64,000 nucleotides of DNA from Octopus bimaculoides (GCF_001194135.2 NC_068985.1:18223014-18287013), one strand, 5' to 3'. Counted from the stretch's first letter, positions 1 to 64,000 are shown. Program-made: numbers and translations. The notes: generated by a model from the sequence alone, not told the origin.

Positions 1-65
1 CCATAACGATCCACAAATTGTCGAAACATAGAGTCTGAATTCTTTTTCAACTCTATACAAAACTT

Positions 66-1500
66 TATAAAACTTAGATATGTTTCGACCAAAGATTGGC
101 CCAGGCCATGTTTAACTTAATAGCACTGCCTGACAGGATTATCTAAATCCTTTTTAAGTCAAGTTTTATGATATCATGGTCTATTCGAGTAGGGAGTTCT
201 TGTTGAGTGAGTTGTATCCAGGTATAGGTGGTTTATCTGGTATTCCTTGAAGAAATTTGTCCAGATTCCGTTTAAAGGTGATGGGATCCTTTTCCTCTTT
301 AATCTGTCTTGGGACAATGTTAAATAGGGCAGGGCCTGTTGAGGAAAAGAAATTGTGTTGCAGTGTATTTATGTGTTGTGATCCTGAATTGCGTAGGGGA
401 CTATGGCCCGTAGTCCTAGCCTTGGATGATTTTTGAAGCTAATGTTGAGATCGTTTAGGCAATGCTGGTGGTATATTCTTCACATCGTGCAAATGCTGTA
501 TCGCTCGCGGCGGCGCTGGAGAGAATAGAGTTTCAATGCTTTAAGGCGACCTCAATAATCGAGATCAGTCATGCCCTTAATTCGTTTAGTGAATGCCCTC
601 TGGGGTGATTCAATTTTCGAGATGTTTTGTTTTGTATAGGGAGACTGCAGGGGGCAGCAGTATTCGAGGTGTGGCCGTACAAAGGAGAGACAAGTGGAAT
701 GATGATCCCTTGTTCTCTTGACTGGAAGGTTCTTAAGATCCAGGAGCTCATTCTACGAGCCATATCGACCTTATTGTTGATGTGGGCACTCCAACTGAGA
801 TTGTTATCAACAATTACTCCTAGGTCTCTGATATTATTAGATGCTGTGAGAGGTTTCCCTAAAGGAAGAGAGTATGGTTGTTTTAGTATAGTCTTTTTTC
901 CAAAATGCATCAGCTCAAATTCTCCCTCGTTTAGTTGCATTTTGTTTTTGTCTGCCCATTAACTCACCGCATGTAGATCAGACTGGAGTTGAGTTCGGTC
1001 TTCTTCTTCATTGATGATTTTCTGGAGCTTAGTGTCATCAGCAAATATTTCCACTTTGCTGTGTTTTACGACGCTGGAAAGGTCATTTATATAGATTATA
1101 AAGAGGAGCGGGTCCAAGACAGTCCCTGAGAGACACCACTAGTGACTTTTGCTGGGCTTGAGTGGACTCCATCGACCACAACATGTGTTCTGTTCGCCAA
1201 GAAATATTCAATCCAGTGTAGAAGTTTTCCACGGATTCCAACATTTGACAATTTTGAGAGTAAGATATGGTCAACTCTGTCGAACGCTTTACTGAAGTCA
1301 AGATATATGACATCAGAGTTCGAACCTGTTCCCAAGGCTTTAAGTATATCATCGATGTGGAGTAAGAGCTGTGTTAGACAGTCCCTGCCACAGCGAAAAC
1401 CATGCTAATTTTCATTTAGGGGTTTGTGGATATCCAGGAAGCCAGCTATCCTTGACCTTACCACTCTTTCAAACACTTTAATGATATGGGAGGTGAGTGA
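66..1500 (-). mobile_element. 5'-truncated, frameshifted CR1/L2-group LINE (RT C-terminal half and 3' end)
   Basis: Minus-strand frames read LTSHIIKVFERVV, DVIYLDFSKAFDRVDH, VTSGVSQG, IFADDTKLQKII and MQLNEGEFELMHFGKK, which are typical CR1-type RT motifs interrupted by stops and frameshifts. Confidence 0.9.
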
Positions 1501-1664
1501 GATATAAAAATGTATTTGAAATTTTTTTATGCTTTTCAATCTATATAAATTTACACTTTTCAATCTATATAAATTCCGTAATACTGATTGTGAAACAAAT
1601 AATTAAGAAAAATAAACTGATATTGAGATAAATATTTTGCTTATTGTTGATATTTATCTTTCAG

Positions 1665-1697
1665 AAATTCTGGTACCCAGATGGAAGAAACGAATTG
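1665..1697 (+). CDS. Probable 33-nt coding microexon of an unidentified plus-strand gene
   Basis: Acceptor tttatctttcAG before 1665 and donor TTG|GTGCGT after 1697. In phase 1 it reads (x)ILVPRWKKRI(G) and joins the 5458 exon in frame. Confidence 0.55.
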
Positions 1698-1800
1698 GTG
1701 CGTATTTTCCAATTATCTGTTTACAGATTCTATTTATGAAAGGATAAGAACTAAATAAATAAGGAAACTGCATACGTTATGTTAATACCATGCTATCCTT

Positions 1801-2365
1801 ATTGTAATTCTTGTTGTCGTCGTCGTCGTTTTACTTTTCAGAGCGCTCGGTTTTATTTGCTCTGGATGATTCTGTGAGAGCCTGTTGTCAAGGGTCTCAC
1901 GGGGTCCCTTTCTGCACATTATAAGCTTTGATACTTGGTTGTTAATTATCGTGGAAGACATTCAACATCCAAGTACCAATCTCAAAATCCTAGCTGTCTC
2001 CAGCAGAGCAGTTTTGTTGTGGGAGTTGGGGCTTGCTCTGTTCTCACGTTAATTCCAATTTCCCTGACATATTTCTCGAACTTGGTTGTTAGTGCTCCGA
2101 GTGCCCCTACGATTACTGGAATGGCAGACACTCTCCTCATAGTCCACATTCTTGCAATTTCGTCTTTTAGTAGTCTGTACTTTTCAATCTTTTCTAGTTC
2201 TTTGTCACTTATGCGTGCATCCCCAGGTATTGTAATATCTATAATCTTGGTTTCTTTTTTTTTTTTTACCTTATCTTCAAATATTTACCTCCTCATATAG
2301 AAAACCTTTCTTTGATTTCCTTAACTGTCTTCTGTTTCTCTACCTCTAGGTATTTCCCCTCCATA
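1801..2365 (-). mobile_element. R4/Dong-type non-LTR retrotransposon 3' fragment (restriction-like endonuclease)
   Basis: Minus strand reads KIIDITIPGDARISDKELEKIEKYRLLKDEIARMWTMRRVSAIPVIVGALGALTTKFEKYVREIG, an RLE domain C-terminus, followed by a (GAC/AAC)n-like tail near 1810-1830. Confidence 0.8.
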
Positions 2366-3104
2366 ACATCAACATAGAACATGAATAGAAACGTTATTTT
2401 CCATTCATTTCCAAACTTTTCTTTATGTATCAATTTCAATTTTAATCAACGTCATCTATCTTTTGCTGTTGTTGTTTATTGAACTCATTAAATATTTTAT
2501 TGATTTATTTAAATTCACGCATGAAAATTGTTTCAGTTTAAAAAGAGATTACTTAAAACGTTTCTCAACTAATATGAGTATCTATTAGTTTTCGAGAAAA
2601 TTCCATCCTTATTCACAGCTGTTTTTTGAAATTCTTTGTCCTATAGCTGAGAATATTTCACATATAACATCCGCTTAATTAATGCGAGGACATAGTATCA
2701 CATTTCGAAGTTCGATTGTAAAAACAACTTATATTGTTTGATTTTAATTTAACTTGCGTATATTCTAAAGAACCATTGTTCATTTTGGGAACAAGTAACA
2801 GGAAACAGATTGAGTTTCACCTTGATTAGTCAAAGACAGGAATATCAAACTAAATGTCAGTTTTAATTTCTAATACTTTACAATTGCCCTAAATACTGCA
2901 GCTATAAATATTTTTATCAAAGTACTCTTCAGTGCCATATGCAAGATATGTGCTATTAATTGTATTCTCACTTTTTTTGTCTTTTTCTCTGAAATTCTTC
3001 GAAATTTGTTTACAAAGAAGCAAAGCGAAACGATAATAGTAGTAAAAGTATTTATATACATACATGCATACATACATACTTCAGCAATGTAACTACACAC
3101 ATGC

Positions 3105-3280
3105 TGTGGGCGATTTCTTTTTCTTTCTTGTACTTTTCTCTCTCTCTCTCCTTTCCGACGAAGAGCTATACTCGAAACGTCAAAAACTCTCTCCTTTTAC
3201 TGAACGTCAATCTAATTCATTCCCTGTGCACGTTCTCTTGTTGTCTGCTATTGTTAATTTTATTATTCGTTTATTTGAAT

Positions 3281-3282
<2 letters not shown>
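3105..3282 (+). mobile_element. Penelope-like pseudo-LTR fragment with degenerate minimal hammerhead motif
   Basis: 3155-3181 CCGACGA-A-GAG-ctata-CTC-GAAA-CG-TC matches the PLE minimal type I hammerhead layout, with a U4-to-C change in the core. Confidence 0.6.
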
Positions 3283-3345
<63 letters not shown>

Positions 3346-3544
3346 NNNNNNNNNNNNNNNNNNNNNNNNNNNNNNNNNNNNNNNNNNNNNNNNNNNNNNN
3401 NNNNNNNNNNNNNNNNNNNNNNNNNNNNNNNNNNNNNNNNNNNNNNNNNNNNNNNNNNNNNNNNNNNNNNNNNNNNNNNNNNNNNNNNNNNNNNNNNNNN
3501 NNNNTGTGGTATTGTCCGTACAACTCAAAGTAAGGTGAATAAAA

Positions 3545-4772
3545 TCAAAATAGCAACAGGATAGCAACAGGATAGCAAGAGGTATTGCAGTGCGACCGTT
3601 TCAAGTGACTCCATTTAATTGAACAATACAATCATTACATCAGTTTAAATCCGGGGCTATCCTCAGCTGCATAAATAAGTAAAAAATTTTAATCAGTTGA
3701 ACACATTAATATAATTTTACTTAAATTCTCTAATAGAGCAAGAAGAGGGGAAAAGTCCATGTTGCTACTAATGAAGCTCAAAATATACTACACTTCTAAA
3801 AACTTATGAAGTTTGTTAGGGCCATAGCTTGTAAAGGATTGTGATTCATTTTTAATTTATTAGTCTTTTTTATCAACTACCAAATCTAAGGCTAGAGGAC
3901 AATGTCTGTTTAGAATGGATAGACGGAGTGAGTTGACAGTTTATAGTTGAGTATGGTCATAAATATTGTCGTGATTTTAAGAAATGTGTAAGTAATTGTC
4001 TATAAAGAAGGCTGTAGGGGAAAACCCTAAATCAAGATGTTAATTACCAGTTAAAGGGGCAAGACGCTAATAAAACCTAGGATGTTAATACAGAGGAAAT
4101 TATCATGGGGTACAATGGATGATTGTATATAAACAATATTGTTATATTGTATGACGATAAAATTTAAGATTACGAAAAATGATATTATAACCAGAATAGA
4201 TAAACTGTGTATATATAGCAATTTTCAACATTAAAAAGGGAAGATTATATAGAATTAGTTTAATATTCATTCCTGTACTTAATTATTTACTTATAAGGTG
4301 GTTTTCTATAAAGATTGCTCTGGATATTTACTTATAGAATACTGGGGCAATAAATCATGCTCTCTTTATATTAATTGTAAGCTAAGAATCAGAAAAAAAT
4401 CAGAAAAATAAGTTGTGCACAAATACGTACTCATATTTAACTATGTGCACACAAGCAAATATACACAAATATTTGTAATTTATTATGGATATGCTATAAT
4501 CAACTCTTCTAGACTTAAGTAACTAGAAAGTTTATATTTCTCTTTGAGAACATTAATAACTAGATTTAGGGTTTTTTTCCCTCTTCTTGCTCTATTAGTG
4601 AATTTAAGTAAAATTATATTAATGTGTCCAACTGATTAAAAAAATTTGTTTATTTAAGCAGCTGAGGATAGCCCTGCATTCAAATTCATGTAATGGTTGC
4701 ATTGTTCAATTAAATGGAGTCGCATGAAACGGTCGTACTGCATCACCTCTTGATATCCTGTTGCTTATTTTG
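3545..4772. repeat. Long inverted repeat (arms ~3545-3760 and ~4570-4772), probably two divergent Penelope-like 3' ends
   Basis: gctatcctcagctgc...ttaatataattttacttaaattc.ctaatagagcaagaagaggg at 3.65-3.76 kb is the reverse complement of 4.58-4.68 kb. The right arm is preceded by a GIY-YIG-C-terminus-like frame (RLK*LESLYF) and contains a CTGAGGA...GAAACGGTCGTA motif. Confidence 0.8.

Positions 4773-4824
<52 letters not shown>
4773..4824. repeat. (GATA)n microsatellite
   Basis: Direct inspection. Confidence 0.95.
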
Positions 4825-4826
<2 letters not shown>

Positions 4827-4827
4827 A

Positions 4828-5046
4828 CACGAAGGAGTGCTGAGAAGTTCCTGGCTTTGGGTAAAAAAATATAGGAGGATCAGTGAATTATGATTTTATT
4901 CAACATATTCCCCTCTCAGATCCACACACCTATTGCAGCGCTCCTTCAATTTGTCTAAACCCTGTGAAAGAACTCGGGAGGTTGAGCCTCCAGCCAGGCC
5001 TTTCACGATACCACTAAAGCCATGAGCTTTTCAACATCCCCTCGTA
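4828..5046. mobile_element. Mariner-derived MITE
   Basis: ~30-bp imperfect TIRs: (c)acgaaggagtgctgagaagttcctggcttt versus the reverse complement of aaagccatgagcttttcaacatcccctcgta. TA at the right end. Confidence 0.75.
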
Positions 5047-5184
5047 TCCAGCTAGGGAGTTAATCCTACGACGAATCGACGCTTCGTTCAGGAGTGAGGG
5101 AGTATTGTAATCTGTCAGTCAGTCGCACGCCATTCAAACCGGGTCTTATGAGTCTTAGGGCTCGTGACAGACTTAAGTCGTACG

Positions 5185-5215
<31 letters not shown>

Positions 5216-5457
5216 AAGAGGAGGAGGAGGATGCAGTTGTTGTTTATAAGTATGATGACGATGATGATGGTTCACAACTCAAGTCGTTCTGCTTCATTAG
5301 GTATAGACAAAAATGTAACTGGCCCAATGAGTCAGAATGTCACGTGTGTTGCCGTCGGTGTTTCATAAATGTTTCATTGGTTTCTTTTTATTCTTAAATT
5401 TTTGAATAATTTTACCTTTTTCTTTTCTTTTTTTTTCTTTTTCTTTCATTCCCCCAG

Positions 5458-5615
5458 GATTCGCTGGTTTGGATAATATGGATGTCATGACCTCCGTTTT
5501 AGAGCATACTCGGCAAAAAGACACCTCCATGGACTTAAGGAAAATACGAAATCATAACCCACCTCTACATTTGTCTCCGATGGATGTCCGCCGGCTGTTG
5601 GAAGCCGGCAAATAA
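5458..5615 (+). CDS. Probable terminal coding exon of an unidentified plus-strand gene
   Basis: Very long polypyrimidine tract (~5412-5455) plus cccccAG. Phase-1 open frame (G)FAGLDNMDVMTSVLEHTRQKDTSMDLRKIRNHNPPLHLSPMDVRRLLEAGK ends at TAA 5613-5615. The other two frames stop early. Confidence 0.65.
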
Positions 5616-6054
5616 GGATGATTACTTAACATGATAGTGACAGAAATACTTGGCAAATGTTTAGAATATTTTCTTTTTCCTAGAGTCTCTCACTACAAAT
5701 TGGAGGATCTGAAGCCACATTTTTTAAATCTTCTCTCTGTATGAAATTTCATTCCATTACAATTTACTATGTACTAGCGTCTGATAGTAAACATATCAAA
5801 GCAAATATATTGAAACTTTTGCAATTTATCCAAGGTTTAAAATTAAAATGTTCAAAGCAAATGTATGCTGTGTGTTTATTTTTATTATTATTTCATTCCA
5901 TTTGTAATTCTGTGCTTTTCTTTGTTCATTAATCAATCGTTTCAAACTTTTTGTTTTTGTATTGTATTTTGTATTTTCATANNNNNNNNNNNNNNNNNNN
6001 NNNNNNNNNNNNNNNNNNNNNNNNNNNNNNNNNNNNNNNNNNNNNNNNNNNNNN

Positions 6055-6085
<31 letters not shown>

Positions 6086-6842
6086 ACAGTGGTCCAGTGC
6101 TTCAATAAGTTTTATGAGTCAGAAAAAATTAGGCTCTCGATTATTAGGTAAAAGAGTGGGTATATTATTATTTATAACATCCACTTAATTAATTAATTAA
6201 TTAATTAATTATGTAATATTGTAGTCCTATAACATCCAGTTATCAGCATATCACCAACTGGTGTCATGCTGATAACCTTCCAGAGGCGGGGTGGAACGTT
6301 TTCAGCATGAAAACTTTCGGTAACATTAATTGGTTGTTATGATACTATGGTGTTGTATAAATAATGTGTGTTTGTGTGTATGTGTATACGTATACATATA
6401 AACTATATTATATAAATATTCCGGTATGTTGGAACTTGTCGGTCAGACTTGATGATGTTAGCACCTGTTAGAGCTGGCCTGAACATCTTTTTTGTGGAAA
6501 ACTACCAGTTGCCCATAGCTGAAATCTCCCCATGTCATTGATGTTGCTAAAGAGAAAGGCCACCGCTTAAGGGTTTGTCCAGCTTGGCAGCAACGCTGTC
6601 GCAGGCGTTACCGTCAGAACGCAAAGGGCTGAAATAGACATTACAAGACATCTTGTCCGATGGTCTAACTGTTCCATCAATCTACTCCTTTGGGTTGATC
6701 CTTTATTTTACAACCCCTGAAGGATGAAAGGCAAAATGACCTCGGTGGGATTTGAACACAAGGTGCAGACAGTTACAATAAATACTGCAAGGATTCTATC
6801 CAACGCTCTAACGACGCGGGTAAAGCAAAAATAGTCTTTGCC

Positions 6843-7290
6843 TTTTATCTTTTACTTGCTGCCATCATTGGACTGCGGCTCCGTCCTGAGGGGCTTAGTC
6901 AAACAAACAGACCCCAGTACTAATTTTTTAAGGCAGGTACTTATTCTAGCTGTACTTTTGACGAAACGCTAAGTTACGTGGGCGTAAACTAACCAATACC
7001 GATTGTGGAACGGTTGTAGAGGACAAACGCAAGCACAAAGACACACATATACACCCCCACACAGGTATATGTATATGTATACACACACGCACACACACAT
7101 ATTTATATGTATACATATATATACACACACACAACGTGTGGGGGGGGGCGGCAGTCTTCTTTCAGTTTTCGTCTACCAAATTCACTCACATGACATTGGT
7201 TGATCCGGGACTTTAGCAGAAGACACTCGCCCACAGTGGGACTGAACCCGGATCCACGTGGTTGCAAGCAAGCTTGTTCGCCATACAGAC
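6843..7290 (-). mobile_element. tRNA-derived octopus-type SINE (OK/OR-like family), diverged
   Basis: Reverse complement of the recurrent head (…ccacgtggatccgggttcagtcccactgtgggcgagtgtcttc…), internal CA tract and 3' tail shared with other copies in the window. Confidence 0.75.
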
Positions 7291-8024
7291 AGTTTAGCAT
7301 GCTATTAAACTTCAACGTCCAATAGGAAATCGTTCGTGTTGTGAATGCGACAAATTTGACAAATATGAAGTTTCCATGTTGTTCAACAATGCTTTTACAA
7401 CTAGCTACGTCATTTAACACCTGCTAACAAATAAATTTCGTATTTGTTTCCATCCGAACCAGTTAAATTTGCTGCAAGAACAAGAAAAGCTGTAAAGAAA
7501 AGAAAATTTTGCTTGCAAATGTGAAAATATTAGACAATAGATCTTTTTCAAAATATGTATGAACAACTTATGATTTCGTTTCTTACGTTCTTAAGTGGTT
7601 CATTCATATTTTTCTGCATCAATAATGACTGCAGTGTTTCTTCTAGATATTTTATTATCAAGATTCCTCTGTTATATATATATATATATATAAGAATGGT
7701 TTAAATAGCTTAAGTTTCACGCTTTAGCAAAACTTCAACTCACTCAACCCATCAATATTGCAAAAGAGATTCTTACGTTTACACGTAAGTGTCATTTATT
7801 CAAAATAAATAACAAATGAGCAGATAAAATGACAAGCACAGACTATTGAATATATTTTGTTCATTTGATAGCTATTTCCATCGACCTTGCTGCTGTTGTT
7901 GCTGCTGCTGCTGCTGTTGTTTGCAGTGCTTCAAAACTATCAATATCAACCGTGTAGCCTGTCGTTGAGGTTTTTAAATGCCTAATAACGTAACTAAGAA
8001 GAAACATGAGAGATAATGCAATAT

Positions 8025-8200
8025 AGTTCTCGTTGTGCGGCTAAGAAGTCAGCGCTTCGCATCCAAGTGGTTTCAGGTTCAGTCCCACTGCGCGACAATT
8101 TGCACAAGTATCTTTTTTGCTATAGCCCTGGGCCGACTAAAGCCTTGTGTATGAATTTCACTGATGGAAAAATGTGTGAAAGTCCATTGTGTATACTTGT
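8025..8200 (+). mobile_element. SINE 5' part (tRNA-like head)
   Basis: ggtttcaggttcagtcccactgcgcg…gcaagtatc…ctatagccctgggccgactaaagccttgtgtatgaattt matches the head of other copies (e.g. 53586). Confidence 0.7.
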
Positions 8201-8227
8201 GTGCGTGTGCATGTGTGAGTATACGTG

Positions 8228-8265
<38 letters not shown>

Positions 8266-8760
8266 CTTTATTACCCACAAGGGGCTACACACAGAGGGGA
8301 CAAACAAGGACAAACAAACATATTNNNNNNNNNNNNNNNNNNNNNNNNNNNNNNNNNNNNNNNNNNNNNNNNNNNNNNNNNNNNNNNNNNNNNNNNNNNN
8401 NNNNNNNNNNNNNNNNNNNNNNNNNNNNNNNNNNNNNNNNNNNNNNNNNNNNNNNNNNNNNNNNNNNNNNNNNNNNNNNNNNNNNNNNNNNNNNNNNNNN
8501 NNNNNNNNNNNNNNNNNNNNNNNNNNNNNNNNNNNNNNNNNNNNNNNNNNNNNNNNNNNNNNNNNNNNNNNNNNNNNNNNNNNNNNNNNNNNNNNNNNNN
8601 NNNNNNNNNNNNNNNNNNNNNNNNNNNNNNNNNNNNNNNNNNNNNNNNNNNNNNNNNNNNNNNNNNNNNNNNNNNNNNNNNNNNNNNNNNNNNNNNNNNN
8701 NNNNNNNNNNNNNNNNNNNNNNNNNNNNNNNNNNNNNNNNNNNNNNNNNNNNNNNNNNNN

Positions 8761-8930
8761 GGGGGGCGACCCCTGTTGTACTCATTCGCCCCAACTTTCT
8801 CTCACTCTTTCTTCCTGTTTCTTGAGTAACGCTGCGGTGGACTGGCGTCCCGTCCACCTGGAGGGAACACATACGCCATAGAAACCGGGCCCATGAGCCT
8901 GGCTAGGCTTTAAAAGGGTCCATAAATAAA
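8761..8930 (+). mobile_element. 3' half of a second SINE family
   Basis: gctgcggtggactggcgtcccgtccacctgg…catagaaaccgggcccatgagcctggctaggctttaaaaggg resembles a conserved SINE core and tail. Family assignment is uncertain. Confidence 0.5.
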
Positions 8931-8949
8931 TTTAAAAATTGCTTTGTTC

Positions 8950-9125
8950 AAGTTACAACAAAAGCAGCCCAGCACCGTCTGAAGCCACTTCTCTGCCAGT
9001 TCTTTGACACCCCCACCCCATGCTGATACCAGTTTTAGTTGTTAGAGGCGAAGAACTCCTTCACTGAAGCTTCCACTTCCTCTTGGTTGATGAAGTGTCG
9101 CGAAGTGAGCGATAGATAGGAACAA
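8950..9125 (-). mobile_element. Mariner transposase C-terminal remnant
   Basis: Minus strand reads RHFINQEEVEASVKEFFAS and GVKELAEKWLQTVL, typical of the mariner C-terminus. Confidence 0.65.
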
Positions 9126-9258
9126 GGTTGCTTTTGTTGACGAATGAAATAAATGGGTTACCAAAATATTTCAAAACTTTTGATTCAACACAATATATTT
9201 CATCAAGATCAAAGGACCGCACTGAGTAGCCTGAACACAAACAATATATGATATACTG

Positions 9259-9410
9259 AAGGCGGCGGGCTGGCAGAAACGTTAACACGCCAGGCGAAAT
9301 GCTTAGCGGTATTTCGTCCGTCTTTACGTTCTGAGTTCAAATTCCGCCGAGGTCGACTTTGCCTTTCATCCTTTCGGAGTCGATAAATTAAGTGCCAGTT
9401 ACGCACTTTG
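9259..9410 (+). mobile_element. SINE (aggcggcgggctggcagaa… family), CpG-intact copy
   Basis: Same family recurs at 15420-15570(-), 44300-44520(-), 45530-45730(-) and 60650-60835(+). Confidence 0.8.
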
Positions 9411-9720
9411 ATGATTGCAACAATCACCAAAGAAACAGCTTCGTAAAATATCACACGGGACATGGTGCCACATCATTTTGTGCCACGAAAATGATGGTGT
9501 TCATACAGACCTTCTCGATGTGTGTCAGTGTCAATGAAAGTGAATATACTAAAGCCAGTTACATGTGTTTCATATTATTATATTGTTCCTCTATTGTTCT
9601 TATTACTTTTCGGTAAGGAGTGACAAGACAATCGGACCACCCTATACATACACACTTAGATGTTTGCAGACATGCATATATAAACGTGTATATGCAGTTA
9701 CGCGTGCATGCACACACACA

Positions 9721-9762
<42 letters not shown>

Positions 9763-9976
9763 GTCTCTCTCTCTCCAGATATATAAACACAATTTCATTC
9801 ATTTATGTAGCACGTGTGCAGGCATACAATATAGAAAATATAAGATTATTTTTTTTTTATGATTTCGAGCAAAAATCGGTTCGTAAATAAAACCAGGCAA
9901 TATGAAGTGTCGAAAATAAAAACATACCAATTAGAAGGCAAAATTGCTATGAAGAAAGAAGGAAGGAAAGAGTTCA

Positions 9977-10017
<41 letters not shown>

Positions 10018-11309
10018 TGTGTGTGTACATGTATGTATGTGTGTATGTATGTATGTAAATTGCGACGTGAATTCTTCAATACTGTAGGTAGGAAAGTAAA
10101 CTAAACCAAATTCAGTATTTCATAAGGCAACATTGATTCACGACAAAGAATGGATTGTAATCAACTTATACAAACTTTAAACCACTTTAATGCATAATTA
10201 TGCATTTAGGTGATTTATAATGAGTTAAAACTTATTTCGGTGGGTGTCTATGTAAACATATTATTGAGGTCTTAGATTCAAGCCAATGGAATCTTGATAC
10301 AACTTAAGCATTCTCTGAGTTAATCAGAAATGGAAATAGATCTAGATATAAATCTGCCATGGCGATAGGGTATGTGATCCAGGATATACCTAGCAACATT
10401 GTATATGTGTTCGATCGTTTCTCTTAGAAACCAAATGTACCTCGATAAGACAGTCGCAAAATATTTTTAACGGTTACAAAAAAAAGAAAAAAGGAAAATG
10501 TCTATGTTTGTAGATTCGCGTTTAAAATTTTGCTCAGTTAATCCAATTTAAAATTTCAGTTCGGGGTTGTTGCTCAAATGTAGTTTTGCGTAAAATAATA
10601 AAAATTGTAAGAACTTCGTAATAAGTAAGCAAAACAAATCAAATATGTGAATTCTATTGCATATTACTTCTCATAATTCCTTAATTTCAAATTCAAATTT
10701 CTAACCCCACCTCTTTTTATGAAGAAATAATTATCTCCCTTCTAATAGCTGCCATCGCTAGGGAAACCACATGATATACCAACTTCAAGCAGGTAGTTAT
10801 TTGTGTCAGCACAGTTACAAATAAGTGCGGGGTTTAGATTCGAGTTGTTTGTGGCATTTTTTTTAGCATTGTGACAGTCTTCTGAATGTGGTTATGAAGA
10901 TTTATATGCAGAGTAACTGACTTAAATAATATTCCCTTTTGAGGATCATATAATATCTGTGGTTCTTCGGGAAATGGCAAGAGAGTAATTTAAAAAGCTT
11001 CATTGTTATTTTACCTTTTTACAGCTAAGTTGAAAACAGGATTGTCCTATAATGTTTTGCGTTTTCTCCCCGCCAAGTCTTGGTATATTAATTTGCACCA
11101 TGTATCATATCTTCTCAAAGAATCCACTATCTTTTAGTGCTATATCATAACGCTGAGGAGATATTTTTAAATGTGATTTCATATGCAGACAATAAAGTAT
11201 CCGATTACTGATATTAAAGACTAAGTTAAATGGCAAAAATATATAAACAACGGTAATAATAAATACTACGACTAGTAGCAAACCAATACCACATGGAAAT
11301 AATAACAAA

Positions 11310-12660
11310 CCTGACTTCGGTGGGAATTTTATCAATTTGAATTTATCAAAATCTTTCGATATCGGTAACCATCGTTACTTGGTGGCTGCCGTCAGACAGT
11401 CGATTTCGGTTCCGTTTCTAGAGACTGCTGCTTCAATGTATAGCGGAATCTGCTCAATGGTCAGAGTAAACGGTCATTTATCAGAACTATTTCGAATCAT
11501 CCGTGCGGTCTGTCAAGAGCGTACTCTGTTACTTCTGCTGTATATACTGTCTCTTGTTTTCCTTCCGTGGAAACTGGAGATTATGAGGAGCATTTGTGCA
11601 AGTTTGGTCGCGAAAGAGCTGTAATGGTATTGGACAGCAGAGAAGTCAAAGTTTACGGTATTGTACATGTGACGGTGACAGAAACAAAGATCAACCAAGA
11701 TAAGTCGGTAGGCTTGCAGTTTGCCATCTGGACAAGAAAATTCATTCATGCTCTCGGCTTTCGCTGTGGGTTGCCAGGCTGATGAACTGGTTAAGTTGCT
11801 TAGCTCTAGTTCAGTCCGGACTGCTACGGACTGGAACGTGGTAACGGCAGAGTGGCCAGCCTCAGCCGGAGTAAGCTATAATTAGAAGGCTGAGCAAAGG
11901 TAGTGAACAAGAACATCGTTTCCGTTATATATCACAACCTGACTATCATACCTTGCACTTGTTTCCATATGATCAGCTTAGAGCGTCTACCCTTACATAT
12001 TTTATAAAAGAGATACGTTTCACAGGTCAGGCGGTCGATCTGCCAACAATTCCCACAGCATTCTGTGACTAATGATTCGTTGACATGCACTGAGGCTAAG
12101 ACATCTGAAGAGATTTCTAGATGGTGAGCAAGTTTAATTGCTGTTTGTCATGTACCTTTTCCTACACTGCATCTGTTTGATGGAGCTCCAGTCCTACATC
12201 AAACGATAACAAATATTTCTATAAAAGTCTAGAGAAGAGCGACGATGTTCTTGGGTAAGATCTAGACATCGACGACAATCAACTGATTCGCCTGTTCCGG
12301 AGACCTTTCGACCTGAAGACTATGGATAACGTCCGTTAATCCATGGTCTGTTAGTGATACAGGAGTGGAGGTATTCCAAGTTCGAGATAAACTGCACAGG
12401 CTCAGAAATGCCGTTAATGCGCGCAGAGCGACGAAATTGTTCTCCACGCACTAATTTAAAGCCCGAGCGTTGTTGACTTGTGCAAATAAGTCGATCAGTA
12501 GTTGTTTGGCTGAGTCCTTGGTGAGATCCCCACTACCTTCTTTTAGCCGTAAAGGCCATGAAGTTTTCGTCTTTCTAATGGTTATGATGAAAATAAATTG
12601 CATGGTAGACACTGGTGTTTTGAAGAGAACGGGTGTATTTAAGCAATTCCGTGAGAGTTG
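11310..12660 (+). mobile_element. Degenerate L1/Tx1-type LINE (RT to C-terminal region)
   Basis: Frames read GILSI*/NLSKSFDIGNHRYL, SMYSGICSMVRVNGHLSELFRI, TKINQDKSVGLQF, VRRSICQQ, VRDKLHR and LAESLVRSPLPSFSRKG, collinear with L1/Tx1 ORF2. Confidence 0.75.
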
Positions 12661-13193
12661 AATTGTTGAATTTATTTAATGGGGGGAAATCATTTCTGGA
12701 ATTATTGCACTTTGGAACATTTAAGTATGTTGCTAGTACTTTCTCATATAACATTTAATGAAACAACTACAATAAAAAAAATCTTACTCAAAACTACGAA
12801 ATGTTAATCAAAACGAACCATTGTAAATACTAACCTAGTTAAGGTTGCAATCAAAAATCGTTTAACTAATTATACTGAAATTATATTACAGCAAAAATAA
12901 GGATTTCAATTATTTTCAAAGCACTTAAATCAAATTAACATTTGTAACTTTCATAAAATACGAAAAATATAATCTTTTAGTGGTGCTTTCAAGGTTTTCC
13001 AGAGAAAATATGAACGCTGTATTTTTGGGTGACATTAAAAATCGATTTAATCAATTTAAGTACATTTAAGTTATTTTAATGAGATTCCAGGTGCAGGTTA
13101 CTATTCGTTTTAGAATATATTGTTTGATACACAACATTGATTCTTTTGAAGTGTATTTCAGAATATTCTTAAATCAATATATGGGCACCACTG

Positions 13194-13196
<3 letters not shown>

Positions 13197-13279
<83 letters not shown>
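13197..13279. repeat. (TAG)n microsatellite
   Basis: Direct inspection; source of the poly-S and poly-T pseudo-ORFs. Confidence 0.95.
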
Positions 13280-13280
<1 letters not shown>

Positions 13281-13379
13281 ATATGAACTTTAGTTAAGAT
13301 AAGTGTGCAAAGGTAGCACTTGAGAAAGGTAGAGTTACTCTCACATCTCCCATTGATTTTCACATATCAACCACCATAA

Positions 13380-13860
13380 GAGATCTTGAACAAGGGAAAC
13401 ATAGCAGTACCTTGATATCAACCAAGGTGAACACTCCCAGATGAAAGAAAATATTGAAAAGATAACTACAGAAGAATAAGGCTTATCCTTAAAATGGAGC
13501 TTAATTCACAAAACCGATTTAAGGCAATAAATAATCTGGCGATACCAATTCTTTTACTCTTTTACTTGTTTCAGTCATTTGACTGTGGCCATGCTAGAGC
13601 ACCGCCTTTATAGTCGATCAAATCGACCCTAGGACTTATTCTTTGTAAGCCTAGTACTTATTCTATCGGTCTCTTTTGTTAAACATAGCTTCAACATAAC
13701 TAATTGGATCTTCCAAGACACCAAAAGGACGGGTGTGAAAACCAGAAAACTCCTCACGTCTCACAAATCTGCACCATCCTAAAACTGACATTGAGCGTCT
13801 ATATTTTCCATGGCTCTCCCCATGGACAACAAATTTCACAGAAGGAAGCGGAGGAAGAGG
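13380..13860 (+). mobile_element. R4/Dong-type RT fragment interrupted by a SINE 3' end (~13551-13680, minus strand)
   Basis: Reads ILKMELNSQNRFKAINNLAIPIL before the SINE and SFNITNWIFQDTKRTGVKTRKLLT after it, so the SINE splits the PIL/YSF motif. Confidence 0.7.
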
Positions 13861-14934
13861 AGGTGGAACAACAAGATACGCTGCAAGCCGTGATTTTCAC
13901 CCATAACTCCATCAGAAATTGTGGGCTCAAAGTATATAAGATAAGGGGTAATCTTCAAGTTTAGGGGGGTAAAAAAAGTAAATAAAAATATTCAAGGGAA
14001 ATAACTGAACGACTTACCAAGGTAGTGCGGAGTACACTATTCTCGAGGGAACAAATATCTATACAGGAGGGTCATGGCTGGTATATCTATAAAGAAAGTG
14101 CTTTTTCCAACGACTTAGTTATTTAATTGTGGATTTCACCAGGGAGACAAGAGGGAAATAACACGATAAATAATGAGAGGGAGTGAAAGAGAGGATGAAA
14201 GAGTGGCTGAAAGAGAGGATGAAAATATATGACGATGTGTTATCTTTTCAACTTCGCCAGGTGGAGAGGTTCTAATGGGGAGATTATCTTGTATTATCCT
14301 GTGTTAATTCACATTTGGCAACCGACCCAGAATGCTTTTAAGATGATTTTTAACTGTACTGAGTTGTGTGTGTGCGCGTGTGTGAGTGTGTGCCTGGAGG
14401 AGGGCTCGTATGTTTGTATGTGTAGTTGTGTACCTGTGTGGGGCGTGCATGTAGACGTGTGTGTGCGTGTGCGTGTGCGTGTGCGTGTGCGTGTATGTGC
14501 ATGTATGTGTGTATGTAACATGTATGTGTGTATGTAACATGTATGTGTGTATGTAACATGTATGTGTGTGTACGTGCATTATGAGTGTATGCCTGTGCAT
14601 ATCTGAGTGTGTGTACATGCATGTATCTGTGTATATTTCTGTGTATCCATATGTGTATGTGTATACCTATGAGTGCATGATATGTCTGTGTAAATTTGTC
14701 TGTGTAAATTTCTGACTGACGGCCTGCCGGCCTGTCTGGCTGTCTGGCTGTCTGGCTGTCTGTCTGTCTGTATGTATGTATGTATGTATGTGGGTATCTA
14801 TACATGTGACAATTATGTGTTCTCTGGATCTTCTCTGCCATTTTTAATTTGATGGGAAGGGTGGACCTACAATGTTTCTAAATTCAAACATACACAGATA
14901 TATGTTTACACACAAACACACAGATACATAGACA

Positions 14935-15085
14935 CGGGCGTGGCTGTGTGCTAAAAACTTTGCTTTCCAACCACATGGTTCCAAGTTTAGTCCCACTGTG
15001 TGGCACCTTGTGACACATCTTCTACTACAGCGTCGGGCAGACCAAAGCTTTGTGAGTGGATTTAGTAAACGAATTAAAAATTGCC
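14935..15085 (+). mobile_element. SINE 5' part (tRNA-like head)
   Basis: ggcgtggctgtgtgctaaaaactttgctttccaaccacatggttccaagtttagtcccactgtgtggcacc…. Confidence 0.75.
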
Positions 15086-15089
15086 TGAC

Positions 15090-15400
15090 ACGTTTGTCTT
15101 TCCTCCTTCCACCACTCTTACTATGTCTGCCTCCCTCCAGTCCCCGCGCTAACCACTGCGCCCAGACCTTCCCAGAACGTCAGCCCTCTCTAAAACTTTC
15201 TCTCAGCTCATGTCCAACCGAAACTTCAATTGCCTCCGTCAAACCAGTCTAAAAATATGGCCTGCGAAGACCATGGGCACTGTCCCTTCCTCCAAACAAA
15301 TGTACCTTTGACGCAATTCTTCAGCCAAAACAGTGTGACGCTAGGTGTCAAAGCTGCGCCGTTGAAAGTCAATTACAATTCAGATAGACAGTTAGTGATT
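15090..15400 (-). mobile_element. Possible L1/Tx1 3'-end remnant
   Basis: GC-richer block whose minus-strand frames resemble an L1/Tx1 C-terminus (…RRQLKFRLDM…FWEGLGAVV…). Weak similarity only. Confidence 0.3.
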
Positions 15401-15710
15401 GAATACCTACCCCAGATCTGGACTGGGGTATATTCTTATTATTTGTCGACTCCGAAATGATAAAAGGTGAAACTGAAGTTGGCACGAATTGAACTCAGGG
15501 AGCAAAGAATAGGAACGAAAACAGCCAAACGTGTATCGGAAACACGATTCTACCAATTCGCCGCCATTTTCTGAATTAAGTACGGCATAAACAATAAGAG
15601 GATTATGACGTATCAATAGATGCTAACTGAACTTTTTCTTCTTTTCTTTTTCACTTTTCTCTTCTCTTAGCTATCCAATTGATGCGAAAATCAAATTCTT
15701 ATCGATATTA

Positions 15711-16985
15711 TACGAGGGTGGACAGAAAAGTTCACAGGTTGAAACGTTCATAGTGATGCTAGGGCTATAAAATCTTGCACGCATTAATTTCAACTCTTCT
15801 TATTAATTACAGCACTGTTTCTTTCCAGGTAAATTGACAATTCACTGTTCAAAAGAAGACTTCAAAAGTAATTAGTAGCGACTTCTCTTGAAAATAGACA
15901 AAATTTGGCACCGTGGTTTATCAACTACCTGCAGAAAAAGGGTTTAGCTCCCAAAAACGTTCATGCTGACATGGTTGCTACATTAGAGGGTGACGCTTCA
16001 AATTTATCAACAATGCAAAAGTGGGCAGCTGAATTTAGAAGGGGAAAGGAGAGTCTTGAAAATGACACAAGGTCTGAAACTGCTATCATCGAAGAAAACT
16101 TTGATCACATATTGATGGGTGACAGGCGATTGACTACAAATCAAAGATCCAATCTTATAAGCATTATCCCGTGAGAGAGTTGAAACTATTCTGCATAATG
16201 AACTTGATATGACGGTTTCTGCTCGGTGAGTGCCCACGTCTGCTGACACCTGATCAAAAGCATACCAGGCTAATCACATCACAGGAAAATCTGACATTGT
16301 TTGAGGCAGATCCAGCTGTTTCTTTGAACTTTTCCTAACCCTAGTGAGTGTTGCCTTTATCACTTCGAGCCAGTGACAAAGAGACAATCTTTTCCTCATC
16401 TACTCCAAAGAAGGCCAAAGTTGTTTCATCTACAAAGAAGGTGGTGGCCTCAGATTTTTGGGGTATTTTGTTGTCGTTTTTTTTAATGCAAAAGGCATTG
16501 TCTTCATTTATTATCTTCAAAAGGGCCATGCCATCAATGGAGAGTACTATGCCGACTTGCTGAGGCAGTTATGAAAGGCTATCAAGACCAAACGCCCAGG
16601 AAAATTGATGAATGGAGTCTTGTTTCATCAGGACAGTGCTCCAACTCACAAGTCCTTGATTTCAGTGAATGCTGTGGATTTGAACTGATCGATCACCCTC
16701 CCAACTCAATTTATTTGGCTTTATCTGACTATCACCTGTACCCCAGCATGAAAAAACGCTTGGCTGGGAACCAGTATCACATTGATGATGACGTTATATC
16801 TACTGTTGATGACTTTTTTTTTTACCAACAGGATGATAACTCCTTCATCGATGGGAGCCAAGCACTGCAACACCGCTGGGAAGAAGTGCGTGAACCACAA
16901 GGGGGACTATGTTGAAAAATAAACTTCATTTGGTCAAATACCATAATCTTAGTCAGCCTGTGAATTTTTCAGCCGACACTCGCAT
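15711..16985 (+). mobile_element. Near full-length mariner transposon with pseudogenised transposase
   Basis: TIRs tacgagggtggacagaaaagttcacagg versus cctgtgaatttttcagccgacactcgca. Frames contain QKWAAEFRRG, RVETILHNEL, ARWVPRLLT-like linker, LFHQDSAP, HPPNSIYLALSDYHL and LQHRW, with multiple stops and frameshifts. Confidence 0.92.
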
Positions 16986-17691
16986 AACTTAGTAAGAGAA
17001 GCACCCGAACCGTCAATATGGTGAAAATGAGAGTACGAGGATGTAAATAAAAATGTCAAAATAACAAGAAAATAAAGAAATATTTATCATTCGCCAAATA
17101 TTATACAGGTTTGATTACTTTTGATATGTGCAATTATCCTGTAGCCAATGATTCACTTGTTATTCTACATTGTTACTTTCTACAATAAATGTTTTACCTA
17201 ATTTCACAAACGTTACACATGTATATATGTATTCAAAACTACTAAAACATATGCATATTTATACATGGGCACATAATCTTACAAACAAGTTACGTACATT
17301 TTCTAAAGGTCTTCAAAGGACAGGAGGTTTAATTTATGTAAAAAGCAGTCCATTTACAACATATTTGACACATTCCGTGCAAAGCTACAAATGTACATAA
17401 TAAGCATTATCATTATTCACTTTCACTGCAAAAGTTCCTGAAGAACTATATTTCTTGTACAGACATGACGCGACAACAACACAGTTGAGTTTTCTTAAAC
17501 TTCAATCTGTAATCTTATATTATAAAAGAGAAGCGGAACTCCGTCTGTCTATTCGTCACAACATCTATTAAAGGAAGGGGAGGAGGCAAGGAATCAAACT
17601 ATACGTCACAATGTATTTTTAGAAGAAGGGGAGAAGAAAAAGTTGTTTTTGAGAGAGAAATACAATGTGGAAGAGAGTGTGTATGTGTGAA

Positions 17692-17692
<1 letters not shown>

Positions 17693-17724
<32 letters not shown>

Positions 17725-17783
17725 GGCAGGCAGACAGGTAGGCAGGCAGACAGGTAGGCAGGCAGGCAGGCAGGCAGGCAGGC

Positions 17784-17877
<94 letters not shown>
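17693..17877. repeat. Compound (GACA)n(GGCA)n(GATA)n microsatellite
   Basis: Direct inspection. Confidence 0.95.
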
Positions 17878-17940
17878 TGTTGTCGCCATAGTAACTTACA
17901 AGTTTTGATTAAAAACGCAGGAATCTTAAGTGCAACCCTA

Positions 17941-18340
17941 GATGAGTGTTGGCTTCATCACTTCGAGCCAGTGACAAAGAGACAATCTATACAGCGGTAA
18001 CACTCTTCCTCATCTACTCCAAAGAAGGCCAAGGTTGTTTCATCTACAAGGAAGGTGACGGCCTCAGATTTTTTTTAATGAAAAAGGCATTGTATTCATT
18101 GATTATCTTCAAAAGGGCCACACCATCAATGGAGAGTACTATGCGACTTGCTGAGGCAGTTATGAAAGGCTATCAAGACCAAACGGTCAGGAAAATTGAT
18201 GAACTATGTCTTGTTTCATCAGGACAGTGCTCCAGCTCACAAGTCCTTGATTTCAGTCACTGCTGTGCATGACTGTGGATTTCAACTGATTAATTAACCT
18301 CCCTATTCTATTTATTTGGTTCTATCTGACTATATTCTGT
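17941..18340 (+). mobile_element. Second, internal fragment of the same mariner transposase (catalytic region)
   Basis: Collinear with 16345-16735 (gagccagtgacaaagagacaatc…tcatcaggacagtgctcca…tttatttgg…ctgactat). No TIRs. Confidence 0.9.
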
Positions 18341-18600
18341 ACACCTACAACACAGCTTCAAAAAAACTTTCATTATATAACAATATAGCTAATTTCTTTT
18401 GGTTGTGTGTCTGTGTCTGTGTGTTTCTATGTGTGTGCGTATGTGTGCTTCTATGTGTATGTATGTGTGCATCTGTGTGCTTTTGTATGTCTTTCAACAT
18501 AAAGACAATGCAACACATACTTTTCAAAAGTACTTTCAAAAGAACTTTCACCATGATGACAGATTGAGAAATTCATTGGGAAAGCGAGACAGAGAGAGAG

Positions 18601-18603
<3 letters not shown>

Positions 18604-18676
<73 letters not shown>
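18604..18676. repeat. (GT)n microsatellite
   Basis: Direct inspection. Confidence 0.95.
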
Positions 18677-18685
<9 letters not shown>

Positions 18686-19197
18686 AAAAGATAGAAAATC
18701 AAAATTTGTTTCAAGAAAAAAATAGGTTGTTGTTGAGAGAGAAATACAGTGAGAAAGAGACATTGTGTATGCGTGAAAGATTGATATATAGGAAGACTGT
18801 TGTGACCATAGTAACTAACGAGACTTTCACTATATAACAGTCTACTATTAAAAGAAGGTACGAGAATGATTAACAAATATTTTTACCGGCTGCATAGCGT
18901 CGAATAGAGACATAGTTCCAAATTTTTTTGTTTGTTTTATTTTGTTTTGTTGTTTTTGTCTCGCTTAAATTAAAAATACATGCATGCAGTGTAAATAGGC
19001 TCAAATTGAATACATTATACCCCTCAGTAACTTGAATATAAATGGTAATAATGGAATGTAACGAATTTCTGAATAGATACGTCATAATGAACAAGAGGAT
19101 TATGACGTCTCATCAGATGCTAACTGAATATTTTTTCACTTTTCACTTCTCTTAGCTATCTAATTGACACGAAAACAAAATTCTTATCGATATTATA

Positions 19198-19830
19198 TAA
19201 TTACCTCCGCCAAGGAAGGAGGTTATGTTTTCATCGGCGTTTGTTTGTCCATCTGTCCATCTGTGTGCAAAATAACTCAAAGTTGTGAACGGTATTTGAT
19301 GAAACTTGCAAGAAAAGTTGGTAATGGCACAAGGAACAGATGATGAAATTTTGGTAGTGATCCGGGAAGTTTTATGGATTCTTGAAGGATTATTCATTTG
19401 TTATATTTACTTTACATGAAGTATTACAATGTTACGTTCTTTGATTATCTCCCTTGAAAACACGTTCATCGTTTCAACGTAACCTATGGTGGCGTTGCTG
19501 TTTCCAAAGTTTATTTTCGTTTCTCTATTAGTAATTTTACTCGCGTTGTGTGTGTATCACTCAAGTTTTAGGTAATTGTTGTTTCTTTTTAGTTGTATGG
19601 TGAAACTAGCTTACTGTTGTCATTGATGTATTATAACTGCTTCAGATGATTCCTGTTTTTAAAGGGGTTTTTTTTAAATCATATGGCTATGTTATTTTTT
19701 TTAAGCCCGCCAAGGAGGTTATGTTTTTGCCGGCGTTGGTTTGGGAAATTGGGCGATTTTCAGCATGCGTGTATGAGTGGGAATGAGCTGCTTGACGGAG
19801 GTCTGCGCTCTCCGAGTGCTTTTCTAGTTT
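19198..19830 (+). mobile_element. Helentron-associated (HINE/DINE-1-like) non-autonomous element
   Basis: Head attacctccgccaagg…ggttatgtttt. 3' end cttgacggaggtctgcgctctccgagtgcttttctagt has a subterminal inverted repeat and a 3' hairpin. A second head occurs at ~19705. Confidence 0.7.
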
Positions 19831-21799
19831 ATTGATTGATTCTTTGCATTAATTAGTATATCTATCTTGTTTAAATTGTAACTTTTACTTGAACGACACC
19901 AAGCAAAATTAGAAAATTCTTCCAACGCTTGAATTGTGAGAACGTGGAGGTTGCAAATCTGATGATTATTTTGATGAGCCCGTTGAGTTTACTAATGTTT
20001 ATCGTATATTTCTTGTGCCTGAAATACAAAAGTATAACCTAAAAGTGATTACGTAATTTCAAAACATACCACCTTCTCTGCTCGATGACAAATCAATCTT
20101 TTTTTCATGACAAATATGACAAATGCGATTCGTTTGAAAAAGGCATTCGTTGGGTAAACGTAAAATCCTTTTCCAAGACATTCCTAAAATAGATCTGCCT
20201 GGAGTCATAATTCTGAGCAACTAGAAACCAGAAAAAGACATGCGTTTCTGCGTAGCCCACATATTGCTGGATCCACTAAGGAGGTAAAGTTATAATATAT
20301 ATATGTACTATAACCACAACAGCCACACAACCATTAACATATCATATTAATACAGTTTCTACAATTGTACAATACATGCACACACACGCACACTACGTTT
20401 ATTACAACACAACAATATATGTGTGAGTGTGAGTGTGTGCGCGCAGACATGCTTTGAAATAAATATCAAGTGAAATGTATTGGACAAGAGTGGAATGTAC
20501 AAGAGTAAGATGGGAATAGTTTTGAGTAAATATAATTTAGCTATAAAGAAAAACAGCACAAAATGTTTGCAATACAAGATTGACAGAGAACAGTAAGGGT
20601 TATAGATAAAGGCATTGTAAATACAATGAAATAAAATAATTAGATGAACATTGATAAGCACTGTATAATTAATTGGCTATGATCCTAAAAGCAAATAACA
20701 GCTATGAGGATAAAGTAGCAATGAGATGACAGAGGAAAACATAGACGTTACAATGAGATAGAATCAATTTTTAAAAAACGCTGGTAATTATATAAAGAGA
20801 TTAGAGGGAGAGCTAATACATCTTTATCAATCAGTCTCATCATATACATATATATTTATCTCTTTTTCTCCCTGTAAATAAATACACACACACACACACA
20901 CACACACATCATACCAAAGCTGCAAAATTATCACAGTACTGTTACTCATAGTTTCACGTTCCCGTTCGTCGGACAGTTGTGATGAATACTGAATTAAAAT
21001 CGTAATTGTACACGCAATATGTTATGTGGTGCTCACCCTTGTATGTATATATACACACACACATATATATATATACATATATNNNNNNNNNNNNNNNNNN
21101 NNNNNNNNNNNNNNNNNNNNNNNNNNNNNNNNNNNNNNNNNNNNNNNNNNNNNNNNNNNNNNNNNNNNNNNNNNNNNNNNNNNNNNNNNNNNNNNNNNNN
21201 NNNNNNNNNNNNNNNNNNNNNNNNNNNNNNNNNNNNNNNNNNNNNNNNNNNNNNNNNNNNNNNNNNNNNNNNNNNNNNNNNNNNNNNNNNNNNNNNNNNN
21301 NNNNNNNNNNNNNNNNNNNNNNNNNNNNNNNNNNNNNNNNNNNNNNNNNNNNNNNNNNNNNNNNNNNNNNNNNNNNNNNNNNNNNNGAGCACCAGACAAA
21401 GACCTTGTAGCTTCATCGGAGTTTTGAATATGAAGTACAATTCATTTCGGAAAATTGAATTTCCCAAAGAAATAGAATTACAAATGTAATCTTATTTTCC
21501 CAAATAAATTGCACTTCAGATTCGAGGCTCCTTTGAAACTATAGGATGTTATTCAGGCACTCAACTACGAGTCACTGCATCAAATTGCAGAAACAGCTGT
21601 AAGCTAATGAAGTTTATAACATAACCATAGTTTTCCCTGTGTCATCTCTTTTCCTTGTGTGTGTATGTGTGTGTGTGTGTGTGTGCGTGCGTGTGCGTGT
21701 GTGTGTGTATGTATGCATGTATATGTATATATATTATATGTGTTTGTATGTATGTATGTATGTATATGTATATATATTATATGTGTGTGTATATGCATA

Positions 21800-22365
21800 T
21801 ACGAGGTCCGATCAATAAGTAACCGGACTGTTACCATAGTAATGAAGCTAAACCACTTAGAGTGAAGCCACTTGGCACAGATTGACTTTGAACTCTGCTG
21901 TGCATGCGCACTAACTTTTAACGTTCTAGCTCACTTTCGCTGTTTACAGCAGTTATCGTTGAAGGTTTGGGTATGAGACGCGTCTGCCAAGTTTGTGCCA
22001 AAACTACTTTCAACTGACCAAAAAGACACTCGGATTTCAGTTGCACATCTTCTTGATTGTGTCAAGAACGATGAAAGCTTTTTGAAAACTTTCCGTAGGC
22101 ATCTAAGCAGATATCGCCAAGCTTTTGGCAACATTTGATGCAGATTCTCTGCTCAACTTTCTCTGTCATAGTCAATGTGATGATCACACACTACACATGT
22201 TCCTTCCAAACACTGCTGTAAACAACCGAAGTGAGCTAGAATGTTAAAACTTAGTGCGCATGCACAGCAGAGTTCAATGTCAATCTTAGCCGAGCGGCTT
22301 TACTCTGCGTGCTTTAGCTTCGTTACTATAGCAACAGTCCAGATACTTATTGATCAGACCGTGTA
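21800..22365. mobile_element. Mariner-derived element with ~150-bp TIRs
   Basis: Arms 21800-21953 and 22212-22365 are reverse complements, with TA ends. The interior holds transposase scraps on both strands (+ LGMRRVSAKFVPKLL; - MTEKVEQRICIKCCQKLG). Confidence 0.85.
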
Positions 22366-22435
22366 TACATACACACAAGAGCATACATACACACAGAGAC
22401 TCAGATGTCCCCCCCCCCGCACACACACACACATA

Positions 22436-23030
22436 CAAGGTGCATTCCAGTGGTTTTGAGAATTCTTGGAGAGAGACATTCATTTCAAAGTACAAAACTC
22501 GATCACCTTCAAAATAGAATCCTCTGACTGGTGTCCTGGTGCAAGTGCTCTAGCTTTTTGCTACAAAATCTCTCCCTGAACTCTCTCAAAACCTCCACAA
22601 AATATGCTCCGTTGAACGTCTTAGCTGTCAAATAAGATCATGAGCTTCCGGGTGAACTTGCTTTGCTTTGCCTCTTGTACCAGCGGAAAATAGATGTTCG
22701 GTCTTACAAATTAATCCAGAAGCAGTCTGGAGTATTTCATATGTTCTTGTAGCATTTTCCCCAGTTTAACACAAAACTTTAATGCATAGCAGATTTCCAA
22801 ATTGTCTTCACATCTCAGCAGCAATTGACAAACAAGTCAGCTGTGACAAGCAGTGTTTAGGTAGGGTGTGTTCAAAGTGCTGCTACAGTCATCTCCTTCA
22901 ATCTGGAATAACAAAAGTTGGTAGGTCAGCTTATCAGATGTATAGTAATGATGTACTAAAATTACAATAATGTAGGACAGTTATAACTGCCTCTGCTAAA
23001 AAAGCCTCCAAACTTCTGGAATGCACTTCN
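22436..23030 (-). mobile_element. Highly decayed mariner-like remnant
   Basis: Minus strand ends …YFEGDRVLYFEMN…, followed by a TIR-like tacaaggtgcattcc end at 22436. Confidence 0.45.
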
Positions 23031-23596
23031 NNNNNNNNNNNNNNNNNNNNNNNNNNNNNNNNNNNNNNNNNNNNNNNNNNNNNNNNNNNNNNNNNNNNNN
23101 NNNNNNNNNNNNNNNNNNNNNNNNNNNNNNNNNNNNNNNNNNNNNNNNNNNNNNNNNNNNNNNNNNNNNNNNNNNNNNNNNNNNNNNNNNNNNNNNNNNN
23201 NNNNNNNNNNNNNNNNNNNNNNNNNNNNNNNNNNNNNNNNNNNNNNNNNNNNNNNNNNNNNNNNNNNNNNNNNNNNNNNNNNNNNNNNNNNNNNNNNNNN
23301 NNNNNNNNNNNNNNNNNNNNNNNNNNNNNNNNNNNNNNNNNNNNNNNNNNNNNNNNNNNNNNNNNNNNNNNNNNNNNNNNNNNNNNNNNNNNNNNNNNNN
23401 NNNNNNNNNNNNNNNNNNNNNNNNNNNNNNNNNNNNNNNNNNNNNNNNNNNNNNNNNNNNNNNNNNNNNNNNNNNNNNNNNNNNNNNNNNNNNNNNNNNN
23501 NNNNNNNNNNNNNNNNNNNNNNNNNNNNNNNNNNNNNNNNNNNNNNNNNNNNNNNNNNNNNNNNNNNNNNNNNNNNNNNNNNNNNNNNNNNTATAT

Positions 23597-23820
23597 AGGC
23601 ACAGACGTGGCTGTGTGGTTAGAAGCTCGCTTCCTAACAACATGGTTCCAGATTCAGTCCCACTGCATGGCACCTTGGGCAAGTATCTTCTACCATAACC
23701 TTGGACCGATTAAAGCCTTGTGAGTGGATTTGGTAGACAGAAACTAAAAGAAGCCCGTCGTCCCTTGAAGGCGGTGCTCCAGCATGACTGCAGTCAAATG
23801 ACTGAAACAAGAAAAAAAAT
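23597..23820 (+). mobile_element. tRNA-derived SINE with internal deletion
   Basis: Head (gtggctgtgtggttagaagctcgcttcctaacaacatggttcc…) joined directly to the tail (aaggcggtgctccagcatg…aaatgactgaaacaag). Confidence 0.8.
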
Positions 23821-24920
23821 ATAAATATTTATTTATTTATTTATATTATTTATTTATTTATATATATTCGATACAATATTGATATGTATGGACCAAATCA
23901 ACCCTATGACTTATATAACATAATCTATTAGCTATTCCGATCAGTGGAAAAATGTCCTCGAACAGCAGTTTCCTTGTCTTTTTATTGTATGTCAAGCAAT
24001 TTTCAACATAGACGAAAGCAATATCCAGGTTTCTAGTTGTAATGAAAATATCTCATCACCAGATTTTACATTTACTGGCGATGTAAGATCAATATGTTCA
24101 ATCAGCATATATTTCCTTTATTTGTGTTTTTCTAATCTTCAATCTACATTTGAATTCCTCTTGTTTCCCATCCATACTTGATTTTCAATTTCACAACTCC
24201 TCTCTCGTATTCATTTGGCTTTCATGTAAATTGTAGCTTTTGTGTTGAATATTTTCGCTATCCATTGACATACGTGCCGCCAGATGTCTGGTGAAAACGT
24301 CAGAGGAAAAAGCTACAATTTTTATTAGAAAAAAAAATTACGTTTTATTTGAATACTATAAACAAAGTAATGAACGCAAAAATATTTTTAATCACTTATT
24401 AAGTTACAATACATAACTTATACATGTTTGATGTATGATGGTATGGACTTGTTTAACTGGGAGCTGTATTATTTGATCTGGCTCTGCACTGCTCCCCAAT
24501 AAAATCAAGTACGATATTTTGATTTTCGTAATGTTTTTTCACAGATACATATTACAATTAGTTATTTTACATAAGCCGCTTTGCCGAATACCAGCAGCTA
24601 GTGTGTGAGAGGAGAAAATGTGTTGGATCTTTTCCCTTTGAACGGCAGATCGAGTAATTAATATTTTGTAACTAAACACTTTCAAACTTCGGACACTGGT
24701 AGAATGTGTCATATAAAACATCTTTTACTCTTAGTGTTGTTGAGAAAAGTTTATATTTTCAAAGTTATTTCTTGTTAAAGTAGTCGTATTTCGGTAATTT
24801 CAACCAATCAATGACGTGTATTCAGCTGAATAAAATTACTGCCGTTGTTTGCCAACAACAACTATCGGCGGTGTATATTTCGTTTGTCACTTATTTATGA
24901 CATCGTTCGTGCGTTTGTAC

Positions 24921-24980
24921 TGGGTTTAGCTTTAGGGTTAGGGTTTTAGGGTTAGGGTTTTAGAGTTAGGGTTAGGGAAG
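24921..24980. repeat. Degenerate (TTAGGG)n tract abutting an assembly gap
   Basis: tttagggttagggttttagggttagggttttagagttagggttaggg. Confidence 0.85.
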
Positions 24981-25109
24981 NNNNNNNNNNNNNNNNNNNN
25001 NNNNNNNNNNNNNNNNNNNNNNNNNNNNNNNNNNNNNNNNNNNNNNNNNNNNNNNNNNNNNNNNNNNNNNNNNNNNNNNNNNNNNNNNNNNNNNNNNNNN
25101 NNNNNNNNN

Positions 25110-25173
<64 letters not shown>

Positions 25174-25797
25174 GTATTTGAAGCACATCTCGGTTTATAA
25201 CCATGATCTGGGGTGAAACTGCATGAAATTTTCCGTTTGATTACACCACCATACAAATGCAACAGAACAACGACTGACTGAAACATACGCTAACCCTAAC
25301 CCTTCGTCCGTTACTGGACCGACAAGGTTTCGAATACTAAACACTGCTATAACGGCATTACACATCAGTGAAAACATTTTCATTCAGTTTTTTAAATAAA
25401 GACAATGAGAGACAAAATTTCTTAGTCATTTATTTACAAAGTACAACGTTGAGATTAAAGTGATTTTTTTTTCTGAGACTTTTTCCAATAACTTTTTTTC
25501 TGAGACTTTTTGTCTTGAATTCCACTTACAAACGTCATTATCAAATAAGCAATGTTGTTTTGAATTAAGAAGTTATAAGTTTGCATTTAAAGTGCACTAA
25601 AATTACATGAACTACAATCAAGACATGAAATGTAAAACGTAAAATTGCTTTTTCCAGTTGTATCACAGATTGGCATATAAATAACATCGCTTCACACCGA
25701 GGTTAGAAATTACAAAAATCTCTTTCGCAATTTTTTTATTTTAAGATATGAAACTTTGCAAGGATGTTTGACGGGTTCTTAAAACATTCAAGACTAG

Positions 25798-27310
25798 ATT
25801 TTATTAGCTTTTTATTTCTATACTGTAAAACAAGCATAGCTGTATGATTAAGAAGTTTGCTTCACAAGCACAGGATTCAGAGTATGATTCCACTGCATTG
25901 CAACATGGTCAAGTGTCTTCTATGATAACCTTGAATCGGCCAAAGAGTTAACTAGAATTTCATATTGTCTTTTATTCGTTAGCGGTGTTGGATAGTTTAT
26001 GATATGATATATTTTTCAGTTAAACATATATTGCAGCATTCTTTCGTCATTACAGAATGGGATTGTTTTAACTAATATAAACCATGTTGTATTGGTAGAC
26101 TTACCGTTACCTTTGTTTTCTAGATATATTTCTAGAGTTTAAATGAAGATTATCATATCATAAACCAATCCATGTCAATAACGCGTTTTATTTAAAACAT
26201 AGTTTGACTTGTACAAAGACTAGATTGCAGATCATCTACAGTATGAACTGAGGAAACTTTTTTCGTCTATTGCGTAGACCTGTGTAAACTCAACTGTTAT
26301 CAACCTCTGAGTATTACTGTCTTGAATCTTAGGAGTCAGGCGACTGTTATCTGATTTATATGGTATATAAGTGATCGAGATAACATTCCTCCTGAATGGG
26401 ACTCCAGTCTATCATAGGGTTACTCACTTAATGTAATGAGAAATGAAGTGTTTTGAGCAAAAACACAATACACCACCCAGTCTTGGAATCGAAATTGCGT
26501 TCTTGCAAGCAACACCTTACTCACTAGGCCACTGCCTTCATTCAACTATGCTCTCAGAAAAATAATTAATCTTTAAATTTACAAATCCATATTAGAAATA
26601 GAAATAAGAATTAATTATCAGAATATTCTCTTGTTCTTTACTAATTCGAATTATTAAAGTACAGTCGTGCATGAGTAGTCTTCTCTAGTTTTGGATTATC
26701 ATATCAACCCGCGTACTTCGATATTTGCTTCATCGAACTCATAAGGTAGACAAGAAAACTCAACCCGGAAGTAAAGGGACGTAACTGAGACAGAGACCAA
26801 TACCACAAAGTATTTTTGTTCAACACATCAATTTTTCCACCTGTCATCGATATAATTGTATGAATGAAAATGGGTTACAAGAATATCGTTTTAACTACAA
26901 GTCAAACTACGTTTTAAATAAAACGCATTATTGACATGGATTGTTTTATGATATGATAATCATCATTTCAACTCTAGAAATACATCTAGAAAACAAAGAT
27001 AATGGTAAGTCTACCAATACAACATGGTTTATATTAGTCAAAACAATCCCATTTTGTAACGGCTAAAAATGCTGCAATATATGTTTAACTGAAAAATATA
27101 TCATATCATGAACCAGCTAACACCACTAATGAACAAAAGGCAATAGGAAATTCTAATTAACTCTTTGGTCGAGCCAAGGTTATCATAGAAGACACGTGGC
27201 CATGTTGCCATGCAGTAGAATCATACCCATAACCCTGTTCTTGCAAAGCAAACTTCTTAATCGTACAGCCATGCTTGTTTTACAGTATAGCAATTAAAAG
27301 CTAATAAAAT
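25798..27310. repeat. Inverted duplication with ~415-bp arms (25798-26213 / 26896-27310)
   Basis: Arms align end to end at roughly 85-90% by eye. The left arm is flanked by the 11-bp direct repeat AAGACTAGATT (25790-25800 and 26216-26226). Confidence 0.92.
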
Positions 27311-28099
27311 GCATTAGTAGTTGTGTGCACGTGCACACGCTTGTGTGTAAAAATATGTAGTTGTTTAAATATACTTAATAATCTGAAATATATATAGCTA
27401 AAACAAATTCATAACCTGCATGTAGTTTTTGCTTCATATGTATGTATTTTATACATCAATCATTTTGGGGGCATTTAGTAGACAATATTTTTTGTCTGCT
27501 CCATATACTCTACAACTGAGTGAGACTCTCTGACAATAAGTCGTTCTTTTGAGTTACAAATTTCATAAGATTTCTAAAAGCACTCCTTTGTGAACTTCTG
27601 AAGAATTCTCTCACCGACTATAATGCATGCATCCCATAGTCTGATTAGGTGTTGCTGTGAGCTGACTCAGTGTATTTACAGCTATTTATCTACAGCAAGA
27701 AATTTTCTTCATGACAAAATACAGTGAATGGCTTTCTTATGGATTCAGATATGCCACAAGCATATTTGAACTGTTAACAAGTTTGCAATTAAATCATAAA
27801 ATATATAAACATGCAACTAACTTCCACTCCCTAAAATTACTGGCTTTCTGACCGAACTAAAAAAGCTAAAATATAATTTATTGCAATATTATCAAGTCTG
27901 TAAGTGTGACACAGATGGTAATGTTGAATAATGATCAAATTTAAATCCCATCAGTTAGCTTCAGCATTGCATTTTATCCCAGCAATGATCTGCAGGAAAT
28001 ATTTACTATATTCACCTCAATAGACTATAGCTGCTCCAACATGTCGTCTGTGTGGTTGGTACAAATTATATTATGCAACAAAAATGTATACAGGGTCAA

Positions 28100-28680
28100 A
28101 GAGTCACCAGTTGATCAGGGCGCACCAAAACCAAAGTAGCAGGGTAGGCAGAAACAACAACAGGACTTTTTGCTGAGTATATATGACTATAGGAGTAACT
28201 ATCCTCCTACTACAATTGGTCTTACCAAAACAACCAAAAGCCACAATTGGTACCACCAGTGGTAGACTCCCTCTATCCACTTTATATTCTTCCAAGTCTT
28301 TCTTTTCACTGTCATCGCTAAAATTACATTGATGAGACTTTTCAAACACATTTTCTCCTCCAATGGGGAGGGACAGAGAGTTATGCCTAGTTCAGATACC
28401 ATAGTGTGCCCTAGTACATAGTCAAAGACTATAATGAAAAGGAAAGGAGCTACAGTGTTCCTTTGGAGGAATCTTGTGTTGACTGCACTTTTCTTTGTCT
28501 ATAACCCTGAGGAAGTGTTCAAGCCTCATGGTTAGGCCCACGTGATGTATGTCTGTGAACTTATGCAGGATACAGAACTGTGGACTGTCTCAGGGTTGGC
28601 CCATAACCTGGAGGGAAATTTGCTCTCAAGTTGGAGTCAGCATCCATAAGTGATGTGTTATAAAAGAATGCCCACTGGTC
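28100..28680 (-). mobile_element. RTE-type LINE RT remnant
   Basis: APFLFIIVFDYVLGHTMVSELGITL followed by frameshifted CNFSDD, matching the QGDTLAPFLFII…DFADD region. Confidence 0.7.
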
Positions 28681-29304
28681 CCTTAAGTTGTAATTTGTTT
28701 TTTTACAGCTATTTCTTGTCTAAATTTCTATTTGAAAGTTATCTTCTATAGTGGAATCTTTCAACCTCTACATTAACCCCCAAACAAAATTTATCATAAA
28801 TAACAAACTGAAAAAAATCCTTTCATAAATTGTTTATTTTTGTATTTTCACAAACATTTACAAATCAGAACAAAAATTATTAATAAACATTTTCACTTTG
28901 TTCTTTGGAAAATATTGTTATGTAAAGGCAAGATATCATTTTATACACTTTTATTCAACACACACACATATGCACACACATATGCACACACACATGCATA
29001 TGTGCGCGCACACATGCACAGACATATGCATGCACATACATTACATACATTTGTATGAGTTAAGAAATTCAATATCACCTGTTGAGATAACAGTTTCTTG
29101 AACCTCCTTACTGTAGCTAATTCATTTGGAACCACATCCAGCAATGGTTATAATATTATTTTTGTAACAGCTACAAAAATTATTTACTTTTTATAGAAAA
29201 GTGAAAATTTAAAAAATTGTTCCTTGTTTGTAGATGGGTGCTAAGAAAATTCATTAGACATTAAAAGCTAACACCAAGTTTGGCCAAGGGGTTACAAAGA
29301 ACTT

Positions 29305-30088
29305 TTATAGACTGATTTCAATTGGAGTTGTTTTGGTTTTATTAATTTTAAAATGTTCGACAGTATCAATATCTATGGAATGTCGTCTCATCAAATGTGC
29401 TTTTAGGTTGCCTTTTGTTGTGCTTTTATAGTCACAAACATGACATGCAAATGGTTTTTCATGGGTGTGCAAACGAATATGAACTTTCAAATGGTCTTGT
29501 TTTTTAAATGTCCGTCCACAATAAAGGCATGACCATTTGCGCTCGCTATTATGACAATTATAAATATGCTTTTGAAGACAGTTTTGGATCTTGTATGTCC
29601 GGCCACAATGTTCACACATGAAATGTGCTTCTTCTTTATGAAACTGTTGTATATGCTCAGTAAGGCCACGTTTCCTTATAAATTCTGCATTACAGAACTC
29701 GCATTTGAAGAGGGTGCAGTTAGCTGGCAATGGCACAGCATGCTGAAAATATCGATGAAAAGGTAAATAATCAGGATTTTGAGAACTGAAACCACATTCT
29801 ATACAAGAGTTGCTATTGGCAATATTCTCACCACTGGAGTGACTACCAACTACAACAAATTCTGGAATATCATCTAAGAGAACATTGTGCACATTTCTCA
29901 AATGTGACACAACAATTTCGGCAAATAGGAATGAGGTATGGCAGATTGTACAGATGAATTCCACTTTATCACTGGAGGCAGTGGCACCGATTTGTCCAAT
30001 AACCATCTTTTCCTGAGAATCACATTCTTCAATTTCATAGACCGTTGGAGATGAACTACTCTCTAATTCCACCTCAATAGGATTGCTG
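29305..30088 (-). CDS. C2H2 zinc-finger terminal exon B (6 fingers), proposed distal alternative last exon of the BTB gene
   Basis: Intact ORF with six CxxC…HxxxH(x)H units and a THEKPFAC linker. Acceptor ttttcctctatcatttcAG|cAG at 30089/30086 is phase 2 and in frame with the BTB exon donor. Stop at 29305-29307. Confidence 0.9.
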
Positions 30089-30574
30089 CTGAAATGATAG
30101 AGGAAAACAAAAATTAATCGAGGAAAATAAGTGTTATTCTTCAAAATGGTTAAAACTTCAAAACACAGCTTTGAATAAAAAGTAATTTAAACAAGAGCAC
30201 TCAGAAAGCGCAAACCTCCACCAAGGCAACACCAACATCCTCTCAAAGATTAGCCAGAAATGATTTTTAAAATGAGAATATCTTAAATATACTCGACTGC
30301 TCTCACAAACAAGAATACTAAAAATGAACCTGACCACTCTCAAAAATTAAGTAAAAAAAAAAAGGAAAAATAATGCAAACTCCTTGTCTGGTACCTGATC
30401 TATCCCAATGGTAGTCATGAAATGTGAAGGTGGCAGTAGAAAATTTAGTAACACTTATAAATAGTTTATCCTTATCTAAAACAAGCCAAAGTTAACAAAT
30501 TCACCATTCAAAATAGTTACAGCCTAAAGGGAGATCATTGAGAAAGTCTTGAAAGTTAACATAAGATTATAATC

Positions 30575-30795
30575 ATGTAAAGTAAATAAATATAACAAAT
30601 AACCCAGAATCCTTGTCTGGTACCAGATCAATCCCAAAATCTAAATACTTTGTGCCAGTCACAAGGCCAAACATCCTTGAAAGTTTCATCCAAATCCATC
30701 CAGTGGTCCTTAAGAAATCTTGTCCACTGACAAACAAAGAAACAAACACGACTGAAAACAATACCTCTGACTTCTTTAAGGTGGAGGTAATAACT
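30575..30795 (-). mobile_element. HINE/DINE-1-like element 5' part
   Basis: Minus strand ttattacctccacc…gaggtattgttttcagtcgtgtttg…gatgaaacttt, the same family as 19198. Confidence 0.65.
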
Positions 30796-31538
30796 AATAA
30801 TTATTAAAAAATAAATAATTAAAATAACTAATGATGACTTACAAATTCATTTTAATACATTCCAACAGATTTAAACATGATTATGCTAATCACTGTTGTA
30901 TATCTTCATTGGAGAATAACTTTCAGATGAATGTGAGTTCAAAATACATAAGAGATCTTTGGGACTTATGTTAATGAATTTAGTGCGTTATAATCACACA
31001 TTCATCTAAAAAGAGAAACTGTTCTCAAATAATGAAATACAACAGTGATTAGCATAACATTCAAATCTGCCAGAACATATTAAACATAAATATGGAAGTT
31101 AATGTTCTGATTCTTGCTGTTCACTAGGCACATAATGATATTCCAGTATTTTACCAATGTCATTTCTTAACCTATGTGGACAGCTTGCTTCAAAACAGTA
31201 GAATGGCAAATTAATGGGTGGCATGCTTGCATGAAATCATTGAAGTGTTTGGAAGGACAGCCAAACTAAATCTCTTAAAGTTACTAAATTATGAAGTGAT
31301 AACTCCAAAAAATTTGTTTATTTTGTTGAATTATTTGACCTTTCAAAATATACACACTCTGAAATACAATATCACATCAACATTAATGCTTCTCATAAGC
31401 TGTTTACACCTTTGATATAACATGAGTACTGACAAAAAAAAAACAAGTAAGGTTTAGCAACAGGAAGAGCATCTAACCATAAAAATCTTGCCTCAAAATG
31501 TGAACCAGTTTATGTCATGCTAACATGGACAACATACA

Positions 31539-31680
31539 TTAACCCTTTTGTTACTATATTTTTGTTGAAATATAATATTTTTGTTTCAATTAATTCTGAA
31601 TATATTAAATTTAGTAAAACAACTTGTACTGTAGAACCAGGGGTGGTCTTAGGTATGTTGGTTGCTAGCAAAAGGGTTAA
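31539..31680. mobile_element. piggyBac-like MITE
   Basis: TTAA-ccttttg…caaaagg-TTAA termini (ttaacccttttg / caaaagggttaa). Confidence 0.7.
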
Positions 31681-31789
31681 ACAACACAAAATGAATAAAC
31701 AGAAGATTGACATTAAATATGGGGAATTAATTTGTGATGTTCTCTTTTATTGTTTATTTATTTCTGTGATTAGACAGGGACTTTGAAGA

Positions 31790-32070
31790 GTTTTGTTGAA
31801 CAAATCAACACAAGTAGTTTGTTTGTTTTTGTTTTTAGTGTGATACTTATTCCGTTTGTCTCTTTTGCTGAGCCACTAAGTTACACAGATACAATCACAC
31901 ACACGCACACACACAACGGGTTTCCATCAATCAAATACACTCACAAGACATTGGTTAACCCAGAGCTATGGTAGAAAGCACTTACATAAGGTGCTACACA
32001 GTGGGACTGAACCTGAAACCATGTGGTTGCAAATTAAGTTTCTTAACTACACAGCCATGCCTGCACCTTA
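31790..32070 (-). mobile_element. tRNA-derived SINE, CpG-decayed
   Basis: cacagtgggactgaacctgaaaccatgtggttgc…cacagccatgcctgcacc is the reverse complement of the SINE head. Confidence 0.7.
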
Positions 32071-32789
32071 TTTTGATGCTAAAGAGCAGTGACTGCTATC
32101 AATAATACTAGCAGTAGTAGTGGTTGTACCAGTTGTATAACTTAAGAGCGAGCACATAGGCCTACTGAAATTTTATTCCAACTGATCAACACTAAGGCAA
32201 ACCACCACTTCAAAACAACATTCCTGGGTTATTTTTAAAGTAATTAGAAAAACACCTGCATAAATTAATGACTGTGGAGAAATATACCAGAGATGACTCC
32301 TGAAATATATAAGTAGGAGATAACATAATGCAGAAAGCAAAAAAAAAATGTTTTCTAATTTTAATTTACCCATAGTGAAAGGAAAGAAACTAATAAATTA
32401 TTAACGCTAGTCAAAGCAGGGGAGACAACTTCAAAATTGAATGAACATTTAGCAGACAAGTATGGCGACAACACTAGATATACTTCTGTCATATTAAGCC
32501 TTTTAATAGTGCTTGCCACAACCAAGAATTCTGGGATATAAAGATTTACAGTAAACTCAACATAAACTTGTGTGGCAACTTAAAAATAATGACTGTGAGA
32601 AAATAAAACTAAAACGTGTCTGCTCTTCAAGAGTATTTACCCCTAGATATATTTTGGTGTAATTCTCAGCTGTTTTCTTAGTTAATATCTCAAACAGAAT
32701 TTATTGCATCAACTATAACCTTTCATCATCTGACACAAGATTATGTCCTCCAATTCCCCCTCCCTTCTCAAAAGATTTTTGTCTTGTAG

Positions 32790-33012
32790 GTTACTTGGTA
32801 ACCCTGTGAGTGCAGGTGCCACTTAAAAAGCATCCAATCCACACTGTGAAGTGGTTGGTGCTTGGAAGGGCATCCAGCTGTAAAAACCTTGCCAAAACTG
32901 ACCTCACCTGTGCTTCTGACATGTAAAAAGCACTAAGTCCACTCTGCTGGGTGATTGTCAAACTGCCCCACCCATGCCAGCATGGAAGGTGGTTGTTTGA
33001 TGATGATGATTA
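32790..33012 (+). mobile_element. RTE-LINE 3' UTR fragment with (GAT)n tail
   Basis: ggaagggcatccagctgtaaaaaccttgcc…acccatgccagcatggaa…tgatgatgat; the family recurs more than 10 times between 32 and 59 kb. Confidence 0.75.
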
Positions 33013-33134
33013 ATGAAAGATTTACAGAAAAATTTCATGAAACTAAAGCACTGGGAAACTTTTAGCTATGAGAGGTGAAATGATTTGCAAATGAGTTTTA
33101 AATTTTCTTTGGTCACAGAAGAGATATCTTATTC

Positions 33135-33381
33135 GTCATTCCAACCATTTTTTGCTTATGGAACCCTTTGATTCTTATTTTATGCAACTAAACTTCCATA
33201 ACCATTCATGGATATAAAAAAAATCCTCCTGTATTTTTATAATTAAATATTTTTAGGAATTATCTAAAAAATTTTAATATTTTGTGGGTTGTAGAAGTAT
33301 AAGTAATTTATTGCAAATAGATTTTAACAAAATCTTATATGGACCCTGAAGGACCATGTGAACCCTGGTTGAGAACCACAG
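33135..33381. mobile_element. hAT-like MITE
   Basis: Right end ggttgagaaccacag; the interior is the reverse complement of the element at 59129-59354. Confidence 0.6.
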
Positions 33382-33645
33382 ATCTAGGGGAATAAAAAAG
33401 GAAATAAACCATAAAAGAAAACTTGACCAGTATAAACATAATTTCTCCAATGAAATACTTAATTCAACATTGGAATTTATAAACAACAACAGTAAAACTT
33501 AGGGTCACAATTATAAGGAAACTATTGTGTTCTACAAAATCTCCCAGATTTTTTTGTAATATGTGAGTCAATCTAATTCTGAAATGGCTATATTTCAAAA
33601 TAGCCCCTAGAATTTACTAACTAGGTTGAACCGCTGCTTTTGGTA

Positions 33646-33685
<40 letters not shown>

Positions 33686-34557
33686 NNNNNNNNNNNNNNN
33701 NNNNNNNNNNNNNNNNNNNNNNNNNNNNNNNNNNNNNNNNNNNNNNNNNNNNNNNNNNNNNNNNNNNNNNNNNNNNNNNNNNNNNNNNNNNNNNNNNNNN
33801 NNNNNNNNNNNNNNNNNNNNNNNNNNNNNNNNNNNNNNNNNNNNNNNNNNNNNNNNNNNNNNNNNNNNNNNNNNNNNNNNNNNNNNNNNNNNNNNNNNNN
33901 NNNNNNNNNNNNNNNNNNNNNNNNNNNNNNNNNNNNNNNNNNNNNNNNNNNNNNNGTTACTTCATTTAGGTCATGGTTAGAGTTTGGTATTTTCATCATC
34001 TTGTAGCTTTTACTGGCTTCAGTCATTGGAGTGGGACCATGCTGGGGCACTGCTTTACAGGGTTTTAGTTGAACAAATTGACTCCAATACATACTTTTTC
34101 CTAAGTATGGTTAAAATCCTAAAGGGTCAAAAGACTTGGAAAGCAAAGCTACTGGACAATTACTAGCACCAAATTCATGACAGATAACAGAAATCATCTT
34201 TGATTCTAACCGTTTATTCTTTTATATTACAACCTTTGTAAACAGTTTAGGTAAATTCTTTTAATGTGTAATTAAACAACTTATATGTATTTCATTTCAA
34301 TTTATTTACAACATAATTTCAGTATTGAATACCAGTGAACCAACAGACTTTCAGATATCTTCTGATATTCCATAACTGCCTTGGTTTCAAAATTATGAGT
34401 TTCTTCCCCTTCTTTTTTCACAATCTTAGGGTTTGGCAAATTCAACTTGTTTCCAAATAATGAACATAGTTTATTTTTAATTATCCTAATCATGTTACTA
34501 TTACAGTTATGTATTAAACAGCTAAGTTGATATTTCTACAATCTAAATTTCTATGTG

Positions 34558-35990
34558 ACATCATCATCGTTTAACGTCCGTTTTCCATGCTGGCATGGGT
34601 TGGACGGTTTGACTGGGGTCTGGCAATCCAGGAGGCTGCAACAGGCTCCAATCTGATCTGGCAATGTTAAAACAGCTGGATGCCCTTCCTAACACCAACC
34701 ACACTGAGAATGTAGTGGGTACTTTTTACGTGCCACCAGCACAGGAGCCAGTCTGGGCAAGGGTGATCACGTCCGGATGGTGCTTTTTACGTGCCACCAG
34801 CACAGGAGCCAGTCAGGCGGCGCTAGCATTGGTCACATTCGGATGGTGCTTTTTACATGCAACCGGCATAGGAGCCGGTCAAGGCAAGGGGGCTGGTATC
34901 AACCACATTCAGATGGTGCTTTTTACGTGCCACTGGCACAGGGAGCCAGTCAGGTGGCACTGACATCAGCCACAACTACAATTTCTATTTGATTTTGATT
35001 TACTTGACTTAATTGGTCTCCTCAAGCACAGCATGTCGTCCAACGAACCAAATCCATTCACAAGGTTTTGGTTGGGCCAGAACTATAGTAGAAAGACAAG
35101 AAAGACACTGGCTCAAGGTGACCCAAGACAAGAAAGACTCTGGCCTAAGATGCAGTAGAACTGAACCCAAAACCACAGGATTGCCAAGTAAGCTTCTTAA
35201 CCACACACCCATGCCTGCTCCTTTTTATTCATCATCATCATCATAATCATCATTTAACATCCGTTTTCCATGCTGGCATGGATTTGACAGTTTGACAGGA
35301 GCTGACCTACTGAAGGGCTGTTCAGGCTCCAGTCATCTGTTTTGGCATGGTTTCTATGGTTGGATGCTCTTCCTAATGCCAACCACTAGGTGCTTTTTAT
35401 GTGGGACCAGCACCTATGAGCCCACAAGATTAGGGATGCTCAGCTGGAGAGGGTTGCAGGGGACGAGCCTATATATGCAAGAGCAACCATGCTTTTACTT
35501 AGCTTGATGTCTCTTCTCAAGCAAAGCAAACCACCAGGAGTCTCAGTCCCCTATCATCCCCTCTGTGAGTCCCAACATCTACAGATCCTTTCTTACAACT
35601 TTATCCCACATCTTCCTGGGTCTACCCCTTCCACATGTTCCCTCTACAATTAGAGATCGGCACCTCTTGATGCAACTGTCTTCATTCATATACATCACAT
35701 GTCCAAACCAGTGCAGTCTTCTCTCTTGCACACTACATCTGATGTCTCTTATACCCAGTTTTTCTCTCAAATCACTTACACTCTGTTGTATATGCACACT
35801 GACATTACCCATCCAGTGAAGCATACTGGCTTCATTTCTTTCAAGTCCTTGCATACCCTCAGTAATTACAGCGCATGTCTTACTGCCATGTAGCACAGCT
35901 GTTCATACACAGGCATCGTACAATCTGCCTTTCACTTTGAGAGAGAGGCAATTCATTACTAACAGAGGTAGAAACTCTCTGAACTTCGTC
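34558..35990 (-). mobile_element. Two adjacent RTE LINE 3' fragments (34558-35060; 35240-35990 with ORF remnant)
   Basis: (CAT)n tails at 34558 and 35230. Minus ORF LHGSKTCAV…LERNEASMLHWM…LREKLGIRDIRCSVQERRLHWFGHV…GRGRPRKMW is the RTE C-terminus. Confidence 0.85.
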
Positions 35991-36363
35991 ACTAAGACTT
36001 TTGAGGTTCTCTGCATTTTCACTGAATAGTCAAAAGGCCAAACGAAATTTAAGTACGGTTATAAGGGTTGAGAGAAGTGATGATGGTTTAATAGGAGGAC
36101 ATTATACATAAACCAAAATTTGGAAATTATTACAGGAAAATACTTGATGCAAATTCAAAGGAGATTGTTAGTAATGTGACAACCAAGTTACTTTCAACTA
36201 GTCAAGACAAATAACAAGTGTTGCATGAAATCAGGTGGACAACAAGAACAAAATAACCAAAATAATTTCAATAGAGCTTTGTGTCTTATTTAGGGATCAG
36301 CTCCTTTTTTTATTAGATTAATTTAAAGAATAAAAATGATAACATAAATATACAGAGATAGTT

Positions 36364-36408
<45 letters not shown>

Positions 36409-37539
36409 GATGGATGGATCGATAGATCAATAGTTAGATACAAAATGATACACACATGTCTAAGAAGAGAATTTTCTCCCAGGGCTACCTGTTCAGCAGG
36501 TCTTTGCACACCCAAGTGCACTCAAACATATTCAATATGATTTAACAAGCACGCACACACACACACACACACACACAAACTGACCACAAATTGATATATA
36601 AGATTTAAAATATCAATAAACAGCATATTTATGATAGTGGCAAGGATAAGATGTTGACTGAAATGGTTGAATATTGAACTAAATGCTGAATAGAATTTAG
36701 TTTAATTTATATTCTGATTTAACAAATGTTAACTTTGACACTCCGCTGCCCACTCTACATTCAGTAAAACAAATACTAAGAACCAATGAAACTCCTTTCC
36801 TTACACAAATTGATTTCATGATAAGTAAAAAAAAAAATTAATATAATTAAATTACATTAAAACTTGTTTAAAGGCTGAAACAATGAAATACAGAAGTGGA
36901 AACAAAACAGTTAATGTTTTTTCTTGCATTTCTTAGATAATTTTTTGGTTAGAAATGGAAAAGGTATAGAGCTGTTAGCTTTGCTTAGATATGTGAGAGA
37001 GGTGAGTGACATGTATAGACTGGTGGTGTTATTGTAACCAGTCTGCCTTGTGTGGTTCTGAAGAAAGATAATAGTTTTATACCATCTCCCAAGTCTCCCC
37101 ATGTCCTGATGAAGAGGTTCTAACCCCAAAATATCAAAGAAATACACTTCTATATTTCATTTATTTTCTATTGTTTTAGCCTTTTAACAAGTTTTAATCC
37201 AATTTAATAATTACACAATGCTTCACCCAAACTATTCTATATTAATATAATTATACACTGCAAACAATAAATACCCATGATTAAAACTGATTATAATAAG
37301 TATCCTCATAAATATATTAAAAAGAATTATAATAAAATAGTAAAAAATTTTCAGTTTCTTTCTATCACAATCTAGAAATAAATATATTTATCATATTATG
37401 ATGAATAAAAAAAATTAATAATATCAAACTACACAATTTGCTCTTAGAGCAGATGATATAAGATGAAAATAATGGAACATTACATAAAAGCACAACATAA
37501 TGACATATGGAAGAAAATTGAAATTGATGAGAGTATACC

Positions 37540-37910
37540 GGATGGTGTGTAAGGTCTGCTCACTGTTCAGAATATCCAACAATCCATCCATCTTCACTGC
37601 CTATTATTCCTGAGAGAGTCGTGGAGCAGAGACCTCAGACATTTCCTCCATAGGACACTATCAGAAGCAACCATCATTAAACTTCCCGGCTGAATTCCCA
37701 ATCTGACCAACTGACAGTATTAGATATTATCTTGATCTATCCTAGTTGACTGATCTTGAAGAATCCATCTAGTGATTCTTTACAATAACATCACCAGTCT
37801 ATGCATGTCACTCACCTCTCTCACATATCTTTCCTGCAACATTCTAATCACAAGTCCAGAATAGTTACCCTGGAATACCAGCAATAGACTGTTATCTTAT
37901 GCAGGTGAAG
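37540..37910 (-). mobile_element. Decayed RTE-like C-terminal remnant
   Basis: Weak similarity on the minus strand (…ctattctggacttgtgattagaatg…gattcttcaagatcagtcaact…) to the plus-strand remnant at 48320-48400. Confidence 0.4.
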
Positions 37911-39031
37911 ATTTATTCCTTATCTGCTTAAGACCATAAAACCAGTGCTAAACAGTTTACCCTATAAAGCCTTCTGAGGACTTTAGAGATTTTTGCATTA
38001 ACTATATTTTAACACACATAAATTGTGCACATTGGCTGTTGGGGTCATGGTGTGGGAGTGTTAGACAGACTGTTGACCAACATCATCACAAAATCAAAAC
38101 TGACCAACTACTGCTACTTGTATTTACTAAAAAGTAGTTGATGATAGAAAGGGCATCAAGCTGTATAAAAAAATGGAAGGTACAAACAGGGAACATGTGG
38201 ACTCCACAAGCAGCAGTGCAGGCAGCCTGTCTAAGAGAACAGTATCTCTAAATAAAAACTGACACAAAATAGGAAGACTCTATAATCCTGCTGCAAACAA
38301 TCTCTTTGATACTTCTGATATGATAAAATGCATCCAGCCCATACTGTAAAGTTGTTGGTCACAAGAAGAGCACCAACCAAAACCAAAACAAAAAAAACTT
38401 ACCAGAAAACATAACATACACAACGAATTTGGGCAGTTTTCTCTGGTAAAGTGTGCATACCAAATAACAAAGGACTGCGATGCTGCGAAACCAAAAAATG
38501 CACAGTTTTGAGGTTTCTTTAATCAACTCCTCTAGTAATGGTAACATGAAAAAACACCTTCAGTACAGTCTGTAAAGTAGTTAACAATAGGAAGTGCATC
38601 CAGTTGTAGAAACCTAGCTGAATGACACATGTTCATCAGTCTGTGGAGCAGCACAGGTGACAGTTTTGAAACACAGGCATCAGCCACGACTACAATCTCA
38701 CTTGATGACTCCCAATTGATGACTCAGCCAATCTATGCCAGCATGGAAAGCAGACATAAAGATGATGACAACAACAATGATAATGATCACAATGATGATA
38801 TATTTCTGTACATGTATTTATGCATGTGAATATCTTTTGCCAATATATATTGAAAAAAGATATGGACATCAGCATATTAAATTAAAAACTAGCATTTTAC
38901 AAATTTCTTTTGGATATTTTTTCTGCATCAAGTTACAGACTATTTATTATTCTTCAGAAAAGGAGAAAACCAGTAATTTACCACATTGGAAACCTATAAC
39001 AACACTGCTGTTCATTAATCCTGATATAGAA

Positions 39032-39227
39032 TTAACCTTTTCGTTACCAACCCAGCTGAAACCGGCTCTGGCTCTGAGTACAAATGACCACCAAACCTTA
39101 GTCACAATTTATATTCCTAACACTAGCTGAATGATAACTAAGTTATTTTACTAAATTTTTTATTATATTTAAAGTAACTGAAAGAAACACAGAACATTTC
39201 AAAATGAATACAGTAACGAAAGGTTGA
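39032..39227. mobile_element. piggyBac-like MITE
   Basis: ttaaccttttcgttac…gtaacgaaaggttga termini; interior related to 31539-31680. Confidence 0.65.
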
Positions 39228-39928
39228 ATAAATAAAATTATTAGATGCATCATCTTTAAATATACATCTACCCCTAACTTGAGAGCTGAACCTATGGCCT
39301 TTTATTTTTCATCCAGAATTTCAATATAATATAACCTTGTAGAGGAATTAGTTGTTGGGTTGCAAGATAGATGATGCAACAATTAGAATCCCAAAAGACT
39401 GCAGAATGAAGTTTCCTTTATAAATTACAATATTGAAACATAGGTAAACCAATGACATACCACACACTCAGCACCAACCGTAAACAGAATTGGTAAGTCA
39501 GGTACAATGGCTGTCACTAATGAAATAAGTTTAAACAACTCCATATTTGGTAACCAATTATACACAAGGCACACTAATCTATTTTTCTAAGTTAAATTAG
39601 TGCTTTTGGAATATACAAGAACAGAAAGGAGAGCTAATGACAGTATAGGAGAGGAGAGATTGTACTTGTTATCAAGTGTGACCCTTCAAGCAGGGATATT
39701 GTTTGGATGTTGAGATGCAAATAGAACAGAGGAGCTAAGGGTTAGCTCTCCTTTTCTGATGATAGTAACTTTTTAGAGAATATGAATGAAATTAAATGGA
39801 GCTCTGGAAAACAAAAAAAAAAATAAAATGTGAGAAGGCAATCAGTGCTTTTGTTGGTTGTTGTGACTCTCCAAATGTTCTTCAAGAGTAACACTTTCGT
39901 TTGAATTCTCTTGATGAATAAATTACAT

Positions 39929-40589
39929 TTATAATTTTTTTAAGGGAATGTTGCAAATCTTTAAATGTTTTTTAAGATATCGATTGTTATAAAAACATTT
40001 CCTGCAATGTTCACACCTATACGGTCGGTTATCTTCATGCATATTCTGGTGAGCTTCGAAAGTACTTCGGGAATTGAAACCACGCCCACATATCTTACAA
40101 GTCATTTTGTAGTGACCGTCATGAGACATCTGATGCAATCTTATACCCCATCTGGTAAAAAACTCTTTCCCACAGTGATCACAGTTATAAACTTTCCCAT
40201 CGTGAATTTTAAGATGTTCATTCAGAAGACTTTGGCTGAAGAATTTTCGTGGACATCGAGGACATTTGAAAAGTGTTCCTTCATGCTTCCTCTGGTGAGT
40301 CTTCAAGTTCCCTTTAGTTGAAAATGTCTTTTTACATGTGGGGCACTCAAGTAAATTGACAGAGGATGGCAAATTTGGTTGTATCTGAGATGATAAAAGA
40401 TCACAGCCACTAAGCTCTAATGAAAGTACTTCTTCAGTGTTACAGTCACTTTCATCTAATGTATTTATACGTACTTGCCTTGACATTTCAGGGGATGAGG
40501 ATATTTTGTAAGAATAATCAGCAATACTCTGACCATCTTCACCCTTTTGATCCAACAGTGGACTAGATTGCTTGTCATGGACCAGATCA
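39929..40589 (-). CDS. C2H2 zinc-finger terminal exon A (5 fingers, last one C2HC), proposed proximal alternative last exon of the BTB gene
   Basis: Intact ORF: CPTC…HQRKH, CPRC…HLKIH, CDHC…HQMSH, CKIC…HQNMH, CEHC…HLKIC, stop at 39929-39931. In-frame phase-2 acceptors at 40590 (ttctttcattgacAG) or 40689; the true 5' boundary is uncertain. Confidence 0.88.
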
Positions 40590-41262
40590 CTGTCAATGAA
40601 AGAATTTAGCCATGTATTAGGCTTTGAAACTAGACACTGCGGGAAAGGTTTAGAAAACAATAAATCTAGTAAAAAAGAAAGAAAATATCTAAATAAAAGA
40701 TATCAGAAAAAAATAAATACAAATTAGTAGTGGATCTATTCTCGTACTTTTTACAGCCATTTTTTCCTGTTTGTATGGGTTAGGTGAGTCTTTTCCAACA
40801 CAGTGTCTTGCCAAGTGTTACAATGTCATCTTTGTGATAGTCAGCATTTTGAAATCAGCATTCATCACTTCTTCCTATGTCTTGCAAGGTCTTCCTCAGT
40901 TCCTTCCCCTTGGACCATTTGCCACTTCTTTACACAGATGTCATCACTCCATATGAAATTGTATGTCTATATACCAGCAGTCTTCTTTCTTCTATTACTA
41001 CAGCTAACTCCACTTATACCCAATTTTCTCTTGGCTCATTTGTGCTCCATTAATCATGAAGTAATATTACACAATAAGCAAAACAAGCTTAATTCATTTC
41101 TTTCAAGACTCTGCACATCCTCCACTGAACTGTTAATTGTTAATTCTCATTAACCAAGTCTGCTGCCATGCAACATCATACTTTGTACAAAAGACATCAT
41201 AGAATCTCCCCTTCACTCAAAACTAAAGAAGAACAGATTACTTGTATTCAGTGTACTATTAC

Positions 41263-41434
41263 TTCTAAAAGCAATGAAGTTGCCAGTAGAGGTAACAGTT
41301 CTAAAAGCAATGAAGTTGCCAGTAGAGGTAACAGTTCTAAAAGCNNNNNNNNNNCTAAAAGCAATGAAGTTGCCAGTAGAGGTAACAGTTCTAAAAGCAA
41401 TGAAGTTGCCAGTAGAGGTAACAGTTCTAAAAGC
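41263..41434. repeat. 36-bp tandem repeat spanning a 10-N gap
   Basis: Unit ctaaaagcaatgaagttgccagtagaggtaacagtt, about 2 copies on each side of the gap; copy number may be an assembly artefact. Confidence 0.85.
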
Positions 41435-42129
41435 AAAGTCCTATTCCATAGGATAAAAAACAAAGTCAATTTTGATAGAACTTGAATTCAGAATGTACAG
41501 ACAGACAAAATGCCACTAAGCATTTTGCCAGCTCACTGCCTAACCTAAATTAATATTGAATCCAATAGTACATATGTATGTATATTATTTTGGGATTTTG
41601 TTGGTGGTTGTTTTTCTTTTTTAATATTCAGTGAAAAGTATTTTGTTGCTGGTGTTAACAAGTTATACTAATAGTCTATTAAGTTATACTAGTATTATAT
41701 AAGGTTATATTCATATTATACTAGCATTTCAAGTGAAGGGTTACATCATGCTAAATCAGTTGAGACTGAAATTTCTTCTGACTCAACTTAAAGTTGAAGG
41801 AGTTTACAACATCCATTTTCCTCCAACTTCTATTTTAGTCAAACCTTAGTAGCTTCATTCTACAGAAGTTGAATTTTACTTACGTTATCTAATATACAAA
41901 CAAAACTCTCTTGAATATACAGAAGTTCTTTCAAATATCTTTTAGCTACAGATAGCCATGACTTTTGAACAAGCACAAACCTTGCCCATAGTAAACTTAT
42001 AATATTTTCCAACATTTCTAGTTATTTGTCAAAATAATGTTAATTCAACATCATTTTTACATTCACTTCTCCCATTTCATGTCCTATCATTTGTTCCATT
42101 CTTATGTCATTTCTTTTGTGATTTCAACA

Positions 42130-42620
42130 TCCTGAGATCAACTTTCGCCACTTCTGCCCATATCTCCCTTCATCTTCCTCTTGCACTGGCTCTTTCCACA
42201 TGGATCTCCTGGTACCTCTTTACCCAATTACCATCATCCCCATGTATTGACTCTCTTGCAAAACATCCAGTTCATTTTATACCTTGTTTTGCTCTCAGTC
42301 CATTGTCCATGCACACTAACATTACACATCCAATGGAGAACGCTAGTTTCATTTCTTTCCTACTTTTGTATATCCTCGACATTCAGTATCTATGTCTCAC
42401 TACCATGCATTATTATAGTTCATATACAGTCATTGTACAATCTACCCTTTGCACAAACAGAGAATCCCCTAGTGTCAGCAGAGGAAATAGCTCTCTGAAT
42501 TTTTACCATCCTGTTCTTATTTTGATTACTATGATTTCAGAGTAGCCTCCACCACTGTTAATTGCATTGCATAGTTAACAGAAGCTTTCAACTACTTCTA
42601 TAGAACTTTTTGAACATTGT
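42130..42620 (-). mobile_element. RTE LINE C-terminal remnant
   Basis: catgcacactaacattacacatccaatggagaacgctagtttc…gcagaggaaatagctctctgaatttt is collinear with the copies at 35790-35990 and 47650-47850. Confidence 0.7.
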
Positions 42621-42904
42621 AAAGAGTATATTTTATGGTTATCTTTGAGAGAAAAATTAAAATGAAGATTTAAAGCTTGGAACTAGTCAAAGAGTGATAT
42701 GGCAGAGATCTTCAGAAATGAAATAATCATAACTCTAATGTAGGAACTCAATGTTGGTAATATAGCCAATACAAATGTCACAGTCTCCCAAATGAAGTGA
42801 TAGTTTACTCTTCAAATGCAAATAAAACTACATATGTAGCCTTATCTGAGACAATGTCCTCTCAAATGCTACAGTCATAATATACATACCTACACAGCTT
42901 GGTC

Positions 42905-43004
42905 ATGGGTTTAAGTAGTGAAACAACCCATCACACAAATTTATATGAAACAAAATGGGTTTAAGTAGTGAAACAACCCATCACACAAATTTATATGAAA
43001 CAAA
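42905..43004. repeat. Perfect 50-bp tandem duplication
   Basis: atgggtttaagtagtgaaacaacccatcacacaaatttatatgaaacaaa occurs twice (42905 and 42955). Confidence 0.9.
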
Positions 43005-44299
43005 AATGTTCAGATGTTGGTTAACTGTGTAACTAGGAATGATATAAACCATGCTGATCTGAAAATAATAGGTTTGCTGAATAACAATGAATCTCAAAGC
43101 AAACTTCTCACTAATTTTCTTTTGCCACCTGCCTTTCTCTTTTGCAAAGATTATGATACAGTGACAGCAGATATAGATATACAGAAGGCAACCTTAGCAG
43201 CGGAAGTTCAACAAAAATCATAACCATACTTATCACAATGGTTTATTCTATAAAAGATCAAAGTATCAAAAAAGGTCCTTCCTAAGTCAAAGTCTCGTAA
43301 AGTCAGTTTCCTGCATTCTGTGACATATATATTCCCCACCTGGATGAGACATCAGTTTGTTACAGGGATATTCGTTTTCATTAACTGAGTGGGCTGGAGC
43401 AACATGAAATGAAGTGTTTCGCTCAGGAACACAGCACATTGCCCAGTACAGGAATTGAAATCACATTCTTATGCTTATGAGTGCAATCCCCTAACCACTA
43501 AGTCGTGTGTCTCCTAGAAATGGTAGTCAGCCATAAAACAAAATCCAAGATGCAGTACAACAAATTATGCAATAAAACCATAGATACATGATGATGTCAA
43601 AAAAAAAAAAAACACCCAGTGATCTTTGTAAAGATTGGAATTTGGAAGGGCATCAAGCTGTAGAAACCTTACCAAAGCAGACATTGGAGACCAACACAAC
43701 CCTCAAGCTAAGCAAATCCTGTCGAACTGTCCAACCCATGTCAACAAAGAACAGATATTAAATTATGATGATGATGATAAAATACTGAGCCTGTGTTGTA
43801 CACACTAAATATGGTAATGGTGTGAATTATACATAAAGATTATCAATTAATCGCGCCAATTCTTTTATTAAATTCATCAGTTTCAGCTTTGTTGATGTTA
43901 ATGTGGAAACAAGGAAAGTGGCAGCAGGGGCAGTAGCAGCAGTAGTGTGTAGGCAAATAGTTGTTTTAAGATTGCAGTAAGATGGAAATACTGTGTAAAG
44001 AAGATAGATATAAACAGTAGGACGAGTTGAGACTGCAAGAGAAGCTGAATATTACTGGTAGCAGAGAGACAAGTTGTGGTTGCTGTTGTTGTTGTTGTTA
44101 TTGCTTAGCCCCAGGGTTGTCCTGATCAAGTTGACCTATGATCAATGGCACTCCTGTGAAGACTATCCTGTCTTATTCCCAGACATTATATTTATGCAAT
44201 GTAGTCCAACATATATTAAATATACAATGTCCTTCTTTTCTTTTTAAGATGGTAGGGTGTGAATTAAGAGAGATTTGGGTGCTATTTATTTCTTTACTG

Positions 44300-44520
44300 C
44301 CCACAAGGGGCTAAATATAGAGGGGACAAACAAGGACAGACAAAGGGATTAAGTCGATTACATCGACCCCAGTGCGTAACTGGTACTTAATTTATCGACC
44401 TCGAAAGGATGAAAGGGAAAGTCGACCTCGACGGAATTTGAACTCAGGATGTAACAGCAGATGAAATACCATTAAGCATTTCGCCCAGCGTGCTAACATT
44501 TCTGCCAGCTCACCGCCTTT
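44300..44520 (-). mobile_element. SINE (same family as 9259), partly CpG-decayed
   Basis: Reverse complement aggcggtgagctggcagaaatgttagcacgctgggcgaaatgc…gtcgaggtcgac. Confidence 0.85.
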
Positions 44521-45529
44521 GGGTGCTATTTCTAACAAGTTGAGCAAATACTTAGAAGCATTCTTGTGTGGCTCATAGGGTGTGAGATAATACCAATTAG
44601 GTTTGTGAGAGGAAATATCATAGTAACTCAAGATTCCGTTTATAGTCCTCATATATAAAACTCCTTGCAAGTCATCTAGACTCCTAAGGCCAGTTGCTCA
44701 GTTTATGTGGCTTATATATTCCTCTCTGGACAGGACACCAGTCCATAGCAGGATTACTCATTTTTGCCAGCTGAGTGGACCAGAGCAATGTGAAATGAAG
44801 TGTTTTGCTCAAGAACATAATGCATTGCCTGCTCCAGGAATCAAAACCAAAATCTTATAATCATGAGTCCAACACCCTGACCACTAGGCTGCATACCTCC
44901 ACTAGTCCACATATATACCCATAAGAAGTAGAAAGAATTGTTTTATGATAACAAATGAGAAACAACTAAGGCAAAAAAGACTTGCAATATTTGGTGGGGA
45001 GTTTACTCTGCAAAGCTCTGGCTGAGTTACAGGTCTAGCAAAGAGGAAGAACACAGATTCAACCACAAAAAGGGCTGAGAGGGCCCCTAGATGGATCTGA
45101 ATAAAGGGGACAGACCAATGGTTGGCTGCTACAGGGATGCATACTGGGATATGATCAACCCTGGCTGGATCATCTGGGTGAGGGGTCAAATGTTGAAAGA
45201 GCTGAAACTCCCTAAACAGTTAAAAATTTTGCCAAGTTCAACTTTGCCTTTCATCCTTTCAGGGTCAATGAAATAAATATCAGTTGATGTAATTGATTAG
45301 TCCCCACCCACCAAATTTCAGGCTTTGTGCACATAGGAGAAAGGATAACAGTCATGAATTCAAGTAATATTTTCATTTGTAATGCTAGCTTCAGAATACA
45401 ACCTATACAAGTGTCATCCAGTCTGGAAGGATAAAGAAATCAGAGTCATTTCTTATAAATTATTGCCACCATTCTTCGCCATGAGAGAAAAACTGGTAAT
45501 CAAATATACAAATATCCTATTATAAGCAC

Positions 45530-46040
45530 AAGGCCTGAAATTTGGTGGAAGGGAGGGAGCTAGTCAATTACATCAACCCCAGTATGTAACTGGTACTTGT
45601 TTCCTCGACCCTGAAAGGATGAAAGGCAATGCTGAACTCAGTAAAATTATAACTCAGAATGTAAAAACAGATGAAATGATGCTAAGCATTTTGTCTGACA
45701 TGCTAATGATTCTGCTTGCTCACCATCTTCATCATCGTTTAATGTCTGCTTTCCATGCTGGCATGGGTTGGATGATTTGACTGAGGACTGGCAAACCAGA
45801 TGGCTGCACCAGGCTCCAATCTGATCTGGCAGAGTTTCTACAGCTAGATGCCCTTCCTAATGCCAACCACTCCGAGAGTGTAGTGGGTGCTTTTATGTGC
45901 CACCGGCACGAAGGCCAGTCAGACAGTACTTGGCAATGGCCACGCTCAAATGGTGTTTTTTACGTGCCACCGGCACAGGAGCCAGTCCAGCGGAACTGGC
46001 AACAACCTCACTCGAATATTTTTTCACGTGCCACCATCAC
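45530..46040 (-). mobile_element. CpG-decayed SINE (45530-45730) adjacent to an RTE 3' UTR (45725-46040)
   Basis: Matches the 9259 SINE family and the catcatcgtttaatgtctgctttccatgctggcatgggttgg RTE tail. Confidence 0.75.
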
Positions 46041-46389
46041 CATCTTCATCAAATATACAAATATACAGACAAATGTGTTTACATATAGAAATAGAGACAC
46101 ATGTGAATAATTCATTAAATGCTTGCATTTACAAACTGGAGAAAAATGTACTCAATTTATAGATTTTATTTTGAAGTTGGAAGATAAGATACACCCACTA
46201 GCATCATATTTATGATCTTCAGTAACAAGATGATCACAAATGTGAAACTGCAAGAACCTGAAGGAATTTTGGCATCAAAATAATACTCATATATGTGTAT
46301 ACTCTCTCCAAATGTTGGTATTTTGGTTATGATAAAGCAATTTTGCACGTCTTTTACATACTGGTTACAGTTAGTATAAGGGAGGTAAT

Positions 46390-46770
46390 CCTTTCTTCAG
46401 GTGACATTAACATCAGAGATGCTTTGCACATGTAGAAACTGCAGGAGCTACTCAGAGGTTTGGAAAATTCTTCTAAATCCACCTCAATGCTAGTAATCCT
46501 TCAATATTATCAACAGGTATCTCAGGGTCACAAGTGTTTTGCCTTTAGCCTGTACACATTACCTGAGTAGGGCAGCAAGAACTGATCTAGTCTTCACCTG
46601 CAGAAAGATTCTAATTGCGGTCTCTAATCAGCCATAACCACCTTGAGTTGGTTTCAGCTGCTGTGCCTATCTCCTTCATGACTCTCTTCAGCTGCCTGGG
46701 TTCCAGACCAATCTTCTGCAGGAAATAGTAGACTGGTCGACCTGGAAAACTGCAGTAGGTGAATTCCATG
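46390..46770 (-). mobile_element. HERO/NeSL-type RLE non-LTR retrotransposon 3' end
   Basis: Minus strand FPGRPVYYFLQKIGLEPRQLKRVMKEIGTAAETNSRWLWLIRDRN* fits the HERO C-terminal GF…AAE.ASRWLWL motif. Confidence 0.7.
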
Positions 46771-46821
46771 GAGAATGAGGTTGCATGCCATTGCTTAACA
46801 AGGGGGAAAAAATATTCACTT

Positions 46822-47960
46822 CACACTGTAAGGTGGTGGCATTAGGAAGGGCATTCAATTATTAAAAAAACATGTCAACTGAGACTGGGGCTCAGTACAA
46901 CCCTGTGGCTTGCCAGATCCTGTAAAACTGTCCAACCCATGCCAGCATGGAAAACGGATGGTAAATGATATATATCATCATCATCATCATTTAATGTCCG
47001 TTGTCCATGCCGGCATGGGTTGGACGGTTTGACCAGGGCTGACAAGCTAGAAGGCTGTACCAGACTCCAGTCTGATTTGGCATGGTTTCTATAGCTGGAT
47101 GCCTTTACTAATACCAACTACCCCGAGAGTGTAATGGGTGCTTTTACATGCCACCAGCATGGGTGCCATTTGCATGACACTAGTATCTGCCATGATAGTG
47201 ATTTCACTTGGCTTGATGGGTCTTCTTCTCAAGCACAACACAATACCAAAGGTCTCAGTCATTGCCTCCATGAAGCCCAATGCTCAAAAGGGGCTTTTCA
47301 CATACCACCGGCATGGATGCCAGTTACATGACACCAGCATCAGCCAGGACTACAATTTCACTTGACTTGACGGGTCTTCTAAAGCACAGCATATCATCAA
47401 AGGTCTCAGTCACTAGTCATTGCCTCCGTGAGGCCCAAAGTTCGAAGATCATGCTTCACCACTTCGTCCCATGACTTCCTGGGTCTATCTCTACCACAGG
47501 TTCCCTCCACAGTTAGAGATCAGCACTTCTTTACACAGCTGTCCTCGTCCATATGCATCACATGACCATACCAGCACAATTGTCTCTTGTACATCACACA
47601 CAACGCCTCTAATGCCCAACTTTTCTCTCAAGATGCTTTCACTGTCAAACATGCACATTGATGCAGCACATCCAGCGAAGCATACTGGCTTCATTTCTTT
47701 CAAGCCTACGCATGCCCTCAGCTGTCACAGCCCATGTTCCACTGCCATGTAGCATAGCTGTTCACACACAGGCACCATACAATCTGCTTTTCACTCTGAG
47801 GAAGAGGCCCTTTGTTGCCAGCAGAGGTAGGAGCTCTCTGAACTTTGCCCAGCTTAATCTTATTCTCACAGCAACGCTCTCGGAGCACCCACCATCGTTA
47901 CTAACTCAGTCACCTAGATAATGGAAGCTATTTACTACCTCTCGCTTACCTCTCTGGCAG
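46822..47960. mobile_element. Tail-to-tail RTE copies: short plus-strand 3' end (46822-46969) and longer minus-strand copy (46977-47960)
   Basis: The two (GAT/CAT)n tails meet at ~46970-46990. Minus ORF MKPVCFAGCAASMCMFDSESILREKLGIRGV is an RTE C-terminus remnant. Confidence 0.85.
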
Positions 47961-48149
47961 TTGATGGAGTCTATTTTCTGTACATTTTCAGTGTTTATTG
48001 TACCTATGCATCTTCCACACACACACAAAAAAAAAAAGAAAATCTCTGACATGTCAATTTATTGGACCACAAATGACTCCTAGCTCCTTAGATACCATTG
48101 ACTTTGCTCAACTTCTCAATTTAAAGTGTCACTACTCCCAAACACTCAC

Positions 48150-48545
48150 CTATGGTCATGAATCTTGAGTAATGACCAAAAGAGTATAATCAGGAATGCA
48201 AGTGGCAGAAATGGCATTCCTCCAAAGGATCTCTGAAATAATGTTACTCAACATGGTGCAGCATAACTCACAGATCAAGGAATCTCTCCAAGTCGAGATG
48301 CCGCTTCTACACTGACAGGTCACCGATCTGATACTATGGACATGTGATTAGAATGTGATAGTAAAGAATTGAAAGACAGATTCTTCAAGCTAAGCCAACT
48401 GGAAGGTGACCAGGGACAGACCAAGAACAAGATGGTTGGATGGTTGGAAATCCAGCAAGAAAGTCTAATGACAGCTGCATCTGATAGAACTATATGGAGA
48501 AGGAGCCTGAGAACTCTACTCCCATGACCCTACCAAGAATAGCAA
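48150..48545 (+). mobile_element. RTE/BovB-like C-terminal remnant
   Basis: Frames read YYGHVIRM, LEGDQGQTKNKMVGW and LMTAASDRTIWR, similar to GHV.R…GRPR.RW.D…AAQDR..WR. Confidence 0.55.
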
Positions 48546-49929
48546 GTAATCAAGATGGATGGATTATATTCATTGAAAGCATGCAACATACATGAACAAA
48601 GTGAAACATCAAGTTACTCTCTAGCATCCTAACCTGTTAAAGGTTGAATTTAAAGATTATAACTATGCCATTGTGGATTTCTTTTAAAATTATTTATAAA
48701 ATTTACAAAGAATTAAGCATAAGACAAAACATACAAAACTGAAAAAAAAAGACGATGTGTTTATCAAAAGGCTGTAAAGTAAAAGGGTATAAAAAAAATG
48801 ACTAAAACAATTTAATAAAAGAAAATCAAGAACATCTTTTTTCACAAGTTCAGAAATCTAAAGTATAGCAAAGTTAAAACTAAAAGATAGGACAACTAAA
48901 AAAAAGCTTCACCATCATCATTATCATTAATTGTCTGTTTTCCATGCTGGCATGGGTTGGACGGTTTGACAGGAGCTAGCAAGCCAGAGTGTTGTACCGG
49001 GCTCCAGTTGTCTGTTTTGACATGGTTTCTATGGCTGGATGCCCTTCAATTTACAGAATATACTGGATGCTTTTTATGTGGTGCCAGCATGATCTTAAAA
49101 TAAATAAAATTCAATTACATATGTACTTTCCTTTTTCGAGATTAGTTTTTTAGTATCAGAGAGAATCTGACTGCATTGAAGATAATCAGATAACTAGGCT
49201 TGACTGACAATATTTTGGGATTTTAGATTTGTTGTCTCCTGAAGTTCAATAGAAGTATCGAAATCTCAGTAGACATGGAAAATTGTATGTATGTATAAAT
49301 ATATGCGATGGAAGTCACATGTAGTCCAAAAAAGACGGTTCTGCAATTCCTTGATGAACAACCTGACAAATGATTTGTCAATAGTGATCAAGTGTACGTT
49401 ACCTCACTCACTCCCTCCATCGAATCAACTTTGCCTAAACAGGTTCACAGGGTAACCCACACGTCATGTATCAAAGAGCAGTGTGAGATGAAGAGCTTTG
49501 CAGAAGAACACAATGCACCACCCAGTTCAGAAGCTGAAACCATGATCTTGCAATCAGGAATGCAGCACCCTAACCACATGGCCATGCAATGTCATGTATG
49601 TACACATGAACATACGTATATGTATATGCACACCAACCAGTAAATGACTGTGTGTGTGTGTGTGTGTGTGTGCGTGCATGCATGTGTGCGTGTGTGTGTC
49701 TGTGTGGTCTTCAGAGGTATGGCAAGTGATTTGGTATGAGGCTATGTTGAAACTGAGACACTATCAGCCAAGAAGTCACATAGCCATTCAAAACCCCACA
49801 AAAATTGTTAACTTCACTGAAACATTTATTACTTGGTGCCAAAATTTTCATGGCACACATTGAGACATGGTCATTTGCATAGTTCCATTGAAAATGGTTT
49901 GAGACAAGGCCATGTATGTATGTGGCTAT

Positions 49930-51370
49930 GTATGTATATATATATGGGAGAATATACAAAAAATAACAACAGACGAGGACAGGTGGTGTAAATAACAAAA
50001 GTATATATTAGTATGACGCTCGGGAATACGGAAAGTCTTTGACGTTTCGAGCTACGCTCTTCAACAGAAAGAATACGGAGACAAGGAGAAAAACACGGAG
50101 AAAAAAAATTGAATAGTGTTCAGTCAACGGTCAATCATAATAATGGCCGATCATAACAATGACTGACCGGAAGTTAGAAATTCTTATTTCAGGAGAGCTA
50201 AGAAAGGGGGAGATAACAAACGGTGATCGGGAACGAGGGGCTGTGTGTGGGAGGTAGACTGCTGGTGATCTNNNNNNNNNNNNNNNNNNNNNNNNNNNNN
50301 NNNNNNNNNNNNNNNNNNNNNNNNNNNNNNNNNNNNNNNNNNNNNNNNNNNNNNNNNNNNNNNNNNNNNNNNNNNNNNNNNNNNNNNNNNNNNNNNNNNN
50401 NNNNNNNNNNNNNNNNNNNNNNNNNNNNNNNNNNNNNNNNNNNNNNNNNNNNNNNNNNNNNNNNNNNNNNNNNNNNNNNNNNNNNNNNNNNNNNNNNNNN
50501 NNNNNNNNNNNNNNNNNNNNNNNNNNNNNNNNNNNNNNNNNNNNNNNNNNNNNNNNNNNNNNNNNNNNNNNNNNNNNNNNNNNNNNNNNNNNNNNNNNNN
50601 NNNNNNNNNNNNNNNNNNNNNNNNNNNNNNNNNNNNNNNNNNNNNNNNNNNNNNNNNNNNNNNNNNGTAGAGGTGGGGTATGGGGGAGTGGGTGTAAGGA
50701 ATGGGGGATAGGATGAATAGGGAAGGTGGGATTGGATTGTGTAGGGGTGGGGTTACGAGGGAGGGGTGACGATGAAGGGAGAGGGGGAAGGGATAAGGTG
50801 GGTAGGAGTGAAGAGAAGAGAGAAGGAGAGTAGGAGTAAAGAGAAGTTAGGAGTCGGAGCAAGAGAGGAGAGAGGAGTAGGGTTAGATGAAGAGAGGAGG
50901 AGAGTTGAACTCATGTGGCACAAAGGAACGAAGAGAGAAGATTAATCCCTCTTCACAGCGAAAACGGGAGTCCAGATGGCCCCTGTGCAAGGACAACCCA
51001 AACACAGACAGGTGTTGCAAAGAGTGACCAGTAGAGCGGAAATGGTGCGAGACTGGGGTATCAATGCCAAGTCGGATGTCTCAGAGGAATTCCATGAACC
51101 GGTCAGCCAAGCGGGGAACAAGCAGGGTTGGGAGGTTGGGTTAGGGAAGAAGCTGTGGACCAAGAGGTCTCGGAGGTTGTGGGTTCGTTTGGAGGGGAGG
51201 GGTCGGTTAGGGAAGATGTGTGAAGTGGAGGGGTCGGACTGGAGTCGCCAGAAGGCTCAGAGAATGGTGCGTTGGAGAGGTAGGGTGGTGGGGTGGTAGG
51301 TGAGGGGAAACAGGAGACAGCGGGGCGGATGTGGGGGGGAGAGAGCAGATGCACGGTCCACGGAACATGC
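49930..51370 (-). mobile_element. Penelope-like element 3' portion (RT-EN linker, GIY-YIG C-terminus, pseudo-LTR with hammerhead motif)
   Basis: Minus strand FPLTYHPTTLPLQRTIL*AFWRLQSDPSTSHIFPNRPLPSKRTHNLRDLLVHS then RLADRFMEFL*DIRLGIDTPVSHHFRSTGHS…EEGLIFSLRSFVPHEFN. Hammerhead motif at 50041-50067. Confidence 0.88.
50036..50072 (-). ncRNA. Minimal type I hammerhead ribozyme motif (probably inactive, A6-to-U)
   Basis: TCTTT-CTGTTGA-A-GAGC-gta-GCTC-GAAA-CG-TC-AAAGA: stem I 5 bp, stem II 4 bp, palindromic ACGT stem III. Confidence 0.65.
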
Positions 51371-51679
51371 TCTGGTAAGGGTGGTGTGGACCCACTACTG
51401 GTCCTTCTACCTGAGGTATTACCTGGACACTTCATCACCACTATCTGTCTTTTTGGAGATACCACTATTTCATTCTCACTCTCTCTCCTAAATGTGAGTA
51501 GCTGTGTAGCTCCTCTACTTGAACCTGCTCTACCCCAACCTCTTCTCTCACATCTTAAATCCCCATCTAACATAACAATGCAGCACACACACTCCTCCTC
51601 AATTTTTAATATTCATTAGAGAAAAGCCTCAAGCATAAATCATTCAATATCGGGTTTGAAAGATGAGCTACATGGTGAC

Positions 51680-52975
51680 TTCAATAGTGCCAGTGACCTA
51701 AAAATAGCACCCAGTACACACTGTGAAGTGCTTGGCATTAGGAAGGACATCCAGCCATAGAAATAGTGCCAAAGCAGACACTGGAGCATAATGCAGTCGC
51801 TGGAATCATTGGATCCTGATCAAATTGTCCACCCCATGCCAGCATGGAACATGAACATATGATGATGATGTGTATCCTTGAAGGAATGACCCGACTTCCT
51901 TTTAGTTAAAAAATGATGAACTGCTAGATCGGGCCTGTAGTCTTATTACAGGAGTCAATCAAATCATTTTACAGAAAGACTAAATTTGTATTCTCATGCA
52001 AAATTATGTCATATTTCACCATGAATATTAAAATTCCACAGAAGAAGAAAAAAGATGTGCAAATAAACTTTTTATAATTTATAATTTTTAAGAAAAACGA
52101 ATATTTAATTATATTTAGCTTTGTTTTCTAATCATGAAATAACAGGCTTTTAATGTCTTAAATTGATGAAAACTGCAGTAAGTGTACATTATTAACATTT
52201 CATTGCTTACTGATGTCTTCCCTTACATATGAGGTTCTGTGCCTATGTAAAAACAAAAAAAAAAATTCATGTTTTTAAAAAAAGACACTCATCACCAAGG
52301 CTAGCAGCATGTAAATTTAACTTATTTTGGATTAAGTTACAGATAGGTGCAGGGATGATTGTGAGTTAAATAAGTTTTGCTTACCAACCATGTGATCTTG
52401 CACAGCACTTTGTGCAAGTGTTTTCTACTATAGCCTTAGGCCAACCAAAGCCTTGTGAGTGGATTTGGTACACAGAAACTGAAAGAAGCTTGTCGTATAA
52501 GTGTGTAAGGAGGGTATGTGTAAACTATCCTGTCATCATGTGATGGTCGTAAATAAGCAGCAAGGTCACATGGTTGATGCCAGTGCCTCCTGATTGGCTC
52601 CCATGCCAGTGGCACATAAAAAGTAGCCACTACTCTCAGAGTGATTGGCATTAGGAAGGGCATCCAGCCGCAGAAACCTTGCCAGATCAGATTGGTGCTT
52701 GGTGCAGCCTACTGGTCTGCCAGTCCGCAGTCAAACCGTCCAACCCATGCCAGCAAGGAAAACAGACGTTAAACGATGATGATGATGATGATGTTGCTCG
52801 TTTCCAGTCTTCCATGAAAAACATGTCTGGCCCTGGGGAAATATCATTTTAATTGGAAACAGGTATGTGTTGATGAGGGGAAGGGCATCTGCCTGTAGAA
52901 GATCAGCTTCAACAAATTCCATTCCACCCATGCAAGCATAGAAAAGAGGACGTTAAATATTGGTGATGATGAAAT
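51680..52975 (+). mobile_element. Cluster of RTE 3' tails (51680-51870, 52540-52790, 52800-52975) around a minus-strand SINE head (~52330-52500)
   Basis: Repeated attaggaagggcatccagc…acccatgccagc…tgatgatgat motifs. Confidence 0.7.
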
Positions 52976-53585
52976 TAAAATGCTACTTTTCAATACTTGA
53001 ATTGGAACAGTTCTATTCTGTAAAGCATGAACAACAAACTGGAACTCTAACAAATAGAATAAAAGATGGACATCAACTCTCTTTCATATCCATAATTTCC
53101 CACGAATAACAACAATAATACATGGTTAATTGCAAGTGCAGAAATTTTTTTCCTAAGCTAATATAATTCTATATTTAAAATGATTAATTTTGATTGCACA
53201 TACTATAAAGAGGCCAATTAGTCACATTTCTGAAACACAAAAATCAAGCTACAAAATGTTATCATGTTAAAAGAGTTTTGTAAAAGATATAAGTTAATGA
53301 TGATACAGCCAGAGACCAATGGCTAAAGTAGAGCAAATTGATCACTATTGAGTGCACAACATCAAATACTGTATTTGATGGCATAAAAGATGCCTGAGCA
53401 TGTTAGACACATCCCCAATTTCAGCAGCATATATTCAAGAAAAGAAGTTTTTAGTGCTTAAAGCATGTAAATATTTAAAGCAATCTAGCAGTACATTGCA
53501 AAACATTACAAAAGCACTTCAGTTATAATAGCAATAGAAATAATAATAAAAATGTCATGTTTAACTAAATATTATTAATATAGAG

Positions 53586-53940
53586 TCAAGTGTGGCTGTG
53601 TGGTAAAAAGCTTGCTTCCCAACCACATGGTTCTGGATGCAGTCCCACTGTGTGGCACCTTGGGCAAGTGTCTTCCACTATAACCTTGGGCCGACCAAAG
53701 CCTTGTGAGTGGATGTGGTAGACAGAAGCTCTGTCTTTTGTCACCCATCACAGCTTGACAATCAGCACTGGTATGCTCACATCCCCATAGCTTATTAGTT
53801 CTGCAAAAGAGACTAATAGAATAAGTACAAGGCTTTAAAGAAAAAAAATAAATACTGTGATCAATTCATACAACTAAAATTTCTTCAAGGTGGTGCCCCA
53901 GTATGGCCACTGTCTAATGACTGAAACAAGTAAAAGATAG
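53586..53940 (+). mobile_element. Near full-length tRNA-derived SINE
   Basis: Head gtggctgtgtggtaaaaagcttgcttcccaaccacatggttc through tail aaggtggtgccccagtatggcc…atgactgaaacaagtaaaaga. Confidence 0.85.
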
Positions 53941-54689
53941 ATTAGGTAGAAGAGACTGTCTTGATTAAAATAAGTCCATAATAGTAGTTAGCATCAGAGA
54001 CAAAACTAGCTTATGGGAAGACTAGCTTTGCATACAGGACCCAGGGTGGATTTTTTTGAAACCTTTCGTTTTTAGACAAGTGCATTTTGCATGTCATCAA
54101 TTATGGTGCATTATGAACTACACCTTATGAAAAGGAAAAAGGATGTCGACAGAGAGTGACAGGAAACGGTTTCCAAACAAACGTTTTTTTTTTATTAAAT
54201 GTTTACCAAAACAAATAAATTTTCATCTTTCAAACTCAATCAGAATGATTTATTCTTGAATGAATATTAAAAATAGAGAGGCATCATTTTCAACATGGCA
54301 TCAACAAACTATCAGAATTTTAATTATTTTATTCTTAGAGACAGTTGCACTTTTTTCTATTTCCTTATCTCCTTTCATTGCCATATTTCTGTTGAAATTC
54401 ACCGACTTTGTTTCAATTAATTTTGAAAATAATGACAAATTTAGTAAAGTAACTGTCATTATGAAGTTGGCATTTGGAACATAAATTAACATAAAATTTT
54501 CATGGAAGACCTTAATGCAGATCACTTTAAAATAGGAAATGTGTACCATAAAACTAAGGGCAGCCTCAGGCAGATTGATATCAAAAAGGTTAAAGAGTAC
54601 TTATGATTTACAATGACAGCAGCTTCTGAAATTATAATGCTGAAAACAATTCATTTAAACTAATCATTTCTTAGAAAACGTGTACTTAC

Positions 54690-55486
54690 CTATGATGCAA
54701 TTTTGAGTCAACTTTATGATTGGTTTCTTTTAATTTTAATAAATGAGAATCAGATGAGGGAGAAGAATGATTGTTATTTTGTGAAAATGAGTATGTTTCT
54801 GATATTTCTTGTACTACAAAGTTTTCAGAAGTTGAAGAATTCTGGGGTGCTATATTTGGTTTGATTTCATCATCAATTATATTATACTGTATTTGGACGG
54901 CTTCATTTGAAGCTTCAGAAACATTCTTAGATGAAGAACTTTCTCCAGCCTGAGAAGAGGAAAGTGAGTTGCCCTTGAAATTTAAATTTTCAACATAAAA
55001 GCTTTTATCTTTCCGTTCAGAAATAACAATGCTTGTTTCTGATGAGGACAAACTGACAGGTTTATGGATGATTTTAGTTTTAATATTGGTACTTTCAGGT
55101 TGGTAAACCCAATTACTATTTTTATTAGTGATTGATTCTGATGATTTGGATAATGATTCATTAAGTACTTTATACAAACAAGTGTCATATGGAGAGGAGA
55201 GAGCAGCTTTAAGTACAACATTTTGTTCCTTTGCAGAGTCCAAGAAAGAGAGACAAAATTTTACTACAGTTTCTACTTGAAGATAAGATGCTATATTAAG
55301 CACCTCCATTACACTCTCTTCATTTAAATTTAGGAGTCCTTCATAAAGATACATTATAAAACAGTGAAGAGCATCCACACCACGGAGATTAATTGGTAAT
55401 TGAACTTGAAGATGTCCTTCACAAGGTCCATTCTGACACAACGCCAACAACGTTGGACTAGCCACCATTAGCACTGTCTTGTGAAC
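54690..55486 (-). CDS. Common exon 2 of the BTB-ZF gene: C-terminal part of the BTB/POZ domain plus Ser/Asn-rich linker
   Basis: Acceptor ttgttgtAG|GTT (phase 0). Reads VHKTVLMVASPTLL…FIMYLYEGLLNLNEESVMEVLNIASYLQVETVVKFCLSFL (BTB signature). Donor AG|GTAAGT at 54689, phase 2. Confidence 0.93.
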
Positions 55487-55739
55487 CTACAACAAATTGT
55501 TAAATGTCATAAATATACACATTTCATATAAATTTCATGTATGCACACACACGCGCATGCAAGATATTAGCTAAGTATGTAGTCCAACAGATACCATTGC
55601 TTAAATTGCAGAGGACATCAGCTGTAAAACCTCTTTGAAACAACCTAGAAAAAGATGTTAGTAGCCATGGCCAGATCATATTTGGTGCATAGTTCATGTG
55701 GCGGTTGTTCTTGCATTAAAATCTCCAAGAACAAACAGC

Positions 55740-56290
55740 TTATCAGTTGCTGACATGGTAGCAAGGTATGAGTCCTGCAGGGCTTGGGAAAACTTGGGAT
55801 CAAAGGGCCTTAAAGTTAACTTAGCAAAGACCAAAGTTCTAGGAAAATGGGCAGAAGAAATTCCATATTGTGTACCCAGTGTAAACTATGGACACATAAG
55901 AGGTACAGTGGAATCACCGAAATATTAATAGAGAAAGTAGACTTTGTTTGTGGCAGGTGCAAAGAAGCAATACACACTAAGAAGACACAGAAAATAGATT
56001 TTCTCAAATAGCCAGGAGGTTTCCCAAAGGTTGTAGATAGTTTCTGTTACCTAGGTGACTTAATTAGTAGTGGAGGAGAACGTTCTAAAAGTATAGTTGC
56101 TAGAATAAGAACCAGCTAGAGAAAGATAAGAGAACTATTGATTTACTGGCAATAGAAGGCCTATTTCTCAGATTGTATGTTTGTTATGAATGCAGAGGAT
56201 ATGTGAAGAATAGAAAGAAATGAAGCTAACATGCTATGCTGGATGTACAACATCAATATGCATGTACAACAAAATGCAAATGAAAGTAAT
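55740..56290 (+). mobile_element. RTE LINE RT remnant in the BTB intron
   Basis: LGSKGLKVNLAKTKVL, KVDFVCGRC, VVDSFCYLGDLISSGG and SIVARIRTS. Confidence 0.8.
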
Positions 56291-56307
56291 GGAAATAACA
56301 GAGAATG

Positions 56308-56372
<65 letters not shown>

Positions 56373-57740
56373 TAATTGATGTATGTCAACAATGAATGAT
56401 ACAAGAATAATGAGAGAGAGAGAGAGAAAGAAAGAGTGATGATTGGTAATAAAGGCAGGTGATGGTAATAGAGAGAGAGAGAGAGAAAGAGTGATGGCTA
56501 TTGTCAATGATATCAATGAGTAATGCAGAAGAAAGTGATTAAAGACAGTAAGAATGACAACTAGCAATAAGTATGGTGATGGAGGGGGATTGAATAATGA
56601 TTGATCTGATGTCATGCCTGCTGCATAGGTGGTGTGATGAGACAGAATAATGTGGAGGCAGAGATGTAGATAGTTCCAAATCCCAATTTCTATCAACACT
56701 ACCACCAGCTTCCATGGCTAGACAAGTCTTCTCCAATAACATCAGTTTTCTGTTTAAAAAAAAACTGTTATTCTTTTCCTCACTCTACTTGAGTTTTATA
56801 TCAATTTATGACTCTTTACAAAGCCCTCAGAGAACATTTGTGAGCATTATCTACAGTCTACAAACATGTGACCTTCAAAATAACTCTGAACATTTCTGGA
56901 CTGGCTTTTTTTTTTTGTACAACACATATCTTTCACAATATATATTGTTCACCCTTTTAAACCAATTTTTCTCAGCGCTTTTCATACTCTATATTGCATG
57001 TAACACATAACCCTTTCCCCATCACTCCTTTAAGTACAAGACCCACTTTTTCCATTCACTATGTCACCATCCTCATCACTCAACCCCTCTGCCTCACCTC
57101 ATCACCTCTGTGTAGGTGGCTACATTAGATTCCTTGTGCCCAGCTTACTCTACTTTCATCCTCACTTCCTGTATTGCCTGTCTTCACCCTATGTACCAGC
57201 ATACGCATATTCCTTTCCTTCTGAGTCTCTGAGATCCCTCTGTCATTGCTTTATCCACTGAATTACCTCCCCCTTGCCATATCACTTTAAATATTCATAT
57301 CTAACTCAGAGTATTGAGTACTTCTCTCACTCGTTTTGGCATGATTTCTATGGTTGGATGCTCTTCCTAATGCCAACCACTTTACAGAGTGTACAGGGTG
57401 GTTCCTACATAGGGCAGTACTAGTGAGGTCACTAGTACCAGTGTCATGTAAATTGCAAGACAAAACCTCTCAACTGAGTGGGGAGCAGTGTTGAGGAAGG
57501 TAGCTTCATTTTAGGCAATGAGAGGCTAAAGTATGCTTGGATAAGAACAGGTGTCTTGCTGTAGGGGAGACACATGGTTACCCTAGTTGGAAAAGAAAAT
57601 GGTGGTGAAGATGTGTACACCCTCAAGTTACAGGAAGGTGGATCACAAGGTATTTAGTCCATTACTACACCATTCAAGTCACTTGATTATTGCACCTCAT
57701 TCAACTTCAAAAAGCAACAGCTTTGTTTGGACAAAGAACT

Positions 57741-57968
57741 TTAACTCTTTAGTGTTTAAACCAGCCAAATCCAGCCAGAATATTCTACCTGTTTTATGTT
57801 CAAAGGTCCGAGATCTGGCCTCTCACACTTACCCTACAATATCATTATCAAAATAAGCAATCACATCATTGAAATCTTGAATCTACAAGATAATACATTA
57901 CTAATTCAAAATAATATGAATAAATAAGCAATACATTTGACAGAGTAATCTGAATGCTAAAACGTTAA
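57741..57968. mobile_element. piggyBac-like MITE 25 bp from the exon-1 donor
   Basis: ttaactctttagtgttt … gaatgctaaaacgttaa termini with TTAA at both ends. Confidence 0.65.
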
Positions 57969-57992
57969 CAAGGAATTGTAGAGAATTCTTAC

Positions 57993-58118
57993 TTTAATCT
58001 TATATGATCCAGCTTGAACAGTAGCATCACAGAGAGTTTGTTTTTTCCATAATTCACAAAGGACAGTCATTGCTTGAGAGCCATGGTCTTGATCCAGGTA
58101 AGCTTGTTCATATACCAT
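57993..58118 (-). CDS. Common coding exon 1 of the BTB-ZF gene (exon spans 58176-57993; CDS from ATG 58118)
   Basis: Acceptor ttatatttgcAG at 58177, in-frame upstream TAA, AAAATGG start. Reads MVYEQAYLDQDHGSQAMTVLCELWKKQTLCDATVQAGSYKIK with donor AAA|GTAAGA, phase 0. Joins exon 2 to give the canonical LCD…K-VHKTVL BTB N-terminus. Not in the ORF track because it is under 60 aa. Confidence 0.9.
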
Positions 58119-58409
58119 TTTGCAGGTATATTACAACAGTAGGGGGAATTCAGAAACATAGGAATTCAAGGTATACCTGCAAATATAATAGAAATATAAA
58201 AACTGATGACAGTTGCACTAAAAACATTTTCCCTGGATATATGGGCTGAAATTTGGGATGTGTCTATTATGTTCGAGTATCTTTTTTAAGTCATTAAACA
58301 TAGTACGTATTTTGATTAAATTTCTTGAAATATTCCTTATTAGAAAGCAGCAATAACACAAAAGAATTAAAGAATTATTGTTTTAAGTCAAGAAAACTTT
58401 TATTAATTC

Positions 58410-58590
58410 ATCATTATCACCATTTAACGTCTGCCTTCCATGCTGGCATGGATTGGATGGTTTGACAGGAGCTGACAAGACAAAAAACTGTGCCAAACTC
58501 TGCTGCCTACTTTGGCAATGTTTCCCAGGAAGGATGCCCTTCCTAACACCAACCACTTTACAGAGTGTATTGGGTGGTTTTTACATAGCG
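58410..58590 (-). mobile_element. RTE 3' UTR fragment
   Basis: catttaacgtctgccttccatgctggcatggattggatgg…gatgcccttcctaacaccaaccac. Confidence 0.75.
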
Positions 58591-59128
58591 GCAGCACCAC
58601 ACACACACACATATATATGTGTGTGTGTATCATTGTTATTATTATTTTATAGCTCCTTATGTGCAATGTTCTTTGTGAATATTCTAAATGCACCAGAACT
58701 TTCTTCAATTAATATGCTCTGTTTTGACAGATGAGCAGACCTACAGTTAAAAGCGATCCAGCCTTTCACCTGGATTTTTTTTACATATCTAGGTCTATGT
58801 TCTACAAGGTGTTCTTCATTTTTTTAAGAATTTGATGGCTACTTCCAAGAGGTCCGGCAACTTACCATTGATCCAAAGATGAACTTATGTTGGATTGTCT
58901 GCCCTTAGTTATACAATTATCTTCCTTAGGCTTGTTTTGTTTAAACATGTTTTATAGGATAAGGCTTCATGTGCAAACTAACTGTAACCCTTAAAAATTT
59001 TAATTCCGGGTTGAGAAACATTGATCTATGAGACATAATCAATACTAGTCACTAGAGCTAGTAGTAGCTGAAAAATGTTAAGACAAATTCTCAGAATTTT
59101 AATAAACCTTTCAAAAGAATGACTGGAT

Positions 59129-59354
59129 CAGAGGTTCTCAACTGAGGTCATCATAAGATTTTGTTGTTAAAATTTATGTGCAATAAATTGGTTATGCTTC
59201 TACAACACATAAATTATTTTAACAACTTTTTGTACAATTCCTAATAATATTTAATTATAAAAGTATAAATAGGGTTTTTTTAAACACTGAAAGGCTTTGA
59301 AGGTCCACCAGAGAAAAATAGGATTCAAAGGTAAAAAATAGTTGAGAACCACGG
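59129..59354. mobile_element. hAT-like MITE
   Basis: cagaggttctcaac … gttgagaaccacgg termini; no clear 8-bp TSD. Confidence 0.6.
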
Positions 59355-60153
59355 CATTAGATGATTCAAAAAGCAATATTTTATTGAAATTGAAGAGGGA
59401 AATGAAAACAAGAGAATGTACAAAGAATGAAAAATAAATGGCTTGAGTGTAATCTATTGGACATTAAATATGAATCTAAGGAATAGACCAATATGTAGGA
59501 GGGTAGTGGATGCTAATTTGAAGAGTATTTGTCTATCACAGAAATGAATCAAGTGGCAACAATATATAATTCAGTAATATTGGGAAATTGTAAAAACAAA
59601 ACCCTGAGGACTACTTATATAGAACTGACTTTGAGATAATAAGAAGAGATAATAAAGACAACTAGTAAAAGTAATTTTGTAAAAGCACACAATCAGGATT
59701 CAAAATTAAAGGCTAAAATTTGTATGCTAAAAATGGTTGAGATGAAGTATAACTTCATAGGAAGCAATACATGATATTATAATTTAATGAATACCAGTTA
59801 AATGATCATCAATTTATGAATAACCTTAAAATTTTGAGATCAAATTGACATTAGTTTATCTACATTTTTTTCTTTTTTACATAACTCTTCAGTCACATAT
59901 ATATTCATTGCCATTTTTTTTTTCTTTAAAATATTGTTCTAAAATGAACTTTATCACATAAATCATCAATGATTACCAGCTCACAACAGACAACAGTTAT
60001 TCTCCTTTACATGCAGCATCTTCTAAAAACACTACATGTTCATAAGCAGAGCTAACTTGCCCATGTCAAATTAGTTGACTTCATTATGTAAACATCATTT
60101 GAATTTGTTTCAAAAGTTCAGTTTACTTTATTTTATATCAATTTATTGAATAC

Positions 60154-60228
60154 CTTCTGCCATCATTGCCAAAGACCACTGGATTGCACAATTGTTGTCG
60201 TCAGAAGAGTTAATTGCTGTACAACAGT
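60154..60228 (-). other. Candidate 5' UTR exon of the BTB-ZF gene
   Basis: Acceptor gtttgctgtgtttcAG and donor AAG|GTATTC. Signals only; no transcript evidence. Confidence 0.3.
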
Positions 60229-60649
60229 CTGAAACACAGCAAACTAGTTCTAGTCCCAACTCTAAACAACTTACTCATTGCAAGTAACAAACCATCAAAA
60301 GTCCATAAATCTCGAACCGTGAATTCCTAACTCATATCTTAGGTACACGTCAGATATTACTTCAATATTTTATGCACCTTTTTTGTCCTTCCCACTTATC
60401 ACTCCTAGGAAATATAGCAGCTGTCAATCGTACATAATGCCTGTCATCTAATTGAGAAGTATAATTTCTCTATTGTTGAACATTAGAGTATTTGATCATA
60501 CATCGCTAGTAAAATTTCTGTTAAATTATAGGCAATATCTGCAAGATGACAGACAGCTGTGGCCAACAAACATGCCCTCAATTGGAGGTTAGGTCGATCA
60601 AAACTGACGTAATGCATACAAGTCAATCACATGGTAATATGACATGAAT

Positions 60650-60835
60650 CGCTTGCATGCTGGGCAAAATGCTTAGCGGCATTTCGTCCATCTTCATGTT
60701 CTGGGTTCAAAATCCCACCGAGGTAGACTTTGTCATTCAATAAAATAAATACCAGCTGAGTACTGGAGTCGATATAATCAACTTACCGACTTCTCCGAGC
60801 TTGCTGGCTTTGTGCCAAAATTTGAAACCAATATC
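60650..60835 (+). mobile_element. SINE (9259 family)
   Basis: gcaaaatgcttagcggcatttcgtcc…ccgaggtagactttg…ggagtcgatataatcaac. Confidence 0.75.
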
Positions 60836-61756
60836 AAAGAAATACTGAAAATTGACATACTAATTGATTTGGATTATTGAAAATATTGATTTAAATAATA
60901 TCTACCCACAGAATAGATTTACAAGTTTTACTTGTTACAAATTAAGTCAAATCGAATACTCCCCAATCTTTCATTATTAGAATAAAGAATATTATTTTAA
61001 TACGTCAGATTTTGTTACAGTAAAGTATAATTAGGATAGTAATTTCTAATGAATTTACAGAGAGTAATAATAATAAACTTATATTTCATGCTTACAAACT
61101 CTTCCGAGAGTTAAAATTATTTGCTCATAAATCTGATACACACACAGCACTGCTATATATATATATATAGTCTTAGAAAGTAATCTGTTGTTTAACCCGA
61201 AGCGAACCATGACCGAGCAAAAACATTCTATCTATAATCTACTGTAATTAACTATTACATCCATATCTGGGAAAGAGCATGGCATTGGGGGAGATGGACG
61301 TAAATGTAAAAATTAATTTAATTTTTTGAACAAAAATTCTTTTATAGGAAAAAAAAATGACCACCCAATTCCTTGCCCTTTTATTTTTCCAAGGAGTAAT
61401 GATAGCTATTCCGAAAATCTACCGATCAGAGTTTTCGGACAGATAGAATTTTTTAAAATTTACCGTATGTAGGGATGCATTTGCTAAGGTATCGTTTTGT
61501 TTTTTTTAAGAGGCAGATTAGGTTGCTATTTCTAACACATCAAGTGACAACGTTTAGACAGAAACTCCCTCGATTAGCACACAATGTAACATAAAATCAC
61601 TTAAGGTGAGCGAATCAGGGAACTACTTTGATATATAAACAAAAAGACTATTCGTTTACCAAACAGAAATCTAGTGAACTACAATAAAATTTAACAGTAA
61701 TACTTAGCTATGCTTTTTTAATTTTTTACAAGAATCAAAAATTACATTAAATATGA

Positions 61757-61815
<59 letters not shown>

Positions 61816-62946
61816 ACAGTTAATGAGCAACAACCCTTTGTTTTAGGTTACTGAAGTAAAATTAACAGACTCCAGTTAATTTTACATTAATTACAAATAA
61901 TTTAAGACCTGTAGTTTTTAATTTCAATATTGGAAAATATTTTCAAGAGGAAAACTGAGGCAAGTTATTAAAAAGATGATAAAAACGTTAAAATTAGAAA
62001 TACGTGGAAACTAATTCTATGATAGAATTAGCAATAACTTGCTTGTAAAATTATATTTTATGTCTAAGACAAGACAGTATTTCACAGTGAAATACTGAAA
62101 ATAAATTAGAGAAAAGCGGGAAAATATCCAGGGAAAATCTTATGGAAAGTATAAAGGGGAAGAGATTTTGTAGTGACCTCGATTCTTATTAGTAAATAAA
62201 ATGCGAGCTTGTAAATTAAAGATATCACAACATGATTTTAAATTAATAACGCACAGAGAGTACGTGTTATATTATCTCTGCTACATTATTAATTAAGAAG
62301 TATGGTGCTTGCTATAGAAGAAACTTTCATCAAACTAATGTACCAAACGTTATTTACAAGTGTACATCGGAAACTGGCTGATAATGAGAAGCAAATAAAA
62401 TTTTTACAAAGAAAAACACCGGGGATAAAATAAAAGACAAAATGTGTGTTACATGTTTCGTATTAATATCAATGGCCAGGCTAGAAAATAGTTTTCCTTT
62501 CGTCTCACCTTAAAAGACCATTCACAAATAGCAAAGCTTCAAGTATGTTTAGTTTTGTACTTGTTTATGTTAGTTCTTCTCTTCAGAATAAAGCAAAAGC
62601 ACTGTTGTCAGGAGAAATGTGTCTGGGATATTATTCTAAAGCATTTTATTTGCTTTTTTGACGCCTTCAGTCAAAACAATGGCGATAATTAAGAAAGTCT
62701 GTCTTCCTGAGGAAACATTTCATGATATGAATCAATACGGACATTTGAACATTAATTGAAAACAAAAGGAAATTAAACGAAAAATGCTATAATTACATAA
62801 ATTATAATTCTTTTCAACATAAAATAATATCTATGAGGCGTATTTTCGTACGTAGACTATCGCAAAACGTCGATATACCGTTATATACATGTATACATAT
62901 GTATATAAATATATATATATATCTATATATATACATGCATACAAAC

Positions 62947-62982
<36 letters not shown>

Positions 62983-63122
62983 ATACTTTTATATATATAT
63001 ATATATATATATATNNNNNNNNNNNNNNNNNNNNNNNNNNNNNNNNNNNNNNNNNNNNNNNNNNNNNNNNNNNNNNNNNNNNNNNNNNNNNNNNNNNNNN
63101 NNNNNNNNNNNNNNNNNNNNNA

Positions 63123-63240
63123 ATCGACCCCAGGACTTATTCTATCGGTCTCTTTAGCCGAACCGCTAAGTTACGGGGACGTAAACACACCAGCATCGGT
63201 TGTCAAGCGATCTTGGGGGGACAAACAGAGACACACAAAC

Positions 63241-63271
<31 letters not shown>

Positions 63272-63441
63272 CATATATACGACAGGCTTCTTTCAGTTTC
63301 CGTCTACCAAATCTACTCACAAGGCTTTGGTCAATCCAAGGCTATAGTAGAAGACACTTGCCCAAGGTGCCACGCAGTGGGACTGAACCCAGAACCATGT
63401 GGTTGGTAAGCAAGCTACTTACCATACAGCCACTCCTACGC
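63123..63441 (-). mobile_element. tRNA-derived SINE, CpG-intact, truncated by a gap
   Basis: gccacgcagtgggactgaacccagaaccatgtggttggtaagcaagctacttaccatacagccactcc is the reverse complement of the head; body …gccgaaccgctaagttacggggacgtaaac…. Confidence 0.88.
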
Positions 63442-63505
63442 ATACAAACATACATATACATTACATATATAATACACACTATTCAATTTATGGATCCAAA
63501 TTATT

Positions 63506-63548
<43 letters not shown>

Positions 63549-63558
63549 NNNNNNNNNN

Positions 63559-63590
<32 letters not shown>

Positions 63591-63807
63591 CATACATACA
63601 TACGTACAAACATATATATGGATATATATATACATATGCTTACACACACGCACACACACACACATATATATATATATGCATATACGTGCATGCGCGGACA
63701 CATCACGTAATTATATATGTGTGTATTTATACACATACACATACAGTCGGGTTAATAGGCCGGCGTTTAGGCTCAGCTAAGAAAGTATGTATATGGTCCT
63801 TTAAAAT

Positions 63808-63839
<32 letters not shown>

Positions 63840-63967
63840 TCATCATTAGAGAGACATGCAGACATAAATAAATACATATACATACATATAGTTGGGTTAA
63901 TAAGCCTGCTTTTAGGGTCAGCTAAAAAGTTGTTTATGGTCTTTTAAAGTAATATGTATGTATGTAT

Positions 63968-63999
<32 letters not shown>

Positions 64000-64000
64000 G

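What the first reader, a model, noticed from the sequence alone, without database searches (positions are those of the whole stretch)
29305..58176. One BTB head, two interchangeable zinc-finger tails: a lola/broad-like isoform switch in a probable octopus
Seen: exons 58118-57993 (phase 0) and 55486-54690 build a complete BTB domain and end at a perfect phase-2 donor. Two intact C2H2 cassettes lie about 14.1 kb and 24.6 kb downstream on the same strand. Each has a phase-2 acceptor and its own stop, so they cannot be chained into one protein. Predicted products are 527 aa (5 fingers, acceptor 40590) and 568 aa (6 fingers). Known: Drosophila lola, broad, fruitless and mod(mdg4) join constant BTB exons to mutually exclusive 3' DNA-binding exons, partly by trans-splicing for lola and mod(mdg4). 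Coleoid cephalopods have greatly expanded C2H2 repertoires. Inference: this locus generates alternative DNA-binding specificities on a shared dimerisation domain, possibly convergently. I am not aware of this layout being described in molluscs but cannot check. Caveat: a phase match occurs by chance about one time in three, and exon A has several candidate acceptors.
Basis: partly seen in the sequence, partly recalled or inferred. Interest (0 to 1): 0.85.

Follow-up and report, generated by a model that had tools for sequence, protein, structure and literature searches.

The report
Octopus BTB gene with two zinc-finger tails
An Octopus bimaculoides transcription-factor gene has one BTB "head" and two different zinc-finger "tails"; the far tail is the known main product, and the near tail is conserved as protein but has no transcript evidence, so this is a tidy, modestly new case of a trick best known from insects.

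Summary
On the minus strand, exons 58118-57993 and 55486-54690 encode a BTB domain and end at AG|GTAAGT in phase 2. The only two C2H2 arrays in the window lie downstream (A: acceptor 40589, 5 fingers; B: acceptor 30088, 6 fingers). The three assembly gaps are intronic, and the locus is colinear with a gapless O. vulgaris locus.

Both predicted products are already in databases. Head+B (568 aa) is RefSeq XP_014773873.1 of O. bimaculoides. Head+A (527 aa) is UniProt A0A0L8HAT2 from the older annotation. They are not listed as isoforms of one gene.

Head+B is also annotated in O. vulgaris, O. sinensis and Argonauta. It is a contiguous ORF on short contigs from eight sequencing runs of a more distant relative.

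Tail A has no direct transcript evidence. Its acceptor is used in O. sinensis isoform X3 and Argonauta isoform X1. Its fingers show strong purifying selection (14 synonymous vs 3 non-synonymous changes, omega 0.04, P=2e-8). Three fingers persist in frame in Argonauta, inside an annotated intron.

Exon A is a composite exon, not a strictly exclusive one. Its 5' part can be spliced on to B, in frame in Argonauta and out of frame in Octopus (a 350-aa BTB-only product).

The BTB is ZBTB/BCL6-like, not the arthropod TTK type, so the resemblance to lola is analogy. Nothing suggests trans-splicing.

The parts
57993..58118 (-). Coding exon 1: ATG plus the first 42 codons (N-terminal part of the BTB domain); donor AAA|GTAAGA.
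   Evidence: Identical N-terminus in the RefSeq proteins. One of only four blocks alignable to Argonauta.
54690..55486 (-). Coding exon 2: rest of the BTB domain plus a serine-rich linker, 797 nt. It ends TAG|GTAAGT with two bases carried over.
   Evidence: PF00651, residues 22-126. dN/dS 0.11 against O. vulgaris.
40590..40713 (-). Intronic block just upstream of the exon A acceptor. It is conserved from Octopus to Argonauta and includes the weak polypyrimidine tract (12 of 20 pyrimidines).
   Evidence: the alignable block runs 40713-40138..
40475..40589 (-). Exon A, 5' part (A'): 115 nt from acceptor gacAG|TGATCT to the internal donor CAA|GTACGT (GT at 40474-40473). Spliced on to B, it shifts the frame and gives a 350-aa BTB-only product ending QQSY.
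   Evidence: O. sinensis isoform X3, XP_036359106.1. The same product was rebuilt from the window.
39929..40589 (-). Exon A read through as a terminal exon: linker plus five C2H2 fingers (39953-40345) and stop TAA at 39931-39929. This gives the 527-aa BTB-ZnF-A protein.
   Evidence: Exact match to UniProt A0A0L8HAT2. Fingers: 14 synonymous vs 3 non-synonymous changes against O. vulgaris, omega 0.043, P=2e-8. Fingers 1-3 are 74% identical in Argonauta.
29305..30088 (-). Exon B: terminal exon with six C2H2 fingers (29380-29952) and stop at 29307-29305. It has a strong acceptor (17 of 20 pyrimidines) and a NAGNAG alternative at 30085. This gives the 568- and 567-aa BTB-ZnF-B proteins.
   Evidence: Exact match to XP_014773873.1 and XP_014773874.1. 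Orthologues in O. vulgaris, O. sinensis and Argonauta, and in short contigs from eight runs of a distant cephalopod. Omega 0.043.
30074..30088 (-). The first 15 nt of exon B read in the shifted frame (CAG CAA TCC TAT TGA = QQSY*). This frame is used when A' is spliced to B.
33686..33955 (.). Assembly gap in the A-B intron. The flanks are contiguous in O. vulgaris, about 26 bp apart.
41345..41354 (.). Assembly gap in the exon 2-A intron, about 750 bp upstream of the A acceptor. The flanks are colinear in O. vulgaris.
50272..50666 (.). Assembly gap in the exon 2-A intron, inside a roughly 1.7-kb stretch that O. vulgaris lacks.

Best explanation
This is a single ZBTB-type transcription-factor gene of Octopus bimaculoides, named 'zinc finger protein 26' in RefSeq. 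Its pre-mRNA ends in one of two ways.

The default, conserved route skips exon A. It joins exon 2 (54690) to the strong acceptor of exon B (30088 or 30085) and gives BTB plus six fingers.

The second route uses the weak acceptor at 40589. If the transcript is then not spliced again, and is presumably cleaved and polyadenylated downstream of 39929, translation runs straight into five different fingers and stops. That gives BTB plus finger set A, with a different DNA specificity on the same dimerisation domain.

A third outcome uses an internal donor inside exon A and joins its 5' part to B. In Octopus this shifts the frame and yields a 350-aa BTB-only protein. In Argonauta a different donor, at the linker/finger boundary, keeps the frame and simply lengthens the linker in front of tail B.

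Shown here:
- the exon anatomy;
- the head-to-B junction;
- use of the A acceptor and of internal donors in related species' annotations;
- protein-level purifying selection on the A fingers.

Inferred:
- that a head+A mRNA is actually made and polyadenylated after A;
- that the two proteins bind different sites;
- that the choice is regulated.
For: Anatomy and frames.

Head+B:
- The exact 568- and 567-aa proteins are in RefSeq.
- The O. vulgaris and O. sinensis orthologues are 99% identical. Argonauta has a 643-aa orthologue.
- A contiguous 584-aa head+B ORF sits on 2-3 kb Logan contigs from eight different runs. That fits spliced transcripts, although the type of library could not be checked.

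The A acceptor is really used: O. sinensis X3 is head + the first 39 codons of A + QQSY. Argonauta X1 is head + a 234-nt A' exon + B.

The A fingers are coding:
- Against O. vulgaris, the finger part of A shows 17 differences in 420 nt, 14 of them synonymous. Omega is 0.043, the same as tail B. The binomial P is 2e-8.
- All five fingers are intact in O. vulgaris.
- In Argonauta, reading through the annotated donor gives three fingers at 74% identity, against 43% for the annotated linker. pS is 0.74 (saturated) and pN is 0.16.
- Exon A is one of only four colinear blocks alignable between Octopus and Argonauta.

A head+A 527-aa model exists (A0A0L8HAT2).

Splice-site strengths fit a minor and a major choice: the A acceptor has 12 of 20 pyrimidines and B has 17 of 20.

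The locus is colinear in a gapless relative and has no third cassette.
Against: - No transcript or read evidence for a complete head+A mRNA could be obtained here.
- The RefSeq models for O. bimaculoides and O. sinensis, and the O. vulgaris and Argonauta annotations, contain no head+A protein. The constructed O. vulgaris (529 aa) and Argonauta (480 aa) head+A sequences are not in the 15-billion-protein collection.
- No conserved canonical poly(A) signal lies close to the A stop. The first AATAAA is 625 nt downstream in O. bimaculoides, and the O. vulgaris one is not at the aligned position.
- Argonauta has lost fingers 4-5, so the tail is not uniformly conserved.
- Purifying selection shows that the fingers are translated. 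It does not show which 5' exons they are joined to.
Confidence: 0.68

Rival explanations
1. Tail A is translated, but from its own transcripts. These would start in the exon 2-A intron, for example from the in-frame Met at 'MSRQ', and give a 185-aa finger-only protein. That would make it a nested gene, not an isoform of the BTB gene. The BTB gene's only finger-bearing product would then be head+B.
For: - No annotated head+A protein outside the 2015 model.
- The intron sequence for about 700 nt upstream of A is better conserved between the two Octopus species (89-97%) than typical intron. That could mark a promoter as well as splicing control.
- There is an in-frame ATG 39 codons into exon A.
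Against: - The A acceptor is demonstrably joined to the BTB exons in O. sinensis X3 and Argonauta X1.
- Once that acceptor is used and the internal donor is not, the frame runs into the fingers automatically.
- The linker upstream of the Met is also open and conserved in frame in Argonauta.
- The 185- and 187-aa Met-start products are not in the protein collection either.
Confidence: 0.15
2. Exon A serves the gene only through its 5' part: a linker cassette in Argonauta and a frame-shifting, BTB-only switch in Octopus. On this view the finger ORF is a decaying remnant of a former terminal exon and is no longer expressed.
For: - Annotations in three species use only the 5' part of A.
- Argonauta has lost fingers 4-5 and gained a donor exactly at the linker/finger boundary.
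- There is no conserved poly(A) signal.
Against: - A remnant would accumulate non-synonymous changes and stops. Instead 14 of 17 differences in the fingers are synonymous (P=2e-8), and all zinc ligands are kept in both Octopus species.
- In Argonauta the three remaining fingers are more conserved than the exon annotated as coding, despite saturated synonymous sites.
Confidence: 0.1
3. The tails are joined to the head by trans-splicing of separately transcribed RNAs, as at Drosophila lola and mod(mdg4).
For: None found here. It was raised only by analogy.
Against: All exons lie in order on one strand within 29 kb. They are colinear in three species. They have ordinary cis splice sites. Cis-splicing explains every annotated product.
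Confidence: 0.02

Closest known systems
Drosophila TTK-group BTB-ZF loci with alternative 3' zinc-finger exons (tramtrack p69/p88, broad Z1-Z4, fruitless, lola)
   Same: Constant 5' exons encode an N-terminal BTB domain. Alternative terminal exons each carry their own C2H2 array and stop codon, so one oligomerisation module is paired with different DNA-binding modules (PMC11426971). tramtrack, with two tails, is the closest in scale (from my own knowledge).
   Different: - The BTB here is not TTK-type. It has no FxLRWN motif and its nearest solved BTBs are ZBTB17, BCL6 and KEAP1. TTK-type BTBs are reported to be arthropod-specific and absent from molluscs (PMC11426971).
- There are only two tails, each with 5-6 fingers, not the usual pair.
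- The proximal tail is a composite exon with internal donors.
- There is no sign of trans-splicing.
- The resemblance is therefore convergent.
Vertebrate ZBTB proteins with C-terminal isoforms, e.g. PATZ1/ZBTB19
   Same: A classical dimerising BTB plus C2H2 fingers, with alternatively spliced transcripts that change the finger complement. PATZ1 has four isoforms with 4-7 fingers (PMC11354804).
   Different: PATZ1 isoforms are described as varying only in the number of fingers (4-7). That they keep a shared set of proximal fingers and vary only the distal ones is my own recollection. Here the two finger arrays are wholly different: they are only about 27-30% identical in local alignments, which is ordinary C2H2 background.
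Existing database models of this gene: RefSeq XP_014773873.1/XP_014773874.1 (O. bimaculoides), XP_029636624.1/XP_036359106.1 (O. sinensis LOC115211989), CAI9722840.1 (O. vulgaris), GAB1602846.1 (Argonauta hians), UniProt A0A0L8HAT2 and A0A0L8HBG8
   Same: Head+B, head+A and the A'-B junction are each already present as a predicted protein.
   Different: No single annotation lists head+A and head+B as isoforms of one gene. The 2015 annotation split the locus into head+A and a separate B gene. RefSeq kept only head+B, plus X3 in O. sinensis. No paper describing the layout was found.
Composite terminal exons and alternative last exons set by competition between splicing and intronic polyadenylation (a general mechanism)
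   Same: An exon can act as an internal exon through an internal 5' splice site, or as a terminal exon when that site is bypassed. A weak proximal acceptor faces a strong distal one.
   Different: The poly(A) site after exon A has not been shown.

Membership tests
Arthropod TTK-group BTB-ZF multi-isoform loci (lola/ttk/br/fru type) | TTK-type BTB domain with the N-terminal FxLRWN motif | tested here: not met
   The N-terminus reads MVYEQAYLDQDHGSQAMTVLCELWKKQ, with no FxLRWN. The best PDB matches are ZBTB17/BCL6, KEAP1, BACH1 and ZBTB8A, and no TTK-type chain is among the 60 listed. PMC11426971 reports no TTK motif in Mollusca.
Arthropod TTK-group BTB-ZF multi-isoform loci (lola/ttk/br/fru type) | Constant 5' BTB exons joined to alternative 3' exons, each with its own DNA-binding domain and stop | tested here: inconclusive
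   The layout is present, and head+B is confirmed. Head+A rests on one older gene model, on acceptor use in relatives and on purifying selection. No transcript supports it.
Arthropod TTK-group BTB-ZF multi-isoform loci (lola/ttk/br/fru type) | Large series of variable exons (lola about 20, mod(mdg4) about 30) | tested here: not met
   There are only two intact C2H2 arrays in the 64-kb window, in the 54-kb O. vulgaris locus and in the 33-kb Argonauta locus. Only four blocks are conserved with Argonauta.
Arthropod TTK-group BTB-ZF multi-isoform loci (lola/ttk/br/fru type) | Trans-splicing between separately transcribed RNAs (lola, mod(mdg4)) | not testable with these tools
   This needs allele-phased long reads. 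The colinear, same-strand layout makes it unnecessary.
ZBTB-type (classical dimerising BTB + C2H2) transcription factors | N-terminal BTB/POZ domain above the Pfam threshold | tested here: met
   PF00651, 64.2 bits against a cut-off of 20.5, residues 22-126.
ZBTB-type (classical dimerising BTB + C2H2) transcription factors | C-terminal array of C2H2 zinc fingers | tested here: met
   PF00096 at 88.4 bits (tail A, five stretches) and 52.1 bits (tail B). The motif scan finds 5 and 6 fingers.
ZBTB-type (classical dimerising BTB + C2H2) transcription factors | BTB closest to ZBTB/BCL6-type domains rather than other BTB classes | tested here: inconclusive
   The top hit is a ZBTB17-BCL6 fusion chain (8.7e-15), but KEAP1 and KLHL3 BTBs score similarly (about 4e-11). 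The non-cephalopod protein hits are fish ZBTB34-like proteins at about 30% identity over about 20% of the query.
Composite terminal exon / alternative last exon | The same exon is used both with and without an internal 5' splice site | tested here: inconclusive
   Internal donors are used in O. sinensis X3 (equivalent to 40475|GT) and Argonauta X1 (L001 18115|GT). Unspliced, terminal use is seen only in the A0A0L8HAT2 model.
Composite terminal exon / alternative last exon | A functional cleavage/polyadenylation site downstream of the proximal exon | tested here: inconclusive
   AATAAA occurs at 39306, 39164 and 38948, which is 625 nt or more after the stop. The O. vulgaris AATAAA (L011 30946) aligns to AATAGA in O. 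bimaculoides.

The most novel reading that the evidence does not exclude
Since at least the Octopus-Argonauta ancestor, octopods have kept a non-TTK, ZBTB-type gene that swaps its entire zinc-finger array. It would do so through competition between skipping, internal splicing and termination at a composite exon. Lineages have rewired the middle outcome: an in-frame linker cassette in Argonauta and a frame-shifting BTB-only isoform in Octopus. That would be an independent origin, outside arthropods, of the 'one BTB, several DNA-binding tails' logic that has been treated as a hallmark of arthropod TTK-group factors.
Probability: 0.6. Interest if true: 0.5.

Novelty: new member of a known kind. 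Interest (0 to 1): 0.35.

Why it matters
If head+A is expressed, this is a clear non-arthropod, non-TTK example of one BTB dimerisation module paired with two unrelated finger arrays. Homo- and heterodimers of the two isoforms, and of the BTB-only form, could then read different or composite DNA sites. A recent survey links multi-isoform BTB-ZF genes to the arthropod-specific TTK BTB type (PMC11426971), so a cephalopod case would show that the strategy arose more than once. On the practical side, the locus is annotated inconsistently: as two genes in the 2015 set, and as one gene without tail A in RefSeq. It should be re-annotated. It does not open a long-standing question, because alternative last exons are common and both proteins are already in databases.

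Tried and rejected
1. An exhaustive HMMER search of 1.84 billion representatives with tail A. The top 150 were all long poly-zinc-finger proteins with summed multi-domain scores. No orthologue could be picked out, so this was uninformative.
2. A word-index search with the head alone. It returned only two proteins and missed the 98%-identical full-length orthologues found. Absence of a hit in these searches is therefore weak evidence.
3. An exact-sequence look-up of head+A (527 aa) on contigs. I also looked up the constructed O. vulgaris and Argonauta head+A, Argonauta exon-skip, Met-start A and O. bimaculoides X3-like products. None is on record. The Octopus-species head+B has no transcript-like Logan contig either, because its Logan members are genomic. 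The absence is therefore not specific to tail A.
4. L012 and L013, hoped to be transcripts, are genomic contigs of another Octopus species. They carry intron sequence upstream of the B acceptor.
5. L014 is a distant cephalopod genome contig holding exons 1-2. It ends 5.4 kb after exon 2 and has no A-like sequence in that span. It cannot say whether tail A exists outside octopods.
6. The search for a conserved poly(A) signal after A was inconclusive.
7. A search for an in-frame internal donor in the Octopus exon A, equivalent to the Argonauta one, found only poor GT sites such as TGA|GTGCCC at 40347.
8. The annotated relatives use 40589.
9. Literature searches for a mollusc or cephalopod description of this layout, or of the gene id, found nothing relevant.
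10. Pfam scans of three transposon-like ORFs found no family.

Full report
**Observation.** I read the minus strand at the stated coordinates and spliced the pieces in silico.
- The ATG is at 58118. Exon 1 ends AAA|GTAAGA at 57993 (126 nt).
- Exon 2 starts after ttgtAG at 55486 and ends TAG|GTAAGT at 54690 (797 nt, so two bases carry over).
- Joining to 40589 gives 527 aa. Joining to 30088 gives 568 aa.
- Pfam finds a BTB domain in the head (E=1.5e-17, residues 22-126). It finds C2H2 fingers in both tails.
- A six-frame motif scan finds five fingers at 39953-40345 and six at 29380-29952. It finds no other intact array in the 64 kb.
- At the local base composition, open frames of these lengths have chance probabilities of about 5e-7 and 3e-8.
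- The arithmetic and coordinates of the finding are correct.

**Assembly gaps.** All three gaps in the span are intronic.
- The window is identical, gaps included, to Octopus bimaculoides GCA_001194135.2, chromosome CM046605.1. That assembly therefore gives no independent check.
- The gapless O. vulgaris locus (L011) carries exon 1, exon 2, A and B in the same order and strand. It has no further C2H2 array.
- Both flanks of each gap align colinearly to L011.
- No exon or reading frame depends on a gap.

**What is already known about the gene.** An exact-sequence look-up gives these matches.
- The 568-aa head+B protein is RefSeq XP_014773873.1, 'zinc finger protein 26 isoform X1' of O. bimaculoides.
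- Isoform X2 (567 aa) uses the second AG of a NAGNAG acceptor.
- The 527-aa head+A protein is UniProt A0A0L8HAT2. Tail B alone is A0A0L8HBG8. The older annotation thus split the locus into two genes.
- Head+B orthologues exist in O. vulgaris and O. sinensis (99% identity) and in Argonauta hians.
- A 584-aa head+B protein, 58% identical, is a contiguous ORF on 2-3 kb contigs assembled from eight different sequencing runs. That fits spliced mRNA. The library type and species could not be checked.

**Tail A.** No protein carrying the A fingers was found other than the 2015 model. Two annotated isoforms in relatives nonetheless use the A acceptor.
- O. sinensis isoform X3 (350 aa) is head plus the first 39 codons of exon A, followed by QQSY-stop.
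- That is exactly what the window yields if the internal donor CAA|GTACGT (exon end 40475) is spliced to the B acceptor. A' is 115 nt, so B is read out of frame.
- Argonauta isoform X1 (643 aa) is head plus a 234-nt A' exon plus B, in frame. The donor CAATAC|GTTGGA sits exactly at the linker/finger boundary.
- Reading through that Argonauta donor, inside the annotated intron, gives three C2H2 fingers in frame. They are 74% identical to Octopus fingers 1-3, against 43% for the annotated linker.
- Synonymous sites there are saturated (pS 0.74) while pN is 0.16.
- Across the whole locus, only four colinear blocks can be aligned between Octopus and Argonauta. They are exon 1, exon 2, exon A (with 124 nt of upstream intron) and exon B.
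- Between O. bimaculoides and O. vulgaris, the finger part of A shows 17 differences in 420 nt. Fourteen are synonymous (omega 0.043, equal to tail B; binomial P=2e-8).
- All five fingers are intact in O. vulgaris. The stop there moves by two codons.
- The A fingers are therefore translated in the frame set by the BTB exons and have been kept by selection for a long time.

**Mechanism (inferred).** Exon A is a composite exon with three outcomes.
- Skipping it gives BTB + B. This is the default. The B acceptor has 17 of 20 pyrimidines against 12 of 20 for A.
- Entering at 40589 and terminating downstream of 39929 gives BTB + A.
- Entering and leaving at an internal donor gives a BTB-only protein in Octopus, or a longer linker before B in Argonauta.
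- The termination step is the unproven link. The nearest canonical AATAAA is 625 nt past the stop and is not conserved in position.
- Every other junction comes from an annotation, not from reads I could inspect.
- I found no in-frame internal donor of any quality in the Octopus exon.

**Rivals.**
- A nested, separately transcribed finger gene remains possible (about 0.15). It is less economical, because the acceptor is joined to the BTB exons in two species.
- A decaying remnant is contradicted by the substitution pattern.
- Trans-splicing has nothing in its favour.

**Comparison with known systems.**
- The layout resembles the Drosophila tramtrack/broad/lola type.
- The defining TTK-type BTB (FxLRWN motif) is absent, and the nearest solved BTBs are ZBTB17/BCL6, KEAP1 and BACH1.
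- Bonchuk et al. (PMC11426971) report that TTK BTBs are arthropod-specific and absent from molluscs. They also report that the non-TTK BTB-C2H2 proteins of the fly have one isoform each.
- This is therefore a functional analogue, not a member, and it has two tails, not a series.
- Among classical ZBTB proteins, PATZ1 varies its finger number by splicing (PMC11354804). I am not aware that it exchanges the whole array.
- Literature searches found no description of this layout in molluscs or of this gene.

**Verdict.**
- It is one gene with two finger tails, convergent with the insect cases.
- Both proteins are already in databases, and the near tail still lacks transcript proof.
- The exons are not strictly exclusive, and trans-splicing is not indicated.
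- Interest is modest: a neat annotation correction and a plausible independent origin of a known strategy.

Noticed in passing
window 30085-30091 (- strand): The exon B acceptor is a NAGNAG (tttcAG|CAG|CAA). The two RefSeq isoforms of O. bimaculoides (568 and 567 aa) differ by exactly this one serine.
   Followed up: yes
window 40590-40713 and 40600-41310 (- strand); L001 17756-17881: The intron just upstream of the exon A acceptor is unusually conserved. It can be aligned even to Argonauta for 124 nt, and it is 89-97% identical to O. vulgaris for about 700 nt. It could be a splicing-control element or an internal promoter.
   Followed up: partly
L001 (Argonauta hians) 18380-18400: The three-finger read-through ORF in Argonauta ends just after a strong donor-like AAAATG|GTATGT. 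The tail may continue into a further, unidentified exon instead of stopping at the TGA.
   Followed up: no
L011 (O. vulgaris) 30471-30479: The tail A stop codon TAA of O. bimaculoides is CAA in O. vulgaris. The ORF there runs two codons further (…KKLQM*).
   Followed up: yes
window 39953-40345 vs 29380-29952 and 54692-55486: Synonymous divergence from O. vulgaris is about 0.21 in the A fingers but only about 0.075 in exon 2 and tail B. The counts are small (14 vs 11-12 changes). It may be noise, or extra constraint on synonymous sites in the constitutive exons.
   Followed up: no
window 48977-50735: About 1.7 kb, including the 395-N gap, has no counterpart in O. vulgaris, which has about 170 bp between the same flanks. 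It is probably a lineage-specific repeat insertion or a mis-sized gap.
   Followed up: partly
window 35579-35896 (-), 569-940 (-), 16571-16915 (+): These short ORFs look, from memory, like fragments of non-LTR reverse transcriptases and of a mariner-type transposase. Pfam gave no hit for any of them, so the resemblance is unconfirmed.
   Followed up: partly
window 56300-56500, 33640-33685, 8230-8320, 62900-63900: Long CT, CA/GT and TA-rich microsatellites are present. Several directly abut assembly gaps, which probably explains why the gaps are there.
   Followed up: no
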